Positions 1 to 64,000 of a stretch of DNA of 64,000 nucleotides are shown piece after piece. Source of the DNA: an uncultured Candidatus Saccharibacteria bacterium (GTDB taxonomy: Bacteria; Patescibacteriota; Minisyncoccia; Phycocordibacterales; UBA6899); assembly GCA_964469335.1 (NCBI GenBank), contig CAYXYK010000004.1, forward strand, positions 101,362 through 165,361, in the 5' to 3' direction. Under the pieces are notes generated by a model. That model was not told the origin of the DNA, did no database searches, and saw only the letters and a program-made list of their open reading frames with translations. Position numbers and translations under genes: made by a program. Positions within the stretch are counted from its first letter, which is position 1, and the number at the start of each line of letters is the position of its first letter.

Positions 1-99
1 GGCGGGCGTGATGTTGCTCATGTAATTGAGAAAAAAGTTAGTGCCTAACTCTTTACACCGATAAATTTTACGGTATCTTAAAGAAAGCTTGTACATTCC

Positions 100-507
100 G
101 TGCAGGCGCTTTCAAGGAGAATCCCGATGTTCCGATGGCGCACTTCTTTGGCGGGGCTTTGCCTCGCACTCCTCTCCCCGATGGCGTTCGCGAGTTCCTG
201 CCAGATGACCCTGGCCGAGTTCCAGACCGACATGGCGCACGGCTTCCAGCACTCGCTCTGGACGCTCGCGGCGCTGGCGAACTTCGACACGATGGCCCTC
301 ATCAGCCTCAACGCGATGTGCATGGCGAAGGCCGGCTTCATGTTCTTCGTCGGCTTCTCGCTGCTGCCGTTCGTCATCCTCGGCACGCTGACGCTCGCGC
401 TGGTGTTGAGGCGACGGCTCGCCGTCGCCTTCCAGTTGGCCGCGAATCAGGCCTACCTCGCGCTCGCCGGTCACTACCGTCCGCTCGGCCGAATGCGGAT
501 CGCCTGA
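100..507 (+). CDS. hypothetical secreted/membrane protein
   Basis: The 135-aa ORF has a signal-peptide-like N-terminus (MFRWRTSLAGLCLALLSPMAFA) and a second hydrophobic stretch, and is followed by UUCG-type hairpins plus a T-tract. The region is ~65% GC, so the overlapping ORFs on both strands are expected artefacts. Confidence 0.3.
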   Translation: MQALSRRIPMFRWRTSLAGLCLALLSPMAFASSCQMTLAEFQTDMAHGFQHSLWTLAALANFDTMALISLNAMCMAKAGFMFFVGFSLLPFVILGTLTLALVLRRRLAVAFQLAANQAYLALAGHYRPLGRMRIA

Positions 508-516
508 CCTTCCTCA

Positions 517-562
517 CACCTTCGGGTGGCCCTCGCTTCGGCGGGGGTTTTTCTTTATTATT
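517..562 (+). terminator. putative Rho-independent terminator (two GC stems with TTCG loops followed by a T-run)
   Basis: The sequence caccTTCGggtg then ccctcgcTTCGgcggggg is followed by tttttctttatt. Confidence 0.4.
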
Positions 563-576
563 GATACATTCAACCC

Positions 577-966
577 ATGCCGATGAATTCAACAACGAAC
601 GAAGAGGGGATTTCCGAGATCCCGCCGACTGACCTTGCGGAGTACAATCATCGCGACACCGTGACCGTAGATGACAAAGTGATTCCGGGTTTCACCGCGA
701 AATACTACAAAAAAGATGTCGGTCCGCACGAAGTGACCATGGGCGTCTATCGTGACGCTTCTGGATCATTCGCATATCGCTCATGGGGAATCTACGGCGC
801 GGAGAACTGCTGTCGCTTCCATCAGGTTATGACCCCCGAAGGGGAATGGTCTCGCTCAATCCCCGGCGGTCCGGAGTTCCGGGTACTTGAACAGGACGGC
901 AAAGTGGTCGGCCTTGCAGTTGTGACACCAGACGGTGAACGTATATTCGATTGCCCGACTCTGTAG
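577..966 (+). CDS. hypothetical protein
   Basis: The 129-aa ORF is non-overlapping and ends 3 nt before the convergent DedA gene. I recognise no motif. Confidence 0.4.
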   Translation: MPMNSTTNEEGISEIPPTDLAEYNHRDTVTVDDKVIPGFTAKYYKKDVGPHEVTMGVYRDASGSFAYRSWGIYGAENCCRFHQVMTPEGEWSRSIPGGPEFRVLEQDGKVVGLAVVTPDGERIFDCPTL

Positions 967-969
967 TCG

Positions 970-1560
970 TCAGTATTTCTTCTTCGACTTCCTCCATTCG
1001 AGGAAGACCGGGATGAAAGAGACAAGGATGATCACGACGATCCCCGGTTCGATATATTTCTCTACTCCCGGCACTTGGTTCCCGAGCACATAACCAAGCA
1101 ACATGATGCCGCATACCCACACCACTCCTCCGATGATGTTGTATGCCATGAACGATCGGAACGGCATGCGTGCGACTCCCGCAACGATCGGGACAAAGGT
1201 GCGAATGATCGGAACGAAACGTGCGAGAAAGATCGCCTTGTTCCCATGACGAACGAAGAACTCGTGCGCGCGGGTTACGTGTGCGGGCTTGAAGAATCGT
1301 GACTCTTTCTTATTGAACAGCATCGGTCCCACCTTGCGTCCGAATGCGTAGCCGACGTTCTCGCCGAGGATCGCCGCCATGAGGGTGAAAATGAGCAGGG
1401 GAATGATGCTCATATATCCTTGTGAGGCAAGGAACCCCGCAGTAAAGAGCAGGCTGTCGCCGGGCAAGAAGAAACCGAAGAATAATCCGCATTCCGCGAA
1501 TACGATTGCGACGATTCCCGCCGCGCCGACACTCTGGATTAATCCGACGATATCGAACAT
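970..1560 (-). CDS. DedA/SNARE-associated (TVP38-like) family membrane protein
   Basis: The protein has multiple TM helices and the conserved DedA core (GENVGYAFGRKVG ... FVRHGNKAIFLARFVPIIRTFVPIVAGVARMPF). I prefer the internal Met at 1560 (MFDIVG) over the ORF-track start at 1626, because 1626 would abut the divergent nuclease gene. Confidence 0.75.
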   Translation of the reverse strand: MFDIVGLIQSVGAAGIVAIVFAECGLFFGFFLPGDSLLFTAGFLASQGYMSIIPLLIFTLMAAILGENVGYAFGRKVGPMLFNKKESRFFKPAHVTRAHEFFVRHGNKAIFLARFVPIIRTFVPIVAGVARMPFRSFMAYNIIGGVVWVCGIMLLGYVLGNQVPGVEKYIEPGIVVIILVSFIPVFLEWRKSKKKY

Positions 1561-1632
1561 TCGGCTATTATACACGGAATATCCATGGGCGCCGCAGTTG
1601 TCGTTTTTTCGCTCCTCTGTAATCATAGAGCG

Positions 1633-2196
1633 ATGCTTACACGACGTCAGACCAAGAAACTCATCACCACGCTCCTTACGCTGCTTGTTGCAGCATTGCT
1701 CTCGTTTGTGAACGGCGAATCGCTGCTGATCGGCATCGACCCCGGCACATCAGTCAAAGGGGTGACCTCTACCTCGTCATATCTGGTCCTCCATGTCGTC
1801 GACGGCGACACGCTCGACATCCTTCGCGGCGGCGAGAAAGAGCGACTGCGCCTCATTGGTATCAATAGTCCCGAGAGTGTTGATCCGCGCCGCCCGGTCG
1901 AATGTTTCGGCAAGGAAGCCTCTATGCATGCACATGAGCTACTTGACGGACAGTCGGTCACCCTCGAGACAGACTTCTCGCAGGGCACACTCGACAAGTA
2001 TGGTCGCACTCTCGCGTACATTTTTCTTCCTGATGGTCGTAACTTTGGCGAAGTGATGATCCGTGACGGTTATGCGTACGAGTACACCTACGACAAACCG
2101 TACAAGTATCAACAGCGTTTCAATGAAGCAGAAGACGACGCCAGCACGAACGCACGCGGGCTGTGGGCGAGTTCGTCTTGCCACGGCCTTAAATAA
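1633..2196 (+). CDS. staphylococcal/micrococcal nuclease homologue (thermonuclease, SNase-like), membrane-anchored
   Basis: An N-terminal TM is followed by an SNase-fold signature (VVDGDTLDI ... RLRLIGINSPES ... ECFGKEAS ... YGRTLAYIFLPDGRNFGEVMIRDGYA). The in-frame ATG at 1633 gives a sensible start. Confidence 0.85.
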   Translation: MLTRRQTKKLITTLLTLLVAALLSFVNGESLLIGIDPGTSVKGVTSTSSYLVLHVVDGDTLDILRGGEKERLRLIGINSPESVDPRRPVECFGKEASMHAHELLDGQSVTLETDFSQGTLDKYGRTLAYIFLPDGRNFGEVMIRDGYAYEYTYDKPYKYQQRFNEAEDDASTNARGLWASSSCHGLK

Positions 2197-2202
2197 AAAC
2201 CA

Positions 2203-2228
2203 AGCCCCGAACATGTGTTGTTCGGGGC
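2203..2228. terminator. bidirectional hairpin terminator between convergent genes
   Basis: The hairpin CCCCGAACAtgtgttgTTCGGGG is flanked by AAAAA on one side and a T-containing tail on the other. Confidence 0.5.
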
Positions 2229-2233
2229 GTTGT

Positions 2234-2515
2234 TCATGCGATCATGATGAGTTCATAGACGAACTCGCGTCCGTCCACTTCGAGCTTCTGCTCTTCGAAC
2301 ATGGCAGCGGACTGTTTCGTCAGTGCGAGTTTTCGGTGAACCAGCTTGCGGTCTTCCACGGAAAGGGGAGGTGACACAATCAGGCTGACCCGTCCACCAA
2401 TCGCAAGATTGATGAGCGCGTTAACAGTTTGTGCAAACTCTGTTCCTGGAGCGAATCGTTGTCGGTGTCGAGCGTACGCCACCTTGTCGATGACTTCGCA
2501 ATTGATCGATTCCAT
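2234..2515 (-). CDS. small nucleic-acid-binding protein, possible R3H-like domain
   Basis: The 93-aa protein has an R-x3-H motif (DRKLVH) followed by a Ser ... G..R..V pattern reminiscent of R3H. The assignment is tentative. Confidence 0.35.
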   Translation of the reverse strand: MESINCEVIDKVAYARHRQRFAPGTEFAQTVNALINLAIGGRVSLIVSPPLSVEDRKLVHRKLALTKQSAAMFEEQKLEVDGREFVYELIMIA

Positions 2516-2625
2516 TTTTGGTACTCCTATGTTTGTGTACGAGTCTTTCCCGAGATTACCACCCTCATCTCATCCGTCAAGTATTTCGATTGTTTTGTCT
2601 TCTGAATCCGTGTAGAATCGACTCC

Positions 2626-3345
2626 ATGGTCATCCTCATCAGTTTTCTGACGGTTATCTCGACCCTTCTCGGAGGGTTATTCGCGCTCCGCTTCAAGGAT
2701 AAACTCCACCTGATACTCGGTTTTTCCGCAGGTGCATTGCTTGGTGTCGCATTCTTCGACCTTTTACCGGAGGCGCTCATGCTCTCCGAAGGAGTATTCC
2801 CGGTCGAACAGATCACCGGCATCATTGCGCTTGGCTTCATTCTCTACATGGGTATCGATCGTCTGTTCACACTGCATGCGCACGACGATAGCCCGGAAGA
2901 TACCGCACATCACCGCGGCAAGCTCGGAGCGGGAAGCCTCTCCTTTCACAGTTTCCTTGATGGTGTCGCCATCGGTCTCGCATTCCAGGTCTCCGCATCG
3001 GTCGGTGCCATCGTAGCGACTGCGGTCCTGGTGCACGATTTCTCCGACGGAATCAACACGGTCAACATGATCCTGAAGAACAAAGGATCATCGAAGACCG
3101 CGATGAAGTGGCTGATGGTCGACGCCGTAGCGCCTTCACTCGGAGCTGCCTCGACACTTCTCTTCACGCTCCCTGAAGCCGCACTCGGTGTCATCCTCTC
3201 GATCTTCTGCGGTTTCTTCCTCTACATCGGTGCAAGCGACCTCCTCCCGGAAAGTTATCACGGTCATCCGACCAAGTGGACCACGTTCATGACGCTGCTT
3301 GGAATGGGAGTTCTCTATCTCGCGGTCCGCACCGCCGGCCTCTGA
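2626..3345 (+). CDS. ZIP family metal (zinc/iron) transporter, ZupT-like
   Basis: There are eight hydrophobic segments and ZIP signatures (HSFLDGVAIGLAF, LVHDFSDGI, HHRGK). The start is set to the in-frame ATG at 2626, because the upstream extension looks like non-coding sequence. Confidence 0.85.
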   Translation: MVILISFLTVISTLLGGLFALRFKDKLHLILGFSAGALLGVAFFDLLPEALMLSEGVFPVEQITGIIALGFILYMGIDRLFTLHAHDDSPEDTAHHRGKLGAGSLSFHSFLDGVAIGLAFQVSASVGAIVATAVLVHDFSDGINTVNMILKNKGSSKTAMKWLMVDAVAPSLGAASTLLFTLPEAALGVILSIFCGFFLYIGASDLLPESYHGHPTKWTTFMTLLGMGVLYLAVRTAGL

Positions 3346-3348
3346 CAA

Positions 3349-3378
3349 AAAAAGAACCCCGAAGATCGGGGTTCTTAC
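3349..3378. terminator. bidirectional Rho-independent terminator
   Basis: The hairpin aaaaaGAACCCCGAagatCGGGGTTCttacc lies between convergent genes. Confidence 0.55.
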
Positions 3379-3930
3379 CTAATAGAGCGAGGGAAGGACG
3401 TCACGGAAGTTCGACCAGTCGCAGCGGCGCGACTTCGAGTGTGTGTTGTACGGGCGGTCGAACACGATGTGTTCCCACTCCGGTTTCCGTACACCCGTCA
3501 CCTTGGGCTTGTCGTCGATCAGGATTGCGCCAGAGACCAGTGTCTTGTCACGGGTCATCACGATCCGGTTCACCCACTCATGCCCGAGATGCTCTTCGAC
3601 CCACAAGAATTTCTCCGGCACACAGTGGTGGAACACTTTTTTGGGAGCGGTGCAGATCCGCACATCGTAGCCCAAGGAGAGCATCTCACGCATGGCGTCG
3701 AGTGCTCCGGGAATCGGTGGGAGCGAGCGGAAGAATCCTGCTTGCACACTGAGCGCATCGATTTGTGCGTGATACTCCTCCGGAAAATGCTTCTCGGTAT
3801 CGAACTTGTCTGCTTCCTCGGGAAGTAGGAAGGGGAGTTCGGGGAAATGATCGGCGATCACCTCGAGGTAGCGCTTGGTGTAATCCGCGAGCACGCCGTC
3901 TTGATCGACGAGGATGATGGGCTTTTTCAT
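3379..3930 (-). CDS. HAD-superfamily 5'(3')-deoxyribonucleotidase (NT5C-like)
   Basis: The protein has the DxDGVL HAD motif I (ILVDQDGVLAD) and NT5C-like conserved blocks (RICTAP, ILIDDKP). I chose the start MKKPI at 3930, which has AAAGGA 5 nt upstream. Confidence 0.7.
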   Translation of the reverse strand: MKKPIILVDQDGVLADYTKRYLEVIADHFPELPFLLPEEADKFDTEKHFPEEYHAQIDALSVQAGFFRSLPPIPGALDAMREMLSLGYDVRICTAPKKVFHHCVPEKFLWVEEHLGHEWVNRIVMTRDKTLVSGAILIDDKPKVTGVRKPEWEHIVFDRPYNTHSKSRRCDWSNFRDVLPSLY

Positions 3931-4094
3931 GCTGTTCCTTTCAAGGTTCATAGATCTGTATCGATCATAGCTCCATCAAGAATATCTGTATGAAAATATA
4001 TACGTATATGTAGTGAATAGCTGGTATGATACCGAAATACTATGAAAAATAAAGTAAAACGTGTAAAATATATTTGTATTAAATTCATACAAAT

Positions 4095-4829
4095 ATGAAT
4101 CACATTCAATTCCTCACGAAGCTCGGACTTTCCGAGAAAGAATCCGCGGTTTACCTCGCGCTCCTCACTCATGGAGCTCTTGGTGTCTCAGACATCGCTC
4201 GCCACACTGCGCTCTATCGCACCGATGTATACACCGCGCTCCGCAGTCTTGAAGAGGATGCTTTGGTTTCGCTCACGCAGAAGGGGAAACAGAAGCGTTA
4301 CCTCGCACAGCCACCTTCCGTGCTTGAAGCGAAATTTGTTGAACTTGCGAACAGTTTCGACGATACGCTTGCCGAACTTACTGCGCTCAAGCAGCGAGTC
4401 AGCCCCGACGAGCCGCATGTTCACTATGCGAGCGGGAAGAAAGCGATCCGTGCACTCTACGATGATGTGGTGGAGTCGCTCGAGGAGGGCGAGACCTACT
4501 ACCGTTATAGTTCCGCGAAGGTGGAGGGCGTGGATAAGCGCGGCGATTATCTCTCCAAGAAGTACCGACTCCTGCGCGACAAGAAGGGGATCGAACGCAA
4601 GGTGATCACCAATGCGAAGAACATGGCATCCAAGCGCCCTCGGCTCGAGCGCGATATCAAGGTGGTCCCTCCCAACTTCGATCTGTTCGAGTACAACATC
4701 TCCGAGATCATCTATCGCGATAAGGTCGCGGTGATCGACTACAATCAAGAGACGGTGGTCACAATAGACAATCCCGTCGTCGCCAAGTTCCAAAAACGCA
4801 TCTTTGAACTCTTGTTCAAGAAGCTATGA
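4095..4829 (+). CDS. TrmB-family transcriptional regulator (N-terminal winged HTH)
   Basis: The N-terminus (LGLSEKESAVYLALLTHGALGVSDIARHTALYRTDVYTALRSLEEDALV) matches the TrmB HTH pattern. The gene follows a 140-bp AT-rich promoter region. Confidence 0.65.
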   Translation: MNHIQFLTKLGLSEKESAVYLALLTHGALGVSDIARHTALYRTDVYTALRSLEEDALVSLTQKGKQKRYLAQPPSVLEAKFVELANSFDDTLAELTALKQRVSPDEPHVHYASGKKAIRALYDDVVESLEEGETYYRYSSAKVEGVDKRGDYLSKKYRLLRDKKGIERKVITNAKNMASKRPRLERDIKVVPPNFDLFEYNISEIIYRDKVAVIDYNQETVVTIDNPVVAKFQKRIFELLFKKL

Positions 4830-4838
4830 TTCTCCTCG

Positions 4839-6116
4839 CTAGCTTACTGTTCCGATGAACGGTATCCCGATCCGCGCGAAAGATTCGTCGTTGAGTGAGG
4901 TCTTCGTCGCCTTCTCTTTGTGGAACAGGTGGGTGCTTGAGGCGAGGTGCACCAGCGTCTTGCCGTGCTTCACGTTGAGCTCGTCCACTTCTTTGTAGAT
5001 CTTCTCCAGTCTCTCAATTCGTAGCGTGATATCAAACAGGTCGAGCTGTCTTGCTGCGATGCTCGTCAGGTCCGAGATCGTCACTCCCGCCGCGCGATAG
5101 AGCGTGTGTTCGTCGTAGAGTTCTCCGAATTTCGAGAGTACCAAAGAGAGCACTTCCTCCGGGATATTGGTGGTGCGCGAGAGCCTGAGGTTGAGTCCGA
5201 CATATTTGAACCCCTGGGTCTTGAGGAAGAACGAGATGTTACGCCCAGCGAGTCCGTGCTCACGTGCACGTGCACACACCACTTCGACATGGCGGGAAAG
5301 CTCCGCGATGATGAACTTCTTGTCACTACGCGGAGGAGTGAAGGTGCGCGTGCGCATCAAGGATACATACGGTTTGCGTTCACCGGTATGGAGGGCGAGC
5401 GCTTTCTCGCCGCGCAGTTCCTTCCATAATTCCTGATATGGTTTCGAGAAATGCGACTCTACCCAGTACTGATCGCTATTCGCGAATTCGAGTGCGGTCT
5501 TGATATGGAGCTTCTCCATGTATGCAGTTGTCTGTTTGCCGATACCCCACACGTCGCCGATAGGGAACTTTGCGAGGAACACTTCGATATCCTTCCCTGG
5601 GATGATGGTGAGTCCGTCCGGCTTCTTGAAGTTCGACGCGATCTTTGCGAGCACCTTGGTCGGTGCGACTCCTATCGAGAAGGTCATCCCGAGCTCCTCA
5701 CGCAGCGTCTTCTTGAGTGATAGTGCGATCTCCTCGTAGCTCATCTTGAGGGGGAGTCGCATCCCGGTGATGTCCGCGAACGATTCATCGACCGAATAGC
5801 GCTCGATGTCCGAGGAATAGCGCTCAATGACATTATTCATCCGGTGCGAGAACAGCTCGTAGCTCTCATGGTCCGCGTCGAGGAATATCACATCCGGGCA
5901 GATCCGCTTCACTTCGCTTCCGGTCATCCCGCGCTTCACTCCACGTGCTTTCGCTTCGTAGGTCATCGCGAGTGCCATCCCGCGTTCGCGCCCCACCACC
6001 ACCGGCTTCCCGCGTAGCGAGGGATTCTTCGCAACTTCGCACCCCGCAAAGAAGCCATCACCATCGACGTGGAGGATTGCGCGTGGAAAATTCCGAATGA
6101 GGAACGGAGCACTCAT
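4839..6116 (-). CDS. Y-family (translesion) DNA polymerase, DinB/UmuC-like
   Basis: The protein has the ILHVDGDGFFAGCE catalytic start, SIGVAPTKVLAKIASNFKKPDGLTII and an HhH little-finger region. It lies 11 nt downstream of the lexA stop in the same orientation. Confidence 0.9.
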   Translation of the reverse strand: MSAPFLIRNFPRAILHVDGDGFFAGCEVAKNPSLRGKPVVVGRERGMALAMTYEAKARGVKRGMTGSEVKRICPDVIFLDADHESYELFSHRMNNVIERYSSDIERYSVDESFADITGMRLPLKMSYEEIALSLKKTLREELGMTFSIGVAPTKVLAKIASNFKKPDGLTIIPGKDIEVFLAKFPIGDVWGIGKQTTAYMEKLHIKTALEFANSDQYWVESHFSKPYQELWKELRGEKALALHTGERKPYVSLMRTRTFTPPRSDKKFIIAELSRHVEVVCARAREHGLAGRNISFFLKTQGFKYVGLNLRLSRTTNIPEEVLSLVLSKFGELYDEHTLYRAAGVTISDLTSIAARQLDLFDITLRIERLEKIYKEVDELNVKHGKTLVHLASSTHLFHKEKATKTSLNDESFARIGIPFIGTVS

Positions 6117-6126
6117 AATGGATGTG

Positions 6127-6696
6127 TTACGAGTACTTTCTAACTACACTGCGAACTACTGCCTCTATTTTAAGATTATCCTTCGGATGAATATCTTTAT
6201 ATTTCGGATTCGCCGCTTCGAGATAGAGCTTCCCGTCTTTCTTTCTGAGGTATTTCATCGTGAACGCTCCATCGACTTCGGCAATGACGATGCTACCGAC
6301 CCGCGCGTCCTGTGTGCGTTCGACGATCACCATGTCACCCTCGACGATGCCCGCATCTTTCATCGAGTCGCCTTTCACTTTGAGCATGTATGAAGCATCA
6401 CGCCGCGGGATCAGATATTCGTCAAGACTCATGCCGTCCCCACGATCTTCCTCCGCAGGAGAGGGGAAACCTGCTTCGACGAGACCGAGCACTCGCAGCT
6501 CTCCCCAGATATTTCCGGGAGCAAGTTTGCCGCGTTTGTCCTTTATCAGGAACCCTTCATGTGCGAGCCGCTCGATCAGTTTAAATACTGATGCGCGCGA
6601 AGAAAATCCGACGAGTGACATGATCTCGGAGTAGGAGGGCATACGTCTGCGTGTCTCATAGAATTGCCGTAGCTGTCTTTTATACTTCTCATCCAT
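6127..6696 (-). CDS. lexA: LexA repressor (wHTH + S24 peptidase)
   Basis: The N-terminal wHTH (SYSEIMSLVGFSSRASVFKLIERLAHEGFLI) is followed by an LVEAG Ala-Gly hinge and an S24 Ser/Lys domain (KGDSMKDAGIVEGDMVIV ... KYLRKK). The start is the internal Met at 6696, so the ORF-track 5' extension is non-coding. Confidence 0.85.
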   Translation of the reverse strand: MDEKYKRQLRQFYETRRRMPSYSEIMSLVGFSSRASVFKLIERLAHEGFLIKDKRGKLAPGNIWGELRVLGLVEAGFPSPAEEDRGDGMSLDEYLIPRRDASYMLKVKGDSMKDAGIVEGDMVIVERTQDARVGSIVIAEVDGAFTMKYLRKKDGKLYLEAANPKYKDIHPKDNLKIEAVVRSVVRKYS

Positions 6697-6718
6697 TGCT
6701 ACAGTATAAGCGAACAAC

Positions 6719-6732
6719 TGTTCGCCTGCAAG
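6719..6732. promoter_or_regulatory. SOS (Cheo-type) LexA box CGAACAACTGTTCG overlapping the lexA promoter
   Basis: This is a perfect GAAC-N4-GTTC palindrome 23 nt upstream of the lexA ATG. On the coding strand it lies adjacent to a TATACT -10 element. Confidence 0.7.
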
Positions 6733-7066
6733 ATCCCACCTTGTCGCACCGCTTTTCTTGATAGAGAAGGGAGAATGTCGCGTACTATATTGTGCACATC
6801 TTGACCCTTCGGAGCGCGAGCGTACACTCATGACACTACTTGTCGCATACGCGAGAGATCGATGGCGATCTCTGGAAGTGAGGTGTGATCCCTCCACTGT
6901 GCCGCAACGGTAAAGCTGTCACTCGAAAGAGGAGAGAGATGAGTCCGGTCAGCAAGTAGGTATTTCTTCCGAGCAGAAGCGCACTCATCATCTTGGGTGA
7001 CAAAAGGGAAAACAACCCGTGCTTCCAACTCAGAAGGGCGGTTTTCTTTTATTTACATAATCGACT

Positions 7067-7651
7067 ATGACACTAAAAAAATTACTTACTGGCTTCCTGC
7101 TCCTCATCGCCCTCATGTGGCTCTCGGGTGAACTCCTCCTCAAGAGTGACGAGCGCAGCAAGGCAAAGGGAGAGACTCGCGCCGCGACCACTACCAGCGA
7201 AGTCGCCGGAGCCGCAACGACTACATCGAAGAGCGCTATCCCTATTTTAAAGCAACAGCGAGCCGAACCATCAGTGTCGACTAGCACACCCCCTGCAGTC
7301 GTTCCCTCCGCCCAACCTTCACCTGTGAGTGCTACGAGCATGAAGGACGATATCAGTGTGACGCTCTCCGTCGACGGCAAATCATTCGTCCACCAGCTCC
7401 CAAAGGGCGCGAGTGTCGCAACGCTTCTTACCACAGCACAGTCCGCCGGCGAGCTCTCCTTCATAGGCAAGGACTACTCCGGCCTCGGCATGCTCATCGT
7501 TGGTATCAATAGCAAGCTGAACAATCAGGACAAGAACAACCTCTACTGGATCTACTCGGTGAACGGACAGAAGGCACAAAAGGGCGTTTCAGAGTATGTT
7601 CTTGCGGCAGGCGACACTGTTTCATGGAGTTACGAACAGAATACTTACTAA
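7067..7651 (+). CDS. membrane-anchored DUF4430-domain protein
   Basis: The protein has a signal/TM segment, a Ser/Thr/Pro-rich linker and a C-terminal DUF4430-like block (NNLYWIYSVNGQKAQKGVSEYVLAAGDTVSWSY). Confidence 0.6.
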   Translation: MTLKKLLTGFLLLIALMWLSGELLLKSDERSKAKGETRAATTTSEVAGAATTTSKSAIPILKQQRAEPSVSTSTPPAVVPSAQPSPVSATSMKDDISVTLSVDGKSFVHQLPKGASVATLLTTAQSAGELSFIGKDYSGLGMLIVGINSKLNNQDKNNLYWIYSVNGQKAQKGVSEYVLAAGDTVSWSYEQNTY

Positions 7652-7663
7652 TCACCAATCATC

Positions 7664-9613
7664 ATGCAACGCTTCATCAAGATCTTTTCAGTCATCATCA
7701 TGCTGTTTAGTGGGGTTCCGTTCACTGCATCAGCTGATGTGACTCCGGTGCCTATACATCTCACGATAGTAACGAATGACGCAACACTGTTCGATTCAGA
7801 CATTACGGTGGGCGAGTGTCTCGACACAGAGACGGGTACCTCGACCAGCGTGAATGCGTTCTGTGCGATCGAAGCGGTCGTAAGCTCTTCCGGTTGGACC
7901 CTCGCGACCACCTGGTACTCATTCGGTCGCTCGCTCGATGGGATAAATTCCTACACCGCCGATTTCGCGAACAACCGCTATTGGATCTACTACGTCAGCG
8001 GCGCACCCGGCATGATGTCACTCAACGCCGAGAAGCTTACGCCGGGCGAGCATCTCACGCTCGCATACGGTATCAACCCGCTTCGCATCGTCGTCGCATC
8101 CTCAAGCCCCGAGGTTGGAACATCGACCCTACTTACCGGACAGTACTTTGATCCGATCCTATTCGACTGGACGCTCGCGACCGGCACCACCTTCACCATA
8201 AATGATGAGGCGACTTCTTCGGATGCATCGGGCACACTCATGTTCATTCCGTCCACCACCACTCCCTACACCATCACGCTCACTCGTGACGGATACATTC
8301 CGAGCCCCGAAATCTCCATCACTCCATACATCGCAGATATCGCATCATCGAGCGCGGAGAGCTCAGAGCCCGAGTCGACTCCTCCATCGGTACAGGGAGG
8401 CAGTGCAACTCCCGAAGCCACTCATACCATCGACATCGAAAAGGCGGTCGCATTCCTCCGCACTGCACAGTCACCGGACGGCTCGTTCGGAGCTGCCCTC
8501 TATACCGATTGGGTCGCGATCGGGCTTTCTGGCGTTTCAGGCGCCGACGATATTCGCGCCAAGCTCGCGGCACAGCAAAAGAGTAGCACCGATCCCGGCA
8601 CACTCCCGACCGACGTCGAGCGACGCGCAATGGCACTCCTCGCTCTCGGTATTGATCCTTCCTCGGGCACATCGCGCGACTACATCAAAGAGCTCCTCAC
8701 TCACTTCGACGGATCACAGTGGGGGAGCGCGAGCGAGGTGAACGATGACATCTTCGCGCTCATCCCGCTCACCCACGTCGGCTACGGCGCGAGTGACGAG
8801 CTGGTCCAAAAGACGGTCACCTATATCGTTGCCGCACAATCCTCGTCCGGCTCATGGGGCAGTATCGACCTCACTGCTGCGGGGATGATGGCGCTTTCTC
8901 CCTACACCGCACTTCCGGGTGCCTCGGATGCGATTGTAAAAGCGAAAGCGTATCTCCATAGTGCGCAGGGTGAAGGTGGCGGCTTCGGTTCGAGTTTCGC
9001 CACCAGCTGGGTACTGCAGTCGCTTACTGGTGAAGACATTGCGATGAACTGGACGAAGAACGGAAAAAATCCGCAGGATTACCTCTGGCTCTTGCAGCAG
9101 ACGGACGGCGGCATCGAATCCACATCGCTCGATCAGTCTGCTCGCGTCTGGGCGACCGCATACGCCATCCCTGCGTCGGCCGGAAAGGATTGGCATACGC
9201 TGCTTGCTGCATTTCCGCGTTCGCACACTATCCCACTGTCATCATTCGGGAGTGCTGTCGGAGGGGATTCCGGAGAGGTCCTCGGTACGACAACACTCAT
9301 GACCGCAACAACTTCCGCACCGCTCGCGACATCAACGAGTGTGGTCGTGGTGCTGCAAGGTGCGACGAGCACACTTCTCGTCGCGACCGGCACTCCCGAT
9401 AAGGCAACTTCGACCCCTGTCGTGAAGAAACCGGTCATAGTGAAAAAGGTGACTCCAAAGAAAACCGGCACCACTTCTCCTCTGCGACTCGCGAGTTCAA
9501 CTGTGGCAACAACAAGCGTTATTGCCGTGCCGCCCGCTCGCAGCTCCTGGACCTCGGTCGTCACTAAACCGTTCATTCGCCTGTACCAAGAAGTCTCCTC
9601 GTGGTTTCATTGA
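7664..9613 (+). CDS. secreted DUF4430-like + prenyltransferase/squalene-oxidase-repeat (alpha-alpha toroid) protein
   Basis: The protein has a signal peptide and an NNRYWIYYVSGAPG block. Four or five repeats of the G..S(F/W)G ... W pattern (QSPDGSFG, QSSSGSWGS, QGEGGGFGS, QQTDGG) are typical of terpenoid-cyclase/prenyltransferase-like repeats. The C-terminus is Ser/Thr-rich. Confidence 0.6.
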   Translation: MQRFIKIFSVIIMLFSGVPFTASADVTPVPIHLTIVTNDATLFDSDITVGECLDTETGTSTSVNAFCAIEAVVSSSGWTLATTWYSFGRSLDGINSYTADFANNRYWIYYVSGAPGMMSLNAEKLTPGEHLTLAYGINPLRIVVASSSPEVGTSTLLTGQYFDPILFDWTLATGTTFTINDEATSSDASGTLMFIPSTTTPYTITLTRDGYIPSPEISITPYIADIASSSAESSEPESTPPSVQGGSATPEATHTIDIEKAVAFLRTAQSPDGSFGAALYTDWVAIGLSGVSGADDIRAKLAAQQKSSTDPGTLPTDVERRAMALLALGIDPSSGTSRDYIKELLTHFDGSQWGSASEVNDDIFALIPLTHVGYGASDELVQKTVTYIVAAQSSSGSWGSIDLTAAGMMALSPYTALPGASDAIVKAKAYLHSAQGEGGGFGSSFATSWVLQSLTGEDIAMNWTKNGKNPQDYLWLLQQTDGGIESTSLDQSARVWATAYAIPASAGKDWHTLLAAFPRSHTIPLSSFGSAVGGDSGEVLGTTTLMTATTSAPLATSTSVVVVLQGATSTLLVATGTPDKATSTPVVKKPVIVKKVTPKKTGTTSPLRLASSTVATTSVIAVPPARSSWTSVVTKPFIRLYQEVSSWFH

Positions 9614-9616
9614 TGG

Positions 9617-9853
9617 ATGGAATATCGGATAAAGGTGGTCACCAGCTCGAAAAAAGAATCCGTCACGCTGCTCCCTGACGGCCGCTATGAAGTGCGGGTG
9701 AATGCTCCGCGCAAAGAGGGGCGGGCAAATGAACGCACCTGTGAGCTGCTCGCGATGTATTTCTCTGTTTCGCCCGACGCGGTCAGTGTGATAAAAGGCC
9801 ATGCTCAGCCGGGAAAACTCATCCGGGTGAGCGATGGCAACCAAAAGTTCTGA
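9617..9853 (+). CDS. DUF167 (YggU-like) family protein
   Basis: The 78-aa protein matches the DUF167 pattern (V.V.A.P..GRAN ... L ... V ... V ... G ... K). Confidence 0.55.
   Translation: MEYRIKVVTSSKKESVTLLPDGRYEVRVNAPRKEGRANERTCELLAMYFSVSPDAVSVIKGHAQPGKLIRVSDGNQKF
9848..9853 (+). promoter_or_regulatory. -10 element TATAAT(AGA) upstream of the SIMPL gene
   Basis: The sequence gcgTATAATagataa lies 37 nt upstream of the ATG at 9890. Confidence 0.4.
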
Positions 9854-9889
9854 GGCGTATAATAGATAAATAACAACTAACTCACCACT

Positions 9890-10645
9890 ATGGAAAACAT
9901 GAAGATCGATTCGAAGGACGTTCAGCGCGGAGTCATCACCGCGGCACTGCTCGTTGGGGTCTGCCTCATCGGCGCGACGTGGATAGGAACCGCTGCATGG
10001 AAGACCGTCCGTGGGTATGACAACGCACTCTCGGTTACCGGTTCAACTAAAGAGCGCGTCACATCGGACCAGGTCAAGTGGACGATGGAAGTCACTCGGC
10101 ATTCCCTCGGTGCCGAAGGCCTCAAGGATGCGAACAAGGCGATCAAAGCAGACCTCATCTCCATCAACACATGGCTCACCGGACTTGGTATCGACGCGAA
10201 AAGTATCACCGTCACACCCGTCTACACCATGGAGAACTACGACTACAACAAGTCCTCTTCCGCTCCTCGTGACTATACACTCCGCTCGACGGTCACCGTC
10301 GCGTCATCGGATGTCGAGAAGCTCACTCAGCTCGCGAAGAACACCGACACCCTCGTGAATCAGGGGGTTTTCGTCAACACCGTCTCGCTTGAATATTATT
10401 TCAGCAAACTCGCTGACCTCCGTGTTTCACTCCTCGGCGCAGCGATCAAGGATGCACGCGCTCGTGCGGAAGAGATTGCAAAAGCGGATGGTAAGTCCGT
10501 CGGTGTGCTCAAGTCAGCGTCATCAGGTGTGGTACAAGTACTACCGGTCAATTCTGTTGATGTGTCCGACTACGGTTCTTATGACACACAGAACATCGAA
10601 AAAGAGGTCTCGGTCACTGTTCGTGCCTCGTTCGTGCTCAATTGA
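9890..10645 (+). CDS. SIMPL-domain (DUF541, YggE-like) membrane-anchored protein
   Basis: An N-terminal TM is followed by a two-lobed ~220-aa domain whose conserved pattern resembles the SIMPL family. Confidence 0.55.
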   Translation: MENMKIDSKDVQRGVITAALLVGVCLIGATWIGTAAWKTVRGYDNALSVTGSTKERVTSDQVKWTMEVTRHSLGAEGLKDANKAIKADLISINTWLTGLGIDAKSITVTPVYTMENYDYNKSSSAPRDYTLRSTVTVASSDVEKLTQLAKNTDTLVNQGVFVNTVSLEYYFSKLADLRVSLLGAAIKDARARAEEIAKADGKSVGVLKSASSGVVQVLPVNSVDVSDYGSYDTQNIEKEVSVTVRASFVLN

Positions 10646-10746
10646 GAACTGCGCACATCGTAGCGTCGTTTGCAGCAGTGCGCGATGGGTGGTATAAAAA
10701 CACTCTGTTCTTTTGTTCACACCGATCCCAAAAAAGGAAAATACAC

Positions 10747-10926
10747 ATGTCCAGACGCGCAGTGCTCCGTGCCGACCGCAACCAGATCCTGCTCGATCGC
10801 TTCCATTCTGGAGGAGAAGGCGCAGATGACGAGGCGGAGTTACACCGCCATGACAGCCACGCCCAAACGGGCGAGGAAAGTGACCAGGAGCCCCATATTT
10901 CGGGCCCCGACGAAACGGCGAAATAG
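10747..10926 (+). CDS. small acidic hypothetical protein (uncertain)
   Basis: The 59-aa ORF has AAAGGAAA 9 nt upstream and a stem-loop (GCGCAcccagggggtTGCGC) with a T-run ~40 nt downstream. This is weak evidence. Confidence 0.2.
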   Translation: MSRRAVLRADRNQILLDRFHSGGEGADDEAELHRHDSHAQTGEESDQEPHISGPDETAK

Positions 10927-11104
10927 CCGTCAACCGCTTGTTTTTTCACAATTTGGCAAAGCGCACCCAGGGGGTTGCGCTTTTCTCATATTCCTGTATG
11001 ATTTTTGTATTCGTGTGTTTTCTCGTAAGTGGCATGAGCCTGTCTCAAAAGCGCGTTCTCGAGAAGGTCGTACGCGAAGTATTTAGTATCTAGTATCAAT
11101 CACA

Positions 11105-11422
11105 ATGGCTCAAAAGCTATACGTTGGTGGACTCCCTTACTCGACAACCGATCAGGAACTCGCAGATGCATTCGCAGCTGCAGGAACTGTCGTTTCGTCG
11201 TCTATCGTCATCGATCGCATGACCAATCGCTCACGCGGTTTCGGTTTCGTCGAGATGAACACAGAGGAGGAAGCTAATGCAGCGATCGACATGTGGCATG
11301 GTAAGGAGTTCGGTGGGCGTACGCTCACAGTGAACGTCGCTCGTCCGAAGGAGGAGCGTCCTGCTGGTGATCGTGGCCCTCGCCGCGATTTCGGCCCTCG
11401 CCGTGAATACGGTTCTCGCTAA
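11105..11422 (+). CDS. RNA-binding protein with a single RRM domain and Gly/Arg-rich tail
   Basis: The protein has RNP-2 (KLYVGGL) and RNP-1 (RGFGFVEM) motifs and an RGG/RD-rich C-terminus. Confidence 0.85.
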   Translation: MAQKLYVGGLPYSTTDQELADAFAAAGTVVSSSIVIDRMTNRSRGFGFVEMNTEEEANAAIDMWHGKEFGGRTLTVNVARPKEERPAGDRGPRRDFGPRREYGSR

Positions 11423-11435
11423 GAGACGCGCTCAT

Positions 11436-11468
11436 GAAAAACACCACCTGCAAAGGTGGTGTTTTTCA
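11436..11468 (+). terminator. Rho-independent terminator
   Basis: The sequence is aaaaACACCACCtgcaaaGGTGGTGTttttc. Confidence 0.7.
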
Positions 11469-11515
11469 TTCCTGAGGTGGATAACGCATCTCAGTTGATT
11501 TGTTATACTGTTCCC

Positions 11516-12127
11516 ATGACAAAAGAAGAGCGAAAGCCATACATCATCGCTGTCATCGCCGCTGTGCTCATTGCAGGTTCTGCCGCGGTGTACAAATACG
11601 CGTTCGAAGAGAACGTATTCCTTCCGACTGAGCTTCCCGAGGTCGGTAAGGTCGGTTCAGATCATGCGCACGCAAGCCTTCTGATCATGGTTGGTGATCG
11701 TATTCTCAATTTCTGCAGCCCTGACTACATGCTGAAGAGTCAGTTCGTTCATTTCGAGGACGGCAATTGCACTGTGGTCCATCGCCATGCACGTGGGGTG
11801 ACCATCCCGACCTTCCTGAAGACCATCGGCATCGGACTCACCGAGGATTGTCTTACTATCCCCGGTGACCAAAAGACTTACTGCGGCAACGGCAAAGACA
11901 AACTCCGCGCTGTCGTCAACGGCACGGAGATGCCTATCGCGCAGCTGCCATACTATGTCTTCCGTAACAACGATCACATCCTCATTGACTACGGTGCTGA
12001 GTCGGGCGATATGCTGCGCTTCAAATACAATCAAGTCCCGCAGATTCCGCTCGATGTGAACGAGCCCAATGCTGACAATATGTTCGGCAAAGTACTCGAC
12101 GAGAAGCAGCTCGAGAACGTCAAATAG
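11516..12127 (+). CDS. hypothetical membrane-anchored protein (one N-terminal TM, Cys/His-containing extracytoplasmic domain)
   Basis: The ORF starts at the in-frame ATG (MTKEERKPY) because the upstream extension overlaps the terminator. I recognise no family. Confidence 0.45.
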   Translation: MTKEERKPYIIAVIAAVLIAGSAAVYKYAFEENVFLPTELPEVGKVGSDHAHASLLIMVGDRILNFCSPDYMLKSQFVHFEDGNCTVVHRHARGVTIPTFLKTIGIGLTEDCLTIPGDQKTYCGNGKDKLRAVVNGTEMPIAQLPYYVFRNNDHILIDYGAESGDMLRFKYNQVPQIPLDVNEPNADNMFGKVLDEKQLENVK

Positions 12128-12128
12128 C

Positions 12129-12665
12129 ATGGACACCTCATTCGAAGATGAGATTGTCTATGACCAAGACTACACCAAAATAATCTTGCGCCACTACCGC
12201 GACCGCAGTGGTATGGAGAAAGTGTGGGGCATGGTCCACATGAATGGTCTCGGCAAGGGCGCACTCGTCCTGGCATGCACCGAGCAGGGAGAGCTCATCC
12301 TTGAGCGCTCCTATCGCATCCCACTGAAGCGTATGGTGATCGAACTACCTGGCGGATTGAACGATATGAAGGGCGAGACACCACTCGACGTCGCAACGCG
12401 CGAGCTCCTGGAGGAGACCGGCTATGCCGCTGATGACTATCAGGAAGCAGCACTGTTCGCTGAAGCTCCTGGTGTGACCGATCAAGAGAGCCTTCTCTAC
12501 ATCGCAAAGAATGCAAGAAGAGTCACCGAGCCCATGCTTGGTGCGTCGGAAGAGATCGAGGTCCTCCTAGTACCACATGGGGATGTGTGGGAGTTTCTCA
12601 AAAAGACGGATGCCATCGTCGACGCGAAAGTCTACGCCGCCTTGTCATTCCTAGGTAAGGTTTAA
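12129..12665 (+). CDS. NUDIX hydrolase
   Basis: The protein has the Nudix box GG.N...E.P.D.A.RELLEETGY (ELPGGLNDMKGETPLDVATRELLEETGY). Confidence 0.8.
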   Translation: MDTSFEDEIVYDQDYTKIILRHYRDRSGMEKVWGMVHMNGLGKGALVLACTEQGELILERSYRIPLKRMVIELPGGLNDMKGETPLDVATRELLEETGYAADDYQEAALFAEAPGVTDQESLLYIAKNARRVTEPMLGASEEIEVLLVPHGDVWEFLKKTDAIVDAKVYAALSFLGKV

Positions 12666-13249
12666 TTCACGAGCGTTGCGAGCTCTTGCTTGAGATCAGC
12701 GAGCGCTTGGGTCATCAACACGCGCTTCGCGACCAGCTCATTGTAGCTGCTGTTGCTCTCGTCGAGTTTGTCGGTGTAGGGTTTTGCGCACGTGTCGGTC
12801 CAGTTACCACAGTTCTGATCAAAGGCGGTGACGAGTGCGACCGACGCGTTCTTCACTCGTTCGATCTCTTGGTTGAGTCGGTCAATGGCGATGGTGCGGT
12901 CATTGATCTCAAGCGTGAGCTCTGATCGCGTTTGTTTCGCGGCTCGCGCTGCTCCAGCTTCTCGTGTGATCTCCTGTGAGAGTTGCGTTGCGGCATTTTG
13001 ATTCACTTCCGGCTCGACCACAGTATTTTCAGGTGTCGGGGGAGTGGTCGTTGTAGTGTTCACATCTGAGAGCGCGATTGCTCCGGCGAGTGATTTCGGA
13101 TCGACTTCTGGGGCGCGCAGCTTTCCGCTCTGATAGAGGATGGCAGCACTTCCGAGTGTGACTCCGAGTGCGAACACCGCGAAGAGCGCGACGACTTTCT
13201 CCGCTCTGTTTTCTGAAACACGCCTGATCGTGACATGAGTGATTTGCAT
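12662..13249 (-). CDS. hypothetical membrane-anchored coiled-coil protein
   Basis: An N-terminal TM is followed by a Thr/Pro-rich linker and a coiled-coil-like C-terminus. The start is the Met at 13249 (MQITHV). Its stop overlaps the NUDIX stop (TTAA). Confidence 0.45.
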   Translation of the reverse strand: MQITHVTIRRVSENRAEKVVALFAVFALGVTLGSAAILYQSGKLRAPEVDPKSLAGAIALSDVNTTTTTPPTPENTVVEPEVNQNAATQLSQEITREAGAARAAKQTRSELTLEINDRTIAIDRLNQEIERVKNASVALVTAFDQNCGNWTDTCAKPYTDKLDESNSSYNELVAKRVLMTQALADLKQELATLVN

Positions 13250-13358
13250 GGATGCATAGTACAACAAATTGTTGTTATTGGCAATAGCAATCATCCATAG
13301 ATATACAAAAAGTTAGTAATGGATTTATATAGTTATTTTAGTGTTAATTTTCTGGGGA

Positions 13359-13373
13359 TTATCCTGTGGATAA
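13359..13373. promoter_or_regulatory. palindromic pair of DnaA-box-like motifs TTATCCtgtGGATAA
   Basis: TGTGGATAA is the exact reverse complement of the TTATCCACA DnaA box, and it overlaps an inverted TTATCCTGT. It lies in an AT-rich intergenic region ~120 nt upstream of the operon starting at 13492. Confidence 0.3.
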
Positions 13374-13491
13374 TTGACAGGACATTCTGTTGATTGTCTG
13401 GGGATAACTTTCAATATTTCCTTATTTTCCAAGATAAAATTGGAATATCGACCCTCGAGATTCCCACAGTCTCGAGCTTCGTGGCGTTCCC

Positions 13492-13950
13492 ATGACCATT
13501 GATGAAAAGAAGTTAGAAGGGTACATCACACTCAAAGAGGCGAGTGAGCTGTTCGGCTATTCGCCCGACTACATCGGACAGCTGATCAGAAAGGGAAAGA
13601 TCGAGGGCAAGCAGGTCTATGCCAATGTCGCGTGGATGACCACGAAGAATTCACTCGACGAGTATCTTTCGCGTGAGCGCGGCGTCGCACAGTCTACCGA
13701 AAGAGCTCCATTCTTCGAACGTACGATGCGCGTCCTCCTCCGTGACGAAACGGTCCGTATCACAAAATGGATGCTGACTGCACTCATTCCTGTACTCGTC
13801 ATCCTTGCGATGCTCGAGTTCTATTTCATCTCCATTTCGATCGACCGCAAACTCACGCTGGATGCACAGCACCGACTCGAAAGAGAGATGCTCGTCGCAG
13901 GTGTTAGCGTTGCGGATACTAACGCGGAATATTTCAGCTATGAGAAATAA
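13492..13950 (+). CDS. membrane-anchored HTH (excisionase/MerR-like HTH_17) DNA-binding protein
   Basis: An N-terminal HTH (ITLKEASELFGYSPDYIGQLIRKGKIEGKQV) is followed by one TM (LTALIPVLVILAMLEFYFI). Confidence 0.55.
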   Translation: MTIDEKKLEGYITLKEASELFGYSPDYIGQLIRKGKIEGKQVYANVAWMTTKNSLDEYLSRERGVAQSTERAPFFERTMRVLLRDETVRITKWMLTALIPVLVILAMLEFYFISISIDRKLTLDAQHRLEREMLVAGVSVADTNAEYFSYEK

Positions 13951-15610
13951 CGACGCACAACACATTGTCCGCCTTGCTCGTTCGGAGCCCGAGCGCACCG
14001 TACTTTCAGCCGTGCATATTGCTCGTGTTTCCGAGCAAAACGAAACACACGAAGTATTCTCGAGCTTCGCGCTTTCGCGCGGTATACTCGGCAAATTCGT
14101 CACAGTCCTGCTGCTTCCGATGATCTTCATCTACCCGCTCGCGCCAGCGTATGCCGCCGACGAATCAACCGCTGCTTCCTCCACGCCGGAGCAAGTTCCT
14201 ACTGAGATCGCCGAGACTCCTCCCGTGACCGACTCACTCAGCTCGGATCTTGGCAGTGCACTCTCGGGTGCCGCTGCAGCGGTCGCTGATCTCTTCGTCG
14301 GAGGTGAGACATCCTCGACATCGGAAGAGATGGCGACTACCACTCCAGACACCCTCCCCGCCACCGATGACACTGCAACAACGTCAGAAGGCATGACTTT
14401 GCTTGACGACACTGCGTCCTCGACCGACAGCGGCTCTCTTGCAACGAGTACACCTTCGGATTCTGATGCGTCGACCACTCCGGCAATCCCGAGTGGAAGC
14501 AGTTCGAGCGATGAGTTCGCTTCAAGTACTTCCTCAGCATCCTCGACCGATGACATCCTCGACACTGCATCCTCCACCGAAGAATCAGTCACCCCGTCGA
14601 AGAGCGCACAGGAGATTGCGGCCGAGATGCTGCGCGAGAAAGAGGATTCGATGCGCGCGTCGATCAGAAAAGAAGTCGAAGATGAATTCACAAAAGGTTG
14701 TGTTTCGCTCGACACAACCGGCTATTACTGTCTCAAAGACAGACCGAACAGCGGAGAGAGTCTCACGCCGTCGAATGTCATCACAGATGTCACATCCCGG
14801 CCGGATGCATCGGGAGAGTGGAAGCAGATCTTCATTACGCGCGGAGGGATAGAGGAGCAACTGACACACTTCAGCTGGGACAATGCATTTCCAGCGACCG
14901 ATGTCTCCGGCAAGTCCGTCGTTTGGCAGGGGAACGTGAATGGTCGTTGGCAGATATTCTATGCGACCATCAGCGCGAGTGGAACTCCCTCGATAATGGA
15001 GGTCACACATTCGAACGAGAGTAATTTCAACCCTAAGGTCGACGGCGACGACGTTGTCTGGCAGGGATGGGTCGACGGCAACTGGGAGATATTCCTTGCA
15101 GAGCATCTCACTCCCGAAAACTATCTTGCTTCGACCACTTTACCGATCGAGAACAAACTGCTTGCCATTGATAACAGCTGGAAGGTCACCCGTGTCACGA
15201 CGAATTCGGGGCACGATATGTTCCCGTCTGTCGCTGGCGGGCTCACGACTTGGCAGTCATTCCAGGACAATGCATGGAATGTCTATGTCTACAGCATGAA
15301 GACCGGCACCACACAGAAGATCTCAAAAAGTGGCGAGAAGAGCGAGCAGCCGCGCTTCGCCATTACTTGGGATGAGCGGACCACCGAAGGGAACACCCGC
15401 ATGGTCGGCTACGACATTGCAAGCGGCAAGACCATCGACCTCACCGAAGAGGCACGCCGGGTCAATGATGATAAACCGTATACACCGACCGCTCCGATTA
15501 CCCAGCCGGACCAGGCCGCATTACCGATCAGTGGCTCCGGCACCAGCACTTCTGCAAAGAGTGAGGGGGACGCGAACGGCACCAGTACTCCTAACGGTTT
15601 GGATATATGA
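13940..15610 (+). CDS. membrane-anchored protein with acidic Ser/Thr/Asp-rich linker and C-terminal TolB-like beta-propeller repeats
   Basis: The start is the in-frame ATG (MRNNDAQ) overlapping the upstream stop by 11 nt. The protein has a TM (LLLPMIFIYPLAPAYA) and at least four repeats of D(G)..VVWQG.V.G.W.IF. Confidence 0.55.
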   Translation: MRNNDAQHIVRLARSEPERTVLSAVHIARVSEQNETHEVFSSFALSRGILGKFVTVLLLPMIFIYPLAPAYAADESTAASSTPEQVPTEIAETPPVTDSLSSDLGSALSGAAAAVADLFVGGETSSTSEEMATTTPDTLPATDDTATTSEGMTLLDDTASSTDSGSLATSTPSDSDASTTPAIPSGSSSSDEFASSTSSASSTDDILDTASSTEESVTPSKSAQEIAAEMLREKEDSMRASIRKEVEDEFTKGCVSLDTTGYYCLKDRPNSGESLTPSNVITDVTSRPDASGEWKQIFITRGGIEEQLTHFSWDNAFPATDVSGKSVVWQGNVNGRWQIFYATISASGTPSIMEVTHSNESNFNPKVDGDDVVWQGWVDGNWEIFLAEHLTPENYLASTTLPIENKLLAIDNSWKVTRVTTNSGHDMFPSVAGGLTTWQSFQDNAWNVYVYSMKTGTTQKISKSGEKSEQPRFAITWDERTTEGNTRMVGYDIASGKTIDLTEEARRVNDDKPYTPTAPITQPDQAALPISGSGTSTSAKSEGDANGTSTPNGLDI

Positions 15611-18600
15611 CGCGAATGAGTTTCAAGATCCTTAGGTTGATCGGAAAAAAAGTGGGAGTCGGCATGATCATGCTCTCGACCGTGTTCTACAGCTTCGGTG
15701 GGCTTGATCTCTATCTCGGGCTCACTACTCCGTTCGCCCCCAAGAAAGCAGACGCCGCATACACTGGCAAGCAGCTTCGTACCATAGAATACATTCTTGG
15801 AAATGGTAGCGAGAACACCGCGCGTGCCGCAGGGGTGCTTTCATATTTTGGCTCGGCAAATGCAACGACCAAAGCTGGTGCCGGACAAGAAGTCGTCATC
15901 ATCGAAGGCTCGGGCATCAGGGTCGTAAATGCGTATCTTGATGTTGCGTTCCAGATCACTGCATCGGCGAATCTCACAGGACTCGATCTGTTCTTTGATG
16001 CCTCGAGTTCAGCAATCACCGGTACCGACGTCCGCATCGATGAAGTCACCGCGAACACACCGTACATCGGATCAGGGTTGTCCGGCTATTTTCGTGGTAC
16101 ACATGAGGTTACCGCGTTCTTCGCAACAACGAGTGATGCGAATTGGAACGCAGGAGTCGGCGTTGTCGCCGCCGCGTCGACCACATTTTCCGCTGCCGCA
16201 AGCCGTGCGCTCACCACCATTAAACTTGTCATCACCTATGAAGAGGATGTATCCGCCGGTGCACACAGCGAAGTGAAGACCGTGCGCTTTCCGCTCGACT
16301 CGAACAATGGAACCGATACCGGCACCAGGCAAGCCGCATGTGGCGCCGGAACGACGTGCGGTTTCACCTACACGGCGGACATCCCTGACGCACTCGCCGA
16401 TGCCGACATCCTCGACGTTTATTTCGAGATCCACGGCATGGTCGACTCCGGTACGGCTTCGACACTGCAGCCGCAGATTTCAGGTGGGACGGCAGGACCC
16501 GCATATGCCTGGACCGAAGCGCGCGCCGATAACACCTCCGTGAACGTTACTTTTCGTCCGACAGTCGGAGCTCCGAATTTCACCCGCAACACCCCACAGA
16601 CGCTCAATATAGTGAATGGTACGGTCGCACTCGGTGCGCTCGGCGGAGAACTGGTCGTGACATACCGCTACTCGACCGGAGCGTCCGCTCAGACCGAGAC
16701 GGTGCGCTACTTTGTCGATCAGGATACGACCAACCCCGGCACTGCAACTTCGACGTTCGCGACAAGTACTGCGGCGATCGCGAATTCAGGTCGGTCGGTG
16801 AAGAGCATCTGGTATCGCGTACAGATCGCCCCGATCGCCGCAGCGAACATCAATATCGGCAGCGAAGTCGGGACTGCGACCAAGCGTTTCAAAACCTATG
16901 CGATCACCGGTACGAATCCGCGCTCGGGAGATTCGCCGACCATCATCCATGACCTGAGCGCGGATATCGGCAATTTCTGGAACACCTCCGTTGGACTCGG
17001 AGGGGAAACTCGTGCATCGGTCTCGAATGCCCCCGTAGGACTCGAAGCATATGTCACGTTCACCTGGGACGGCAACACCGCCTCGGATGTGACCAAGAGT
17101 GTCTCATTCAGCGGTGCACAGCAGGGTGTTTCCGCCGTGGCACAGCAATGGAACAACACCTCGGTGTTCATCGAGCTTCCCGAGACGGTCACGAAGACCT
17201 ATCGCAGTGCATATCTTTTGACCAACTACGATCATTCCAATGCCGGCACCATTACGGTGGGCACGGTCACCATCGGTGTGAACGGCTCGACGACCGCGAT
17301 CACCGAGAATGGTGATACTGAATCGTTCAACACGAGATACTATACGAAGATCGCCTCGACCACATTCTCGAATGGTGACCCGATCCTTTGGACTTCTCGC
17401 GCGATCGAGATCAATCAGCAGAAGAGTGTTGCCAACAGCGCCTATTTCGCGAATGAGGTGATCGTCACTTATGACGCTGCACTCGGCGGCAATGACATCA
17501 CGGTGACTCCGAAGCAGCTCCGTACTGTCGAATATGAGCTCGGCGGGGAGTCCGACAATGCGCAGCGTGCAAGCGGAGTGCGCTCGTATGTCGGCGCCGC
17601 ATGGTCGGCGAGCAAGGTTGGAGCGGGGACACGCTCGATCGTACTTAACGGCAGTAATATCAGGGTCGTCAACGCATATCTCGAATTCGGCTTCATTATC
17701 GCTTCCTCCTCTAACCTCACCGGCCTCGATGTCTACCTCGATGCAGGCGGTTCGTCGTCTGCGGGCACTGATGTCCCAGTCGCTGAGGCGGTCGGAGTAT
17801 CCATCCGTTCAACGACCGGACTCACCGGTTATGTCCGCGGCAATCATGATGTCACCGCGCTCTTCGATCGCCAAAGTGATGCACAGTGGTCATCCGGAGT
17901 CGCCGTCGTCGCATCAGCTTCGACCACACTCGCACTCGGCAATCGCACGCTCTCGACGATGCGCCTCATCATCACCTATGAGTCCGACTATTCGCTCGTT
18001 GCACACACCGAGACCAAGACCGTGCGTTTCCCGCTCGACTCGACCGCCGGTACCGACACCGGTACCAAGCAGACCGCATGTGCGATCTCAGCGGTCTGCG
18101 GATTCAGCTATACCGCGAACATCCCCGATGCGGCCGCGGACGCTGACATCCTCGATGTCTATTTCGATATGCATGCGGAAGTGAACTCCGCCGCCGCAGG
18201 ATCGTTCGATTTCCAGATCACCTCGATGCCGACCCCGAGTCAGGCATATGCCTGGGTTGAGACGAATACCGATGACAACACCGTCAATGTCATCTATCGC
18301 CCGGCGGTCAGTGGAACCGCATTCCAGCGCAACACCGCGCAGACGCTCAATATCAATAATGGACCGGTCGCCTTGAATGCGCTCGGCGGAGAACTGGTCG
18401 TGACATACCGCTACTCGACCGGCTCGACGGCGCAGACCGAGACGGTGCGCTATTTCGAGGATCAGCGTACGACCGCCCCGGGTACGACCCGTAACAATTT
18501 CGCCACCATCACCCCGACCATCTCGAACGGTTCGCTTTCGGTGAAGAACATCTGGTACAAGGTGCATGTCGCCCCTGTTGCCGCGACCAATATGACCATC

Positions 18601-20889
18601 TTCGGGAGGGTTGGTACCTCGACCGAAAAATCGAAAGTTTTCACCTTCGCCGCGACCAACCCGCGTGCAGGGGATACCCCGACGGTCATCTATGACATGA
18701 GCGCGGACATCGGGAACTTCTGGACCTCGACCACGACGCTTGCCGGCGCGGCTCAGTTCTCCGCCGCGAACTCCGGCACTCCTCCTGCGGTCGAAGCGTA
18801 CATCACCTATACGTGGAACGGTTCGCTCGGAGGTACCACCACGCGCACCGTACTCTACTCGGGAGCGCAGCAGGGAGTCACCAATCTCCTTGGTGCCTGG
18901 AACAACAAAGACATGCATGTCGAACTACCGGAAACGGTGACCAAGACATTCCGCAGTGCATATTTCGAGACGACGCACTTGCACTCGAATGCGGCGACCA
19001 CCATCACCATCAGTACGCTCACGTTCGCCGAGAACGGTGTCGCCTCGACGGTCGCCGAGAACGGTGATACCGAAGCGTACAATGCGGTGTATTTCAATCC
19101 GATCGCATCGTCGACATTCTCTTCGGGCGATACGATCAATTGGACGAAACGTTCGCTTGAGGTCAGCAATGCGCGAAACGTCGCGAACTATAGCTATTGG
19201 AACAACGTGCTCGTGGTCACCTACGACGCCGCTCAGGAGTACAAATTCCCGACCTTCACCCAGAATGCGTTCCGATTCTATGCTGACAATGCCGCGATCA
19301 AGCCGACCGATGCTTGGCCTTCCGGTGTGGTCGACCTCGGCGAGAACACCGAGATCACCGCTGCAGACTCACCGCCCGGCAACGGGAGCAACCTCAGGCT
19401 CCGCATGTCGCTCACTGTCGCGACCACCACCATGCTTGCGTCGTCGACCCAGTTCAAATTGCAATACGGCGTACGTACCAGTACCTGCGGAGCGGTCGCC
19501 TCATGGGCGGACCTTGGCGCGCCGGGCTCAGGGGCACAGTGGCGCGGGTTCAATGCGGCTCCGGCTGACGGCTCGAACATCTCCACGAGTTCACCGATGG
19601 CGGGAGAGCTCCTGCTCTCGGTCTCCGATCGTGCCGGTCTTTATCAGGAGTCGAACAACACGGTGTTCAATCCGTTCGCGACCGCGGTCGGAGAAGATGT
19701 CGAGTATGACTGGAACATCCAGAACAACAATGCCGCCACCGACACACCATATTGTTTCCGGATGACGAAGGTAGACGGAACGGCGTTCAATGATTACTCC
19801 GCATCGTATCCGACGGTGCGCACGGCGGGGTATACTGCCGAGTCGAAGAACTGGCGTTGGTACGATGACGAGAACAATGAGACCCCGACTTCGCCGATGG
19901 CGATCGAGAATACCGCTCCGACGAACGTCGTCACCGAGAATATCATCAAGCTGCGCGTGACGCTGAATGAGACGGGAGGTTCCAACGGCGTAAACCAGAA
20001 GTTCATGCTGCAGTACTCCGAGTGGGGAGACTTCTCAAGAGGGGTGACCGACCTTGTCGGCACGTCGACTTGTGTGACCAATGTTATCTGGTGCTACGGC
20101 GACGGTACCGACCTCGACGACAGCGCCATCTCGACCTTGCTGCTCTCTGATTCTGCGGCAAAGGGGAGACACAACGAGGCGGCGACCACGACGTCTACCT
20201 CAGGTCCGCTCGGTTCCACTGCGACCGAATACGAATTCACCATAAAGCATGCCGGCGCCCGGGTGAACACTACCTATTTCTTCCGATTGTGGGACGTGAA
20301 TCATGCTCGCCCGGTTCCGCTCGGGTCCGGCGAGAGCTATCCTTCGCTCTCCACTCAAGGTGCGACACTCTCATTCACCGTCTCGGGTCTTGCTTCGACC
20401 ACGGTTACGGGTGGAGTCACCACTGACGTCGACACCACCGCGTCGACGATACCGTTCGGAACGATACAAGTGGGCGGACCGGGTACGGTAGCGGCACAGC
20501 GCCTCACCGTTTCGACTGATGCGACCGAAGGATATCAAGTGTTCGTGCGCAGTAACGGCGACCTGGCAAATGCGCTCGCCGACGACATCCCTCCGGTCAC
20601 CGGCACCAACAGTGCTCCGTCCGCGTGGAGTGTCGGGTGTGACACTGCTGCCGACGGGTGCTACGGCTACCATGCCACGGACGGCACGCTCGCGGGAGGA
20701 TCGATCCGTTTCCTCGTCGATGACACATATGCACGTTTCTCCAGCACGACACTCGAAGAGGTCATGTACAACTCAGGACCGGTCACCGCCGACACCGCCG
20801 ACATCATCTGGAGACTCGAAGCGCACATCACCCAACCTGCGGGAGCGTATACGACCAGTGCACAATATATCGTTGTCCCCATCTTCTAA
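15607..20889 (+). CDS. giant (1760 aa) secreted surface protein with duplicated ~580-aa module and WxL-like C-terminal domain
   Basis: The gene has an ATGA start/stop overlap with the upstream gene. The protein has an N-terminal TM/signal and two tandem homologous modules. Its C-terminal region is homologous to modules of the 6224-aa protein and to the C-terminus of the 24009 gene (TFTVSG ... W ... IWRL ... YIVVPIF). Confidence 0.8.
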   Translation: MTRMSFKILRLIGKKVGVGMIMLSTVFYSFGGLDLYLGLTTPFAPKKADAAYTGKQLRTIEYILGNGSENTARAAGVLSYFGSANATTKAGAGQEVVIIEGSGIRVVNAYLDVAFQITASANLTGLDLFFDASSSAITGTDVRIDEVTANTPYIGSGLSGYFRGTHEVTAFFATTSDANWNAGVGVVAAASTTFSAAASRALTTIKLVITYEEDVSAGAHSEVKTVRFPLDSNNGTDTGTRQAACGAGTTCGFTYTADIPDALADADILDVYFEIHGMVDSGTASTLQPQISGGTAGPAYAWTEARADNTSVNVTFRPTVGAPNFTRNTPQTLNIVNGTVALGALGGELVVTYRYSTGASAQTETVRYFVDQDTTNPGTATSTFATSTAAIANSGRSVKSIWYRVQIAPIAAANINIGSEVGTATKRFKTYAITGTNPRSGDSPTIIHDLSADIGNFWNTSVGLGGETRASVSNAPVGLEAYVTFTWDGNTASDVTKSVSFSGAQQGVSAVAQQWNNTSVFIELPETVTKTYRSAYLLTNYDHSNAGTITVGTVTIGVNGSTTAITENGDTESFNTRYYTKIASTTFSNGDPILWTSRAIEINQQKSVANSAYFANEVIVTYDAALGGNDITVTPKQLRTVEYELGGESDNAQRASGVRSYVGAAWSASKVGAGTRSIVLNGSNIRVVNAYLEFGFIIASSSNLTGLDVYLDAGGSSSAGTDVPVAEAVGVSIRSTTGLTGYVRGNHDVTALFDRQSDAQWSSGVAVVASASTTLALGNRTLSTMRLIITYESDYSLVAHTETKTVRFPLDSTAGTDTGTKQTACAISAVCGFSYTANIPDAAADADILDVYFDMHAEVNSAAAGSFDFQITSMPTPSQAYAWVETNTDDNTVNVIYRPAVSGTAFQRNTAQTLNINNGPVALNALGGELVVTYRYSTGSTAQTETVRYFEDQRTTAPGTTRNNFATITPTISNGSLSVKNIWYKVHVAPVAATNMTIFGRVGTSTEKSKVFTFAATNPRAGDTPTVIYDMSADIGNFWTSTTTLAGAAQFSAANSGTPPAVEAYITYTWNGSLGGTTTRTVLYSGAQQGVTNLLGAWNNKDMHVELPETVTKTFRSAYFETTHLHSNAATTITISTLTFAENGVASTVAENGDTEAYNAVYFNPIASSTFSSGDTINWTKRSLEVSNARNVANYSYWNNVLVVTYDAAQEYKFPTFTQNAFRFYADNAAIKPTDAWPSGVVDLGENTEITAADSPPGNGSNLRLRMSLTVATTTMLASSTQFKLQYGVRTSTCGAVASWADLGAPGSGAQWRGFNAAPADGSNISTSSPMAGELLLSVSDRAGLYQESNNTVFNPFATAVGEDVEYDWNIQNNNAATDTPYCFRMTKVDGTAFNDYSASYPTVRTAGYTAESKNWRWYDDENNETPTSPMAIENTAPTNVVTENIIKLRVTLNETGGSNGVNQKFMLQYSEWGDFSRGVTDLVGTSTCVTNVIWCYGDGTDLDDSAISTLLLSDSAAKGRHNEAATTTSTSGPLGSTATEYEFTIKHAGARVNTTYFFRLWDVNHARPVPLGSGESYPSLSTQGATLSFTVSGLASTTVTGGVTTDVDTTASTIPFGTIQVGGPGTVAAQRLTVSTDATEGYQVFVRSNGDLANALADDIPPVTGTNSAPSAWSVGCDTAADGCYGYHATDGTLAGGSIRFLVDDTYARFSSTTLEEVMYNSGPVTADTADIIWRLEAHITQPAGAYTTSAQYIVVPIF
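15754..19245 (+). repeat. intragenic tandem duplication (2 x ~1.75 kb)
   Basis: Protein residues ~50-632 and ~633-1213 align collinearly (KQLRTIEY/KQLRTVEY ... GELVVTYRYSTG ... ETVRYF ... LPETVTKT.RSAY). Confidence 0.7.
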
Positions 20890-20897
20890 TCACCACC

Positions 20898-22145
20898 ATG
20901 ACATATAATAGAGAACAACTCATGAAACGCTTGAAGACGAGAGGACGTACTCGGTCCGTGCTTGCGGTGTGCGGCATGCTGCTCTTTACGTTGCCGAGTT
21001 TCGCTTTTGCCGCAAGCTCATTCACGGCTACTCCTGCGGTGATCGACGGCAAAGGGAAGGTGCGTGAGATCCTGCACTATAGTATGACCGTCGTGAATAC
21101 GACCAAGCATCTCGTGACTGTCTATCCGTGGGTCACCGACATCGATACTACCGAAGGGAATTCTGGTTCGAGCGATCTCGCCGGGACGCACGAAAAGGAA
21201 CTTTCGGAGTCACTCGCGCGCTGGATCGAAGTCACTCGCGGCTCGGTCGACCTGCTCCCCGGTGAGCAAAAAGACGTGCCAATCACCATCCAGATCAACC
21301 TCAATGCGAAGCCGGGGGTTTATCATTCCGCCATCCACCTCTCTGCGGGAGGTACACGTCCCGACGCAGAAGCGAACAAGGCCGATACGATGGACGTGCT
21401 TGTGAATATTGAAGTTCTCGATGATATCAACGAGCGACTGCAGCTCAACACCTTCGTTCCTTCGAAGGGGGTATTTGCCAACGAGACTGCTTCTTTCAAT
21501 TACCATATCGAGAACATCGGCAATCGCGGGGAGGTGCCGCACGGCAAGATACGCATCTACGACAAAAGCGGGCGTGAAGTTGCCTCCGTTGATGCCAATC
21601 AGGACGCAAAACGACTTGAGCCGTCATCGAAGTTGATGCTCTCCTCGGTCTGGGCATCAGGGAACAGTTTCGGCCGCTACAAGGCGATGCTCGATCTCGA
21701 GTATGGCGGCCGTGGCACACTCCAAGATACCGTATACTTCTGGGTCATTCCATGGAAGAAATTGCTTGGCATGTTCGTCTCACTCATCGTGCTGTGTGTC
21801 GCAGCCGCCATCGTACTGCACTCATACGGTCAGTCACGTCGCCGCGCACTCGCCGCCGAGACTTCAGAGGGTGGGTGGAGGCTTCCGTGGGGGCGCGATG
21901 AAAGTGAAGAAGAGGATGAAGAGTGGGAGGAAGTCGCCGTGCATCGCGCACGTGCAGTGAAGGAGCTCCGCGAAGTTGAACCTCCCCCTCCTGTCCATAC
22001 CCGTCTCCGCTCCGAGATCTACCACGGAGAGGAAGCTACGCATCTCTCGAATATGCCGAAAGCGGATTTATCCTCGCATAAGGTCATTCTCGGGAAGCGT
22101 GAATCACCGCCCCCGCCTCGGACGCATATCGTGAACCTCAAATAA
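20898..22145 (+). CDS. CscA-like (DUF916/DUF3324-like) cell-surface protein, C-terminal TM anchor
   Basis: The protein has a signal peptide, two beta-rich domains, a C-terminal TM (FWVIPWKKLLGMFVSLIVLCVAAAIVL) and a charged tail. An alternative start at 20922 is preceded by TATAATAGAG. The family assignment rests on architecture and motif resemblance only. Confidence 0.55.
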   Translation: MTYNREQLMKRLKTRGRTRSVLAVCGMLLFTLPSFAFAASSFTATPAVIDGKGKVREILHYSMTVVNTTKHLVTVYPWVTDIDTTEGNSGSSDLAGTHEKELSESLARWIEVTRGSVDLLPGEQKDVPITIQINLNAKPGVYHSAIHLSAGGTRPDAEANKADTMDVLVNIEVLDDINERLQLNTFVPSKGVFANETASFNYHIENIGNRGEVPHGKIRIYDKSGREVASVDANQDAKRLEPSSKLMLSSVWASGNSFGRYKAMLDLEYGGRGTLQDTVYFWVIPWKKLLGMFVSLIVLCVAAAIVLHSYGQSRRRALAAETSEGGWRLPWGRDESEEEDEEWEEVAVHRARAVKELREVEPPPPVHTRLRSEIYHGEEATHLSNMPKADLSSHKVILGKRESPPPPRTHIVNLK

Positions 22146-22146
22146 G

Positions 22147-23454
22147 ATGAAAAGATCCGGCCCACACCAATTCATGTTCATCCTGATCTCGCTTCTTGCG
22201 ATGGTACTTCCGTTTGGAGTCATTGCCGCAGACGAAAGCTCACTCACGATCACAGTCACACCGCCATTGTTCCAGGTTTCTCAGCCGGCCGGCACTGATT
22301 GGCGCAGTCAACTTCGACTGGTCAACAGCAACAATTATGATATTTCCATCACGGTGACTGCGCAGGATTTCCATCCGGACGGAGAGACAGGAAATGCGGT
22401 GTTTGAAGAAGGGGAGAAGGGGACCCCGACGGACTCTCGACGCATGTCCGGTTGGATCGAGGTGCCACCGGGGCTGCTCACGATTAAGCGCGGCAGTACC
22501 GCAGAGATCCCATTTACGATACACGTTCCACCGAATGCTGACCCGGGCGGACATTACGGCGGGCTTCTGGTCAGTACTCGTCCAGGCGACACTGGAGCTG
22601 GGAGTGGCGCTGGTATCTCATCAGGCATTACCTCGCTCATCTTCCTTCGTGTTCCTGGTGACGTGGTGGAAAAGGGAAGTATCAGAGATTTTTATACTGA
22701 AAACAGTGTGATCGAATCCCCTGATGCACGTTTTGTGCTGCGGTTCGAGAATGAAGGGAATGTGCACATTGTTCCACAGGGAGAGATCGTCATCACCAAT
22801 ATGTGGGGGAAGGTCCGCGGCAAGGTAAGCATCAACGAGAGTAGTACCTTCGGCAATGTACTACCGGAGTCAACCAGAAAATTCGAGTTCAACTGGAAAG
22901 AGCTCGACCCGAGCCCATTGGAAGTCGGCCGCTATAAGGCCATTGCGACCATCGTCTATGGGGTTGAGGGTCGACAAACCGTGGAGCGCACAGTCTTTTT
23001 TTGGATCGTACCGTGGAAGCCAGTCGCCTCCATCCTCGGATCACTGTTCTTCTTCATTTGGTTCATTTCCTGGTCGCTCCGACGTTATATCAAGAAGGCG
23101 CTCATGATGGAGCGTGTCCGACTTGGGATGACTGAACAGGAATTTGTCGCATATCGTGGCGGGCCGAAACAGGAAAAGCCTCAGCAGCCTACCTTGACCT
23201 TTTCCGCACTCAAACAACCACTCCGTGCAGCATCACTCAACCTTTCGCAAGACCGGATGACCTCATCACCGTCAGTATCAACACAAAAAAGAAAGAAATT
23301 GAAACCCGGAGTTGTCGCAAAGTTGCGCGCGTATCGCCCGCTGATCATCTTCGTGCTCGTACTAGCAACAGGGATCTCACTCATCAGTTGGTATTTCGTA
23401 GAGGTGTTTCAGGATGAAAGGGCCTACCACGTCGAGCAGATCCGCCCGCGTTAG
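22147..23454 (+). CDS. CscA-like (DUF916/DUF3324-like) cell-surface protein paralog
   Basis: The architecture matches the 20898 gene (FFWIVPWKP + TM + basic tail), and the start is 1 nt after the upstream stop. Confidence 0.55.
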   Translation: MKRSGPHQFMFILISLLAMVLPFGVIAADESSLTITVTPPLFQVSQPAGTDWRSQLRLVNSNNYDISITVTAQDFHPDGETGNAVFEEGEKGTPTDSRRMSGWIEVPPGLLTIKRGSTAEIPFTIHVPPNADPGGHYGGLLVSTRPGDTGAGSGAGISSGITSLIFLRVPGDVVEKGSIRDFYTENSVIESPDARFVLRFENEGNVHIVPQGEIVITNMWGKVRGKVSINESSTFGNVLPESTRKFEFNWKELDPSPLEVGRYKAIATIVYGVEGRQTVERTVFFWIVPWKPVASILGSLFFFIWFISWSLRRYIKKALMMERVRLGMTEQEFVAYRGGPKQEKPQQPTLTFSALKQPLRAASLNLSQDRMTSSPSVSTQKRKKLKPGVVAKLRAYRPLIIFVLVLATGISLISWYFVEVFQDERAYHVEQIRPR

Positions 23455-23577
23455 AACTTTCAGAAATGGGAACCTTCTACTTGCAGGACCCCCCAGTGAT
23501 TCGGTCAACGTACTATGAGTACGTCTTCCTCATCACTTTCCCCGCGCCTTGAATTTTCCTCATTTCTGAAAGTTCTC
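23453..23577 (+). repeat. structured intergenic element, copy B (terminal inverted repeat + conserved core GTCAACGTACTATGAGTACGTCTTCCTCAT)
   Basis: The 18-nt arms AGAACTTTCAGAAATGgg / CTCATTTCTGAAAGTTCT flank a core that is near-identical to 33299..33328. The inner stem gtgat/atcac covaries with atgcaat/attgcat in copy A. Confidence 0.45.
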
Positions 23578-23703
23578 TTTGTAAATATTTAGAGTTGATG
23601 CTTACTCTGTGCGCCACGAACTTTGCTCAGTTTCGCAGCTTCTATACACGTTGATGACGCCTCAAATTTCATCTATATATAGAGTGATAAAAGTAGGCGA
23701 AAC

Positions 23704-23770
23704 TGTGGATAAGTAGAGCCATATTCTTGGTTATCCACCTCTATTTGGCTCTTATCCACAGTTATCCACT
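23704..23770. promoter_or_regulatory. cluster of four DnaA-box-like 9-mers
   Basis: The boxes are TGTGGATAA (23704-12, inverted), TTATCCACC (23731-39), TTATCCACA (23752-60) and TTATCCACT (23762-70). Two are perfect matches to TTATCCACA and two differ by one base. An AT-rich tract lies upstream and a TATAAT at 23809 downstream. Confidence 0.45.
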
Positions 23771-24008
23771 TTGGGCGCACCATTTTCCCACAGCTAAGAT
23801 ATAATGTTTGATAGGTGCGAAGACCATCAACTCTGCGAGTATCGATGATCAGATCACCATCAGGACAATCATCCCAATTGTTGTCAGAATCAAAATAGAT
23901 TTTCCATTGTATACGCTCTCGCCTTGCCCCACACGGCGAAAGCACTGAAGATTACTTGTCGTTTAATATTCAGTCTCTCACAGCCATTATTTGTTTTAGC
24001 TTAGTTCT

Positions 24009-25166
24009 ATGAACTATCTTAGTTCTTTCAAACAGCTTTCACGCGCGAAGCAGATTGCTGTGCTGCTCATTGTGAGCACGTTTACATGGGCTGTCGGAGT
24101 TCCAACATTTTTTGCTACCGCTTCTGCGGCGCAACTCTCGCTCGTTAGTGCGACCGCATCGTCGTCTGTCCCTGCAGCAGTCACCAACATGACACTGCGC
24201 TACACCTCGACTACTACAGTTTCGACAGGTCAGACTATCGCGATCCAGTTCAGTCCTGGCCATAATGGTGGCACTGACGAATACAGTCTCGCATCCCTCA
24301 CCGTCAACGATGTTGTCGGACAGGCGGGTGTGACGGTCATTACCGCAGCTTGTGGTGCAGTCACCGCTAACCAGGTCTCAATCTCTGGTGGTATCGCCAA
24401 CGCTGCCGGAAACCGAACCGTCACCCTTACTGCATGTGGTGCAGTCGCTGCGCAGCAGATCACCATCGGATTCATCAACAATCATCTCGTCAATCCGACC
24501 ACGACCGGTTCATACAAGATCACCATCGGCGGCACTCAGACTGACTCAGGAACCGCAATGACCGCCATCCTCAACCAGGTCACCGTCACTGCTTCAGTCG
24601 ACACAACCCTTACCTTCACTGTTTCGGGTGTCGCAGCAGGTCAAAGCATCAACAACGAGCAAGTTTCGACAACTTCGACCGCAGTTGCGATCGGATTCGG
24701 CACACTCGCTTCGGGTACCCCGGTCGTCGCCGCACAGGACCTCACCGTGGCAACAAATGCGCAGAATGGATTCATCGTTACTGTACATGAGGACCAGAAT
24801 CTCCTCTCGGCGAACGGTGCTGATATCGACCTCTTCCAAGACGGAAATGCCGTTGCGACACCGATCGCTTGGGCGACTCCGACAGCAGTGCTTGGAACAG
24901 AAGCTACATATGGCCATATGGGTATCACTAGTAACGACACTGACCTCAATGCCAACGAGTTCTTCTCAGGATCGGTCATCAAATGGGCAGGTAATTTCTA
25001 CCCGACCACCACTCGTACCATCTTCTCAAATACCGGTCCGGCTGATGGTGTAACTCAGAATATCGGTAGAGCACGTGTCGGTTATAAGATCCTCGTCTCC
25101 AACCTCCAGGAAGCCGCAACGGATTATACCAACCACCTCATCTACGTTTGCACCCCGACATTCTAA
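24009..25166 (+). CDS. secreted surface protein with WxL-like C-terminal domain (paralog of the giant-protein C-termini)
   Basis: The protein has a signal/TM, an Ala/Thr-rich beta domain, and a C-terminal ~170 aa (TLTFTVSGVAAG ... PIAW ... VIKW ... YVCTPTF) homologous to the C-terminus of the 1760-aa protein. Confidence 0.6.
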   Translation: MNYLSSFKQLSRAKQIAVLLIVSTFTWAVGVPTFFATASAAQLSLVSATASSSVPAAVTNMTLRYTSTTTVSTGQTIAIQFSPGHNGGTDEYSLASLTVNDVVGQAGVTVITAACGAVTANQVSISGGIANAAGNRTVTLTACGAVAAQQITIGFINNHLVNPTTTGSYKITIGGTQTDSGTAMTAILNQVTVTASVDTTLTFTVSGVAAGQSINNEQVSTTSTAVAIGFGTLASGTPVVAAQDLTVATNAQNGFIVTVHEDQNLLSANGADIDLFQDGNAVATPIAWATPTAVLGTEATYGHMGITSNDTDLNANEFFSGSVIKWAGNFYPTTTRTIFSNTGPADGVTQNIGRARVGYKILVSNLQEAATDYTNHLIYVCTPTF

Positions 25167-25196
25167 ACCACTCTTTGTCCAGATGGTGTCGCATGA

Positions 25197-25224
25197 ACAG
25201 CCCCCGCTCGGGGGCTGTTTTCTT
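25197..25224 (+). terminator. Rho-independent terminator
   Basis: The sequence is ACAGCCCCCgctcGGGGGCTGTtttctt. Confidence 0.7.
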
Positions 25225-25466
25225 ACACAACGCACAGAATTGCTGTCTTTTTCTTCGGCTTTGGACGTGGATCCAATCATCGTGGCGAACCACTTCATAT
25301 GAGAACCACAACCTCGCAGACTTAAATCCTGGCCATTTCTGAGCGTTCTATCTACATAAATGAGGATAGGAGAGCTTTCCAAGTAGGGTATCTCGGATAT
25401 AATTAGGAGGATTAACCTTTATTATTTGCCCTCCTACTTTTCCGTACGAATGAGTAGTCATTATTT

Positions 25467-26525
25467 ATGCAACCTTACAAAAAATTCTTAGCCTTCACCG
25501 TACTCTTCGCAGCGCTCCTCGTTGCGCTTCCATCCGAAGTGAGTGCGCAAGGGAAAGTGAGCTTCAGGCTTTCCCCGACCACCATCGAAGACAAGGTGGA
25601 CCCGGGAGCTGACCGAGATTTCGCGCTCAATATCGAGAATCAAGGCGATGCGACCGCAACACTCTACCCGTCGGCGCAGAACATCACCGGAATCGGTCCT
25701 GACCTTCACCCGATATATTCCTCTGCAAAGGATACAGAAGGATACGCACTTGCGTCGTGGATCACCTATCAAGAGAAAGAGCTTGTTGTTCGTCCTCATG
25801 AACAAAAGACCCTCCACTTCACCGTTCATTTCCCAAAGGATGCTCATCCGGGATCGCATATGGCCGGTGTGTTTTTGAGTGACAAACCTTCAGATGCCAC
25901 CCAGAGCGGATCATCAATCGGCTTCCAGATCGGAGCGATAGTGAATTTCCAGGTCGCAGGGGAGATCATTGAGGATACTCAGATCAGAGAGTTTTACACG
26001 ACAAAGGCGGTGTACAGCAATGCGGATGTGGGATTCACCACTAAGCTTGAGAACAGGGGCAATATCCTGTCTCGCCCGCACGGCCTTATCGACATCACCA
26101 ACATGTTCGGAAAGAAAGTCGCTTCCATTCCGGTAAATGACAATGGCGGCGGTATCTTCCCGAACGGTGTGCGTGAGTTCTCGAGTGTATGGAAGTCCGA
26201 CGATATCCAGCTTGGACGCTATGATGCCGTCGTTGCGCTTGCAGTCGAAGGACAGAATGGAACTCAGACGATCTCGCGTGTACTTCAGTTCTGGATCATG
26301 CCGATGAACATCATTGGACCTATCGTCGGAGGTCTGCTTTTTCTCATCATCCTTGTCTACGTCATCATCAGGCTCTACATCAGGAGTCAGCTCGCCGGAA
26401 TTTCCCGTCCGCGTGGTGCGTCACGCCGCTCTGATCCAGGACTATCGAAGAGTGCTGCGATCGTGATAGCACTGCTTGTCGCGATCATCATCGGATTCGT
26501 TATTTTATTCTTTTACTTCGGGTAA
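25467..26525 (+). CDS. CscA-like (DUF916/DUF3324-like) cell-surface protein paralog
   Basis: The protein has a signal peptide, two beta domains, QFWIMPMNIIGP + TM and a basic tail. It aligns collinearly with the 20898, 22147 and 60879 proteins. Confidence 0.55.
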   Translation: MQPYKKFLAFTVLFAALLVALPSEVSAQGKVSFRLSPTTIEDKVDPGADRDFALNIENQGDATATLYPSAQNITGIGPDLHPIYSSAKDTEGYALASWITYQEKELVVRPHEQKTLHFTVHFPKDAHPGSHMAGVFLSDKPSDATQSGSSIGFQIGAIVNFQVAGEIIEDTQIREFYTTKAVYSNADVGFTTKLENRGNILSRPHGLIDITNMFGKKVASIPVNDNGGGIFPNGVREFSSVWKSDDIQLGRYDAVVALAVEGQNGTQTISRVLQFWIMPMNIIGPIVGGLLFLIILVYVIIRLYIRSQLAGISRPRGASRRSDPGLSKSAAIVIALLVAIIIGFVILFFYFG

Positions 26526-26527
26526 AA

Positions 26528-26648
26528 GCTGTTTCAAATTTAGCGATTATCTTCAGCAAAACAACCACCCGCGACTCACCTTACAATAAGTAAGGCTCGT
26601 CTAGCGAGTGGTTGTTTTGTTTCGCTTCTCATCTAAATTTGAAACAGG
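26528..26648 (+). repeat. long nested-hairpin element immediately 3' of stop codon
   Basis: The outer inverted repeat is GCTGTTTCAAATTTAG / CTAAATTTGAAACAGG. The middle stem is CAAAACAACCAC / GTGGTTGTTTTG. The centre is CCTTACAataaGTAAGG. Confidence 0.45.
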
Positions 26649-26706
26649 TTCGTAAGCTGGCGTCAGTAATGTGAAATAGATTTACTGTTTATGTTACGAT
26701 GAAGGC

Positions 26707-27648
26707 ATGGAAGACCGTGTCGTTCTCCGTCCAACGCGCATCACGTCGAAGCATGTAGGACATCATAATCTTACCCCGAGCGGAGAACCTCCGCGCAGGA
26801 AAAAAAGGAGAAAGAGTAAACTCCTACAAGGTGCATTCATTACTGTTGGAGCGATGGCGATGACGGTACTTATCATACATGCCAGTGACTCGTTCAAGAA
26901 CCCGAACGATCTTGTTGCGGGAGTCGGAGGAGTAGCCGCACCGTCCGCACGTTGTCCGAGCGACATGGTATTCGTTTCCAGCCCAAACGGGGGATTTTGT
27001 ATCGACAAGTATGAGAACTCACCAGGGAAGTCGTGTCCGCACAGTGATCCGAAGAATCAATTCGAAACCAATGACAACATGTCGCAACCACTCTGTGTAT
27101 CGGTCTCTGTTCCTGAGTCCGACCCATGGGTAAATATCCCCGTCACGCAGGCGATGGAGATCTGCACAAGGGGAGGTAAGCACTTGGCGAGCAACGGCGA
27201 ATGGTACCGCGCCGCACTTGGTACTCCTGATACCGTCAACACGGAAATCGGAAGCCCGAATTGCGTACTCGGTCGCATCGGCGTGAGTCATGGAGAGAAG
27301 ACGGGGAGTCATAGTGCATGCGTTTCTTCTGTTGGGGCTTTCGACATGGTCGGGAATGTCTGGGAATGGGTCGACGGAAACATTGTGAACGGTATATACG
27401 AGAAACGCGATCTTCCGCGCGAAGGGTTCATTACGGAGACAGACGTCGATGGTGTCCCAGTGTCTGTTGCAAGTTCTTCTTCCGAAGTATTTCACGGTGA
27501 TTATTTCTATATCAAGCGGGACGGGGTCAGCGGAATGCTTCGCGGCGGATTCTGGAATCTCTCGGAAAAAGCTGGGGTAGCGACGGTGAATGCGACCATC
27601 CCGACGACGTTCGTTGGTAGTGCTGTCGGCTTCCGTTGCGCCAAATAA
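26707..27648 (+). CDS. membrane-anchored FGE-sulfatase (SUMF1/EgtB/PvdO-like) domain protein
   Basis: A basic N-terminal tail and one TM precede FGE-type motifs (GEWYRAALG, DMVGNVWEWVDG, LRGGFW, VGFRCAK). Confidence 0.75.
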   Translation: MEDRVVLRPTRITSKHVGHHNLTPSGEPPRRKKRRKSKLLQGAFITVGAMAMTVLIIHASDSFKNPNDLVAGVGGVAAPSARCPSDMVFVSSPNGGFCIDKYENSPGKSCPHSDPKNQFETNDNMSQPLCVSVSVPESDPWVNIPVTQAMEICTRGGKHLASNGEWYRAALGTPDTVNTEIGSPNCVLGRIGVSHGEKTGSHSACVSSVGAFDMVGNVWEWVDGNIVNGIYEKRDLPREGFITETDVDGVPVSVASSSSEVFHGDYFYIKRDGVSGMLRGGFWNLSEKAGVATVNATIPTTFVGSAVGFRCAK

Positions 27649-27650
27649 GA

Positions 27651-27686
27651 AAGCGTAGGAATAGCGATCTATTCCTACGCTTTGTT
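27651..27686 (+). terminator. hairpin terminator
   Basis: The hairpin AAGCGTAGGAATAgcgatcTATTCCTACGCTTtgtt has a perfect 13-bp stem. Confidence 0.55.
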
Positions 27687-27750
27687 AGAGACAGCATGAA
27701 CGCCAATTCATATTGCGGAAGAGTGAAAATCGCCGTAAAATTAAGGAGAT

Positions 27751-28194
27751 ATGGCAGATACAACTCCGACAGCACCCGTATATCGATTCCGTTATGCGAC
27801 GCTGATTATTGCGATCGTGATTTTCGGGCAGTTACAGTTGCCACACGTTTCCTTTTCGCAGATGGCAAGTTCCGCATATCAGAATCTTGCGAACGTCTCC
27901 TCGATCAATGCAGCGGTTCCACCGAACGAATACAATACGCTTGCGCAGCAATTTTCTGAAAAAGACCGTGAACTCACCGCTCGAGAGCAGGAGCTGATTG
28001 CACGAGAAAAGGCGCTCGATGCGAAGTATCAGGAAGAGATCGCGAGCACCAAACGTACGACACTGCTGACCATTCTTGGTGCGACAGTCATACTGATACT
28101 TCTGATTTTGGCGAATTTCTATTTTGATATCAAGCGGGAAGAGGAACGTGAGCGGGTGCTCAGGGCCGAACGAGGCGAATCTTCTCCCCTATGA
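27751..28194 (+). CDS. hypothetical bitopic coiled-coil membrane protein
   Basis: The protein has an N-terminal TM, a Glu/Arg-rich coiled coil, a second TM and a basic/acidic tail. Its stop overlaps the next start (ATGA). Confidence 0.45.
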   Translation: MADTTPTAPVYRFRYATLIIAIVIFGQLQLPHVSFSQMASSAYQNLANVSSINAAVPPNEYNTLAQQFSEKDRELTAREQELIAREKALDAKYQEEIASTKRTTLLTILGATVILILLILANFYFDIKREEERERVLRAERGESSPL

Positions 28195-29114
28195 GTCAGC
28201 GTGTCGTACTCAAGCCCGTTCGTGTCTCTTCTCGTCAACCCGATGCTCCGAGAAGAAAGAAGAAGCACAATAATCTCTGGAAAGGGATACTTGTCGTGCT
28301 TCTCTCGACAGGTCTCACGACACTTGCGATCAAGGCGAGCGACTCGTTCGAGAATCCCTCTGCACTCATTGCTGGAGTCGCGGGTTCAAAGCAGGCACAG
28401 GTCGACACGCATTGTCCTCCAGAAATGGCATATGTCAGTACTGCGGAAGGTGGATATTGCATAGACAAATATGAAGTATCCGCAGGGGATACCTGTGCTC
28501 GTACCGATCCTGCAAATGAATTTGAAACCCAAGCGGATCTTACTGACCCGAAATGTCTCCCGGTCTCACAGGTCGGGAATCCACCATGGGTGAATGTCCC
28601 GCTTCATCACGCTATGGCGATCTGTGCGAAAGTAGGGAAACGACTTCCAACCAACAAGGAATGGTATCGATCGGCAATAGGCACACCTGACAATGTGCAA
28701 TCGGACGATCCTTCCGCGTGCGCGCTTGGAAAGACCGGGCAAACGCATTCCGAGCCGACTGGGGTGCGATCAGCATGCGTGTCGTCATTCGGAGTCTATG
28801 ACATGGTCGGCAACGTATGGGAGTGGGTCGACGGACAGGTCGAAGACGGAAAATACGGAAGCCGCTTCCTTCCGAACGACGGTTATGTCGATGAAGTTGA
28901 CGTCGATGGTGTGCCGACCAAAACCGCGACCACATCCGATCTCGCGTTCGGGGAAGACTACTTATTCGTCGATCATTCGGGGGTACGAGGGATGATCCGT
29001 GGAGGATTCTGGTCGCTCAAGGAAAAAGCCGGCATCTTTGATATCAATGCCACCATTCCCACCTCCTTTGTCGGCGATGCGGTGGGATTTCGCTGTGCAA
29101 AAGACGCAAGCTGA
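28191..29114 (+). CDS. membrane-anchored FGE-sulfatase domain protein (paralog)
   Basis: The protein has the same motifs as the 26707 gene (KEWYRSAIG, DMVGNVWEWVDG, IRGGFW, VGFRCAK). The two proteins align collinearly. Confidence 0.75.
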   Translation: MSQRVVLKPVRVSSRQPDAPRRKKKHNNLWKGILVVLLSTGLTTLAIKASDSFENPSALIAGVAGSKQAQVDTHCPPEMAYVSTAEGGYCIDKYEVSAGDTCARTDPANEFETQADLTDPKCLPVSQVGNPPWVNVPLHHAMAICAKVGKRLPTNKEWYRSAIGTPDNVQSDDPSACALGKTGQTHSEPTGVRSACVSSFGVYDMVGNVWEWVDGQVEDGKYGSRFLPNDGYVDEVDVDGVPTKTATTSDLAFGEDYLFVDHSGVRGMIRGGFWSLKEKAGIFDINATIPTSFVGDAVGFRCAKDAS

Positions 29115-29178
29115 AAATCCAAATGATGTCCACTGGATCACTGTGGCGACATCACGGTGAGTTTTCGTTATTGCATAG

Positions 29179-29184
29179 TATAAT
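29179..29184 (+). promoter_or_regulatory. -10 element TATAAT 6 nt upstream of ATG (leaderless transcript predicted)
   Basis: The sequence is catagTATAATatttgcATG. Confidence 0.45.
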
Positions 29185-29190
29185 ATTTGC

Positions 29191-30903
29191 ATGAGGTCTT
29201 CGCGTATGTTCACACGTATACTTTTGTTTTTCGTCGTGGCACTCACCGGGACACTCTTCCTCCCGGATGCGGTCGTTGCTGGTCCGACATATTTCACTAG
29301 TGATTTGATCACCGACTCGACACCTGCGGGCACGTCGACAACGCATACGGTGACGTTCAATCCGGGTCTCGCGATACCGACTGCTGGAAAGATCATGATC
29401 ATTCCTGAGCCGAACGGCGGAGGGGTATTCACTGTTCCTCCCGCACTCAACCTTGCTGATATCACACTTGAAGTATCCGCAGGAGGAGGACCGTTCGTCG
29501 CGCGTCCGCTTGCGCTTCTTCCTTCGGGTGTCAGCGACGGGGTGACAGTCACCACAGGTGTGAACGGTTTCATCACCTTCGACCTCGCGACCGGTGTTCC
29601 TGGGATCGCCGCGGGCGACACGGTAAAAGTCACAATAGGCGGAGCGAACTTCATCACTTCGCCAGCGGTGCAAGGTTCCTATCGTATCCGCATCCGTACG
29701 TTTGACGCTGCGAGTCTCCCACTCGATGTCGGAACCGCGATGATCGCCATCGTCGAACGGGTCACCGTCACCGGCGACATCCAGGTCATCGTTCCACTCC
29801 GCTCGAACGGTTTGCCGACGGGCCTCCTGCCTGGTGCGACAACGAATGTCCTAGTTTCCTTGAACACTGACATTCCTGCATTCTGTAAATATGCGACGAC
29901 TTCAGGAGTCGATTTCTTCGCGATGTCGTCGACGACGATATTCCTCGACGCGAATGCGGGGCTCCTCCATTACATCAATGTGCCGGTGTTCGAGAACGAT
30001 ATCTTCACATACTACCTTCGCTGCGTGAGCTCGAATGGTAATCCGAATCCCGATGACTACGTGATCACATTCGAGATCGGTGTCATACCGAACGCATCGA
30101 CAACGCCCCTCCCTCCGCCTCCGCCCCCGACTCCCTCAGGTCCGTCGGGTGGTGGCGGGGGAGGAGGGCTGTTCCTCAAGGGCGGAGATGTCACTATTTC
30201 TGGTACAGGAATTCCGGGCGGCGCACTGACCATTCTCAAGGACGGTAAGATCGCAAAGGAAGATCAGGTCTCCGTTACCGGCTCGTTCACGAACGCATTC
30301 ACTCAGCTCGACCGCGGTACGTATACGTGGGGAGTCTACGTGAAAGACCCTGACGGTAATCTCTCCTCGACCTACAATTCCACGATCTATCTCATCGGCG
30401 GTACCAACAATATCATCGCACCGGTTTACCTCTCTCCGACCATCAAGGCTGCCACTACGACGGTGCCTATCGGGGGATCGCTCCTGATTTCCGGCTACGG
30501 TATCCCGCTTACCACGGTGCAGGCGATCATGAACAAGCAGGGAGATGTGCTGAACTCGAAGATCATCACCGGGACGACCACATCGAACGGGAACGGTTCA
30601 TGGAAGATGGTGCTTTCGACCGAAGGACTAAAGAAGGGAACCTATGAAGTGAAGGCACAGTCGCTTGTGACGACCAGGGACCAGAGCGTCTTTTCCCCGA
30701 CCCTCTACATCGGCGTAGGCGAGAACCCCAATCCGAATTTCAAGAATCGCGCAGATCTCAACAAGGACGGCAAGGTCAACTTGGTCGACTTCTCTATCTT
30801 GCTTTTCAATTGGAAGACGAGTGATGCGGTCGCTGATATCAATCAGGATGGGACGGTGTCGCTGATCGACTTTTCGATCATGCTCGCCAACTGGACCGGC
30901 TAG
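29191..30903 (+). CDS. secreted multi-domain protein with C-terminal type-I-like dockerin
   Basis: The protein has a signal peptide, beta domains, a Pro-rich then Gly-rich linker (PPPPPPTPSGPSGGGGGGG) and Ig-like modules. It ends with the two-segment dockerin DLNKDGKVNLVDFSILLFNW ... DINQDGTVSLIDFSIMLANW. Confidence 0.75.
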   Translation: MRSSRMFTRILLFFVVALTGTLFLPDAVVAGPTYFTSDLITDSTPAGTSTTHTVTFNPGLAIPTAGKIMIIPEPNGGGVFTVPPALNLADITLEVSAGGGPFVARPLALLPSGVSDGVTVTTGVNGFITFDLATGVPGIAAGDTVKVTIGGANFITSPAVQGSYRIRIRTFDAASLPLDVGTAMIAIVERVTVTGDIQVIVPLRSNGLPTGLLPGATTNVLVSLNTDIPAFCKYATTSGVDFFAMSSTTIFLDANAGLLHYINVPVFENDIFTYYLRCVSSNGNPNPDDYVITFEIGVIPNASTTPLPPPPPPTPSGPSGGGGGGGLFLKGGDVTISGTGIPGGALTILKDGKIAKEDQVSVTGSFTNAFTQLDRGTYTWGVYVKDPDGNLSSTYNSTIYLIGGTNNIIAPVYLSPTIKAATTTVPIGGSLLISGYGIPLTTVQAIMNKQGDVLNSKIITGTTTSNGNGSWKMVLSTEGLKKGTYEVKAQSLVTTRDQSVFSPTLYIGVGENPNPNFKNRADLNKDGKVNLVDFSILLFNWKTSDAVADINQDGTVSLIDFSIMLANWTG

Positions 30904-31026
30904 CAGTTCGAAATTGAGCGAAATACTTCGTTGAAACGCTGTTGAGCGCCTCGCCTTACACGGAGTGAGGCTCGGCCTGCTCTACAGCGTTTCGCCTTGT
31001 ACTTCATCTCAATTTTGAACTGCTAG
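30899..31026 (+). repeat. long nested-hairpin element overlapping the stop codon
   Basis: The outer inverted repeat is GCTAGCAGTTCGAAATTGAG / CTCAATTTTGAACTGCTAG. The centre is CCTTACAcggaGTGAGG, the same core as at 26578. Confidence 0.45.
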
Positions 31027-31224
31027 ATGATAGCTCGCGTCTCGGGTGGGGGGCGCACAAATGAGTTACAAACACCACATACAAAAAATTACTCTGTGAA
31101 TCCACTGGTTCTCCACAATTGTTTTGCAACTATGTTGTGCAAGTTGATTGAAGGGACGTATAATGTAGGTAATAGTTCGTGTGCGTCATGGAGGGACGCA
31201 TTATAAATAATTTGTACTTTTATC

Positions 31225-31731
31225 ATGAGTTCGTTCTTACAAAAACTGAAAGGAAAAGGTGTCGGAGTGACGGAAGACCACACAGCCGAGCCTGTGCATT
31301 CACAGAAATCCGATGTTCCCTCGGGTGTGACGCAACTGCCGGTCGACGTGCAGCAGAGTGATACCGAGATCATCATCTACGCGCAAGTCCCGGGTACCGA
31401 GATCAAGGACCTTGATGTGTCGATCGAGGGTGACAATGATGTCATCACCATCCAGGGTACATCGCGCAGACCCTCGGAGCTTGTTGGCGGTAAATCCGAA
31501 GAGGAAAGTGCCGTCATCATCAAGCAGGGTCGCGTCGCAGGACACGAAGACTTCACGCTCGAAGAATGCGCGTGGGGGAAATTTTTCCGCCAGATCATCC
31601 TTCCCCAAGAGGTTGATGCGGCATCAGCTCAGGCAAAAGTGAAAGATGGCGTGCTCGCGCTTCATCTTCCTCTCAAAGGTCATGCTACCAACAAGATGCG
31701 CATGCATGTCGAGCGCGTCGATTCTGTATAA
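31225..31731 (+). CDS. Hsp20/alpha-crystallin family small heat-shock protein
   Basis: The protein has the ACD core (DVQQSDTEIIIYAQVPGTEIKDLDVSIEGDNDVITIQG ... FRQIILPQEVDAASAQAKVKDGVLALHLPL). Confidence 0.85.
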   Translation: MSSFLQKLKGKGVGVTEDHTAEPVHSQKSDVPSGVTQLPVDVQQSDTEIIIYAQVPGTEIKDLDVSIEGDNDVITIQGTSRRPSELVGGKSEEESAVIIKQGRVAGHEDFTLEECAWGKFFRQIILPQEVDAASAQAKVKDGVLALHLPLKGHATNKMRMHVERVDSV

Positions 31732-31746
31732 CGACACACTTGCACG

Positions 31747-33261
31747 GTGAGTCCGTGCGCGCGCGACCATAGTATGCTGAAATCCTTCACGAGAATAGAT
31801 TTGCCCAAGTTCCTTCTCGGAGCGGTTTCGATTTTTTTCATACCGACTTTTGCGCTCACACAGACAGGAGCATCACTTTCTATCTCTCCGGACAGCGGGA
31901 CGTTCGCGGCGGGGAAGACATTCACCGTCAATATCGTCATCGATTCTGCTGATGGGTTCAATACCGGCAACGCGACGCTCAACTACGACCCTGCGGTACT
32001 CTCTGCGACCGGCGTCTCGAAAGGTAGTTCCGCTTTCTCCCTCTGGGCGGTCGAGCCTTCATTCGACAACAGTAAAGGTACGGTCAGTTTCGAAGGTGGG
32101 AATACCTCACCTCTCACCGGCAAGAAGACCATCCTTTCCGTCAGCTTCAGGGGCCTCACTGAAGGAAAGACTGACCTTTCGTTCTCGGCAGGTTCCGTGC
32201 TTGCGGCGGATGGAAAGGGTACCGATATTCTCGGTGCAAAGAACGGTGCCTCTTTCACGATAGGAGCAAAAGAGCTTGCAGTTGAGCCGCCTCCCGCACC
32301 TCCTGCAGCGCCGACAGACACTGGTGGAGGAGGGGGCGTGAAGCCCGACGCTCCTATCGTTTCTTCTCCGACACACTCCGACGAGAGTCTGTACTACAAT
32401 GCGAAGAAAGCAAAGTTCACTTGGGATCTTCCTCCGGATGTCACGGTCGTGCGACTCGCGCTCGACACAAGCGGAAGTACTACTCCAACGACGAACTATG
32501 ATCCCGCGATCAGCGAAAAGGAATTCGATCAACTCACCGACGGAGTGATGTATTTTCATTTGCGATACAAGAACGACGGCGGATGGGGTCCGGTCACACA
32601 CAGGAAGATCATGGTCGATCGTACTCCGCCTCCGGCGTTCGAGGTTGAAGCGACCACGGATGCGTCATCGTCGGATGTCATTCTTAAGTTCTCTGCCACA
32701 GATACTCTTTCGGGTATAGATCATTACGAACTGACCGTAGACGGCGGGACTCCGGTGAAGGCCTCACTTGCCGAACTTCTTTCGGGAGAATACAACTTGA
32801 CCGGTCAAGAATTGGGTGACCACAAACTTAAGGTCGCAGCTTTTGATAAAGCGGGGAATGCGGGTGAAGGAGCAGCAAATTTCAAGATCACCTACGACGC
32901 AGAGGCGGCAAAAAAAGGACTCGACGAGGGAGAGGCGAAGCCCACTGATTGGCGACTGATCATCGATATCGTTCTGGTCGCGTTCATCGCATTCCTGCTC
33001 GGGTATCTGTGGTATGAGCGCGGTGCGTTCCTACATGAGAAATATGTCTCGAAACGCGAAGCGGACGAAGTGCGCGACAATCTTGGCAATATCTTTGCTG
33101 CTCTCCGTGAAGAGGTGGGAGAGCAGGTCACCTATCTTTTCGACAAGCCCAATCCCTCTGCACTCAACAGGGAAGTGCTTGGGAACATCAATGAAGCGAT
33201 TGATCTCTCGGAAGAGCTACTCTCCAAAGAAGTTGAGGACGTTCGTAAGTTACTTTCGTAA
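31747..33261 (+). CDS. membrane-anchored cohesin-domain protein (scaffoldin-like)
   Basis: A signal/TM precedes a cohesin-like domain (LSISPDSGTFAAGKTFTVNIVIDSADGFNTGNATLNYDPAVL ... FSLWAVEP ... GTVSFEGG). A Pro-rich linker, Ig/Fn-like domains, a C-terminal TM (LIIDIVLVAFIAFLLGYLWY) and a cytoplasmic acidic tail follow. Confidence 0.7.
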   Translation: MSPCARDHSMLKSFTRIDLPKFLLGAVSIFFIPTFALTQTGASLSISPDSGTFAAGKTFTVNIVIDSADGFNTGNATLNYDPAVLSATGVSKGSSAFSLWAVEPSFDNSKGTVSFEGGNTSPLTGKKTILSVSFRGLTEGKTDLSFSAGSVLAADGKGTDILGAKNGASFTIGAKELAVEPPPAPPAAPTDTGGGGGVKPDAPIVSSPTHSDESLYYNAKKAKFTWDLPPDVTVVRLALDTSGSTTPTTNYDPAISEKEFDQLTDGVMYFHLRYKNDGGWGPVTHRKIMVDRTPPPAFEVEATTDASSSDVILKFSATDTLSGIDHYELTVDGGTPVKASLAELLSGEYNLTGQELGDHKLKVAAFDKAGNAGEGAANFKITYDAEAAKKGLDEGEAKPTDWRLIIDIVLVAFIAFLLGYLWYERGAFLHEKYVSKREADEVRDNLGNIFAALREEVGEQVTYLFDKPNPSALNREVLGNINEAIDLSEELLSKEVEDVRKLLS

Positions 33262-33367
33262 CTGGCAAATTTCGTCGTTGCGGGTCCCATGCAATTCAGT
33301 CAACGTACTGTGAGTAGGTCTTCTTCATTGCATTTCCCGCGCCTCGAACTTTATCCAGTTATGAAAG
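33252..33367 (+). repeat. structured intergenic element, copy A (core GTCAACGTACTGTGAGTAGGTCTTCTTCAT)
   Basis: The flanking inverted repeat is CTTTCGTAACTGGCAAATTTCG / CGAACTTTATCCAGTTATGAAAG. The inner stems are gcggg/cccgc and atgcaat/attgcat. The core differs from copy B at only 3 of 30 positions. Confidence 0.45.
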
Positions 33368-33645
33368 AACTTGAATAAGTATTTAAAATTTTCCAATCAA
33401 AATTTGAGGGAAAAATCAATAATTTTTTGCACATTTTTTCTGAAAAAACGCTTAGATGGTAAGAATTTTTTCAAAGTGCAGTGAGATGCAAAAAAATCTG
33501 TGGACAACTCGTGTTGCTTCCACGAAAGCCCTCAGTTGAGCCATGGTTTAAGAGCGATTTTAGCCCTATTTGAAGCCGTATTTTGGCTTTTTTCTGGTAA
33601 AATTAAGCCTAGCCAATCCTTTTTGGAGGAGGGGTGTGTATTTTC

Positions 33646-36600
33646 ATGTACCGACGCCTACGAACCTATGCACGAAGAGTGATTCACGCGTTTTCAACGC
33701 GCACGAGAGTCGCCTCAACCCTACTTTTTCTGGTACTCAGCGGATGGCTTGTATCGCAGTTCGTTCTTGCCCAGAAGGAATTGAATGTCTACATCTTTCC
33801 GTCCGCAGTGACGAGTGATGGATGGAACGACGATATTCAATCGCTCAGCCAGGATCTTTCTCCTGACGCAACGCTTGCGAATTTCACTACACTCAATTCA
33901 GCATCCGTTTCGTTCGGGTCTCTGGGCGCGGCTCCTGTCGCGACCTCATCGGTTCCCGGCGTGCCCACACCATCAGAAAGCGATCTGAGTACTTCGCTTG
34001 AGAACGTACTTCCTACTACCCCGTCTGTGGTGCCTACTGCACTCCCACTCAACGGCAACGATGAGCCGATCCTCGTTCCTGCAGTGGGAGAGGCGACCAC
34101 ATCTTCGGTGATCAGTCTTCCTAATCCCTTCGTTCCTGTCACGCCGCTACCTGAGAGCATCACTGCCTCATCTGCACAATCACTAAATCTATTGCCGGAT
34201 ATTCTGACCGATTTATTTGGCGTGAAGAAAGTGCTTGCACAAGAGCATGCTTCAGCGACGCCCAATGTGAGTGTGTCCGAGACTACGACCCCTGTTGTGA
34301 TGAATCAGGAAGGAAATGCCAGTGCCACTTTGCCAACTGTACCGGAACCTTACGTCCCCACCCCGATGTCGGCTGATCCCTATTCTGTCGCTTCATGTAC
34401 GACACTGGGACTCACATGCCACCTCATGACCTTCGTCGGGTTCGGGCTCGGAGATGCCTTCTCATCCCACCCGCTCACTTCAGCGACACTTGAGCTTTCT
34501 GTTGCGGGTCGTTCAGAGCTTTCCGCCCTGCAGCATGACCGATTGTTGGTTCGTGTATTCCATGCAGGTCGTTGGGAATTCCTTGGCGAAACTGAGATCA
34601 AGGGTGAACTTTCGAATGCAAAACGCGGAGGCTACCTTTCGTATGATCTTCCTGAGATCGCTGATTGGAAAGACCTTTCGGACATGAAGGTTGTTGTTGA
34701 GTATGCGCGCGAAGGTGAAGGGAATGCATCGCTCCTCATCGACGGTGTGTGGGTGAATGCGAAATACGGTACTGATAGCATCTCCGCCGATGCGACACCT
34801 GAAGAGATCGCGCTCTCGCAGTCGAACGTACGCAGTACTTTGTTCGCAAAGGACGCAGAAGATCGAAAAGTGAGACGTGACATCCTTGATACTCCGGAAG
34901 GAAGGGAGATCGCGCTTATGCATGCGGATGAGCACGACGATGCGGACATCATCATCAAGACCGACAAAGAGATATATCGCACCCTCGGGAATACCTCTGC
35001 ATACTTCAATGTCACCAACCAAAGCGACAAGGAACAGGTCGTTCGGCTGCAGTTCCATTTTCCTGAGGGTGGCGGCGGAGTTGCATCATTGTCCCGCCTT
35101 TCTCGCTCAGTCCCGTACAAAGTAAGTAATCTGAAATACGATTCCGTCGGTTACTTCTGTGCAAGCGGATGGCAGAGCGCCTCGTCGACCGACACGAAAG
35201 GATTTACTTGTGTTGATATGAATGAGACCCGATCTTGTGATGCGCTCAACGACGATAAGACGAACTGTATCGTCAGTGGTGCGCGAGTCGGGCTCACAGA
35301 AGACATCGAATATCGTGACGGATGGGTTCCTAGCGCTCTTCTACAGGGCTCGTTCCGTGATGATGCGGGCATCTTCGCCAAGGCGATCGACCTCATTCTC
35401 GGTAAGTTGCCTTCGGGAGCGATCCCTCCTTCTGAACAGCCGGTCTCGTACATCGAGAATTCGGTACTTCTTCTCCCGGGGCAGACTGCATACCTTCGCG
35501 CAGATCTTGCGCTCCCACTCAATGGACGCGGGGATTTCTATATCGAGGGAGCAACGGAGAGCGGTGCGTACGGTCTCGTTCATGCCGCATGGGATGGTTC
35601 ATGGAACTACCGTGTGCCCGTTGATATCGATAACGAGAAAGTCGAGACTGAAGACTCGTATGCCGTCCCGGTGTCGCTCGACTCGCTTCCGCTCGCATTC
35701 TGGGACAGGGTCAACGCGGACGGCTCGGATGTCCGTTTCGTTGACGAGACCGGGACGCAGGAACTCCCGTACTGGCTCTCTTCGTGGAAATACGAAGACC
35801 GAAAAGCATTCGCCTGGGTGCGAATCCCGAAGACGAGCAATTCGACCACTACGCGCATCTATGTGTACTACGGTGATCATAGTGCCGCTTCCCGCTCGTC
35901 GCTCACTGCTCCGTTCCGTACCGATAGGCTCACTTCGCGCGCGGTGATCGCAGGCTCGAGTCAGCATGATATGACACTACTCGCAATCGCGCTCGATGAA
36001 GATACGCACATCCAAGCGGGGGAGCATGAGCCAGTCACTCTCAAGAAGGGAGAGACTGCACTCTTTGGGTCGCTCGCACCGGGCGATGTAGTCCAAGCTG
36101 ATGGGCCGATATCTCTTTCGCTTGAGTCGAGCGGTTCAGGTGCGACGGTCGTTCCATACGGATATACTGGCGGCAATTTCGTTATTCCGGGAATCGGCGG
36201 TGAGCGCATCCTTTCGATGACTGCCGTCGAAGATGGTGAGGTGCACACGGAGCTCAAGCGAGGGAGTGCTACTTCGACAACTCTCGATCCGATTGCAGGG
36301 ACGATCGTTTCGGATACGGTGGATCTCGACAGTTCGATCCGTGTCGATGCGGCAAGTGATGTCATGGCACTCCTTTCTGCGGGGGATGGCACGCGCCTTA
36401 CCCCGCTTTATCCGTCGACCGATGAACCGCTTTATGGTTTCATGCTCGGAAAGACAGTGGTTGGATTCGGAACAGACGGATCGACGATGAAGGCGGTGTG
36501 TGCCGGAGGTGCGGTCAAATCCGCCGACGGACGTAGAGACGGCATGATGACCGTCCTCGATCATTGTCAAAGTTCCGTTCTTCCTTCGCTCGCCGACGCA

Positions 36601-39600
36601 GTCCGTATCAGTGAGTTGGCGAATCCCGCGTCGGTGTTGTCCCTCGGAGGAGAGATGTTTACGAGTTTCATTCCGAAAAGCGAGTTCGCTTCTTCATACG
36701 TGCTCGCCGAAGATGCCGGGACTCTCGCATTCATTTGTGCTCCCGAGGACGGTACCATCGATATCGGTGTTTTCGACGCAGGTGGCGCGTTCACTGCATC
36801 CACCACTTGTGAAGCGCGCGGTGCACGACCGGGCAAAGCACTGATCGAAAGCGCGAACGGTTTCCATGCCGGATCGATCGTCCGCTCTCTCGATGCGACT
36901 TCTACAGTGTTCATGGCAGCATATCAGGCGCTCGGACGTTCACTTGCTTCAGGTGAAGTTGCACCACTCACCACACTTTACGGAGCTCCCCAGTTACGAT
37001 CGCATTCACCGAACCACCCGAGAGTGACCACTGGCGAAGAGGAATTCGTGATTCCCGGCGAACACCGCAAACTCGATCTGGACGAGGAGGGGAAGGAACG
37101 TGTACATGTCGATAAGTTGCTCACTACTAAGCGTGAGTTCTCTGTACACGAACAGCCGGGATTCCAGTTCCAGTACACTCCGCAATCGAATTCGGTGGTC
37201 CAAGGAGTGAGAGGAGCGTTCGGTGTCGCGCAATTCTCGGTCACGAAGGTTTCCCTTCGTCATGCGCAGATCGGAGAACTGGAAGTCGAATATGACATCG
37301 GATATGGAGATGACAATATCTGGTCGCTTTCACTCAAGAATGTCGATGGTCATCTCCGCCCCGGGAAGTACACGCTCCATGTGGAGATCGAAGAAGGAGG
37401 AAGCACATATGTCGATGAGTATGATTTCTACTGGGGAGTACTTGCGATCAATTACAACAAATCGATGTTCACTCCCGGAGAGACAGCCAACATCTCGATC
37501 GGGGCACTCTCGGATAACGGCAATACGATCTGTGATGCGATACTGAAACTTTGGGTCACTCCTCCTGGAGGCACGGAGATCGAACTCCCTGTGTCGGCAT
37601 CCGGACTCTGCGACGGAAACAATGTTGTCGATGTGCCTGATTATTCATCCAGCTATTCCTTCTCCAGCGAGAATGCAACAGGTACGTACAAGGTGAAGTT
37701 AGTGCGCTTCGACAGAGAAGGAAATATCGCGAGCCAAGTGACAGACACCATCTCAGTCAAAGATTCAGTCCCTTTGAGTATCGAACGCGAAGGACCGACA
37801 CGCATCTATCCTGTAGCACATTATCCGATGAAGATCCGTGTTACCGCAAATGAGGATTTCAAGGGTAATATCATCGAACGCCTCCCCGGTGATTTCGTCG
37901 TGATTGATCGAGGAAGTGCGGAGCTCGCATGGGGAGACAGTGAGCATAGCTACATGACCGCAACATGGCCGGTCGACATGAAGAAGGGTGCTGTCGTGAC
38001 TTTTGCATACGAGTTTGATGCACCCGATCGCTCTCCGTATCTTTATGAACTCGGACCAGCAAGCACAGACGGAGACGTCGTATTTTCTGAAGCGCGCAAA
38101 TGGCAGATCGCTTCGGACGCAGCCGGGAAAATGATGATCTATTGGGACCGTACCTATACTCCCTCTGGGTGGACATGCATCTCATGTCTTCCATCCGATG
38201 TGTTCTACAATCGTTTTGCGATGGGGTCATCGACATATGGCGGGTTCGGTGGGACGGCGACCCACACACCGACAGCTTCCGCGGCAGTCGCGTCATTCGG
38301 AGGTACGGGTGTCGGACCAAACACAACCAATAACACCAACAACGCTCCTCTCGGACACACCCATACATTGACTCCACAGATTTCTGGAGTATCGAACCTT
38401 CCCACCTACAGACAGCTCGCAGTCCTGCAATCCAATAGCGCAGGCGACCCGGCTTCGATCCCCGGAGGAGCGATCGTCATGTTCGATATTGCATCATCGT
38501 CGCTACCGTCCGGTTGGTATCGCTACACTCCACTCGATGGCCGTTATGTGAGAGGACAATCAACGAGCACGACAGGTGTGACTGGAGGAGCGAATACCCA
38601 CTCGCATACTGCGACAGGCACACTTTCTGTAGCGATCGGGTCAGGACTTCGCGAACAGAACGGAGTGGTGAACGGTGCAACTGACGTGAATCACACCCAT
38701 ACCCTTTCCGCGACGAACACCGATGTGCTTTCGAATGAGCCGCCGTATGTTGAAGTGCTGTTTGCGCAGCAACCGGCGACGTCGACACCGGTCAATTATA
38801 TGCTCACTATGTGGGAAAATACCCCGCCGAGCGGATGGACGACACTCTCAGATCCGGGAGGTCCGCTCGAAGGGAAGTTTCTCAAGGCATCTACGACCTA
38901 CGGACTGACCGGTGGTTCGGCGACACATGCCCACGCGGATATATTCGGGGCGACCACATCGGTGCAAAGTCTTCTGAATAACTACACGGCAAACGTATCG
39001 AATGCACAGGCTCCTGCAGCACATACGCATACTGTTGACATCACTGGTTTTTCCACCGATGACCATCGACCTCCATATGTCGAGGTGATCTTCGCGAAAC
39101 GCCTCTCGGGGGTCACATTGTGGACACAGCAGCAATATCGCTGGTACTCAAACACGAACGCGATCACTCCGGTCGACCCATGGCCACCGACAGGAGGTGA
39201 TCTCGGAGAAGATTCGGCGATCGACGGCGGCTCACTTGCTGTTCGGGTCGGTGATGTGCTCAGACTTCGCATGTCGATACTCGCGATGAATTCGACCTCA
39301 ACTGTCGGAAGTCAGGCGTTCAAGCTTCAGTATGCCGACTCGCTTGATTGTCCGAGTGCGCTCAATTGGGACGATGTCGCTCCGATGTCTTCAACGACCG
39401 CAGAGTGGCGAGGGTACAATAATGGCGCTGTGGCCGATCGCGCGACGCTTCCGTCCACACTGCTCACGCTTTCGAATATCGCAGAAAGTTATACCGAAGA
39501 GAATAACTCTACCAGTACCTCCGTCGAGATCGGAGTCGGGCAGGCAGGTGAGTGGGATTGGGTGCTGCAGTCGAATGTTCCGCTTCCGGGTACCAATTAT

Positions 39601-42600
39601 TGTTTCCGCATGGTGAAGTCTGACGGAACTCCTCTCGACACAAATGACATCTATCCGGAAGCGCTCACCAACTTTGCTCCGAACGCAACAGTGCTCGCTT
39701 CACCGTTCGATAACGAGAAGATTTCTTCCACTACCCCATATTTAGTGTTCGCTTCGGCTGATCCTGAAGTGAATGACCTCGACTATGAAGTTCAGGTTTC
39801 CGCCACCAGTGATTTCGCTTCATCGATCGTTGACGTGGATTCGACCGTGAACCCTGAGCTTTTCGACAACGTACCGAATCCGACCAATAAAGCTCCGTTC
39901 AGTTCTGGAGATCAGATCCGTTATCGTGTAAGTCCTGCGCTGACGAACGGGAATACCTATTGGTGGAGGGTTCGCGCGAAGGATCTCTCTGGGTCGAATG
40001 CGTGGAGCTCCTGGTCGGCTGGAAGATCGTTCACTGTTGATACTGCGGTTACTATTTCCACATGGTTCCAGACCACTCGCGATCAGTTCGAAACGGACGG
40101 ACAGACGAACGTTGACGCTACGTCGACCGTAGCGAATGATGTCATGTTGATTGCTGGTCAGACAAGCGGCGTGCTCTATTCACCACAGATTGATCTCGAT
40201 CAGGCGACTCTTGGGACCGCCTGGGGCACACTATCGTGGAATGACTCTGAGGTCGTCGGGGACATCAAGTATCATGTGCAATACCTCGATGCGACTTCGA
40301 CGTGGGTAGATATTCCTGACTCAGGACTCTCAGGTAACTCTGCAGGATTCGATACCTCACCGATCTCACTGCTCTCAGTGGATCCCAATACCTATACTTC
40401 GATACGTCTTGCGGCGAACTTCACGAGTGTCGGAGGTTCCCCCCGTCTCTTCGATTGGACCCTTTCGTGGGGTTACAAAGTGACGACTCCGGTCATCAGC
40501 ACTCCGTTCGACAACGCCAAGGTCTCAACCACGACACCGTCATTCGACTTCGTTTCGACCGACCCGAACGGTGACCCGCTGACGTACGAGATCTCATGGT
40601 CTACAGACACCGCATTCTCGGCGTCGACCACTCGAACCTCAGATTTCAATCTCGGATTCCAGAATCTCACCACCCCGAGCGACACTGACCCGTATACGTC
40701 CGGCGAGAACATCCGTTTTACCGTGAGAGCGAGTGATGCGCTCACCAATGGGACAACCTATTACTACCGAGTCCGCGCGAAGGACCCGACTGGAGGGAAT
40801 GATTGGTCGTTCTGGTCTGACACACGCTCGCTTACCGTGGACACTTCGATCACCGTGGCAACCTGGTTCCAGAGCATGACCGGGCAGTTCAACACAGACA
40901 CACTCACCAGTATGTACAACTATGGCCTCGGTTCTTCTACTGTTTCGACATCAACCACCGAGGCGATGATCGCATACGGAGAAGGCACTGTGCAGACTCC
41001 CCGTTACCGCATCTGGGGAGGGACCGCATGGGGGAGCGAGTTTTCTGCCCTCTCCATCAATTCTAGTGTGCAGTGGGTCGTGCTCAAGGCATCCCCGGTC
41101 ATCGGTGAGTATATGATGGGAACGCTCGGGTCTGATCGTGATATCAATTTTCAGATATACAATAACGGTACTTGGGGGAACATGAATGAGATCACGACGA
41201 ATGCGCCGCCTGTGACTCGTCGGTCCCTCGACATCGCCTACGAGACGATTTCCGGACGCGCTCTTGCTGTCGCATGTGACGGTGATGCCGATCCATCATA
41301 CGCGATCTGGGACGGAACGAATTGGGGAAGTACGCAAACGATAGACCTTGCAAGCGCGAACAATTGTGAATGGATAAGACTTGCGTCGAATCCGGTCACC
41401 AACGAGATCATCCTCCTCGAGAGAAATACCGGTAATCTCTATCAGGCGGCGGTATGGAATGCCACATCTTCTACTTGGGGCACGACGACGAATATGGGAT
41501 CTATGTCCGAGATCGCACATGAGGGCATGGCACTTGAATATGAGGAAAGTGGAGACACTGCACTTGCGATCACGTCGAACACCACGAACTCCAGTTTTGT
41601 TTATAAGGCATACAAAGCAGGGGCATGGTCAGCATCGACGACAGTGACGCTCGGTGATGACTTCGAATGGGGAACGCTCGTTCGTGATCGTGGCACTGAC
41701 CGTATGGCACTCTGCTATGTCGATGAAGACGGTGATATCGGAATGAAACGCTGGGATGGGGGAGGATGGGTCGCGACCACTACCGTCGTCGAACTCGAGA
41801 CAGCGCCGACATTGACCGAGAATGAAGGACGCCCAGTCGACTGTGCATTCGAGAATACCACAGGAAGGGATACTTACATCATGACCTCCTACAGTGACCT
41901 CGTTGGAACCCGCTATCAGACATGGAACAACACCGCATGGGGCCCAGAAGCAAGCATTATGCCGGTGATCCGCAACTTCACTACTCAGTTGAGACGCACG
42001 GATGATAATAAGATCTTGGGTGTGTGGTTCGATTATCTCAATGGTGACTATTACACATCATCATGGAACGGCACGACATGGTCAGCGACCACCACCATCG
42101 AAACCAGTGCAAGTGTCACTGCTACGCCGTATGGTGAGCCGTTCATGATCGCACCCAAACTTCCGGCAACCAGAGGAACCATCGTCAGTTCGCCGATCGA
42201 CTACGATGATGGCGCATCACCCGCTTGGGATCAAGTGCTCTGGTCTAAGACCACCCCGGGACTAAGTACCTTCAAGGTGCAGGTCGAGTACTATGACAGC
42301 GCATCGTCATCATGGAAGCTCATCCCGGACACGGATCTCTCCGGTAACTCGAGCGGCACTTCGACCTCACCCATCAGTATCCGCAATCTTGATACAAGTA
42401 CATATAATCAGATCAGACTCGTTGGTAATGCGACCTGTGTGCTCGGTAATTGTCCTGTACTCAATGATTGGACAGTGAAATGGTCCGCGGGGCTCAACAT
42501 CTCCGGTACCGCGAAGCAGCAAGACCTCACGACGAATGTCACGAGCGGAACGGTCGCAGTCGCAGTCAACGGTGTGCTTCAGGCAGGGAAGACCGGGACC

Positions 42601-45600
42601 ATCTCAGCGGGGACCTGGACGATCCCGAATGTCACTTTCTTCCCAGGAAGTACGCTCACGGTATTCGTCTCTGGCGCGGCGACCTCTGCACGTGCCGTCG
42701 CGGTCGCAGTCTATGACGGCCCTGGAGATTTCGGAGGTATGTCCCTCAATGAACACTGGCTCACCGTCGGCTCCGCATCAGGAACTCTCGCGACGACCAC
42801 ACTCACCAATCTCAGTAAGTATGACAACTCGGTTGCGGGGGGTACGGACGTCTTCTACGATGTCACCGCCGGTGGAGACTATAACCACTGCGCGATCGCG
42901 GTTCCTGCAGGCTGCTATGATTCAAGTCTATACCTACTTGCTGAAAACATATTCAGTCCGTCGACCTCGACCGCAAAGACGCTCACCACCTACAACATGC
43001 GTATCGCCGGGAGCATGTACCTGGATGCGAACACGCTTAAGGTCGGAGCATCGTGGCGAAATCTTGGCGGCTTCACTCCAAATACCGGAACGGTCATGTT
43101 CAATGCGACTACTTCGACGCGCACGATCGATAATACCGGTGCGGCAACTTCGACATTCGGTAATGTGACATTCGGCGAGGTGGCGACGCTCGCAACGTGG
43201 ACTTTCTCGACCCCATTCGTGGCGACAGGAACAGTAGCGATGAACTTCGGTACGACCTCTCCCGGGGCACAGTCCATGACACTTCTCGGCGACCTTACGA
43301 TCGGTGCTTCGGGAATTTTCGCGAAAGGAAGTGCGACGACGACCTTCAGTGGAACACAGTCAAAGACGTGGACCGACAATACTGCGGCGAAGCAGGATCT
43401 CGGTAATGTTGCGATCAGCGGCACCGCGAAGACGGTCACACTCGCCTCATCGGTCAAAGCGACAAATATCAATATTGTAGCCGGGAATACCCTCAATGCA
43501 GGAGGTGCGAATACGTTTTCAGTGCTCGGTTTCTGGGATAATGCAGGGACGCTCACACCACAGACTGGTACGGTCGCATTCATCGCGACATCGTCGTCGA
43601 AGACGATCAACCAAGCATCATCGAATTTCTACAACGCGACATTCAACGGAGTCGGTGGTGCTTGGCGATGGCTCAATACCAATGCGACGACGACGAATGA
43701 CCTCACGATCGCGACCGGCACGCTCACCCTTCCAGGAGGAACACTCGAGGTCGGCGGCTCATTCGCGAATACTGGAGGCACATTCGTCAACAATTCAGGG
43801 ATCACCAAACTGACCTCTACTGCAGGAGGGAAGACGATCCAGACCGGAACCTCGACGTTCAATGATCTGGTGTTCAGCGGTTCCGGCGGCGCTTGGAGTT
43901 TCGTAGATGTGAATGCGACCACATCTGGGACACTGACAATACTTGCAGGAACTCCGACTTTCCCATCCGGAGTACTCGAAGTTGGAAATAATTTCATCAA
44001 CTCCGGAGGCACATTCGTCGCGAATGGCGGAACGCTCAAACTTACATCCTCGCTCAATTCACGTACGATCACATTCGGCGGTTCTTCGCCAGCGAACCTC
44101 ACTGTGCAGAACGCGGGCGTGTTCACTGTCACCGACACGAATGCAACAACGACAGGAAATGTGAATTTCGTCGCTGGCACCACCACGCTTCCCGCCGCGA
44201 ATTTCGTCATCGGAGGCTCGTTCACAAACACGGGCAGGTTCACCGCAGGTACGAACCTTGTGACGTTCAATGCAGCGTCCGGTGCGAAGACGATTAACCC
44301 CGGTGCCTCATCATTCGCATCAGTACTCTTCAGCGGTGCCGGCACGTTCACGGTCTCCGCAAATGCAACAACGACGAATGATCTCACGATTTTCTCAGTA
44401 GGCGGCTTCACACAGTCGAGCGGAACGACGCTTGCGGTAGGAGGACAATTCACCAATCAGGTCGGCGGTGCTACCACGACCTGGTCCGGCTCTACTCTCG
44501 CGCTCAACTCGGGAACTGCATACAGTATCAATACCAAGACGACGGGTGGAGATCTCTATGGCACACTGCGACTCGCTGCCAATACGCAGATCCGCTCTTG
44601 GAATTCATCCTCGACAGTCTATGTGCTCGGCACTTCCGCAAGTCTCTATTCGCAGAACCATAATAGTGTTTCCGGAGAAGTGGACATTTTCGGTACATAC
44701 ACTCGTACATCCGGTTCGGACTACTGGAGCTATGCGACGGACTTTGATGGCACAGTCCTCGGATCTCCCCGTCAGGCAAACGTACGTTTCGATTCGGGTG
44801 CGACAGCAAGTTTCGCTGCCGGTACGACACTAGAAATCCTCGGCTCAGCAACTGCATCAACTTCGATCGACAGAAAGTCGAGCGGTAACTATGGGGTCAC
44901 CCTTTCTTCGTCGACGATCAACGCGCAGTATTATCAGTTCCGCAACATGAATGCGTCCGGGCTCACCCTGAATTCCTCTACGACGGTCACCTCGCTCGCG
45001 AACGGTGATTTCACGATCGACCTGAATGGCGCGTCAGGAATGACGGTGGCATCTTCGACCATCGACACCAATCCTGGATTGCAGCTCTTCAATGTGAGAT
45101 TCGCGACTTCGACAGGGATCTCAGCTGGATTCAACGTGGCAGAAACTGGAGCCGCGACGTCTTTTTGGAGATTCAAGAATCACTATGGGAACTACGCTGG
45201 TGAAGCTTACGATAGCGACCCTGGTCCATCATCAGGGAACCCCGGATATGTTCGATGGGACGACAGTAATTTCGTCATTTCGATTTCTGGCACAGTCTAT
45301 TCCGATGCAGGATCGACCCCGATGGGGGCACCGACCTGTGATGGAGTGACCAATACTGTGCGCGTGAAGGTCTCGGGCCAAGGTAATTATGCCGCACCAT
45401 GCGCCAATGGCAGTGGTGTGTACACCGTTTCCGGAGTGACATTCACCGGTGATAATGTGATGACGGTGTATCTCGACACCAATGGTGGTGCACAAGCGGT
45501 CGCGGTCACCAAGTCTGCTTCGGCGGACCTCACTGGAATCGATCTCTATCAACATCGTGTCATTCTTCGCCACGAAGATACGTTCCCGATGTCGATCGCT

Positions 45601-48600
45601 GACATGAAAGCATACGACAAGACCGGTGACACGGACATCCCGTTCATCGCGGCAACTTCGTCCGTGCCATACACACTCACTACTGATCCGGATACGCAAC
45701 TCTGGGTTTGGAATTCCAAGACCTTCATCCCGGGAGGGAATATCACGCTGAACTCAGGAGGTTCGGGGCAGACCTACGACGGATCACTCATCTTGAGTGC
45801 GAACTCAGTGTTCACCGCACAGGGGACAGAAACTCACTCGATCGGAGGCGGTTTCAGCGCGAATGCAGGTGCCGTGTTCACTGCCGCGAATTCGACCTTC
45901 AATTTCACTGCAACGACAACGGGGAAGAGCATCATTGGTGTGGCACCGCTCACGTTCTGGAGGATGAGTTTCAGCGGTTCGGGTGGTGGGTGGGTGATCA
46001 ATCAGGCGCTCACGGTCGGTGAGAATTTCCTCCCGAATGCAGGAACAGTTTCCGGAACAAGCAACGTTACCGTGAGTGGAACGACAGTTTCAGGAGCCGG
46101 TTCGATCGCGATGACCGGCGGGACTTTCACTCTTTCGAACGGTGGCACATTCGGAGGGAATAGTGATTGGTCGTTCAACAATCTCACCTTTGGCAACGGA
46201 ACTTTGGCAACAACAACGAAGACCGGGTCGTCTACTGTCACCGTCGCAAGCGTCCTTACTGATGCCGCCAATCAGACCTTCCAGGCCGGAACATCGACCA
46301 CCTGGGTGCTCACTGGTGGAGGAACCCCGCTTGTTCTCTCAGGTACGTTTTCCGTTCAGAATGCAACGTTCCGCTATGCAGGCACGAGTGCGACGAACGT
46401 GACTCCCGCCACATATGCGCAGCTCGATTTCGGAGCGAGCGGAGTCTCTTCCCCGGTCTATACCTTGCTATCGGGAACTTTCAATGTCGGTGGGGCATGG
46501 AATGTCGGAGTGGTTGCGACGAATACCGTCACGGTGAATGCGAACACCAACGATCCGACACTTACGCTATCAGGCAACGTGAACGTTGTCGCTTCATCTA
46601 CCTTCGTACTATCCAATACTGGCTCACTCACTGCACGAAGGAATTGGACGAATCTCGGAACGACGACTGCGTCCGGAGGAACCGTGACTTTCGATGCGAC
46701 GACGACAGGCTTCACCATCTCAGCGGGCGCATCTCCGTTCGCAAATGTCTCGTTCAATAATTCTAATGGTGGTTGGACTGTTGTAGGGAACGCTACCGCG
46801 ACGGGGAACTTCACACTCTCCGCACTCGCATCGTTCACACTCTCGCCGAATGCGACACTTGAAGTCGACGGTGTCTTTACGAACGGTATCGGAGGGGGCG
46901 CGACCACATGGACCAATTCGACGCTATACCTCAATGCGAATGCGGCAGAAACGATCAACACCAAAACGACGGGCGCCGATACATATGGAACATTGCTCAC
47001 TGGCGGCACAACGCAAGTGCGCGTGTGGAATTCATCAGCAGCAACTACAACGACCAACAATTCGAGCAGCGTCTATTCGATGAATCATGCGAATGTCTCA
47101 GGGGCGCTCAATATCTGGGGCACATACAATCACTCAAGCGGCACCGACTACTGGGATTACGCGACTGACTTCGATGGTGTGTCGATTGCGTCAACTTCAC
47201 GTGTCGTGAACGTACGTGTCGCTTCGAGTTCTTCTCTTAATTTCTCAGGCGGACAACTTGAAGTACTTGGTGCATCCGGTGCGACGACGACGATTGACGT
47301 ACTGACAACCGGCGGATATTCATGGAACATCACCGGCGGAGTGGTCAACATGCAGTATTACAAGATCCGAGGTATCGACCAGAACGGACTTTCGATCTCG
47401 GGCTCACCAACGGTCTCAGGGCTCTCCAATGGAGATTTCCTGCTTGCGGTGAACGGCGCTACCATGATGACAATCGCGGGCGGAACTATCGACGCGAACC
47501 CCCTAAAGACCTTCTTTGGAATGAGTTTTGCTACTTCAAGCGGCATCACGTCAGGGTACAACATTACTGCGACCGGTGTGTCCGGCTCAGTGTGGACCAT
47601 AAGCGGCCTATCGGGGAACTATGCCGGTGAAGCGCGAGACAACGATCCGGGTGGTGACCCAGGATACATTCGTTGGGACGATTCCGCCGCACAGATCTCG
47701 GTCTCAGGAAATGTCTACAGTGACGAAGGTCTAACACCAATAGGGGGACCCGTGTGTGATGGAGTGACACAGAATGTGCGCCTCAAGGTTCAAGGTGCGG
47801 GTTCGTATACTTCGGCATGTAATGCAGGAACCGGTGCATTCTCGATCTCGAACATCATCTATAATCCGAAGGATACACTGACACTCTATCTTGCATCGAC
47901 GACCGGTGTGCGAGCGGTCAATATTGCCTACGATCCCGCGACCAACATCACGAGCATGAATCTTTACCAGAACCGTATCATCCTCAGACATGAGCAGGGC
48001 AGTGCGGTCGGCATCGCTCAGATGGCGGCATATGACAACAACAAAGACAGTGCGATCCCGTTCATTGCGACGACGACCGTTGCGACCTCGACGACCGTAT
48101 TCGCGGGCACAGGACTCATTGTCTGGAATTCGAAGGTTTTCGCACCTGGCGGAAATGTCACGCTCCATGCGAATGCATCAGGAAATAGCTGGGATGGATC
48201 GGTGCACCTGTTGGCGACATCGACATGGAGTTCATCAGGGACAGAGTCGTATACAATCGGAGGATCGTTCGCAGCCGACACTTCCGCGTCAGTGGCACCC
48301 GCGAACTCGACATTTAATTTCACTGCAACAACAACAGGAAAGTCTGTTTCCGCTTCGAATACTCTCACTTTCTACAACCTCACTTTCAGTGGCGCCGGTG
48401 GGGCATGGAGTATCCCCGGAGTCTCGACAACGTCGAATGATCTCACTATCTCCGGAGGCACCCTCACTCTTCCCACGGGGACACTCTTCGTCGGAGGAAG
48501 TTGGAACAATTCAGGCGGGGCATTCGTGGCAAGCGGCGGCACCGTAGAGTTCATTGCGACGGCGAGTGGGAAGAACATTCGCACAGGTACTTCAGCGTTT

Positions 48601-51600
48601 TGGAATACCACGTTCTCGGGTACGGGTGGCGCATGGACATATCTCGACACGAATTCTACTACTTCAGGTACCACGACAGTGACGGCAGGGACACTGACGC
48701 TTCCTTCGGGCGTATATGCGGAAGGGAAGAGCTTTGACGTACGCTCCGGGTCGGTAAGTGCGAACGGTGGTACACTCAAGATGATATCGACGTCGACCGG
48801 ACAGACGGTCAGGCTTTCCGGTTCATCACTCGCGAACCTCTTGGTCGCCGCGACAGGCACATTCCAATTCCTCGACAGTTATGCGACGACGACAGGAGAT
48901 GTTTCGCTCACGTTCGGAACGACGACGTTCCCTTACGCGGCACTCACGATTGGCGGTTCGTTCTCCAATTCGGCGGTATTCAGTGCGGGAACCTCGACAC
49001 TGGTGATGAACGGCAGCGTTGCGGGGAAGACGATCTCACTCGGGAATTCATCGCCGTACAATATGACGATAAACGGTGCTTCGGGAGGATTCACCGTTTC
49101 GGGAAACGCGACAACGAGCAATAATTTCAGTCTCATTGCAGCGAGTACATATACACAGAGCTCAGGTACTACGCTTGCGGTCGGTGGCGTCTTCACGAAT
49201 TCGGTCGGTGGCGCTCCGACCACATGGTCAGGAACGACGCTCTCGCTTTACGGCACATCGTCGAATTACAGTATCAACAGCAAGTCGGCGGGAGGTGATG
49301 CATATAACATCATCCGCCTCGCGGCGAATACCAATATCCGCATGTGGAACTCGTCCGTTTCGACCACTCAGCTAGACCCCGCCTCGAGCATCTATTCACA
49401 GAACAATGCGGCGTCCGCCGGCTCACTCTATATTTACGGTAACTATACTCGTTCTTCGGGGACCGACTACTGGAGCTATGCGACTGATTTTGATGGAACC
49501 GCACTCGGCGGCTCATCACGGCAGGCGAATGTTCGCTTCGATGCGAATGCTACTGCGACATTCCAGAACGGTGCGACACTTTCGATGCAAGGCAGCGCGA
49601 CCGCCTCGACGTCAGTTGATCGTATCTCGAGCGGTAGTTATGGCATCACACTCGATTCATCGTGGTGGACCGCACAGTACTATCAGTTCCGCAACATGAA
49701 TTCGACCGGGCTCAATCTCACAGGCACAACAACGATCTCGATGAACAACGGTGATTTCTCGCTCGATGTGAATGGGGGAAGATCGATCACCGTATCATCC
49801 ACCACCATAGATCAGAATGCCTCACAGCAGTTCTTCTACGTGAAGTTCGCGACTTCGAGCGGCATCACCTCAGGGTACAACGTACTTCGAACGGGAACCA
49901 CGACGAACTCGTTCACCTTCAATTCCGAGTATGGAAACTTTGCAGGGGAAGCATTCGACAATGATGGTGCTGATGGTTGTGGTTCTATCAGGTGGTCAGA
50001 TAGTGCATGCCTTATCTCTGATCAGCGCGGATATCGATGGAGAAATGATGATGGCGCAGAAGGTGCACCTTCGTCCGAGTGGTACAACCAGAGCTGGACG
50101 AAGCGCGAGCGTATCCGCATCGTCAATAATGCAACCACGTCTTACACCAATGAGCAGGTAAAACTTGATATTCCTTACGATTCGGATATGAAGAGTAATT
50201 TTGATGATATCCGTTTCACTGACTCATCGGGTACCACCAGTATCCCGTTTTGGACCGAAAGTTACCTCACTTCTGCGACCGCTACCGTATGGGTGAAAGT
50301 GCCGTCACTCCCGGGGTCCGGAACTGCTGATATCTTCATGTACTTCGGTAATTCCGGTGCGTCTTATGCTGGCTCGGGCACCTCGACATTCACGTTCTTC
50401 GATGATTTCGAAGACGGTAATCTGAGTGAATACACTGGCAACACTACGCTGTTCTCCAATGATGCGACATTCAATTATGAACGCACATACGGTCTTGCTG
50501 CATCGGCAGGAAATACCGGAGCTCAGAATACCAGCGGTATCGGTCAAGCATCGGCAGGAGTCGGGCGTGATACAACCTTCCGTTTCAATCAGTATATCGA
50601 CATGACAAGTGGCGGCTCGGACGAGCCCTGCTTCTTGTTCGCGATCCAGCCCCCTATCACGGGACATCAGAACTACGGTGTCTGCCTCTCTCCGTTCGGT
50701 GCTGATCATCTCGTGGTCGCGAAGAACGTCTCATGGAACGGACGTGCGGCAAGTGACGGCTCGACACTGCTCGTATCGAAAGCGGTCACATATACGACGG
50801 GTTGGTATCAGGTTTCCGTTGATTGGATCGCAACGAACAATCAGATCAATGTGAATGTGTACGACAATACTGGATCGCTATTTGCGACCGCGACGACGAC
50901 CGATTCTACTTGGACCTCAGGTGGTGTCGGCTTCACATTCTGGGGAATGCACGGAGGATGGGATATTCCGTTCGCACGTACATATAACTACCTCACACCG
51001 TCGTATGCACTCTTCACCAAGCAAGCAGATTCCGGTGCAACATGGGCAGCTGCAGAGAACACATATCTTCCGAATTATGTGCAGAATCAGAATGTCCGCC
51101 TGCGCTTCTCGGTACGCAATTCATCACTCGCACCTCTGTCGGAGAACTTCCGCTTACAATATGCTGCAAAGCTCGCATCTCCGAACTGTGAGTCAGTACC
51201 GACGGGGAACTATAGTGATGTACCGACCACCTCGGGAGGATGCGGAAGCGCCGCGGCATGTATGACCTCATCAAGCCAGTTCACCAAATCATCTTCGACG
51301 CAGCTCTTGACCTTCCCGAACGGCTACACGTTCACCCAGGCACAGATCCTCGAGGATCCGAACAATCAGACCGACAACATCTCTCTTTTGGCGAATGCGT
51401 TCACTGAAGTCGAGTACAACATCCAGATGACGAACAATTCGTCACTCGACAGATATTGTTTCCGAACCACGAATGCCGGCACACCGCTCGACAACTATAC
51501 CCGCGTTGCTGAGATTCAAGTGCTGCATCCTCCGACACTCTCGAATTTTAGCTTCAATCAGAACTCGGATATTGCGCTCACCGAAGGAACGACCACCTCA

Positions 51601-52308
51601 GTGATGGCAACTGCCACGGTCACAGACCTCAATGGGTATTCAGACATAGTCGCAGCATCGTCGACGTATTATCGCTCTTCGGTCGCTGGTGGCCGCAATT
51701 GTAGTGCTGATAGTAATAACTGCTATCAGATGGCGACATCATCGTGTGCACTTTCGAATTGTGCGGGTAACTCTTGCACGATCTCATGTGCTGCGCCGAT
51801 GTACTACTTTGCTGATCCGACCGATGTGGGTAGTACTTTCGCAGCAGATGTATGGAGTGCGATCGTCGATATCTGGGACACTGCCAATGCGCATTCGAAC
51901 AGTAGCTCGAATCAAGAGCTCTACACGCTCAAGGCACTCACTTCTTCGAGTACCATTAATTACGGTTCGATCACGGTTGGTGCTGATACTGGTGCGTCTG
52001 ATGCGACAACTACGGTCAGTAATACCGGGAATACGGTACTCAATTTGCTCCTTTCGGGATCGAATATGACTGCTGGATCGAGCACTATCTCGGTCGACAA
52101 ACAGAAGTATGCGACCTCCACCTTTGTCTATAGTTCTTGTACGCTCTGTAATTCGCTTGCGACATCGTCGAACCCGTTCAATATCGGCATCGTGAAACCT
52201 ACCACCACCACGACTCCGTTCTCAGGCAATCTCTATTGGGGTCTCGCAGTTCCGAACGGCACTGCGGCGACGACACACTCAGGCGTGAATACCTTCCTCG
52301 CCAATTAA
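33646..52308 (+). CDS. giant (~6220 aa) secreted multi-domain surface protein/adhesin
   Basis: The ATG at 33646 has GGAGGAGGGG 11 nt upstream. The protein has a signal peptide. Domains seen: tail-collar-like HxH (~38.16-39.1 kb), two Fn3-like modules (39.67-40.05 and 40.48-40.85 kb), a W-rich propeller-like region, three ~2.4-kb tandem beta-helix-type repeat units (42.5-49.9 kb), a Cys-rich domain (~51.5-51.9 kb) and a WxL-like C-terminus (YWGLAVPNG). The reading frame is unbroken. Confidence 0.85.
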   Translation: MYRRLRTYARRVIHAFSTRTRVASTLLFLVLSGWLVSQFVLAQKELNVYIFPSAVTSDGWNDDIQSLSQDLSPDATLANFTTLNSASVSFGSLGAAPVATSSVPGVPTPSESDLSTSLENVLPTTPSVVPTALPLNGNDEPILVPAVGEATTSSVISLPNPFVPVTPLPESITASSAQSLNLLPDILTDLFGVKKVLAQEHASATPNVSVSETTTPVVMNQEGNASATLPTVPEPYVPTPMSADPYSVASCTTLGLTCHLMTFVGFGLGDAFSSHPLTSATLELSVAGRSELSALQHDRLLVRVFHAGRWEFLGETEIKGELSNAKRGGYLSYDLPEIADWKDLSDMKVVVEYAREGEGNASLLIDGVWVNAKYGTDSISADATPEEIALSQSNVRSTLFAKDAEDRKVRRDILDTPEGREIALMHADEHDDADIIIKTDKEIYRTLGNTSAYFNVTNQSDKEQVVRLQFHFPEGGGGVASLSRLSRSVPYKVSNLKYDSVGYFCASGWQSASSTDTKGFTCVDMNETRSCDALNDDKTNCIVSGARVGLTEDIEYRDGWVPSALLQGSFRDDAGIFAKAIDLILGKLPSGAIPPSEQPVSYIENSVLLLPGQTAYLRADLALPLNGRGDFYIEGATESGAYGLVHAAWDGSWNYRVPVDIDNEKVETEDSYAVPVSLDSLPLAFWDRVNADGSDVRFVDETGTQELPYWLSSWKYEDRKAFAWVRIPKTSNSTTTRIYVYYGDHSAASRSSLTAPFRTDRLTSRAVIAGSSQHDMTLLAIALDEDTHIQAGEHEPVTLKKGETALFGSLAPGDVVQADGPISLSLESSGSGATVVPYGYTGGNFVIPGIGGERILSMTAVEDGEVHTELKRGSATSTTLDPIAGTIVSDTVDLDSSIRVDAASDVMALLSAGDGTRLTPLYPSTDEPLYGFMLGKTVVGFGTDGSTMKAVCAGGAVKSADGRRDGMMTVLDHCQSSVLPSLADAVRISELANPASVLSLGGEMFTSFIPKSEFASSYVLAEDAGTLAFICAPEDGTIDIGVFDAGGAFTASTTCEARGARPGKALIESANGFHAGSIVRSLDATSTVFMAAYQALGRSLASGEVAPLTTLYGAPQLRSHSPNHPRVTTGEEEFVIPGEHRKLDLDEEGKERVHVDKLLTTKREFSVHEQPGFQFQYTPQSNSVVQGVRGAFGVAQFSVTKVSLRHAQIGELEVEYDIGYGDDNIWSLSLKNVDGHLRPGKYTLHVEIEEGGSTYVDEYDFYWGVLAINYNKSMFTPGETANISIGALSDNGNTICDAILKLWVTPPGGTEIELPVSASGLCDGNNVVDVPDYSSSYSFSSENATGTYKVKLVRFDREGNIASQVTDTISVKDSVPLSIEREGPTRIYPVAHYPMKIRVTANEDFKGNIIERLPGDFVVIDRGSAELAWGDSEHSYMTATWPVDMKKGAVVTFAYEFDAPDRSPYLYELGPASTDGDVVFSEARKWQIASDAAGKMMIYWDRTYTPSGWTCISCLPSDVFYNRFAMGSSTYGGFGGTATHTPTASAAVASFGGTGVGPNTTNNTNNAPLGHTHTLTPQISGVSNLPTYRQLAVLQSNSAGDPASIPGGAIVMFDIASSSLPSGWYRYTPLDGRYVRGQSTSTTGVTGGANTHSHTATGTLSVAIGSGLREQNGVVNGATDVNHTHTLSATNTDVLSNEPPYVEVLFAQQPATSTPVNYMLTMWENTPPSGWTTLSDPGGPLEGKFLKASTTYGLTGGSATHAHADIFGATTSVQSLLNNYTANVSNAQAPAAHTHTVDITGFSTDDHRPPYVEVIFAKRLSGVTLWTQQQYRWYSNTNAITPVDPWPPTGGDLGEDSAIDGGSLAVRVGDVLRLRMSILAMNSTSTVGSQAFKLQYADSLDCPSALNWDDVAPMSSTTAEWRGYNNGAVADRATLPSTLLTLSNIAESYTEENNSTSTSVEIGVGQAGEWDWVLQSNVPLPGTNYCFRMVKSDGTPLDTNDIYPEALTNFAPNATVLASPFDNEKISSTTPYLVFASADPEVNDLDYEVQVSATSDFASSIVDVDSTVNPELFDNVPNPTNKAPFSSGDQIRYRVSPALTNGNTYWWRVRAKDLSGSNAWSSWSAGRSFTVDTAVTISTWFQTTRDQFETDGQTNVDATSTVANDVMLIAGQTSGVLYSPQIDLDQATLGTAWGTLSWNDSEVVGDIKYHVQYLDATSTWVDIPDSGLSGNSAGFDTSPISLLSVDPNTYTSIRLAANFTSVGGSPRLFDWTLSWGYKVTTPVISTPFDNAKVSTTTPSFDFVSTDPNGDPLTYEISWSTDTAFSASTTRTSDFNLGFQNLTTPSDTDPYTSGENIRFTVRASDALTNGTTYYYRVRAKDPTGGNDWSFWSDTRSLTVDTSITVATWFQSMTGQFNTDTLTSMYNYGLGSSTVSTSTTEAMIAYGEGTVQTPRYRIWGGTAWGSEFSALSINSSVQWVVLKASPVIGEYMMGTLGSDRDINFQIYNNGTWGNMNEITTNAPPVTRRSLDIAYETISGRALAVACDGDADPSYAIWDGTNWGSTQTIDLASANNCEWIRLASNPVTNEIILLERNTGNLYQAAVWNATSSTWGTTTNMGSMSEIAHEGMALEYEESGDTALAITSNTTNSSFVYKAYKAGAWSASTTVTLGDDFEWGTLVRDRGTDRMALCYVDEDGDIGMKRWDGGGWVATTTVVELETAPTLTENEGRPVDCAFENTTGRDTYIMTSYSDLVGTRYQTWNNTAWGPEASIMPVIRNFTTQLRRTDDNKILGVWFDYLNGDYYTSSWNGTTWSATTTIETSASVTATPYGEPFMIAPKLPATRGTIVSSPIDYDDGASPAWDQVLWSKTTPGLSTFKVQVEYYDSASSSWKLIPDTDLSGNSSGTSTSPISIRNLDTSTYNQIRLVGNATCVLGNCPVLNDWTVKWSAGLNISGTAKQQDLTTNVTSGTVAVAVNGVLQAGKTGTISAGTWTIPNVTFFPGSTLTVFVSGAATSARAVAVAVYDGPGDFGGMSLNEHWLTVGSASGTLATTTLTNLSKYDNSVAGGTDVFYDVTAGGDYNHCAIAVPAGCYDSSLYLLAENIFSPSTSTAKTLTTYNMRIAGSMYLDANTLKVGASWRNLGGFTPNTGTVMFNATTSTRTIDNTGAATSTFGNVTFGEVATLATWTFSTPFVATGTVAMNFGTTSPGAQSMTLLGDLTIGASGIFAKGSATTTFSGTQSKTWTDNTAAKQDLGNVAISGTAKTVTLASSVKATNINIVAGNTLNAGGANTFSVLGFWDNAGTLTPQTGTVAFIATSSSKTINQASSNFYNATFNGVGGAWRWLNTNATTTNDLTIATGTLTLPGGTLEVGGSFANTGGTFVNNSGITKLTSTAGGKTIQTGTSTFNDLVFSGSGGAWSFVDVNATTSGTLTILAGTPTFPSGVLEVGNNFINSGGTFVANGGTLKLTSSLNSRTITFGGSSPANLTVQNAGVFTVTDTNATTTGNVNFVAGTTTLPAANFVIGGSFTNTGRFTAGTNLVTFNAASGAKTINPGASSFASVLFSGAGTFTVSANATTTNDLTIFSVGGFTQSSGTTLAVGGQFTNQVGGATTTWSGSTLALNSGTAYSINTKTTGGDLYGTLRLAANTQIRSWNSSSTVYVLGTSASLYSQNHNSVSGEVDIFGTYTRTSGSDYWSYATDFDGTVLGSPRQANVRFDSGATASFAAGTTLEILGSATASTSIDRKSSGNYGVTLSSSTINAQYYQFRNMNASGLTLNSSTTVTSLANGDFTIDLNGASGMTVASSTIDTNPGLQLFNVRFATSTGISAGFNVAETGAATSFWRFKNHYGNYAGEAYDSDPGPSSGNPGYVRWDDSNFVISISGTVYSDAGSTPMGAPTCDGVTNTVRVKVSGQGNYAAPCANGSGVYTVSGVTFTGDNVMTVYLDTNGGAQAVAVTKSASADLTGIDLYQHRVILRHEDTFPMSIADMKAYDKTGDTDIPFIAATSSVPYTLTTDPDTQLWVWNSKTFIPGGNITLNSGGSGQTYDGSLILSANSVFTAQGTETHSIGGGFSANAGAVFTAANSTFNFTATTTGKSIIGVAPLTFWRMSFSGSGGGWVINQALTVGENFLPNAGTVSGTSNVTVSGTTVSGAGSIAMTGGTFTLSNGGTFGGNSDWSFNNLTFGNGTLATTTKTGSSTVTVASVLTDAANQTFQAGTSTTWVLTGGGTPLVLSGTFSVQNATFRYAGTSATNVTPATYAQLDFGASGVSSPVYTLLSGTFNVGGAWNVGVVATNTVTVNANTNDPTLTLSGNVNVVASSTFVLSNTGSLTARRNWTNLGTTTASGGTVTFDATTTGFTISAGASPFANVSFNNSNGGWTVVGNATATGNFTLSALASFTLSPNATLEVDGVFTNGIGGGATTWTNSTLYLNANAAETINTKTTGADTYGTLLTGGTTQVRVWNSSAATTTTNNSSSVYSMNHANVSGALNIWGTYNHSSGTDYWDYATDFDGVSIASTSRVVNVRVASSSSLNFSGGQLEVLGASGATTTIDVLTTGGYSWNITGGVVNMQYYKIRGIDQNGLSISGSPTVSGLSNGDFLLAVNGATMMTIAGGTIDANPLKTFFGMSFATSSGITSGYNITATGVSGSVWTISGLSGNYAGEARDNDPGGDPGYIRWDDSAAQISVSGNVYSDEGLTPIGGPVCDGVTQNVRLKVQGAGSYTSACNAGTGAFSISNIIYNPKDTLTLYLASTTGVRAVNIAYDPATNITSMNLYQNRIILRHEQGSAVGIAQMAAYDNNKDSAIPFIATTTVATSTTVFAGTGLIVWNSKVFAPGGNVTLHANASGNSWDGSVHLLATSTWSSSGTESYTIGGSFAADTSASVAPANSTFNFTATTTGKSVSASNTLTFYNLTFSGAGGAWSIPGVSTTSNDLTISGGTLTLPTGTLFVGGSWNNSGGAFVASGGTVEFIATASGKNIRTGTSAFWNTTFSGTGGAWTYLDTNSTTSGTTTVTAGTLTLPSGVYAEGKSFDVRSGSVSANGGTLKMISTSTGQTVRLSGSSLANLLVAATGTFQFLDSYATTTGDVSLTFGTTTFPYAALTIGGSFSNSAVFSAGTSTLVMNGSVAGKTISLGNSSPYNMTINGASGGFTVSGNATTSNNFSLIAASTYTQSSGTTLAVGGVFTNSVGGAPTTWSGTTLSLYGTSSNYSINSKSAGGDAYNIIRLAANTNIRMWNSSVSTTQLDPASSIYSQNNAASAGSLYIYGNYTRSSGTDYWSYATDFDGTALGGSSRQANVRFDANATATFQNGATLSMQGSATASTSVDRISSGSYGITLDSSWWTAQYYQFRNMNSTGLNLTGTTTISMNNGDFSLDVNGGRSITVSSTTIDQNASQQFFYVKFATSSGITSGYNVLRTGTTTNSFTFNSEYGNFAGEAFDNDGADGCGSIRWSDSACLISDQRGYRWRNDDGAEGAPSSEWYNQSWTKRERIRIVNNATTSYTNEQVKLDIPYDSDMKSNFDDIRFTDSSGTTSIPFWTESYLTSATATVWVKVPSLPGSGTADIFMYFGNSGASYAGSGTSTFTFFDDFEDGNLSEYTGNTTLFSNDATFNYERTYGLAASAGNTGAQNTSGIGQASAGVGRDTTFRFNQYIDMTSGGSDEPCFLFAIQPPITGHQNYGVCLSPFGADHLVVAKNVSWNGRAASDGSTLLVSKAVTYTTGWYQVSVDWIATNNQINVNVYDNTGSLFATATTTDSTWTSGGVGFTFWGMHGGWDIPFARTYNYLTPSYALFTKQADSGATWAAAENTYLPNYVQNQNVRLRFSVRNSSLAPLSENFRLQYAAKLASPNCESVPTGNYSDVPTTSGGCGSAAACMTSSSQFTKSSSTQLLTFPNGYTFTQAQILEDPNNQTDNISLLANAFTEVEYNIQMTNNSSLDRYCFRTTNAGTPLDNYTRVAEIQVLHPPTLSNFSFNQNSDIALTEGTTTSVMATATVTDLNGYSDIVAASSTYYRSSVAGGRNCSADSNNCYQMATSSCALSNCAGNSCTISCAAPMYYFADPTDVGSTFAADVWSAIVDIWDTANAHSNSSSNQELYTLKALTSSSTINYGSITVGADTGASDATTTVSNTGNTVLNLLLSGSNMTAGSSTISVDKQKYATSTFVYSSCTLCNSLATSSNPFNIGIVKPTTTTTPFSGNLYWGLAVPNGTAATTHSGVNTFLAN
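42490..49935 (+). repeat. three tandem ~2.3-2.7-kb intragenic repeat units
   Basis: Unit boundaries are marked by NYAGEAYDSDPG.PGYVRWDD (45190), NYAGEARDNDPGGDPGYIRWDD (47621) and NFAGEAFDNDGADGCGSIRWSD (49935). The units contain internal GGAW../TLTLP.G.LEVGGSF.N.GG.FV beta-helix-like sub-repeats. Confidence 0.7.
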
Positions 52309-52398
52309 GCGAATGACAGACATGACCATCTGCGAACCCTTGCGCCTGTGTACGAAAGGGGAAGCGATATGACAAATATCATATATAATAGAGTAAGC

Positions 52399-53889
52399 AT
52401 GTGGCGTGTACGAAAGTTTCGTCCGGTATTTTTCCTCGCACTCATCGGTGGCGCGTTCGGTTTTCTGTTCTTTGGACCTGGGTCACTCCTCGCGCAGAGC
52501 GGCACTCCTCCGAAGATAACCGGAATAACCATCACTCAGCCGACCCCCACTTCCACGGTCGTCACTTGGGATACTGATATCAGTGCGGACTCCGAAGTGA
52601 ATTATGGCCTCAACAAAGACTATGGCATCGCCCGTGATCCGTTTCCCGACAAGACGCACCATGTCATCACCATCGATGACCTCGAGCCGTCGATGCTCTA
52701 TCATCTCCGTATCGGCTCTGCTGATGCGGCGGGGAATCAGGCGCTCACAGGTGATTACATCATCAAGACGAACACCGTACTCTCGAAGAAGGAACTCGAC
52801 AAGATTCCAGTTGAAGAACGCGTGTTCGTTGACCGGGCGATCGCCTCGGTGAAGCAGATCAAGAGTGCCGAAGGGATACAACTCGTCGCGGAGGCGGTGA
52901 ACGAGCAGGCAAGGAAGGAACTCGTCGCACCGGCGATCATTGGCTATCCGAGACTCGACGAGATAGGAACAGACCATGCTTCGGTTTCATGGGCTACGGA
53001 TCGCGAGGCAGGCTCGAAGGTGAATTATGCGCGTGAATCGGAATATCGCGAGGGAAGCGATGATCCGTATACGACCCAAGCAGGTGATGAGGGAGAGAGA
53101 GTGAAGGAACACAAGGTCATCCTCTCTGGCCTCACTCCGGGCACCACCTACCACTTCAATGCCGAATCACCCGCTGAGCAAGGCCTCACTGGTGTATCGC
53201 GCGATACGACGTTCGTCACCAAAGCGCTACAGCCGACGGTGTCGAATTTCCATATCGTCAAAGCAGAGACCGATTCGGTCACACTTGCGTGGAATACCAA
53301 TATTCCAGCGTCCGGTGTCGTCGAGTATACCAACACCAAGAACAAGTTCGCACAGTCGATCGGTTCACCGATCTTCTCTACTACGAAATTGGTGAAGATC
53401 TCCAACCTTTCTCTTGGTGCGCGTTATAGTGCCGTCGTGAAGGCGATGAATTCACTGGGGGAGACCGTGACATCGAATCAGATCTATTTCTCAACAGTGA
53501 AGGATACTTCGCCCCCCTTGATCTCGAAGGTCGCACAGGAGTCGACGCTCTATGCGTCAGCAGACGTGAAGGTGCAGACCATCGTATCGTGGCAGACAGA
53601 TGAAAAGACCTACTGTCAGTATTTCTACCGTGAAGGCCTCAATCCGAATGTCGAGCCTACTGGACTCGGGGAAGAGAAGGATCCTCGCACTGATCATGTC
53701 GTCGTCATCGTCGAATTTTTGCCCTCGACGGTCTATCAGTTCTGGGTGGAATGTAAGGATGTTTCGGGGAACAAGTCCAAGTCGGAGAATTTCGTGTTGT
53801 TCACTCCGAACAAGGAGAAGAGCATCATTGATATCATTCTCGAGAACTTCCAGGGGACGTTCGGATGGGTCAATAACATTGGGAAATAA
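52399..53889 (+). CDS. membrane-anchored protein with four fibronectin-type-III-like repeats
   Basis: The start is ATG 52399 (MWRVRKF), 9 nt after TATAATAGAG. A TM precedes four repeats of the pattern TSTVVTWDTD ... EV.YG ... LEPS.LYH.R, as seen in purple-acid-phosphatase-type Fn3 modules. Confidence 0.6.
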   Translation: MWRVRKFRPVFFLALIGGAFGFLFFGPGSLLAQSGTPPKITGITITQPTPTSTVVTWDTDISADSEVNYGLNKDYGIARDPFPDKTHHVITIDDLEPSMLYHLRIGSADAAGNQALTGDYIIKTNTVLSKKELDKIPVEERVFVDRAIASVKQIKSAEGIQLVAEAVNEQARKELVAPAIIGYPRLDEIGTDHASVSWATDREAGSKVNYARESEYREGSDDPYTTQAGDEGERVKEHKVILSGLTPGTTYHFNAESPAEQGLTGVSRDTTFVTKALQPTVSNFHIVKAETDSVTLAWNTNIPASGVVEYTNTKNKFAQSIGSPIFSTTKLVKISNLSLGARYSAVVKAMNSLGETVTSNQIYFSTVKDTSPPLISKVAQESTLYASADVKVQTIVSWQTDEKTYCQYFYREGLNPNVEPTGLGEEKDPRTDHVVVIVEFLPSTVYQFWVECKDVSGNKSKSENFVLFTPNKEKSIIDIILENFQGTFGWVNNIGK

Positions 53890-54001
53890 ATCAGTTTTGG
53901 CGACCTGCTCGTGCTTCCTCCAGCAAGTCGAGGCACCGTAGATGACTACGGCTTCTCGACATTGCCTCAGTCCAGCACGTCGCATCTCATCCAAAACTGC
54001 T
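53890..54001 (+). repeat. long nested-hairpin element immediately 3' of stop codon
   Basis: The outer inverted repeat is ATCAGTTTTGG / CCAAAACTGCT. The middle stem is GTCGAG/CTCGAC. The centre is CCGTAGatgaCTACGG. Confidence 0.4.
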
Positions 54002-54118
54002 ATATTTCTACATATTGACATTTAATATATATTATGAATAATAATTTACGCATTCATTAATCAGTAGACATGTAGCTTGAAATTCCTCAAGTTCATCACT
54101 CTGCTGATAGCAGAGGAG

Positions 54119-54433
54119 ATGGAAATGGGCGAACTGAAAGCGTTGTGCGAGTTTTGCGGCCTCGTTGCCGCGGACCATCACAAGAACGGGTTGTGTACCA
54201 CAGCCGCCGGCATCAAGGCCAGAAAGGACTTTGACGATGGATTAGAAACAGGACAGTACTTTCCGTACTACCCGCTCGCGCGGCGTGAGGTAGTGCTTAC
54301 GAATATTGAAAAGGTCTCTCCAGCGTTCGTGCGGGGTTACCGAAAGGGCGAACTGCTGGCGCGTCTAGATGACCTTGCCTCCCAGTATGAGGTCGATGAT
54401 CTGAGTGACCTCGAAGACGGTTCTTCTGTATAA
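54119..54433 (+). CDS. hypothetical Cys-containing protein
   Basis: The ORF runs from MEMGELKALCEFCGL with GAGGAG adjacent to the start. An AT-rich promoter region lies upstream. I recognise no family. Confidence 0.3.
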   Translation: MEMGELKALCEFCGLVAADHHKNGLCTTAAGIKARKDFDDGLETGQYFPYYPLARREVVLTNIEKVSPAFVRGYRKGELLARLDDLASQYEVDDLSDLEDGSSV

Positions 54434-54512
54434 AAAAAGTAGAATGATGGAACAGGGGACACTGATCCTGACCTTGGATCAAGGGGCTTCGGCCCCTTTT
54501 TGCATGTGGAAA

Positions 54513-54893
54513 TCAATCAAGTATCCCGAGTTTTTGTTTGACGTGGGAGACGACCTCGTCCATCATCCAACCTTCCTTTTTGAAATAGTCGAGACCTTCG
54601 GTGTTGATCCATGACATCACCCGCTCTTCTTCCGCTCCGGTAAGCATGATGACCGGGATGGATTTCCCCCACTCATCTTTACGGAGATTTTGGTACATCG
54701 CGAGGCCATCCATGACGGGCATCATCACGTCGAGCATGATCAGGTCAGGGTGGATGTTCTTTGCAGTCTCAAGTCCAAGCATTCCGTTCTCCGCTTCATA
54801 GACCTCAAAGCCCGCCCCCTCGAGTGCGTCCTGTACCACCGCACGTAAGAGTCGTGAATCTTCGACGATCAGTACTTTCTTTTTGTCGCTCAT
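54513..54893 (-). CDS. single-domain response regulator (CheY-like receiver)
   Basis: The sequence MSDKKKVLIVEDSRLLR ... LIMLDVMMPVMDG ... PVIMLTG is typical of a REC domain with the phospho-acceptor Asp in LIMLD. Only the 3' 381 nt of the long minus-strand ORF is credible. Confidence 0.75.
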   Translation of the reverse strand: MSDKKKVLIVEDSRLLRAVVQDALEGAGFEVYEAENGMLGLETAKNIHPDLIMLDVMMPVMDGLAMYQNLRKDEWGKSIPVIMLTGAEEERVMSWINTEGLDYFKKEGWMMDEVVSHVKQKLGILD

Positions 54894-54961
54894 GACATCA
54901 TAGTAGCAGGGGATAATGCACTCATCCACTCGAAACAGTGGAGGAATCCTATTTTGCTCTA

Positions 54962-54967
54962 TATAAT
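54962..54967 (+). promoter_or_regulatory. -10 element TATAAT(AGAG) 10 nt upstream of ABC ATPase start
   Basis: The sequence is ctcTATATAATAGAGcaagctATG. Together with the divergent response regulator gene it sits in a 60-bp divergent promoter region. Confidence 0.45.
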
Positions 54968-54977
54968 AGAGCAAGCT

Positions 54978-56306
54978 ATGGCGAAACCGATCATTTTTGG
55001 GGACCGAATAGAGATCACCTATAATCTTGGCAAGGAAAATGAGTTCCGTGCAAACAAAGGTGCTACCGTCGAGATATTCGACCAAGAGTACATCATTCTG
55101 TTTGGTCCGTCCGGTTGCGGGAAATCGACCCTCCTTTACTGTATGTTCGGTGTGCTTGAACCTTCGGCGGGGAAGATGTATGTGAACGGTGAGTCGATCT
55201 ATGATTTCGAGCCGATGCAGATGGTGAACTTCCAGCGCAAAACGATGGGGATCATGTATCAGTCGTTCAACCTCATTCCATCGATCACTGTTCTGGATAA
55301 TGTCGCGCTCCCGCTCATCTTCGACGGGATCGGTCCGCGTGAACGCAACGATCGCGCGATGGAACTCTGTCGCCGTTTCATGATCGACCATGTTGCGAAC
55401 AAACGTCCGACCCTTCTTTCCGGTGGTCAACAGCAGCGTGTGTCTGTCGCGCGCTCGTTGGTGAATGACCCACAGATCCTCATCGCAGACGAACCGGTCG
55501 GTAACCTCGACTCTATTACCGCCGCACAGGTTATGGATACGCTCGCTGAGATTAACGATAAGGACAAGAAGACCGTCATTCTCGTTACTCACGATGCTAA
55601 GTACTTACCGTATGCGCACCGCATCGTCTATATGGCCGACGGAAAGATTGAGCGCATCGTTCCCAATCCCGAGAAGAAGCAGATCCTGAAGCTTGCGCCA
55701 GGCACCACCATCGTCACCGAGATCGAGCAGATCGCCCGCATCTACCCGTATGACTCGCCGAATGAACTGCAGGTGAAGAGTGTGGTGAATTATCTCATCG
55801 AAGAACTCACATTCGATCAGATTACCAGACTGCAGAAGACCACCGAATCGGTCATCTCCGGACGGATGGAGATATCTAACTACCTCCGTACTTTGATGGA
55901 TGACTACGAGAAGGGAGGTGTTGGGCTACCCGTCGCACGCGCGACAGAGATGAGTCAAAAGCTCTCCGACATCCTCATTCACGCCCGTGACATCCAGCGC
56001 TACCGCCGCGTCAGGAATAATCAGGTCACCCAGATCCGCAGCACTGAGTTCATCAACCGCATTGCCGAGTTTCTTGCTACGCAGGTGGATCTCAAACTCG
56101 ATGCTGCACAGAAAGAGCATTTCGAGACCGCGATCGCGCAACGCATCGGCGGCTTCGTCCGTAAAGATGAGTTCGGCGAGCAACTCGGACTTTCGCTTGC
56201 CGACGGTGGAGTTGCTCTCAACAAGAAACAGACATTCGATACAGTGAGACTCATCGAGAAATTGATCGCGCTCGGTATTCCGCGCACCGGCGAAGCACAT
56301 CATTGA
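54978..56306 (+). CDS. ABC transporter ATP-binding protein (MacB/LolD/FtsE-type) with ~220-aa C-terminal extension
   Basis: The protein has Walker A (GPSGCGKST), the LSGGQQQRV signature and Walker B (ILIADEPVGNLD). A long helical C-terminal extension has no obvious family. Confidence 0.8.
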   Translation: MAKPIIFGDRIEITYNLGKENEFRANKGATVEIFDQEYIILFGPSGCGKSTLLYCMFGVLEPSAGKMYVNGESIYDFEPMQMVNFQRKTMGIMYQSFNLIPSITVLDNVALPLIFDGIGPRERNDRAMELCRRFMIDHVANKRPTLLSGGQQQRVSVARSLVNDPQILIADEPVGNLDSITAAQVMDTLAEINDKDKKTVILVTHDAKYLPYAHRIVYMADGKIERIVPNPEKKQILKLAPGTTIVTEIEQIARIYPYDSPNELQVKSVVNYLIEELTFDQITRLQKTTESVISGRMEISNYLRTLMDDYEKGGVGLPVARATEMSQKLSDILIHARDIQRYRRVRNNQVTQIRSTEFINRIAEFLATQVDLKLDAAQKEHFETAIAQRIGGFVRKDEFGEQLGLSLADGGVALNKKQTFDTVRLIEKLIALGIPRTGEAHH

Positions 56307-56336
56307 TGTTTTTGCACCTTAGGGGAAAGTGCTACC

Positions 56337-56897
56337 ATGGATCAACATATGTTCATGGATATAGGCATGGGTATCTTGATCGCATTCGGAGTGGCAAACG
56401 TATTCGTCGTTGCTCCCACTCCAGAGGTCGTTCTTTTTGGTGTGCTTTTTGCTCTTCTTCCTGATATTGATTTCTTGCTTACTCGAATCGCCGCGATACG
56501 AAATGTGATCGGCGAACATCGTAGCGCAACACACTTTCCGCTCCTACATCTTGTCGTTTCAATGATCATGTACATGTTGTTCGGGAAGGTGTTAGCCACC
56601 CTATATTTCATATGCACGTTCTATCATCTGGTTCACGATACATTGTTCCTCGGTTGGGGGATAAAGTGGCTTTGGCCCTACTCCAACAAGGCATTGTCGA
56701 TATTTCATGATAAGGGAGGTGTCATCACTTCAGACATACTCGTTTGGGGTACGGATGAAGACAAGAGGGTACGGACCGAGTATGCGAGTCCGAATTGGGT
56801 GCGCGACTTCTATCTCCGCCCAAGCATCATTGCTTTCTCTGAGTACGGGATATTCCTTGCAGGATTAGCTGCACTGATCTATCAATTCCGAGTATGA
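56337..56897 (+). CDS. membrane-bound metal-dependent hydrolase-like protein (DUF457/YdjM-like)
   Basis: The protein has four or five TM segments with conserved His/Asp residues (HRSATHFPLLH, HLVHD), a pattern resembling LexA-regulated YdjM-family proteins. Confidence 0.45.
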   Translation: MDQHMFMDIGMGILIAFGVANVFVVAPTPEVVLFGVLFALLPDIDFLLTRIAAIRNVIGEHRSATHFPLLHLVVSMIMYMLFGKVLATLYFICTFYHLVHDTLFLGWGIKWLWPYSNKALSIFHDKGGVITSDILVWGTDEDKRVRTEYASPNWVRDFYLRPSIIAFSEYGIFLAGLAALIYQFRV

Positions 56898-56913
56898 CAG
56901 AGCGGCACTACCC

Positions 56914-57372
56914 CTATTGCTTGGAGAGGATTGAGGCGAAGTTAGCGAACAGGTCGTCAGCGAGTTTGCTGCATGCGCTTCCTATGTTTGTACACCGTAG
57001 GTCATACTTTTTCCCGCCTGCTTCGAACTGAATCCGCGAGGTGCTTTCATCTGGTCCCGGGGTGCCGTCGCTCTCGATCCTCGTTGCGTCGTGTTTCTGC
57101 AGTGTCGAAAGAATGATTCTTCGTTCCGCTTCGGACAGTACTCCTGTTTTCTTCTGCGTCGTACTTGTCCCCGCATAGGTCATCTGCGTCGCGATGATCT
57201 TTCCTGTCGTGTCGAATCCGACACTCTGCATGCCCACCATGTTGTTGTATGTCACTTCAAGTGTGGTCACAGCATCGAGTGTTGGCAATGCCGCATTTGA
57301 ATTCCATGAATATGTGCCGATCAGTACGAGGAATATCAGTACGATGAGAAAACCGATGAGTTTTATGTTCAT
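56914..57372 (-). CDS. hypothetical secreted protein
   Basis: The start is MNIKLIGFLIVLIF, which is signal-peptide-like. I recognise no family. Confidence 0.4.
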   Translation of the reverse strand: MNIKLIGFLIVLIFLVLIGTYSWNSNAALPTLDAVTTLEVTYNNMVGMQSVGFDTTGKIIATQMTYAGTSTTQKKTGVLSEAERRIILSTLQKHDATRIESDGTPGPDESTSRIQFEAGGKKYDLRCTNIGSACSKLADDLFANFASILSKQ

Positions 57373-57449
57373 GGTATGTATTATAGTTGATACCGATTCG
57401 CATGACATCCCCTTGGTACTGAGGCGTTTCTCTTCTATAATAGACAGGT

Positions 57450-58658
57450 ATGCAGCTCCGTGATATCGCCATGCTCTCGACTCGCGCGTTCAAGACGAAT
57501 CCTGCGCGTACTTGGCTCACCATCGCCGGCATGGGCGTCGGAACGGGTGCCGTTGTTACGCTCGTTGGACTCGGCTTTGGGCTCCAGAATATCATCCTCG
57601 AGCAGATCGTCTTCGGCGAGACGTTGCTATCACTCACGGTCAACAACCCACCCTCGAAGATCGTGCAGATAAACACTCAGACCGTGAAAGACTTCGCCGC
57701 GCTGCCGAATGTCAAAGACGTCTCGCCGCTCGCAAGCTTTCCTGCACTCATCACCCTCGATGGACTCACAGGAAACACCTTCCTTCAAGGGGCCGAGCCC
57801 GCGTATTTCCGCTACACAGGAGCGAATGCTGCTGCAGGTGAGCTGTTCAAAGATGGCGAAGAGGCGAAGAACAGAGGAGGAGTGATACTCACCAAGGCAA
57901 TACTCAAACTTTTTGCCATCAAAGAGCCCAAAGAAGCACTTGGAAAGACCGCGACATTTCGAGTACTCGTCTCAAAGGAGGGTTCCGATGAGTCTGAGGA
58001 AATCGCAATCGATAAGTCCTACAAGGTCGTCGGAGTCACCAACGAAGAGAACTTCATTGCCGCGATCATTCCTCTTGATGAATTGCAGAGTCATGTTGAG
58101 GTGACGAATTATGACAAGATACAGGTCCGCGTCACCAAGAGTGAGGCGCTCGACGCGACACAGGCATCCATCGTGAAAAAAGGATACGTGGTGACCGCAC
58201 TCTCGAAGACCGTTGAACAGGCGAATAAAATCTTCCAAGGTATCCAGGCGGTCCTTGCAGTCTTCGGTGGTATCGCGCTCACGGTGTCTGCGATCGGTAT
58301 GTTCAATACCATGACCGTCACACTGCTTGAGCGTACCGCCGAGATCGGTATCATGCGCACGCTTGGCGCCTCTTCAGGTGACATCCAGATCCTCTTCGTC
58401 GCGGAAGCCGTCATCGTGGGATTTCTCGGGGGAGTGATGGGGATACTTTTCGGACTCACGATAGGTTTCTCGCTCAATACCGTGATGAATGCCACTGCAT
58501 CGCACTTCGGCGGTAAATCCGTCTCATTGTTCTCATTTCCGATCCCGTTCCTCCTCTTCATCGCTATCTTCTCAGCTATCGTCGGGTTCATGACTGGAGT
58601 GTTCCCTGCACGCCGCGCCGCTTCACTCAATCCGCTCGACGCGATTCGTTACAAATAA
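57450..58658 (+). CDS. ABC transporter permease, FtsX/MacB-like
   Basis: The protein has an N-terminal TM, a large extracytoplasmic domain and a C-terminal three-TM FtsX core (GIMRTLGASSGDIQILFVAEAVIVGFLGG). TATAATAGA lies 9 nt upstream of the ATG. Confidence 0.8.
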   Translation: MQLRDIAMLSTRAFKTNPARTWLTIAGMGVGTGAVVTLVGLGFGLQNIILEQIVFGETLLSLTVNNPPSKIVQINTQTVKDFAALPNVKDVSPLASFPALITLDGLTGNTFLQGAEPAYFRYTGANAAAGELFKDGEEAKNRGGVILTKAILKLFAIKEPKEALGKTATFRVLVSKEGSDESEEIAIDKSYKVVGVTNEENFIAAIIPLDELQSHVEVTNYDKIQVRVTKSEALDATQASIVKKGYVVTALSKTVEQANKIFQGIQAVLAVFGGIALTVSAIGMFNTMTVTLLERTAEIGIMRTLGASSGDIQILFVAEAVIVGFLGGVMGILFGLTIGFSLNTVMNATASHFGGKSVSLFSFPIPFLLFIAIFSAIVGFMTGVFPARRAASLNPLDAIRYK

Positions 58659-58854
58659 GCTGCTGAAGATCCTGAATATTCGTACCGGCACCTTTGCACT
58701 GAGAGTCTCACTGCAACTCGCATGATACCCATTCACTCAAGAGGGGCGAGCATCGGGGCATATTTTTAAGATATTGTGGATAAATAGTAGGAAAACTGTG
58801 TATAACTATTGCGCTTTCGGTGGATAAGGCGTGTATAATGTATCTACGTTCGCA

Positions 58855-60727
58855 TATGATGTTCCGAGAAAACCACAGCACGACAGGCGGGAAGGTGAGT
58901 ATTCTCACTGCTATTTTAGCGGTGCTCATTTTGCTCATCGGTGTGATGGGAGAGCTCCCACATGGTAAGGTCGCCCGCGCATCGACAGCGACCACCTCGG
59001 TCACGGTGCTCAATACTCCTCCGCAGTGGGACACCAACGTCTACGTTCAGGAGGCAAACCCCGTCGGGACCACTTCATCAGCAACAAGCACTTCACCGAC
59101 CAACGCGGGGAATACGCTGACTTGGTACGCAACCTCTACTGACTCATCCGGTGACAACTACTATATCCTTCTTTGCGATAACTTCGCGTCGCCGACCCCG
59201 AACTCAAGTGCACCACCCACCTGCGGTGCAGGCTCAGGGCACCAGATCGCTGTGTCAGCTGCTACGCAGAGTGGAACAGCCGCTACACTTTCAACGACAA
59301 CGGTATCTTGGATGCCCGAAGTCTACACCTACTACGCATATCTCTGTGACGGGAATGCGACAGGTCCTTCATGTAATCCGCAGGCATTCTCACCTTCGAG
59401 TAACCCGTTTCCTACCGTTGCGACTTCAAGCCCGAATCTCTCGCCGTTCATCGTCAATCATCGACCGACATTCACGGCGTACCTCAATACCTCACCCATC
59501 AATCCGGGTGGTACGGTAAGTTGGTATGCGACTGCGACCGATGCGGATACGTACGCATATGGAGCATATTCTTCAGATCGCGTGATGCTGTTTATCTGTA
59601 AACTCGCAGACTTCACCGGTACGGCCTGTGGAGGCGGGGGGACTTGGGCGACCTCAACTTTCGTGACCAACTTCGCCACTGGCACTCTCACCATTGGCAC
59701 TCCGTACCCGAAGGGTTCGTTTCCTGCCTACGGTTATGTCATCGACTATCATGGAGGTTTCGCCGCATCAGGTGGTCAACAGGGCGTCAGTGCACCGCTT
59801 GTCGTGAACAATGTCGCTCCTTCTATTGCTGCAGCATCGATCAGTCTGTTCAGTGCGACAGGTACGTCACCGCTTGTTCTGACCAATCTTGCGACACAGA
59901 CCCAAAACTTCTCTGTACAGTTCACTGTCACCGACCAGAATAGCTGCATGACATCGGTCGGTGGACCTGAGATCACCAATTCAATCATCAATGTCTATCG
60001 TTCCGGTGTAGCGTCAACGTCATGCTTCACTGGCTCACACTACAATGCGAATAATTGCTACACGGCAGCTACAGGTACGAGAGCGTGGAATTACTCGTGC
60101 TCTCCGGGGTCATGTACAGGCACATCTTCCGCGACCCAAGTGTGGACATGTTCATTCCCGCTCTGGTTCATCGCTGATGCGACTGATGCAGGATCACAGT
60201 TCCCGACAAACAATTGGCTTGCGACAGCTTCCTCATCTGACAGTTCCTTCGCTTCATCTTCGTTAGTCGAGTCGTCAGTAGGTACAGAGTTGCTGCAGTT
60301 CCTGGGATACGACATCTCAAGCACGACCATTGCTTATGGTGGCTTGCAGCCAGGTAACTCAGCCGACCTCCTCGCCTCCACAAGTGTCGCACTGCTTGCA
60401 CAAGGGAATGTCGGTCTCGATGAGAGTCTGTTCGGTGATGATATGTGTCCGACATATCCGACATGTACCGGTAATGCCACCTCGACGATCTTCGTAGCGA
60501 ACCAGAAGTATTACCATGCTCCCATTTCATATGCTTTAGCGACGTCTACTCTCTCAGGCGTTCCGACGACATACGGTGTTCGAGTGCCGAAAACCGTTGC
60601 AACGACTTCGATTCAGTCAAAAACCACCTACTGGGGTATCCAGGTTCCTGGAACGATCACTCTCTCCGGTAGTTATATCGGAAGGAACACGATACTCGGT
60701 GTCACCTCACTAGCTTCGTCCTGGTAA
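58855..60727 (+). CDS. secreted Cys-rich surface protein, paralog of the C-terminal region of the 6224-aa protein (WxL-like end)
   Basis: The ATG at 58855 lies 15 nt after TATAAT; the ORF-track start at 58820 is GTG. The protein has a TM/signal, a Cys-rich domain collinear with giant-protein residues ~5980-6130 and a C-terminus YWGIQVPG ... LASSW. Confidence 0.6.
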
Positions 60728-60758
60728 AAAACAGCCTGATCAGACAGGCTGTTTTTCT
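60726..60758. terminator. bidirectional Rho-independent terminator
   Basis: The sequence is aaaaaACAGCCTGatcagaCAGGCTGTttttt. Confidence 0.7.
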
Positions 60759-60878
60759 ATCCGTCCGCCTCCCCATCTTTGCACATCAAGACAGTGATCC
60801 GGTATCCACCGTTCATCCACACTATGTTTTGCCATAGATGCATGGCTGCTGTGTTACAATATCAATACCCTAACACAC

Positions 60879-61922
60879 ATGAAGAAGGGGATACTTTTTG
60901 TCTTAGGAACGCTCCTCGTTTGGGGAGGTTTAACGAATGTTGCATTCGCAGGCTTTGGTATTACCCCTCCATATGTACGCAACGAGACACTTAGACAAGG
61001 TTCAGAATATACACAGGAGATCATCATAGTTCGAAGTGACCCAGTGGAGGACCTTAACGCCGAGCTGACCTATTCTCTCCCCGGCTATGAGTCGTGGTTC
61101 TCATCGGATCGCGGCACGAAGTTCATTCTTCCAAAAGGTGAATCACAAGTGAAATTGCACATCACCGTGCGCGTCCCTGACGACGCGAAACTTGGTGCAT
61201 ACAACGGCAACATCCGTATCCGCACATATTCATCGGAAAACGCCTCGAGCGGAGTCTCACTCGCACTGGGAGCACAGATCGATGTACACCTCAAGGTCGT
61301 CGATGAGGTGTTCGATTTCCAGGTTCGTCGCGTCGAACTTGCCGAAGCCGAAGAAGGCTACAAGAAATGGTGGCTGTCATTCCCGGGCAAAGTGAAATTC
61401 GCCATCTATCTCGAGAATACTGGCAATGTGCCCGCGGCCCCGTACAAAGTGGTGCTCTCTGTCTATGATGTGACCGGCACACAACTACTCGAGACGACGG
61501 AGAATACCAATCGGATCGACACGATACTCCCGTTCGATACGAAAAAAGTATACGCATACATCCCAACATGGCTTCCCCCCGGTAGCTATTCTGTGAAGTA
61601 CGATATCAAGAAGACCGAGACCGAGTCCGCACAGACCGGGCAACTTTCGCTTTCCGTCCTTCCGCGCGGAACGATCACTGGCTACGAGCAATATGGGTTC
61701 GAAGGATTGAAGCTCGCTGATCAACTCTCGCTTATAATTCCCGTTGCGATCCTTCTCCTTTCGGTGGTGACCGTCATCATCGTGAAGAAATCGAAACGAA
61801 AGAAGCGATCACGGCGCACTGATAGCGAAGACGAGCCACCGCGAAGACAAAGCAGGGAAGTGTCCCCACCCCCGCGACGAGCGGTCTCAAGCGGTGTCGT
61901 CGATCTTTCTCGTAAACGCTAA
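60879..61922 (+). CDS. CscA-like (DUF916/DUF3324-like) cell-surface protein paralog
   Basis: The protein has a signal peptide, two beta domains, a C-terminal TM (LSLIIPVAILLLSVVTVIIV) and a KKSKRKKRSRR tail. An extended -10 TGtTACAAT lies upstream. Confidence 0.55.
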   Translation: MKKGILFVLGTLLVWGGLTNVAFAGFGITPPYVRNETLRQGSEYTQEIIIVRSDPVEDLNAELTYSLPGYESWFSSDRGTKFILPKGESQVKLHITVRVPDDAKLGAYNGNIRIRTYSSENASSGVSLALGAQIDVHLKVVDEVFDFQVRRVELAEAEEGYKKWWLSFPGKVKFAIYLENTGNVPAAPYKVVLSVYDVTGTQLLETTENTNRIDTILPFDTKKVYAYIPTWLPPGSYSVKYDIKKTETESAQTGQLSLSVLPRGTITGYEQYGFEGLKLADQLSLIIPVAILLLSVVTVIIVKKSKRKKRSRRTDSEDEPPRRQSREVSPPPRRAVSSGVVDLSRKR

Positions 61923-63124
61923 TGACGATGAAGTACACCCCCGCGTGCCGAAGAAGCAACGAAAAAACACGCGCGCGAGGCAAGACATTCCTTGCGTTGT
62001 GCGTGTTTTTGATAGGTCTTGCGCCATCGAGTGCTTTTGCGGCATATGTGACAACTACTCTCTCGATCTCCATCTGCTACAACGGAATCATCGATGCAGG
62101 TGAGGTCTGTGACGATGGGCTTTTCAATAATGGAGCATATGGGTCTACCTCAGCAGAGAGACATTGCAATGCGGTCTGCTCCGGTTATGGTCCATACTGC
62201 GGGGATGGAGTATTGCAAGCTCTCTATAGCGAGGCATGCGATGATGGTGCTGCCAATGGTACGGTCGGGGACCTCTGTTCTATCTCGTGTGTGCAACTTT
62301 CTCCACCCATCTCGACGACGACACCCCCTGCTCCACCCCCACCCCCACCCGCTTCGTCTGGCGGAGGCGGAGGTGGCGGAGCATTCTCAGGAACGATCCC
62401 TGTTCGCACTCAGACCCGCGTTGTTCTTCAGGGGAAAGCATATCCAGGAAGTACGGTGAATATTTTGAAGGATGGACAGGTCGTCGGTGTTGCGCAGTCT
62501 GATAATAGTGCGGATTTCAGTTACGAGATGTCGAGTGTCACTCCCGGGCCAACCACATTCGGTTTTTGGTCGACTGATGGAAAAGGAGTGCGTTCGATCA
62601 CATTCACGACAACGTTCCAGGTAACCCAGAATGCGGTCACCACCGTTTCCAATGTGTTCTTGCCTCCCACTCTCGACCTCAAACAGAAGAAAGCAAATCT
62701 CGGCGACGTCATAGACTCACTCGGTTCAACAGCACCCAACGCACTTGTCACACTGTTCGTGGACAAAGAGACCACCGCAAGAGCAAGGGCAACTTCGACA
62801 GGTGCGGGCGCATGGACAGCTGCGCTCCCGACGGACATCCTTAGCAATGAATCGTTCCATGCAGTGAAGGCGATGTTCGAACTTTCCGGAGGAGGTGCGC
62901 AAGCCAAAAGCGGTTACTCTCAAGCGGTGAATTTCTACATCGGTGCGAAAGATGTTCGAACTCCATCGAATGGTGATATTAACGGTGACGGGAAGGTCAA
63001 CCTCGTCGATTTCTCGATCCTGCTTTTCCATTGGGGGACATCGGATGCGATTGCAGACCTAAACGGTGACGGGAAGGTGAATCTCACTGACTTCTCGATT
63101 TTGCTTTTCAATTGGACAGGTTAA
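61922..63124 (+). CDS. secreted protein with Myxococcus-type Cys-rich repeats, Pro/Gly linker, Ig-like domains and C-terminal dockerin
   Basis: The start overlaps the upstream stop (TAATG). The protein has C..G..D.GE.CDDG ... NG repeats, PPAPPPPPPASSGGGGGGG, and the dockerin DINGDGKVNLVDFSILLFHW ... DLNGDGKVNLTDFSILLFNW. Confidence 0.7.
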   Translation: MTMKYTPACRRSNEKTRARGKTFLALCVFLIGLAPSSAFAAYVTTTLSISICYNGIIDAGEVCDDGLFNNGAYGSTSAERHCNAVCSGYGPYCGDGVLQALYSEACDDGAANGTVGDLCSISCVQLSPPISTTTPPAPPPPPPASSGGGGGGGAFSGTIPVRTQTRVVLQGKAYPGSTVNILKDGQVVGVAQSDNSADFSYEMSSVTPGPTTFGFWSTDGKGVRSITFTTTFQVTQNAVTTVSNVFLPPTLDLKQKKANLGDVIDSLGSTAPNALVTLFVDKETTARARATSTGAGAWTAALPTDILSNESFHAVKAMFELSGGGAQAKSGYSQAVNFYIGAKDVRTPSNGDINGDGKVNLVDFSILLFHWGTSDAIADLNGDGKVNLTDFSILLFNWTG

Positions 63125-63168
63125 CATGTGCCGCATTCGCCTAGAAGCGTGATGCACAAAGTGTTACT

Positions 63169-64000
63169 ATGAAAACAACGACAATGAACCTTTTTAAAGA
63201 AAACCTTTCGAAAAAAATCGGGAATAACGCAATAGGGACTCTCATGTATTCCGTGTTCTTCACCTGCGTATTACTTTCTCCTGCGGGGTTCGTGTCTGCC
63301 GCCACACTCTCGATTGATCCTTCTCATGGAAGTTTTGGACCTGGAGATATGTTCGTGATGACGGTGCGCATCGATACCGCTACTGACGAATGTATCAATG
63401 CAGCAGATATCGAGGTCGTGTTCCCGAACGATCTCGTGAAAGTGACTGCGGTCTCAAAAGGCGAGTCACTTATGACGCTTTGGACTGACGGACCACTGAT
63501 AGAGAATGAGAAAGGGAGAGTCACATGGAGTGGCGGTATCCCGGGCGGATACTGCGGAAGAGTGCTTGGAGATCCCGGAAAGACGAATATCCTTGGAAAG
63601 GTCGTGTTCAATGTGCTCCCAGTGAAGGCAGACAGCGTTGAACTCGCGATGCGTTTTACGTTCGGTTCATCGACGAAAGTCCTTCTCAATGACGGGTTCG
63701 GAAGTGCAGCGCCTCTGTCACTCCGTAGTGCCGATCTAACTCGCGTGCTTCGCTCGAGTGGTGTAAAAAACGAATGGGTTGATATCGTCCGCGCTGACAC
63801 CACCCCACCGGATCAATTCGATGTTTCCATTCACCATGACAAAAGTACGCTTGATGGGAAATATTTCATAATTTTCTCGACGGTAGACAAGCAGAGTGGA
63901 GTCGATCACTTCGAGGTCATGGAGGATGATCCTGCTCGGATTGGATACCTAAGGGGGAAGAACGAGAAAGCTCACTTCGCGCCCGCAACAAGTCCGTTCG
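63169..64000 (+). CDS. cohesin-domain protein (5' partial; continues beyond window)
   Basis: An open frame runs from ATG 63169 to the window end. The protein has a signal peptide and a cohesin-like block (LSIDPSHGSFGPGDMFVMTVRIDTATDECINAADIEVVFPNDLVKV ... MTLWTDGP ... GRVTWSGG). It is paralogous to the 31747 gene, including the DHFEV/DHYEL block. Confidence 0.6.
   Translation, partial: MKTTTMNLFKENLSKKIGNNAIGTLMYSVFFTCVLLSPAGFVSAATLSIDPSHGSFGPGDMFVMTVRIDTATDECINAADIEVVFPNDLVKVTAVSKGESLMTLWTDGPLIENEKGRVTWSGGIPGGYCGRVLGDPGKTNILGKVVFNVLPVKADSVELAMRFTFGSSTKVLLNDGFGSAAPLSLRSADLTRVLRSSGVKNEWVDIVRADTTPPDQFDVSIHHDKSTLDGKYFIIFSTVDKQSGVDHFEVMEDDPARIGYLRGKNEKAHFAPATSPF

Follow-up and report, generated by a model that had tools for sequence, protein, structure and literature searches.

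Paired proteins of predicted FGE fold, without the catalytic cysteines of formylglycine-generating enzymes, in a conserved surface-protein gene cluster of CPR bacteria

The window, that is, the whole 64-kb stretch of DNA analysed here, carries two open reading frames, FGE-A (26707..27648, 313 aa) and FGE-B (28191..29114, 307 aa), which flank a third, TMCC (27751..28194, 147 aa); all genes described below lie on the forward strand. FGE-A and FGE-B are paralogs that share 50% identity along the full length (BLASTP, E 1e-115). Each combines a basic N-terminal tail, one hydrophobic segment detected by hydropathy (aa 39-57 in FGE-A, aa 29-47 in FGE-B) and a ~230-aa PF03781 domain, with the N-terminus amounting to a ~30-aa tail and one helix. 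This is the layout that an initial annotation of the same DNA had described for the pair, and the GNVWEW motif that it had reported in both paralogs is located at aa 216 in FGE-A and aa 207 in FGE-B. Its assignment of the domain also withstood an HMM test: against a gathering cut-off of 23.3 bits for PF03781 (FGE-sulfatase) in Pfam, FGE-A scored 32.2 bits (aa 134-312) and FGE-B 60.3 bits (aa 89-304). The same family is present in 120 of 120 homologs among the matches listed, and an identical protein in JGI is annotated as 'formylglycine-generating enzyme required for sulfatase activity'.

TMCC is the two-TM protein that the initial annotation had placed between the paralogs, with hydrophobic segments at aa 17-35 and 105-123 in the hydropathy profile. 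In an alignment of 11 orthologs, the region between these segments shows conservation of a PNEYNTLA motif and of a charged helical stretch, EKxxELxAREQxL, from which the coiled coil is predicted; N122, D126 and R129, at the second TM, never vary. No curated family in Pfam or NCBIfam matched TMCC above its cut-off. The gene is preceded by an AAGGAGA ribosome-binding site, and its stop codon overlaps the start codon of FGE-B (ATGA, 28191-28194), so that FGE-B is translationally coupled to the middle protein, as the initial annotation had stated. Directly 3' of FGE-A, a terminator-like scan, a self-complementary BLAST match and inspection of the sequence all locate a perfect 15-bp hairpin (27650..27683), a possible terminator or attenuator that may split FGE-A from the TMCC/FGE-B pair. 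The intergenic region upstream of FGE-A (26526..26706, forward strand) is also highly structured, as judged from RNA folding and self-complementarity: it contains a ~125-nt near-palindromic hairpin right after the stop codon of the upstream WxLIP-like gene and folds at -68.7 kcal/mol, with a z-score of -8.3 against shuffles. Scans of the window for tRNAs and Rfam families returned nothing, and a promoter scan did not rise above shuffle expectation.

The three genes are embedded among genes for secreted and membrane-anchored proteins. Farthest upstream is an open reading frame for a 1760-aa secreted protein (15607..20889), which has no Pfam match. Homology links its last ~175 aa with the C-terminal domain of another secreted protein, g385 (aa 1587-1760 against aa 200-385; BLASTP, 31% identity, E 1.6e-8), and its aa 1217-1406 match the giant protein at the far end of the cluster (37% identity, E 5e-26). 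Two WxLIP-like proteins of 415 and 435 aa follow (20898..23454), in both of which a signal peptide precedes an Ig-like ectodomain and a TM lies at the C-terminus; they were recognised by their paralogy (25-29% identity) to a third WxLIP-like protein of 352 aa, encoded immediately upstream of FGE-A (25467..26525). The latter has hydrophobic segments at aa 7-25, 282-300 and 331-349 and scores 24.4 bits against PF06030, under the cut-off of 27.3; its assignment draws on the family, 14 of whose 27 members match PF06030 (WxLIP_PGBD; best E 3.5e-9) and whose profile finds EfmWxLIP1 in the PDB (9i25_C and 9i1y_A, E 1.6e-6).

Between the second and third WxLIP-like genes lies g385 (24009..25166), which encodes a conserved secreted protein of 385 aa with two beta domains, delineated by an AF2 model (pLDDT 89.6) and by domain sharing: the N-terminal domain recurs in the dockerin protein described below and the C-terminal one at the matching end of the 1760-aa protein. 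The C-terminal motif of g385, TLTYVATPTF, is reminiscent of WxL. We have not filed g385 as a WxL-domain protein, given that it has no HMM match (Pfam, up to E 0.1 in 11 orthologs) and no PDB sequence match, and that Foldseek returned generic Ig-like folds only (MSCRAMM adhesins, BslA, the TasA fibre). Immediately downstream of FGE-B is the gene for a 570-aa secreted protein with C-terminal dockerin repeats (29191..30903; PF00404 Dockerin_1, 34.3 bits), orthologs of which follow the FGE gene in every cluster locus. An HSP20 gene (31225-31731; PF00011, 42.6 bits) and a gene for a membrane-anchored cohesin protein (31747-33261; PF00963, 32.7 bits; TM at aa 404-422) come next and are conserved across the cluster loci. 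The last gene of the cluster (33634..52308) encodes a giant surface protein of 6224 aa with two DUF2341 domains, an Ig domain and internal repeats, and its orthologs of 3,600-6,300 aa occupy the same position in related loci.

Comparison with 17 distinct related loci revealed the FGE family in one conserved cluster in 16 of them, with FGE identities of 36-65%. The conserved set comprises three WxLIP homologs, a small and a large secreted protein with a common C-terminal domain, TMCC, 1-3 FGE-fold genes, the dockerin protein, HSP20, the membrane cohesin protein and the giant protein. In 14 of these 16 loci, BLAST places TMCC next to the FGE genes, in one of three gene orders: TMCC-FGE, FGE-TMCC-FGE or FGE-FGE-TMCC. 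The contig scan yielded relatives of at most 44% identity among the matches listed, and the closer loci were found by tracing contigs that encode homologs; the assignment to CPR follows the source names of homologs and loci, which include Giovannonibacteria, Paceibacterota, Falkowbacteria and Kaiserbacteria. Judging from this conservation of sequence and gene order, the unit of FGE-A, TMCC and FGE-B is a fixed part of a ~40-kb surface-protein cluster across divergent CPR genomes, a context missing from the initial annotation, and among the matches listed the FGE-fold subfamily is shown to be restricted to CPR/Patescibacteria-type genomes. The one exception, locus L002 (43% identity), lies outside the cluster, beside a subtilisin-like protease and glycosyltransferases, so that the FGE domain is not strictly dependent on the cluster. 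The variation in FGE copy number from 1 to 3 makes an obligate A/B heterodimer unlikely. In the next-closest relatives, the domain is found at the C-terminus of secreted proteins of 500-2000 aa or in multiple copies, and the closest non-anchored relatives have an RGGxWxxGxxAGxF...GFRC layout, like the variable regions of DGR proteins. Full-text searches found no literature linking FGE-sulfatase or WxL with Patescibacteria.

An AlphaFold2 model of FGE-B, built on an alignment of 85 sequences (pLDDT 89.4), consists of a helix (aa 29-52), a disordered linker (aa 53-72) and a compact domain (aa 73-307). Foldseek places the model in the FGE / C-type lectin fold, with TaqVP as the top match and human FGE, Mtd, pFGE, EgtB, PvdO, PorK and TvpA also matched. 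The probability was 1.00 to human FGE, pFGE, TaqVP, EgtB and PvdO, with TM-scores of only ~0.4, because the query contained the tail and helix and because the domain is reduced. The best sequence match in the PDB is pFGE (1y4j; E 2.8e-7 with the single sequence and 3.9e-10 with the profile), and an insert of ~50 aa separates GNVWEW from RGG, as in TaqVP. FGE-A and FGE-B are reduced FGE / C-type lectin fold proteins. The ectodomain is well conserved within the family, with a mean column identity of 45% and 31 invariant positions. Eight Cys (83, 98, 110, 130, 153, 186, 205 and 311 in FGE-A) are invariant, and 80 of the 85 members have exactly eight. They would pair into four disulfides, one of them presumably equivalent to Cys218-Cys365 of human FGE. 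Numerous acidic and polar residues, including D92, E95, E157, D204, N208, E211, D256 and R270, are invariant as well. Outside the core motifs, the hydrophobic segment, together with the I/A-x-A|S-D junction that closes it, ranks among the better conserved blocks of the family alignment. Since this junction is a possible signal-peptidase site, the segment could be a long cleavable signal peptide instead of a membrane anchor, in which case FGE-A and FGE-B would be released.

The residues that define FGE-type enzymes are missing. Neither FGE-A nor FGE-B has a Cys between RGG and GFRC, where the Cu-binding pair of FGE would be expected (Cys336/Cys341 in the human enzyme), and this segment is free of Cys in 84 of the 85 family members; in a profile alignment to the T. 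curvata FGE, the CHESYC motif of the latter faces SLKEKA. Both active-site Cys of FGE are required for Cu binding and activity (PMC4505483; bioRxiv 10.1101/2021.05.21.445229). The ectodomain has no conserved His, no column of the family alignment exceeding 45% His, and neither protein has a DinB-type domain. NCBIfam models for EgtB, SenA, OvoA and PvdO gave 14-26 bits against cut-offs of 360-500 (for the EgtB/OvoA/SenA group, TIGR03440, 26 vs 360; NF041186, 24 vs 420; TIGR04344, 20 vs 400; for PvdO, dihydropyoverdine dehydrogenase, NF051459, 13.9 and 23.1 vs 500), and there are no pyoverdine genes within the window. The PorK/GldK/GldJ models TIGR03525 and TIGR03524 gave 15.5 and 14.7 bits against 350 and 458; the N-terminal segment of FGE-A and FGE-B has no Cys and hence no lipobox, and no T9SS genes are present. 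Membership in the EgtB, OvoA, SenA, PvdO and PorK families is ruled out by these scores together with the missing domains. The window also holds no sulfatase, as the initial annotation had stated: six-frame open reading frames of at least 80 aa across the 64 kb contain neither the PROSITE sulfatase signature nor CxPxR-x4-TG, no sulfatase substrate with a C/S-x-P-x-R motif occurs in the window, and Pfam gave no sulfatase match among the window open reading frames scanned. That annotation had left two roles in view and the catalytic Cys pair and metal ligands to be checked by alignment, which finds neither the pair nor a conserved ectodomain His. A Cu- or Fe-dependent modifying enzyme is disfavoured by the lack of catalytic-loop Cys, conserved His and DinB and by the low NCBIfam scores, whereas a lectin-like binding module fits better with TaqVP as the top fold match, pFGE as the best sequence match and the C-terminal module in the nearest relatives.

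By their residues, then, FGE-A and FGE-B are not formylglycine-generating enzymes, and both labels that automatic pipelines attach to such genes, 'SUMF1/EgtB/PvdO family nonheme iron enzyme' and 'formylglycine-generating enzyme required for sulfatase activity', mislead for the whole CPR subfamily. That the pair might nevertheless be genuine SUMF1-type enzymes activating sulfatases elsewhere in the genome, as the PF03781 scores above cut-off and the JGI label of the identical protein would have it, is scarcely credible: neither paralog, nor the family at large, has the two catalytic Cys, no sulfatase signature occurs in the window and the best PDB sequence match is the inactive pFGE. At the level of catalytic residues, this reading is refuted. 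C-terminal hypermutation, which would make FGE-A and FGE-B DGR variable proteins, is also very improbable. It is suggested by TaqVP as the top Foldseek match, with Mtd and TvpA matched too, by the DGR-like RGGxWxxGxxAGxF...GFRC layout of the closest relatives, and by the reported frequency of targets with the FGE / C-type lectin fold in CPR (PMC11661182). However, no template repeat occurs in the window, where the FGE genes are touched by a single repeat, the paralogous GNVWEW region (70% identity); neither the window open reading frames scanned nor the genes listed for related loci include a reverse transcriptase; and the C-terminal segment is conserved between orthologs. A DGR target was rejected on the absence of template repeat and reverse transcriptase in the material scanned.

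Two other readings deserve more weight. A new extracytoplasmic enzyme on the FGE scaffold, which would use non-FGE residues to modify the secreted cluster proteins at the membrane by oxidation, cross-linking or glycan processing, strikes us as rather unlikely. The FGE fold does host unrelated enzymes (FGE, EgtB, OvoA, SenA, ToxD, CalU17), the genes are tightly linked to those for large secreted substrates, and the short linker would place the domain near the membrane. Many acidic and polar residues and all eight Cys are invariant: the former could have an unrecognised catalytic or Ca2+-dependent role, and two of the Cys could form a new metal site. Most of the invariant residues, however, belong to generic PF03781 structural motifs (IDxYE, RLPTxxEW, GNVWEW, RGG, GFRC), the catalytic loop has no Cys, conserved His and DinB are lacking, and the closest relatives carry the domain terminally or in repeated copies on large secreted proteins, a usage typical of binding modules rather than enzymes. 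Outward-facing lectins or adhesins, released after signal-peptide cleavage and binding host-cell glycans, are unlikely. The C-type lectin fold, the receptor-binding DGR proteins among the top fold matches, the resemblance of the x-A|S-D junction to a signal-peptidase I site and the adhesin-like neighbours with dockerin, cohesin, Ig and DUF2341 domains all point in that direction, but the ectodomain is well conserved across lineages with presumably different hosts and the equivalent of the DGR variable region is not especially variable. Moreover, a conserved hydrophobic segment with an N-terminal tail is unusual for a discarded signal peptide, and if the proteins are anchored, the ~20-residue linker holds the domain beneath the wall.

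We therefore lean towards a reading in which FGE-A and FGE-B, probably joined by TMCC, serve a conserved CPR cell-surface apparatus as a subunit for binding or scaffolding, not for catalysis. The non-catalytic character is suggested because the catalytic-loop Cys, a conserved His and DinB are all missing, and the role of a binding module because pFGE is the best PDB sequence match, the insert is TaqVP-like and relatives carry the domain C-terminally or in multiple copies, a C-terminal placement on large secreted proteins that we liken to that of ligand-binding C-type lectin modules. The proteins would be exported in an N-in/C-out orientation and most likely kept anchored by the conserved N-terminal helix, with the ectodomain held close to the membrane on a linker of ~20 residues. 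There, the domain would bind a partner rather than catalyse a reaction, the partner being either a cluster protein leaving the membrane or a cell-wall glycan. FGE-A, FGE-B and TMCC may form a complex through their conserved membrane segments; we note that a gene order kept among related CPR genomes does not prove that the products interact physically. Other parts of the apparatus would be the three WxLIP-type anchors, the two secreted proteins with a common C-terminal domain, the dockerin protein, the membrane cohesin protein and the giant adhesin-like protein.

CPR bacteria are generally assumed to live in attachment to other cells, and little has been described of what makes up their surface machinery. 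The present set of genes, which remains linked in divergent CPR lineages, offers a concrete candidate. More speculatively, the ~40-kb cluster might encode an undescribed, CPR-specific surface apparatus for host-cell attachment with a membrane base of FGE-fold proteins and TMCC, an idea we put forward only tentatively. The base would receive, hold or help assemble a fibre or adhesin complex made of the g385 subunit, the 1760-aa and giant proteins and the cohesin-dockerin pair, with the complex held by the WxLIP-type anchors. If true, the FGE fold would serve as a structural part, as in PorK, in a lineage that is monoderm and episymbiotic.

Among known systems, the Cu-dependent FGEs (SUMF1; human 1y1e, T. 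curvata 5nxl, S. coelicolor 2q17) share with FGE-A and FGE-B the fold and the RLPTxxEW, GNVWEW, RGG and GFRC motifs; the CPR proteins, however, lack the CxxxxC copper site, have a shorter N-terminal part of the domain and are encoded without a sulfatase partner in the window. The inactive human FGE paralog pFGE/SUMF2 (1y4j) is similar in fold, GNVWEW and GFRC and, as far as is known, likewise lacks the catalytic Cys pair. Unlike FGE-A and FGE-B, it is a soluble eukaryotic protein of the ER lumen that associates with FGE and sulfatases, and it has neither the N-terminal hydrophobic anchor, the ~50-aa insert after GNVWEW and the 8-Cys pattern nor the surface-cluster context. The DGR variable proteins (TaqVP, 5vf4; Mtd, 1yu0-4; TvpA, 2y3c) resemble the pair in the large insert between GNVWEW and RGG-W and are binding proteins, not enzymes; FGE-A and FGE-B differ in having no template repeat in the window and no reverse transcriptase among the open reading frames scanned, and in that the equivalent of the variable region is conserved among orthologs.

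Non-catalytic FGE domains have precedents in PorK and Tsi3. In PorK/GldK/GldJ, a non-catalytic FGE fold serves as a structural part of an envelope machine, and its gene shares an operon with those of small membrane proteins, resembling the arrangement described here; PorK was found both by the FGE family profile (E 1.9e-5) and by Foldseek. These are outer-membrane lipoproteins of Bacteroidota, whereas CPR cells are taken to be monoderm and FGE-A and FGE-B have no lipobox. The FGE domains of immunity proteins such as Tsi3 lack the catalytic Cys, the His triad and DinB and act in protein-protein binding outside the cytoplasm (bioRxiv 10.1101/2021.05.21.445229). FGE-A and FGE-B likewise have no catalytic Cys, His triad or DinB, but the immunity proteins come from Gram-negative bacteria and their genes lie beside that of a toxin effector, while no effector or T6SS genes occur here.

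Finally, the WxL clusters of Firmicutes follow a logic of a WxLIP combined with a small and a large WxL protein (PMC10599100). The CPR cluster is similar in that its WxLIP homologs combine Ig-like domains with a signal peptide and a C-terminal TM, the 352-aa protein of the window falling just below the PF06030 cut-off, and in that a small and a large secreted protein with a common C-terminal domain accompany them. This shared domain has no WxL HMM or PDB match, and on the domain side the sole analogy is that a small and a large protein have a C-terminal domain in common. The CPR cluster further differs in its three WxLIP paralogs, and its FGE-fold, TMCC, cohesin, dockerin, HSP20 and giant genes are additions absent from the description of the Firmicute clusters in PMC10599100. 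WxLIP-type anchors, described so far mainly in Firmicutes, are now extended to CPR.

The paralogous genes FGE-A (26707-27648, forward strand) and FGE-B (28191-29114, forward strand), whose products have the fold of formylglycine-generating enzyme (FGE), are open reading frames (ORFs) of 313 and 307 aa, respectively, 50% identical over their full length (BLASTP E 1e-115). In each product, an N-terminal tail rich in K/R is accompanied by a single hydrophobic segment and one GNVWEW motif. Between them lies the 147-aa ORF of TMCC (27751-28194, forward strand), a small protein with hydrophobic segments at aa 17-35 and 105-123, separated by a conserved PNEYNTLA motif and then a charged helical stretch. 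The TMCC gene is preceded by a ribosome-binding site, AAGGAGA, and its stop codon overlaps the start codon of FGE-B in an ATGA at 28191. The initial annotation had described both the paralog pair around a two-segment protein and this overlap; ORFs, hydropathy and BLASTP bear out the former, and the sequence itself the latter. It was also right that a sulfatase gene is absent from the window: a six-frame motif search found no sulfatase signature among ORFs of at least 80 aa, and Pfam scans gave no sulfatase match among the window ORFs scanned.

The fold assignment stands as well. In an HMM test named beforehand as a point of refutation, PF03781 matched FGE-A at 32.2 bits and FGE-B at 60.3 bits, both above the cut-off of 23.3 bits. 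The AlphaFold2 model built on an 85-sequence alignment of the family (pLDDT 89.4) comprises a helix (residues 29-52), a disordered linker (53-72) and a compact domain (73-307), the last of which Foldseek identifies as the FGE/C-type lectin fold. By sequence, the closest PDB match is pFGE, the inactive human paralog. By fold it is TaqVP, a C-type lectin protein that binds ligands and belongs to a diversity-generating retroelement (DGR), followed by FGE, Mtd, ToxD, CalU17, pFGE, EgtB, PvdO and PorK. Compared with canonical FGE domains, those of FGE-A and FGE-B have a shortened N-terminal part and an insert of ~50 residues between GNVWEW and RGG; TaqVP, too, has a large insert at this place.

The residues that define the known enzymes are a different matter. 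Aerobic FGE depends on a copper-binding pair of cysteines in its active site, which in human FGE are Cys336 and Cys341 (PMC4505483; bioRxiv 10.1101/2021.05.21.445229). They occupy the loop that joins the RGG motif to GFRC, where C-H-E-S-Y-C of the T. curvata enzyme is aligned to S-L-K-E-K-A of the family profile. Independently of any alignment, the 26-residue RGG-GFRC segment is free of cysteine in FGE-A and FGE-B, and so is its counterpart in 84 of the 85 family sequences aligned, the search pattern having no match in the remaining one. No ectodomain histidine is conserved (no column of the family alignment exceeds 45% His), a DinB-type domain is absent from both proteins, because the N-terminus consists of the tail and helix only, and the NCBIfam models for EgtB, SenA, OvoA, PvdO, GldK and GldJ score 14-26 bits against cut-offs of 350-500. 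Therefore, FGE-A and FGE-B belong to the PF03781 fold superfamily but fall outside every characterised enzyme family within it. They are not FGE, EgtB or PvdO enzymes, and the earlier proposal of Cu- or Fe-dependent catalysis is disfavoured, with the Cys pair, the histidine and the DinB domain all missing. The invariant cysteines of the family are exactly eight (C75, C90, C102, C122, C145, C177, C196 and C302 in FGE-B), an even number that, together with the exported location, suggests four disulfides; C145 and C302 lie within the motifs that we take to hold the human Cys218-Cys365 disulfide.

When 1.84 billion representative proteins were searched by profile, 181 reached an E value of 1e-30 or better. 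The ~60 at the head of the ranking consist of a single domain and measure 260-315 aa, like those of the window, and lower-ranked ones, of 500-2000 aa, have the domain at the extreme C-terminus, a few of them in multiple copies. Sampled large relatives end in RGGxWxxGxxAGxFxLxLxxxPS...GFRC and also lack the FGE-type Cys pair. Such C-terminal placement on large proteins is how binding modules are deployed. Named homologs and loci among the matches listed come from Candidatus Giovannonibacteria, Paceibacterota, Falkowbacteria and Kaiserbacteria, and the remaining window genes are consistent with a CPR (Patescibacteria) genome rich in large surface proteins.

We infer a binding role for FGE-A and FGE-B: exported, with the domain outside, they would bind either a polymer of the wall or a cluster-encoded protein on its way out of the Sec channel, and, in complex with TMCC, could form a membrane-level scaffold of the surface structure that the cluster encodes. 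The same fold serves protein binding in Tsi3 and pFGE, and PorK puts it to scaffold-type use in type IX secretion. Were the hydrophobic segment to stay in place, the ~20-residue linker would hold the domain close to the membrane; two points suggest that it does stay, the relatively good conservation of the segment (LTTLAIxASD) and that of the extreme N-terminus, (R)VVLKP, among closer relatives. The segment ends in an A-I-x-A-S-D junction (FGE-A aa 54-60, FGE-B aa 45-51) that fits signal-peptidase I rules and, together with (R)VVLKP, recalls long Gram-positive signal peptides with a conserved n-region motif.

Invariant acidic residues and the eight cysteines remain to be accounted for, which leaves some room for a new enzyme on the FGE scaffold, an explanation that we regard as unlikely. 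About as unlikely is a released host-binding lectin, which would need the signal peptide to be cleaved at the conserved junction x-A|S-D. A genuine FGE, whose copper-binding cysteines have no counterpart here, is improbable in the extreme. It is also very improbable that FGE-A and FGE-B are DGR targets, and we reject this reading: the sole repeat touching the FGE genes is the paralogous GNVWEW region (70% identity), neither the window ORFs scanned nor the genes listed for related loci include a reverse transcriptase, and conservation among orthologs extends over the C-terminal segment.

The setting of the putative binding proteins is a ~40-kb cluster of surface-protein genes, to which the FGE-fold genes are linked across genomes. 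When ORFs of 17 distinct loci with family members at 36-65% identity were compared with the window proteins, the same gene series was recovered in 16, as far as each contig reaches. It encodes a large secreted protein (~1,500-1,800 aa), two paralogous proteins (~415-475 aa), a secreted protein (~385 aa), a further paralog of the pair (~352 aa), TMCC, one to three FGE-fold proteins, a dockerin protein (~570-610 aa), HSP20, a membrane cohesin protein (~490-610 aa) and a giant protein with DUF2341 domains (3,600-6,300 aa). The exception, L002, has a lone FGE-fold gene adjoining a subtilisin-type protease and glycosyltransferases. Of the 16 cluster loci, 14 have a detected TMCC gene adjoining the FGE genes, before, between or after them. 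That their products probably function together is best supported by this linkage, kept through rearrangement, and by the ATGA overlap. Three FGE copies are found in one related locus (L012, 10004-11666 and 14942-15742), and in another (L089, 10001-12278) the FGE genes come first and TMCC after; such variation in copy number and order suggests that these genes were repeatedly duplicated and rearranged locally in an otherwise fixed cluster. The HSP20 gene (31225-31731) lies inside the cluster also in those related loci whose downstream sequence reaches this far, and is its best conserved gene (96% identity to the syntenic locus L001 versus 64-79% for neighbours), which is odd for a cytoplasmic chaperone.

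By sequence comparison, the 415-, 435- and 352-aa paralogs are homologs of the Firmicutes WxL-interacting protein (WxLIP): PF06030 is matched by 14 of 27 members of this family (best E 3.5e-9), the family profile matches the solved E. faecium WxLIP1 (E 1.6e-6), and all three have a signal peptide as well as a membrane helix at the C-terminus. One C-terminal domain is common to the 385-aa and 1760-aa proteins (31% identity, E 1.6e-8), and the N-terminal domain of the 385-aa protein recurs in the dockerin protein; the former sharing, beside WxLIP homologs, parallels the organisation of Firmicute clusters as 'small WxL, large WxL, WxLIP' (PMC10599100). The shared C-terminal domain is nevertheless not recognisable as WxL, with no Pfam match, no PDB sequence match and, for the 385-aa model (pLDDT 89.6), only generic Ig-like fold matches (MSCRAMM adhesins, BslA, the TasA fibre). 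Hence, the context is WxLIP-containing and WxL-cluster-like, not a WxL cluster.

The 385-aa protein (24009-25166) belongs to a large, well-conserved family that carries only hypothetical annotation and has no Pfam domain (403 matches, the 120 listed being 44-88% identical, an identical copy aside). Its confident two-domain beta model has partial BslA-like and TasA-like matches, and the protein is a candidate major structural subunit. The 1760-aa gene (15607-20889) contains an internal ~1.74 kb duplication (16257-16981 versus 17997-18724, 73-77% identity), and one segment of its product is common to the giant protein. The latter ORF (33634-52308, 6224 aa) has two DUF2341 domains, Ig_Rha78A_N and internal repeats of ~2.3-2.4 kb; in other CPR genomes, the cluster likewise closes with a giant-protein ortholog (3,600-6,300 aa). 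A cohesin membrane protein (31747-33261) and two dockerin secreted proteins (29191-30903 and 61922-63124) in one CPR genome imply a surface tether of the cohesin-dockerin type that is not part of a cellulosome.

Long near-perfect hairpins directly follow the 352-aa gene (26526-26650; -68.7 kcal/mol, z-score -8.3 versus shuffles), FGE-A (27650-27683) and the dockerin gene (30900-31022), and may be terminators or mRNA-stabilising elements. A 74-nt direct repeat (23499-23572 versus 33294-33367, 80% identity), absent from L001, lies 33-45 nt 3' of the stop codons of the 435-aa WxLIP-like and cohesin genes and could be either a 3' element common to both genes or a small mobile repeat. On the reverse strand (4839-6897), a LexA-like S24 peptidase gene adjoins a Y-family (IMS/DinB-type) DNA polymerase gene in what looks like a compact SOS-type module.

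Finally, the cluster as a whole is of greater interest than the FGE-fold finding alone. Non-catalytic FGE-fold proteins are already known, and the CPR subfamily differs from them in three ways, none of which we found in the literature searched: it has a single reduced eight-cysteine domain behind an N-terminal hydrophobic helix, it is accompanied by a small two-segment membrane partner, and it is fixed in a cluster of WxLIP, cohesin-dockerin and giant-protein genes.

Follow-up and report, generated by a model that had tools for sequence, protein, structure and literature searches.

A conserved dockerin-cohesin gene pair in a patescibacterial envelope cluster, probably serving non-enzymatic surface proteins

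[quoted passage not shown] Since this pairing is kept in almost all relatives examined, the two modules probably fasten non-enzymatic surface proteins to the cell, a task for which plug-and-socket modules known from cellulose-degrading machines probably serve here. We consider it reasonably likely that the dockerin protein docks in a Ca2+-dependent manner on the membrane cohesin and that together they are part of a surface or adhesion apparatus, as a module of a conserved envelope cluster and not of a polysaccharide-degrading machine.

The dockerin protein was delimited by its ORF, Pfam matches and an identical database protein (P0121, 565 aa, 100% identity), with ATG 29206 as probable start; the in-frame ATG at 29191, from which the initial annotation had read it, lies five codons upstream. 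A signal peptide is followed by β-sandwich domains at aa 26-185 and 199-291, a Pro/Gly linker (aa 295-323), Ig-like domains at aa 327-408 and 425-504, and a dockerin module of two F-hand repeats (30733..30900, + strand), recognised by Pfam, loop pattern and conservation among orthologues. At this extreme C-terminal position Dockerin_1 scored 34.3 bits (E 2.7e-8; Pfam gathering cut-off 22.9 bits), which upholds the dockerin assignment. The twin Ca-binding segments noticed earlier were also confirmed: loop 1 (30754-30789, DLNKDGKVNLVD) and loop 2 (30835-30870, DINQDGTVSLID) both fit the pattern DxNxDGxxxxxD perfectly, including its spacing. In all six frames of the window this pattern occurs four times, twice in this protein and twice in the second dockerin protein at 61922. 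Both loops are unvaried among 29-35 orthologues, residues D517, N519, D521, N525, D528, D544, N546 and D555 are invariant, and the module is the best-conserved part of the protein in the orthologue alignment. The dockerin is compact, with 27 residues from loop-start Asp to loop-start Asp, and resembles the solved type I dockerins 2y3n_B, 4fl4_A and 1daq_A in sequence (E ~1e-4). Its near-symmetric repeats presumably allow a dual binding mode, as in the type I family. The AF2 model of the protein reached a pLDDT of 82.5, with only 34-65 in the dockerin part. PDB matches of this model were generic multi-Ig or S-layer proteins, the best being an archaeal S-layer protein, and no enzyme was found among them. 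The cargo, which had been described as Ig-like and Cys-rich, consists here of four β-sandwich domains of Ig-like type and contains no more than 2 Cys; the Cys-rich modules are those of the second dockerin protein at 61922.

The cohesin protein was defined by its ORF, Pfam, an AF2 model and Foldseek. Its probable start is ATG 31774 (database protein P0001, 495 aa, 99% identical), nine codons downstream of the GTG at 31747 that had been taken as start. Behind a signal peptide lie a cohesin domain (aa 31-165; 31864..32268, + strand; Pfam, AF2, Foldseek and conservation) and a Pro-rich linker; two Ig-like domains come next, and a TM helix with a cytoplasmic tail closes the protein. The Pfam Cohesin profile matched with 32.7 bits (E 1e-7; profile positions 9-125 of 139; gathering cut-off 24.1 bits). 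Mean pLDDT of the AF2 model was 82.4, exceeding 90 in the cohesin domain, and Foldseek aligned the modelled domain with the solved cohesins 6kge_A, 5nrm_A, 6kgc_A and 4dh2_A at TM scores of 0.68-0.76 and an rmsd of 2.5-3.0 Å; sequence similarity to solved cohesins was only marginal (E at least 0.03). Profile and fold together corroborate the earlier cohesin call. Conserved motifs of the domain are SKxGSAFSLWxxEP, FEGG and AADGKGTD, which are invariant in the family alignment.

The C-terminal TM segment and cytoplasmic tail proposed previously were likewise recovered (32950..33258, + strand; hydropathy and AF2 helices). Hydropathy places the TM helix at aa 393-414 (32950-33015), followed by a helical tail of 81 aa (33016-33258), and the AF2 model has helices at 393-456 and 463-494 in this region. 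No region of the cohesin protein is better conserved than the tail, which has a mean top-residue frequency of 0.71 compared to 0.63 for the cohesin domain and includes eleven invariant columns, and Pfam and PDB sequence searches with the tail gave no match. A simple passive-anchor model does not account for this very high conservation.

The two genes had been described as separated by a gap of 840 bp. Both ORFs do lie on the + strand, but the gap holds a gene for an HSP20/α-crystallin small heat-shock protein of 168 aa without signal peptide (31225..31731, + strand; Pfam HSP20 42.6 bits, cut-off 20.8 bits), whose end is 42 nt away from the start codon of the cohesin gene. Upstream of the dockerin gene, Pfam, TM segments and synteny delineate a conserved block of five + strand genes (24009..29114): p385 (24009-25166), a WxLIP_PGBD-like protein with two C-terminal TM helices (25467-26525; 24.4 bits, below the cut-off of 27.3 bits), the FGE-sulfatase-like TM protein A (26707-27648), a two-TM protein of 147 aa (27751-28194), and the FGE-sulfatase-like TM protein B (28191-29114), the FGE scores of the two FGE-like proteins being 32.2 and 60.3 bits. 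Downstream of the cohesin gene follows a giant protein of 6224 aa, secreted or N-terminally anchored, with two DUF2341 domains, Ig_Rha78A_N and long repetitive regions (33634..52308, + strand). The conserved cluster order is p385, WxLIP-like protein, small TM protein, FGE-like proteins, dockerin protein, HSP20, cohesin and giant DUF2341 protein. Order within the upstream block is alike in most of 85 loci, with FGE copies varying from 0 to 4. Pfam scans of the 64 kb, which took ORFs of at least 150 aa judged to be genes and left out long ORFs nested inside them, yielded no GH, PL, CE or CBM family, in line with the initial statement that glycoside hydrolases are lacking nearby.

Of 57 species-level loci from Paceibacteria, 56 have a dockerin gene 5' of HSP20-cohesin, and this holds for cohesins with as little as ~33% identity; the exception is locus L041, which has a cohesin without an upstream dockerin gene. 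HSP20 is located directly 5' of the cohesin gene in all 72 loci with enough upstream sequence, and a homologue of the giant protein was the next match downstream of the cohesin in 68 of 71. Exactly one cohesin and one dockerin were present within ±10 kb around the cohesin gene. Full-length homologues of the cohesin protein number more than 240, from 106 species-representative genomes, and those with a named taxon are all Patescibacteria (Lloyd-, Kaiser- and Nomurabacteria, Parcubacteria and Paceibacterota). With these counts, the functional link between the two genes is much stronger than could be recognised from the sequence alone. The earlier reading of 'general' complex assembly finds no support in what was observed, namely pairs of dedicated neighbour genes within a single, specific envelope cluster that is conserved. 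Gene order in small CPR genomes can, nevertheless, stay conserved without physical interaction.

A second pair is located at 61922-64000. Its dockerin protein (400 aa; 61922..63124, + strand; Pfam Dockerin_1 37.1 bits) has a signal peptide and a Cys-rich DUF4215/myxo_disulf repeat, then two Ig-like domains, and last a dockerin whose loops lie at 62975-63010 and 63056-63091; over its C-terminal half it shares 34% identity with the first dockerin protein (E 1e-32). The adjacent cohesin protein of at least 277 aa runs off the window end (63169..64000, + strand); in it, a signal peptide and a cohesin domain are followed by the first part of an Ig-like domain. It was detected by a family-specific cohesin HMM (61.5 bits, E 2.5e-18) and by BLASTP against the first cohesin protein (35% identity, E 4e-12), and reached only 14 bits, below the cut-off, with Pfam Cohesin. 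Its full-length orthologues possess a C-terminal TM helix, and motifs like those of the first cohesin were seen by eye in the cluster-2 paralogue sequences. Two + strand genes precede this pair (58820..61922; Pfam, TM segments and C-terminus comparison): p635 (58820-60727), whose C-terminal ~190 aa are homologous to the C-terminus of the giant protein (E 2e-13), and p347 (60879-61922), in which a signal peptide and a β domain precede a TM helix and a basic tail, the layout also found in the WxLIP-like protein. The order p635-p347-dockerin-cohesin is kept in loci L087, L089 and L090, and dockerin precedes cohesin in all 17 related metagenome loci. The HSP20 gene, the conserved cluster, the second cohesin and the standing of the tail as most conserved part of the anchor had gone unmentioned in the initial annotation.

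We propose that the 495-aa protein is a type I membrane protein with a single N-terminal cohesin, which the Pro-rich linker and two Ig-like domains would keep off the membrane, followed by the TM helix and the conserved tail of ~80 residues. The Sec signal peptide would export the 565-aa protein, whose dockerin would plug into the cohesin in a non-covalent, Ca2+-dependent manner and thereby tether this Ig-rich protein to the cell surface. The pair forms one module of a larger conserved envelope cluster that also comprises the WxLIP-like and FGE-like membrane proteins, the small heat-shock protein and the ~6000-aa DUF2341 protein, and that most likely builds a surface or adhesion structure. The paralogous pair at 61922-64000 would act alike.

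It is unlikely, in our estimation, that there is no binding between the two modules, in which case the repeat resembling a dockerin would be a Ca2+-binding stabilising or glycan-binding tail, the cohesin-like domain one more Ig-like spacer, and the genes neighbours only through a shared envelope operon. The low AF2 confidence for the dockerin is compatible with such an arrangement, stand-alone modules of dockerin-like or cohesin-like type occur widely (Peer 2009, summarised in PMC9012536), and since synteny extends over the whole cluster, being adjacent does not by itself single out the dockerin-cohesin pair. However, dockerin and cohesin are each among the best-conserved parts of their own protein, every ±10 kb locus has one of each, and the order of dockerin before cohesin either arose twice or was retained twice, in two paralogous clusters whose other neighbours differ. 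Moreover, both modules pass the sequence criteria of families for which no function other than mutual binding is known. A minimal cellulosome-like degradative system, in which membrane cohesins recruit dockerin hydrolases encoded elsewhere, for example against host cell-wall glycans, and the Ig-rich dockerin proteins are two of many ligands, appears quite unlikely. As only 64 kb of the genome are covered by the window, dockerin-bearing enzymes could exist elsewhere; the dockerin profile matches C-terminal modules on proteins of varied length (200-980 aa), although many of the shorter matches may be contig-end fragments. Related loci with 2-4 further cohesin paralogues in arrays, possibly with a small cohesin+dockerin adaptor, would also suit recruitment of enzymes, as would the top structural match of the 495-aa model, 2w1n, which is the cohesin+FN3 module of the C. 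perfringens glycoside hydrolase GH84C. In addition, the authors of a Saccharibacteria Tn-seq study speculated that a dockerin protein targets host glycans (PMC10633639). Against this stand the lack of GH, PL, CE or CBM families in the Pfam scans, the Ig-like or Cys-rich modules that both dockerin proteins and their orthologues exclusively bear, and the presence of one cohesin per cohesin protein, with no multi-cohesin scaffoldin seen.

The cellulosomal type I system (Clostridium thermocellum CipA; 1ohz, 4dh2, 5nrm, 6kge) shares with the window the Pfam cohesin family, the β-jelly-roll fold and a C-terminal dockerin on a secreted protein, in which a 12-residue Ca loop with its helix occurs in duplicate. 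In contrast to the cellulosome, the window has non-enzymatic cargo without CBM, single cohesins, an anchor formed by a TM helix and conserved cytoplasmic tail instead of SLH domains or sortase, a compact dockerin with hydrophobic residues (LV/LI) and not Ser-Thr at positions 10-11, and a CPR host without cellulolytic context. It is very improbable that the cluster is a distant relative of the Firmicutes WxL/Csc loci whose assembly would be driven mainly by WxLIP-like membrane proteins that bind C-terminal domains of its large secreted proteins, with cohesin-dockerin as an accessory. Like those loci (Enterococcus, Lactobacillus), it groups secreted and TM-anchored surface proteins including DUF916-like (WxLIP_PGBD) ones; three paralogues gave weak WxLIP_PGBD matches (24.4, 15.6 and 15.9 bits), and large secreted proteins share ~190-aa C-terminal domains pairwise (giant with p635, E 2e-13; p1760 with p385, E 5e-11). 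Yet all these WxLIP matches fall below Pfam's cut-off, p347 gave none despite its similar layout, and no WxL domain was detected on any C-terminal fragment searched, even at E up to 10. To our knowledge, cohesin and dockerin modules are not among the known parts of WxL loci. This kinship would concern other cluster members and does not compete with docking of dockerin on cohesin.

Non-cellulosomal cohesin and dockerin modules were described by Peer et al. in 2009 (as summarised in PMC9012536), so that cohesin-dockerin outside a cellulolytic context is not new in itself, and for archaeal modules of the non-cellulosomal kind, cohesin-dockerin binding is verified (PMC9012536). Modules outside cellulose degradation likewise occur in C. 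perfringens GH84 toxin complexes (2w1n, 2ozn/2jnk), Archaeoglobus fulgidus and ANME archaea. The structure that fits the complete ectodomain of the cohesin protein best comes from the first of these (2w1n), whose modules are carried by glycoside hydrolases, unlike those of the window; the archaeal examples resemble the window in having no large scaffoldins (PMC9012536). Whereas the ANME proteins vary between close relatives, the pair studied here consists of fixed neighbours class-wide, in one syntenic cluster with HSP20 and the giant protein. Within Patescibacteria, SEML1_0315 of the cultured Southlakia epibionticum (Saccharibacteria) is an essential dockerin-domain envelope protein with a proposed role in host interaction (PMC10633639). 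By description it is similar to the dockerin-bearing protein found here, but it belongs to the class Saccharimonadia, and a cohesin partner or conserved cluster was not reported for it (PMC10633639). Giant DUF2341/FhaB-containing proteins of Patescibacteria were proposed as adhesins (PMC11809585), and the 6224-aa protein is of the same general kind. That study draws no link between giants and a cohesin-dockerin pair and found no full-length homologues of its giants, whereas the giant of the window has its syntenic homologues in 68/71 loci. Neither the conserved cluster nor the TM anchor nor the highly conserved cytoplasmic tail seems to have been described before.

The neighbouring dockerin and cohesin genes proposed in the initial annotation were recovered as two plus-strand ORFs that score above the Pfam cut-offs for Dockerin_1 and Cohesin. 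Dockerin protein 1, a secreted protein of 565 aa (29206-30903), matches Dockerin_1 (PF00404) at its C-terminal end with 34.3 bits against a gathering cut-off of 22.9, and cohesin protein 1, a membrane-anchored protein of 495 aa (31774-33261), matches Cohesin (PF00963) with 32.7 bits against 24.1 (E 1e-7, profile positions 9-125 of 139). Most homologues of the cohesin protein carry a precomputed PF00963 match, and automatic annotation calls some homologues 'cohesin domain-containing protein' or 'dockerin type I domain-containing protein'. As the database proteins that are 99-100% identical to the two products comprise 565 and 495 aa, the real starts are probably ATG 29206 and ATG 31774, which shortens the ORFs originally delineated from 29191 and 31747 by a few codons. 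The two genes lie next to each other as described, but the 840-bp gap between the ORFs is not empty and contains an HSP20 small heat-shock gene (31225-31731; Pfam 42.6 bits).

The Ca loops of dockerin protein 1, DLNKDGKVNLVD at 30754-30789 and DINQDGTVSLID at 30835-30870, are each followed by DFSI(L/M)L and are invariant across orthologues. They belong to the two tandem repeats of a type I dockerin, in each of which a helix follows a 12-residue EF-hand-like loop. Asp/Asn occupy loop positions 1, 3, 5 and 12 as well as position 9 or one near it, and the proposed Ca-binding spacing is present. The module is compact, with loop starts 27 residues apart, and resembles solved type I dockerins by sequence (2y3n_B with E 1e-4, also 4fl4_A and 1daq_A). 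In family alignments no other part of the protein is as conserved, and all Ca ligands of the module are invariant. A six-frame scan of the 64 kb for DxNxDGxxxxxD returned only four matches, two in dockerin protein 1 and two in the protein encoded at 61922-63124. The AF2 model of dockerin protein 1 (pLDDT 82.5) contains four β-sandwich domains and a Pro/Gly linker; over the dockerin residues 510-565, modelled by a method that includes neither Ca2+ nor a partner, confidence is low, with a pLDDT of 34-65, and only short helices are predicted. PDB structures matching this model are generic multi-Ig proteins, the archaeal S-layer protein 7ptp_A ranking ahead of complement MG domains and SiiE as the best match, and no enzyme is among them. 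An exhaustive profile search with an alignment of the dockerin module, built from the short contig-end fragments that were the sole matches of a word-indexed search with the 62-aa module, located the module on proteins of widely differing length.

The structure of cohesin protein 1 was predicted from a 40-sequence alignment with a mean pLDDT of 82.4. The AF2 model begins with a signal-peptide helix, followed by the β domain that represents the cohesin (residues 31-165, pLDDT above 90), a disordered Pro-rich linker (168-186), two Ig-like domains (190-372), a long helix starting at residue 393 and including the hydrophobic segment 393-414, and a second helix (463-494). The predicted cohesin is a nine-stranded β-sandwich of jelly-roll type that superposes on the solved cohesins 6kge_A, 5nrm_A, 6kgc_A and 4dh2_A with target-normalised TM-scores of 0.68-0.76 and an rmsd of 2.5-3.0 Å. 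Although by sequence alone it resembles solved cohesins only marginally, the structural match makes the identification sound, and the domain withstood both the profile and the structure search on which the initial annotation had made it depend. Three motifs are invariant in the cohesin domain of the family alignment (SKxGSAFSLWxxEP, FEGG and AADGKGTD). The membrane anchor is, as had been noticed, a C-terminal TM helix with a cytoplasmic tail, which spans 81 residues (33016-33258).

A second, paralogous dockerin-then-cohesin pair is located at 61922-64000. The dockerin protein of this second cluster, dock2 (61922-63124), reaches 37.1 bits with Dockerin_1 against the cut-off of 22.9, and its C-terminal half, composed of two Ig domains and the dockerin, is 34% identical to dockerin protein 1 (E 1e-32). 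The ORF of cohesin 2 starts at about 63169, 45 nt past the end of dock2, and runs past the end of the window. It was detected by the family cohesin HMM with 61.5 bits (E 2.5e-18) and, in the first part of the domain, shares 35% identity with cohesin 1 (E 4e-12), but would be missed by Pfam alone, where it obtains only 14 bits and stays under the cut-off. A dock2 homologue followed by one to four cohesin paralogues was found in 17/17 related metagenome loci with downstream sequence; in six of the relatives' loci (L087 at 7380-10998, L088, L089, L091, L094 and L102) two to four further single-cohesin paralogues follow the dock2 homologue. Nearly all inspected paralogues of this cluster begin with a signal peptide, followed by one cohesin and Ig domains, and end in a C-terminal TM helix, as judged by a hydropathy scan, and a short tail that is not conserved. 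Departing from this layout are a short ORF that joins a cohesin to a dockerin-like module and one paralogue with a hydrophobic C-terminal segment under the hydropathy threshold. A small ORF of about 227 aa on the reverse strand occurs in four of these loci, where its cohesin is followed by a sub-threshold dockerin-like tail (DINNDGELSIGD ... DQNGDGKVNWAD); tentatively, this protein may be an adaptor.

Cohesin protein 1 has more than 240 full-length homologues, the named ones belonging to Candidatus Lloydbacteria and Paceibacterota, and its closest relatives, with 56-63% identity, are from Lloydbacteria. Scanning one genome per species placed it in 106 genomes, whose named carriers are all Patescibacteria (Lloyd-, Kaiser- and Nomurabacteria, Parcubacteria group, Paceibacterota/Paceibacteria). 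The window proteins were compared with all ORFs of 85 fetched loci, and for the counts duplicates were dropped and exceptions inspected by eye. The recurring order is p385 (named, like others here, by its length in aa), a WxLIP-like TM protein, a 147-aa TM protein, an FGE-sulfatase-like TM protein (0-4 copies), the dockerin protein, HSP20, the cohesin protein and a giant DUF2341 protein, and gene order is kept at cohesin identities as low as about 33%. HSP20 lies immediately upstream of the cohesin gene in 72/72 loci with room for it, the dockerin gene precedes HSP20 in 56 of 57 loci, and the cohesin gene has a homologue of the giant protein as its next downstream match in 68 of 71. Family-specific HMMs applied within 10 kb on either side of each locus found exactly one cohesin and one dockerin. 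The sole true absence of the dockerin gene is in L041. Masking by N hides the dockerin of L024, whose protein still ends in WTG, and L050 (7649-9454) encodes half a dockerin with the single F-hand repeat ADLNSDGKVNLTDFSILLFNWTG, which could stem from a deletion between near-identical repeats or from assembly collapse. HSP20 is also present in the locus listings of L028, L033 and L047. With the second cluster, class-wide co-inheritance of dockerin and cohesin is seen twice over.

In the Lloydbacteria loci L001, L002 and L013 (6203-9000) a PmbA/TldD peptidase gene pair, which the window lacks, is inserted between the genes of the dockerin protein and HSP20. The FGE-sulfatase-like proteins, TM-anchored and of C-type-lectin fold, are encoded at 26707-27648 and 28191-29114 and differ in copy number between species. 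The giant ORF (33634-52308) encodes 6224 aa with two DUF2341 domains, Ig_Rha78A_N and long Gly/Thr/Ser-rich repetitive stretches, and syntenic homologues of about 2900-6250 aa were found in nearly all loci.

Compared with known systems, the cluster lacks the defining features of a cellulosome, namely enzyme cargo, a multi-cohesin scaffoldin and an SLH or sortase anchor. Whereas cellulosomal dockerins reside on CAZymes, both dockerin proteins of the 64-kb window carry Ig-like or Cys-rich modules. Among the ORFs of at least 150 aa taken as genes across the window, Pfam detected no glycoside hydrolase, carbohydrate esterase, lyase (PL) or CBM family, which bears out the non-cellulolytic context first proposed. 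Instead of a multi-cohesin scaffoldin, usually equipped with a CBM, the cohesin proteins of the window and every paralogue inspected have one cohesin per protein, and the C-terminal TM helix with its cytoplasmic tail takes the place of SLH or sortase anchoring; no SLH match was obtained. The 'general' cell-surface assembly suggested initially is not borne out by the evidence, and the concept of a non-cellulolytic cohesin-dockerin system is not new. By its Paceibacteria host and a window without CAZyme, the cluster belongs with the non-cellulosomal systems in the sense of Peer et al. 2009, who reportedly catalogued such modules across the three domains of life. C. perfringens carries cohesin/dockerin modules on toxin glycosidases, and this system is the source of the best Foldseek match of cohesin protein 1 in the PDB, the GH84C cohesin+FN3 module 2w1n. 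Archaeal cohesin-dockerin pairs have been shown to bind (summarised in PMC9012536), one dockerin protein of the Saccharibacterium Southlakia epibionticum is essential (PMC10633639), and giant DUF2341 proteins have been suggested as Patescibacterial adhesins (PMC11809585). A full-text literature search found no description of the Paceibacteria cluster, of a TM-anchored single-cohesin receptor or of its conserved tail; papers retrieved on DUF2341 alone deal with giant Patescibacteria proteins and do not connect them with cohesin or dockerin.

We consider it probable that dockerin protein 1 docks onto cohesin protein 1 within a conserved envelope/adhesion cluster. The exported Ig-rich protein would bind, through its Ca2+-loaded dockerin and in a Ca2+-dependent manner, to the single cohesin, which the membrane protein would display at the cell surface on a stalk made of the linker and two Ig domains. 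The gene pairing kept in 56 of 57 loci lends such binding indirect support. The pair would be one module of the cluster, in which the 6224-aa DUF2341 protein is the largest member, and its biological role would presumably lie there. The cytoplasmic tail is the most conserved region of cohesin protein 1, with eleven invariant columns and a mean top-residue frequency of 0.71 compared to 0.63 in the cohesin domain, and it has no Pfam match and no PDB sequence match better than E 0.46. Both the tail and the adjacent HSP20 are found in every cohesin 1 locus examined, whereas the cluster-2 paralogues have neither. This association, a correlation only, is consistent with a link between tail and HSP20 or with another cytoplasmic coupling. 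In a further reading, which we regard as unlikely, the cluster might encode a dedicated envelope-spanning attachment or surface-layer apparatus of these ultrasmall bacteria, with the dockerin protein as lattice or stalk subunit and the tail coupled to a cytoplasmic partner. The Ig-rich dockerin protein would be plugged into membrane cohesin anchors, the partner of the tail would possibly be the small heat-shock protein encoded directly upstream, and the cohesin-dockerin contact would contribute to a transmembrane linkage or signalling device instead of acting as a passive tether.

To our knowledge, surface building and host attachment of CPR/Patescibacteria are largely uncharted outside a few cultured Saccharibacteria, and we know of no cultured, genetically tractable member of the Paceibacteria. 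The textbook plug-and-socket pair within this conserved cluster, whose cohesin protein occurs in 106 species-representative genomes, offers a handle on the rest of the putative surface complex including the protein of about 6000 aa. The cohesin-dockerin principle is extended to a receptor that has a single cohesin, a TM anchor and a conserved cytoplasmic domain.

Four paralogues encoded at 20898-23454, 25467-26525 and 60879-61922 share a signal peptide, a β domain, one or more TM helices and a basic tail. Three of them, excluding p347 (60879-61922), show weak WxLIP_PGBD (DUF916) matches of 24.4, 15.6 and 15.9 bits, all under the cut-off of 27.3. This layout and the DUF916-like matches are reminiscent of WxL/Csc surface-complex loci, but Pfam at E up to 10 gave no WxL domain on the last 250 aa of the giant protein, p635 (58820-60727), p385 and p1760, and membership was therefore rejected. 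Large secreted proteins of the window share C-terminal domains of about 190 aa, which pair the giant protein (51700-52305) with p635 (60150-60724; E 2e-13) and p1760 (20300-20886) with p385 (24600-25163; E 5e-11). These domains, for which Pfam gave no match, may serve in anchoring or assembly.

Promoter and terminator scans of 28900-33900 predicted sites no more numerous than in shuffled sequence and thus provide no evidence on operon boundaries either way. GC content is flat at about 50-58% without a compositional break, the window contains no tRNA genes, and nothing in its content suggests a mobile island. Other neighbours in the window are ABC/MacB/FtsX transporter genes, a response regulator, a nuclease, a ZIP transporter and a NUDIX protein. 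On the minus strand at 4839-6897, a LexA-like S24 peptidase gene adjoins a DinB/UmuC-type (IMS) polymerase gene. This pair is situated about 17 kb from the surface cluster, with proteins of 601 aa and 1760 aa without family match encoded in between, and in the relative's locus L003 it lies just upstream of the surface cluster.

Follow-up and report, generated by a model that had tools for sequence, protein, structure and literature searches.

CPR bacteria are dependent on other cells; to our knowledge, the way in which a host is recognized and held is understood for only a few Saccharibacteria and not for most of the group. Patescibacteria proteins of more than 4,000 amino acids (aa) with DUF2341 or FhaB have previously been counted, and a part in adhesion or host interaction has been suggested for them (PMC11809585), so the category to which the protein described here belongs is not new. 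The Pam pilus is built from pilins that end in a truncated Ig domain, with PapD-like chaperones that carry a C-terminal transmembrane (TM) helix, and its homologues are reported mainly from Saccharimonadia and Microgenomatia (bioRxiv 10.64898/2026.03.03.709456). For predatory bacteria of the Omnitrophota, a link has been drawn between giant genes and the degradation of cell walls (10.1101/2023.11.21.568195).

Our window, a 64-kb stretch of DNA in which no tRNA or Rfam features were found, contains one giant open reading frame (ORF) on the + strand that starts at 33634 (GTG) or 33646 (ATG) and ends at 52308. The ATG-initiated frame (33646–52308), with a GGAGG ribosome-binding site at about 33627–33631, encodes 6,220 aa plus a stop; the length of 6,224 aa given by the sequence-only reading is right when counted from the GTG but not from the ATG. 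The product is rich in Thr (13%), Ser (11%) and Gly (10%), and most of its length matched no family in Pfam, NCBIfam or PHROGs. Its homology places it in an already catalogued, uncharacterized family of DUF2341 giants, one member of which is named 'DUF2341 domain-containing protein [Ca. Paceibacterota]' at NCBI (MEX0931679.1). The segment aa 3100–3900 has 642 relatives, with more than 30 cluster representatives of 5.3–7.7k aa. A 6,229-aa ortholog (P0132) aligns in a single HSP over aa 1–6219 at 52% identity, and aa 2840–6219 are collinear in nearly all family members. The named homologs are almost all from CPR, the exception being one Geobacter protein that has only the HxH module (below) in common with the giant. 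The closest related genomes are Ca. Lloydbacteria and Parcubacteria GW2011_GWA2_47_7, and homology identifies the organism, an ultrasmall bacterium, as a member of the Parcubacteria group of CPR. The CPR homologs, together with the published link between DUF2341 proteins of more than 4,000 aa and adhesion (PMC11809585), agree with the earlier suggestion that such giant mosaic proteins mark a host-associated lineage.

On balance, we favor the interpretation that this Parcubacteria-group bacterium uses the protein as a very large adhesin or fibre outside its cytoplasm. An extracytoplasmic location is suggested because the protein has a single, N-terminal hydrophobic segment, clustered cysteines, a Thr/Ser/Gly-rich composition and Fn3/Ig and DUF2341 domains, and because its neighbors are surface proteins. 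The N-terminus (aa 1–42; 33646–33771), previously read as a signal peptide, is plausibly one, or else a signal anchor: an n-region with seven Arg precedes a hydrophobic stretch (aa 22–40), the only one in the whole protein, which is followed by VLA/Q. In orthologs, too, a hydrophobic segment comes first, and the conserved motif 'hIHvFPt.V' comes after it. Next comes a Pro/Ser/Thr-rich, low-complexity segment that reads as a spacer (aa ~43–250; 33772–34395) and has the lowest between-strain conservation in the giant (83% versus 94–100% elsewhere). The following beta region (aa ~251–1139; 34396–37062) is fast-evolving, with just three homologs in a word-indexed search and 35–37% identity to the full-length ortholog, compared to 50–67% for the rest of the protein. 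It includes the first of the two DUF2341 domains (PF10102) to which the family owes its database name. Both were overlooked in the earlier domain list; they score 63.8 and 81.8 bits against a gathering cut-off of 23.4. Copy 1 spans aa 692–754 (35719–35907; E 2.1e-17), and copy 2 (aa 5518–5594; 50197–50427; E ~4.4e-23) lies far downstream within a ~320-aa region paralogous to aa 638–757.

Several of the modules that follow recur in other CPR proteins. M1 (aa 1140–1477; 37063–38076), which has a weak MG2-like match, stands ahead of the HxH module in many of them. M3 (~180 aa; aa 1826–2010; 39121–39675) occurs elsewhere in multiple tandem copies (at least 11 in the homolog P0006) and is shared, at 37% identity, with a 1,760-aa ORF of the window (15607–20889); a beta domain at aa 5786–5960 (51001–51525) is weakly similar to M3 via homologs. 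The two Fn3-like modules named by the sequence-only reading (39763–40830) are supported by an Ig_Rha78A_N match at aa 2040–2130 (E 1.7e-10) and weak fn3/Pur_ac_phosph_N matches at aa 2304–2392, and each is followed by a ~140-aa domain that we call X. Also present, as previously noted, are W-rich repeats, eight units at ~50-aa spacing (aa 2454–2822; 41005–42111), which form a putative beta-propeller. They appear to interrupt the second X domain, the two parts of which correspond to aa 2131–2195 and 2175–2275 of the first, and they gave no Pfam family match and only chance-level matches to PDB sequences.

Between M1 and M3 lies the HxH module (aa 1478–1828; 38077–39129). It had been described as two tail-collar-like HxH domains; the kinship to tail fibres stands, but the layout is that of one module with three ~110-aa repeats. 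These hold five HxH motifs and one degenerate motif, the second HxH of each repeat being invariant, and across 27 sequences H94/H96, H206/H208 and H316/H318 are invariant or nearly so. An AF2 model of the module (pLDDT 81, pTM 0.78) retrieved Pas29 and Pas28 of Actinoplanes phage phiAsp2 in a Foldseek search of BFVD (E 7e-16 and 1e-15, respectively), followed by phage tail-collar and tail-fiber proteins (3e-4 and 1e-3). Pas28 is also found by tblastn (35% identity, E 3e-6), PHROG 5795, a tail protein, matches at E 1e-5, and Pas29 is annotated as a possible receptor-recognizing protein with HXHY motifs. The giant had no match to Pfam Collar (PF07484) at E<=5, and the HxH region had only chance-level matches to PDB sequences. 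These searches establish a relationship between the module and tail proteins with which phages recognize receptors. The T4 gp37 tip and gp12 are further receptor-binding tail fibre proteins with HxH motifs. The three invariant HxH pairs probably coordinate a metal ion on a pseudo-threefold axis within a single chain.

The C-terminal portion of the giant is more uniformly conserved than the N-terminal portion and ends in a module (aa 5960–6220; 51523–52305) that combines an Ig-like, Cys-rich domain with a second beta-sandwich. The Cys-rich domain of the sequence-only reading corresponds to six cysteines at aa 6019–6048, and all 44 cysteines of the protein fall in close pairs or clusters. The module closes with the motif YWG[IL]x[IV]PxGT..G.NTF.A and, in most of ~80 homologs, stands no further than about 10 residues from the C-terminus. 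The WxL-like label that had been given to it finds no support: the end of the protein contains only one W-x-L-like tripeptide, YWGL, and no match to Pfam WxL (PF13731) was found up to E<=10 in the C-termini of the giant, its 635-aa paralog (below), the 1,760-aa protein or the protein of ORF 24009. These profile tests reject WxL identity for all four proteins. LPXTG, dockerin and WxL anchoring signals gave no match in the giant. The 1,760-aa and 24009 proteins had been grouped as WxL-like paralogs; their C-termini are indeed paralogous to each other (31% identity, E 2e-11), but the WxL label does not hold, and they have Y or F where WxL motifs have W. Their shared C-terminus has no detectable paralogy to that of the giant.

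Downstream on the same strand lie a syntenic gene for a 496-aa Fn3-repeat protein with an N-terminal hydrophobic segment (52399–53889), a syntenic MacB-type ABC transporter (54978–58658; ATPase 54978–56306, YdjM 56337–56897 and MacB_PCD/FtsX permease 57450–58658), the gene for the 635-aa paralog (58820–60727; 629 aa as called elsewhere) and that for a 347-aa protein (60879–61922) whose architecture (signal peptide, C-terminal TM helix) is chaperone-like. This cluster, giant included, recurs in four related genomes and partly in Falkowbacteria; other neighbors in the window are surface proteins with cohesin, dockerin or Fn3 domains. The 635-aa ORF carries the giant's C-terminal module (its aa 369–626 versus aa 5991–6218; 32% identity, E 3e-13), which confirms the paralogy that the sequence-only reading had drawn for its 58855 protein.

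This neighborhood raises the possibility, which we regard as unlikely, that a surface fibre of the Pam-pilus or Csc/WxL type is assembled with the help of chaperones and that the giant serves as its tip or adhesin subunit. The signal peptide would then be cleaved, the C-terminal Ig module would be held or polymerized by a 60879-type protein together with the 635-aa paralog, and the variable N-terminus would be distal and host-specific. The near-terminal position of the module in most homologs fits such an assembly, as does the model of its second sub-domain, whose pLDDT of only 60–75 is what an incomplete Ig fold might give; Pam pilins with a truncated Ig domain and TM-anchored PapD-like chaperones provide the precedent. 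The 347-aa protein and its homologs always come after proteins with the giant-type C-terminal module, the homologs doing so in L030, L039, L040 and L041. The 347-aa protein itself has no WxLIP_PGBD match, but it is a distant paralog of three window proteins with sub-threshold WxLIP_PGBD/DUF916 matches (ORFs 25467, 20898 and 22147; WxLIP_PGBD E 3e-5, 0.016 and 0.013, respectively). These three come after proteins whose C-terminus (ORFs 15607 and 24009) weakly matches the Pam pilin model, so that chaperone-like membrane proteins adjoin the 1,760-aa and 24009 genes. Against this assignment, the match to that model (NF058581, CPR_Pam_pilin_C), the best one of the 1,760-aa C-terminus, has E 1.4e-5 and 25 bits, below the 55-bit cut-off, and the giant's module does not match it at E<=1. 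A profile–profile comparison (hhalign) of the module with the 24009 family gave E 0.035 and a probability of 1.5%, no donor strand was identified, and the gene directly after the giant encodes the Fn3 protein rather than a chaperone-like one. A related and slightly more tentative proposal is that the C-terminal two-Ig module of the giant and of its ~600-aa paralogs is a hitherto unrecognized acceptor or anchor domain served by the 60879-family chaperone-like protein and perhaps by the MacB-type ABC transporter. The giant would in that case be the tip adhesin of a second, Parcubacteria-type fibre, with its host range set by a phage-derived, single-chain mimic of a trimeric HxH metal-binding tip.

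The central part of the giant (aa ~2950–5460) consists of three ~800-aa super-repeats that include 77-aa units with a significant period (z 7–8). The first (aa ~2950–3900; 42493–45345) holds six units at aa 3148–3607, a further region of repeats and an Ig-like domain ('ISGTVY'); the second (aa 3901–4700; 45346–47745) is 40–50% identical to it, and the third (aa 4701–5460; 47746–50025), with four units at aa 4889–5188, 50–57%. The sequence-only reading had taken this region for ~2,500 aa of beta-helix-type repeats, a description that was not confirmed: the only period found was that of 77 aa, without the 22–27-aa period of beta-helical coils, and Pfam gave no match to Beta_helix, PATR or pectate-lyase families. 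The super-repeats and a profile of the 77-aa unit had only chance-level matches to PDB sequences. Because these super-repeats, ~40% of the protein, match no Pfam, NCBIfam or PDB sequence family, they leave room for an enzymatic or other role, which counts against the adhesin reading. The giant might be a secreted or surface-bound enzyme or weapon whose super-repeats form a beta-solenoid glycanase or lyase that degrades the host cell wall, a role proposed for the giant genes of predatory Omnitrophota (10.1101/2023.11.21.568195). The HxH-sharing homolog P0049 carries Pfam Beta_helix/NosD, and one 77-aa unit weakly matches Fil_haemagg; the units also have weak matches to an Ig-like family. We consider this improbable: no catalytic family was found in the 6,220 aa with Pfam, NCBIfam or PDB sequences, coil-length periodicity is lacking, and the domains that can be detected are all of binding or spacer types.

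As an adhesin, the giant would be exported by Sec through its basic and hydrophobic N-terminus, and nearly all of the chain, beta-rich, Thr/Ser/Gly-rich and disulfide-paired, would lie outside the cell. It appears to be a composite of modules that recur, reshuffled, in the surface proteins of CPR bacteria. We infer that the N-terminal ~2,900 aa, presumably the distal end, hold the candidate ligand-binding modules (the first DUF2341 region, the HxH module and the W-rich putative propeller, with Fn3/Ig spacers), whereas the C-terminal ~3,400 aa (super-repeats, second DUF2341 region and C-terminal module) may provide a rigid stalk and contact to the cell's own surface machinery. It would likely serve to attach the bacterium to a surface polymer or a host cell. 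One difficulty is that an uncleaved N-terminal anchor would put the candidate binding modules by the membrane, an unexpected place for those of an adhesin. We give little weight to the view that, rather than adhering to a host, the protein has a structural role in the envelope, for instance in an S-layer or sheath. Its large size, its Thr/Ser-rich, all-beta character, its conservation in many Paceibacterota and the uniform conservation of its C-terminal two-thirds are what such a role might demand; but module shuffling, the fast-evolving N-terminus and a module like those of phage receptor-binding proteins suit ligand recognition better than a lattice, and S-layer proteins are usually far smaller and highly abundant.

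The uninterrupted 18.7-kb frame reported by the sequence-only reading is a real, intact and conserved gene. The remaining five frames contain 159–330 stops across its length and the giant frame contains one, which places it far above chance. A protein exactly identical to the 6,220-aa product is called on an NCBI contig of 168 kb, and a full-length version of 6,222 aa, 95.8% identical in protein sequence, is encoded on a 24.6-kb Logan contig from an independent assembly. The gene is covered piecewise by contigs from more than eight samples (97–100% nucleotide identity), and the indels mapped inside it are in-frame. This population occurs in samples DRR685535/6, SRR12487046, SRR12404947 and JGI 33000453xx. 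Strain variants differ by 146 synonymous and 18 non-synonymous codon changes over 1,665 codons, showing that the gene is under purifying selection. The concern that frameshifts or collapsed repeats had created the frame was checked against these independent assemblies, one of which carries it complete; collapse is unlikely because the internal repeats are only 25–57% identical at the protein level. An assembly artefact or decaying pseudogene, at which short-read contigs that frequently end within the gene, a single low-coverage ENA contig disrupted near 45643 and a single JGI contig with a stop close to its edge might hint, is ruled out for practical purposes by the full-length independent copy, the full-length ortholog at 52% identity, the strong synonymous excess and the divergence of the repeats.

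Kept intact under purifying selection in what is typically a very small genome, and conserved in many Paceibacterota, this 18.7-kb gene ranks as a strong candidate for an organelle of host interaction. The present analysis corrects the domain map, proves the frame to be real and links one module to phage receptor recognition. The conserved cluster of Fn3 protein, MacB-type ABC transporter, C-terminal-module paralog and chaperone-like protein supplies candidate partners.

Compared to other very large adhesins, namely the RTX adhesins (MpIBP/LapA), SiiE and Bap, the giant is without RTX, type I secretion (T1SS) or LPXTG features and has no match to HemolysinCabind or related Pfam families; its repeats are divergent (25–57%) and not near-identical, and its export signal is N-terminal. 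The WxL/Csc complexes of Firmicutes, with DUF916/DUF3324 partners, resemble the window in that a secreted protein with a conserved C-terminal beta domain stands beside a membrane protein with a sub-threshold resemblance to DUF916, but they belong to a different phylum and the window proteins lack a Pfam WxL match. In likeness to the Pam pilus (PamA/B pilins and membrane-anchored PamC/D chaperones), the window pairs conserved C-terminal beta domains with proteins that have a signal peptide plus a C-terminal TM helix, and the giant's C-terminal module is genomically linked to one chaperone-like family; the differences are the lack of a pilin-model match for the giant, its occurrence in a Parcubacteria-group bacterium and a ~15-fold difference in size. 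With the phage tail proteins Pas28 and Pas29 of phiAsp2, the giant's module has its conserved HxH pairs in common. The giant DUF2341 proteins of Ca. Paceibacterota show collinear homology to our protein over 70–100% of its length at 38–52% identity, with more than 30 members collinear over 50–97%, and share its DUF2341 domains, super-repeats, C-terminal module with its motif and phylum-level group. Variation among them is found in the N-terminal third, where the HxH module, copies of M3 and the first DUF2341 region are gained and lost.

The best-supported reading of the 6,220-residue giant protein encoded at 33646–52308 (+ strand) is a Sec-exported, disulfide-stabilized surface fiber or adhesin. 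Its N terminus (residues 1–42) has an n-region rich in Arg, the protein's only hydrophobic segment (residues 22–40) and then a VLA/Q sequence, consistent with a signal peptide or signal anchor. It is followed by a Pro/Ser/Thr-rich spacer with the lowest between-strain conservation (43–250), a fast-evolving region with a first DUF2341 copy (251–1139; E = 2e-17), a module termed M1 (1140–1477) and a triple HxH module (1478–1828). Module M3 (~180 residues; 1826–2010), which also occurs in the window ORF at 15607–20889 and in at least 11 copies in another CPR protein, precedes two Fn3/Ig-like modules (2011–2453), each trailed by a ~140-residue domain termed X, and eight W-rich units spaced by ~50 residues (2454–2822). 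The remainder comprises three ~800-residue super-repeats (2950–5460; 40–57% identical), a second DUF2341 region (5461–5785; E = 4e-23), an M3-like domain (5786–5959) and a conserved C-terminal module (5960–6220). The sequence-only reading of a giant, mosaic chain with two Fn3-like modules holds. Its beta-helix label for residues 2950–5460 could not be verified; besides an Ig-like ‘ISGTVY’ domain and a further repeat region, each super-repeat contains 77-residue units (11 clear across all three; period significant at z = 7–8). In self-alignments of residues 2398–2946 (window ~40837–42483), the two halves of the second X domain match adjoining stretches of the first copy, and the W-rich block appears to be a nested insertion within it. 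Its 44 cysteines all occur as close pairs or clusters, and Thr, Ser and Gly make up 34% of residues, both consistent with a beta-rich protein outside the cytoplasm.

The HxH module resolves, by self-comparison and in an alignment of 27 sequences, into three ~110-residue repeats with the pattern I.MW....P.GW...G.tGG..tHtHt ... HTHT...PPY.evi.ak. In each repeat, the second HxH is invariant or nearly so across the 27 sequences, and the giant carries five intact motifs and one degenerate motif. An AlphaFold2 model built with this alignment (pLDDT 81, pTM 0.78) was compared by Foldseek with predicted viral proteins, the best matches being Pas29 and Pas28 of Actinoplanes phage phiAsp2 (E = 7e-16 and 1e-15; TM 0.53). 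Next came a protein labeled ‘phage tail collar domain’ (3e-4) and then a tail fiber from an Aeromonas phage (1e-3). A tblastn search also recovered Pas28 (35% identity across 163 residues, E = 3e-6). The Pas28 and Pas29 genes lie directly 3′ of the phiAsp2 tail protein gene, and Pas29 is annotated as a possible receptor-recognizing protein with HXHY motifs similar to the T-even tail fiber. Repeat 2 matches the ‘tail protein’ family PHROG 5795 (E = 1e-5), whereas the Pfam Collar profile has no match in the giant. The phage-tail relation proposed earlier is thus borne out in substance, but for one three-repeat module rather than two tail-collar-like domains. In T4 gp37 and gp12, metal ions sit on the threefold axis, coordinated by HxH histidines that three chains contribute. 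The giant instead has three HxH repeats in one chain, and by analogy we infer that these may form a metal-binding pseudo-trimer within that chain.

With residues 3100–3900 as query, a full HMMER scan returned 642 relatives, of which 214 have E ≤ 1e-30, and among the matches listed more than 30 cluster representatives are 5,300–7,700 residues long. The 6,229-residue homolog P0132 aligns with residues 1–6219 in one HSP at 52% identity; most other relatives are collinear over residues 2840–6219. Divergence is concentrated in the N-terminal third, where relatives have or lack the HxH module and differ in M3 copy number and in the first DUF2341 region. Against P0132, the first 1,139 residues are 25–37% identical and the remainder 50–67%, with the HxH module highest (67%). 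Named homologs of three pieces of the giant are nearly all from CPR/Patescibacteria: Parcubacteria GW2011_GWA2_47_7, Paceibacterota, Saccharibacteria, Woesebacteria, Giovannonibacteria, Kaiserbacteria, Doudnabacteria and Falkowbacteria. The sole named exception, a Geobacter protein, has only the HxH module in common. Among one-genome-per-species contigs, the closest loci are in a Ca. Lloydbacteria MAG (68% amino acid identity), a lineage within the Parcubacteria group, and in Parcubacteria GW2011_GWA2_47_7 (67%).

This distribution of conservation suggests how a fiber might be arranged. The variable, module-shuffled and fast-evolving N-terminal part, with its DUF2341 region, phage-type HxH module and W-rich repeats, is a candidate for recognition, and the uniformly conserved C-terminal 3,400 residues could provide a stalk and a module that meets the cell's own machinery. 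Phage fibers keep their conserved end on the particle and their variable end on the receptor; in the giant, the C terminus is conserved and the N terminus variable. By this analogy, after signal-peptide cleavage the C-terminal end would be proximal and the N-terminal modules distal.

The last 260 residues are common to ~80 homologs, most of which carry the motif YWG[IL]x[IV]PxGT......G.NTF.A within 10 residues of the protein end. The C termini of the giant, the 1,760-residue protein (15607–20889) and ORF 24009 had been called WxL-like, but the Pfam WxL profile has no match at E ≤ 10 in any of them or in the 635-residue protein (58820–60727). The last is genuinely paralogous to the C-terminal module of the giant (32% identity, E = 3e-13). 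The 1,760-residue protein and ORF 24009 are indeed paralogous at their C termini (31% identity, E = 2e-11), through a domain different from that of the giant. In the 1,760-residue protein this domain gives a weak, sub-threshold hit to NCBIfam NF058581 ‘CPR_Pam_pilin_C’ (E = 1.4e-5; 25 bits, where the cut-off is 55). In the Pam pilus of CPR bacteria, PapD/FimC-like chaperones bear a C-terminal TM helix (10.64898/2026.03.03.709456, a 2026 preprint). Four paralogous window proteins combine a signal peptide with such a helix, each encoded 3′ of a protein that ends in a conserved beta domain: ORFs 20898 and 22147 after the 1,760-residue ORF, 25467 after ORF 24009 and 60879 (60879–61922; 347 residues) after the 635-residue ORF. 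Three have sub-threshold WxLIP_PGBD/DUF916 matches, with 25467 reaching E = 3e-5 for WxLIP_PGBD. In a less probable, rival reading, the giant would be the tip adhesin of a Pam/Csc-like chaperone-assisted fiber. Homologs of 60879 lie directly 3′ of proteins with giant-type C-terminal modules in Doudnabacteria, Falkowbacteria and two other contigs. Compared profile to profile, the giant's C-terminal module and the 24009 family show no significant similarity (E = 0.035, probability 1.5%), so a chaperone-assisted link of this C terminus rests on gene neighborhood.

Two clusters within 15607–26525, the 1,760-residue protein with 20898 and 22147 and the 385-residue protein of ORF 24009 with 25467, recall CPR Pam pilus or Firmicute Csc/WxL clusters; if real, they would extend Pam-like systems into the Parcubacteria group. 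A 601-residue ORF with beta-propeller repeats (13805–15610; TIGR04275, E = 3e-16) overlaps the start of the 1,760-residue ORF by 4 nt (15607–15610), which suggests translational coupling. Homologs of the 347-residue chaperone-like protein in Doudnabacteria and on one other contig carry C-terminal SH3_3/SH3_4 domains of cell-wall-binding type, hinting that this family tethers partners to the wall.

Downstream of the giant lie genes for a 496-residue Fn3 protein (52399–53889), an ABC ATPase, (YdjM), a MacB_PCD/FtsX permease, the 635-residue paralog and the 347-residue protein, an order kept from the giant onward in four related genomes (43–85% amino acid identity). A Falkowbacteria genome carries this arrangement from the Fn3 gene on, with dockerin and cohesin genes after it. 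In the window, a membrane-anchored cohesin protein (31747–33261; TM helix near residues 399–417) lies directly upstream of the giant, and two dockerin-bearing Ig-repeat proteins (29191–30903 and 61922–63124; 34% mutual identity) lie nearby. Two tandem paralogs with FGE-sulfatase (formylglycine-generating-enzyme-like) domains and N-terminal hydrophobic segments (26707–29114; 50% identical) sit amid these surface-protein genes. Between the Fn3 and ABC ATPase genes (54000–55000), related contigs call a 124–126-residue response regulator on the minus strand. A DRR685535 contig has a 1-nt insertion there, matching window position 54665, and both DRR685535/6 contigs show small, unrelated ORFs instead of the regulator, which may thus have been inactivated in this population.

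What the sequence-only reading observed is largely borne out, and its interpretation in part: the protein is giant, mosaic, of CPR origin and probably adhesive, but its WxL and beta-helix labels find no confirmation. Less probably, the giant is an envelope structural protein, or an enzyme or weapon. An assembly artifact is ruled out by an independent full-length copy, tiling samples, a synonymous excess and divergent repeats. The single ORF starts at 33634 (GTG) or 33646 (ATG, with GGAGG ~15 nt upstream) and ends at 52308; the other five frames contain 159–330 stop codons, which rules out chance as the cause of the uninterrupted 18.7-kb frame. Its ATG-started product is identical to a protein predicted on an NCBI contig of 168 kb, and its 90%-identity cluster includes a full-length 6,222-residue protein from an independent assembly in Logan (contig of 24.6 kb; 95.8% identical, three small gaps). 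At least eight further samples yielded contigs tiling the gene at 97–100% nucleotide identity. Frameshifts and collapsed repeats had been named as signs of an artifact; the mapped indels (3 nt at 33925, 6 nt at 49990) keep the frame, and internal repeats, at 25–57% protein identity, are too divergent for collapse to be a concern. A ~42-nt addition with a frame break at ~45643 (ENA ERZ4216102; 2.3× coverage) and a stop codon close to the edge of a JGI contig, near its start, look like low-coverage or edge artifacts. The most divergent variant shows 146 synonymous versus 18 non-synonymous codon differences over 1,665 codons, indicating strong purifying selection. The gene is genuine.

A survey of Patescibacteria at NCBI found 149 proteins longer than 4,000 residues among 2.1 million, with FhaB and/or DUF2341 domains in 82 of the 149, and proposed a role in adhesion or host interaction (PMC11809585); giant genes have also been discussed for predatory Omnitrophota (10.1101/2023.11.21.568195). 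One member of the giant's family, MEX0931679.1, is named ‘DUF2341 domain-containing protein [Candidatus Paceibacterota bacterium]’. The giant is thus a well-documented addition to a known, uncharacterized class. Three features were less expected: a triple HxH module that lies within one chain and has relatives among actinophage receptor proteins, a propeller-like block inserted into a repeated domain, and the conserved cluster of a MacB-type transporter with the pair formed by the C-terminal-module paralog and the chaperone-like protein.
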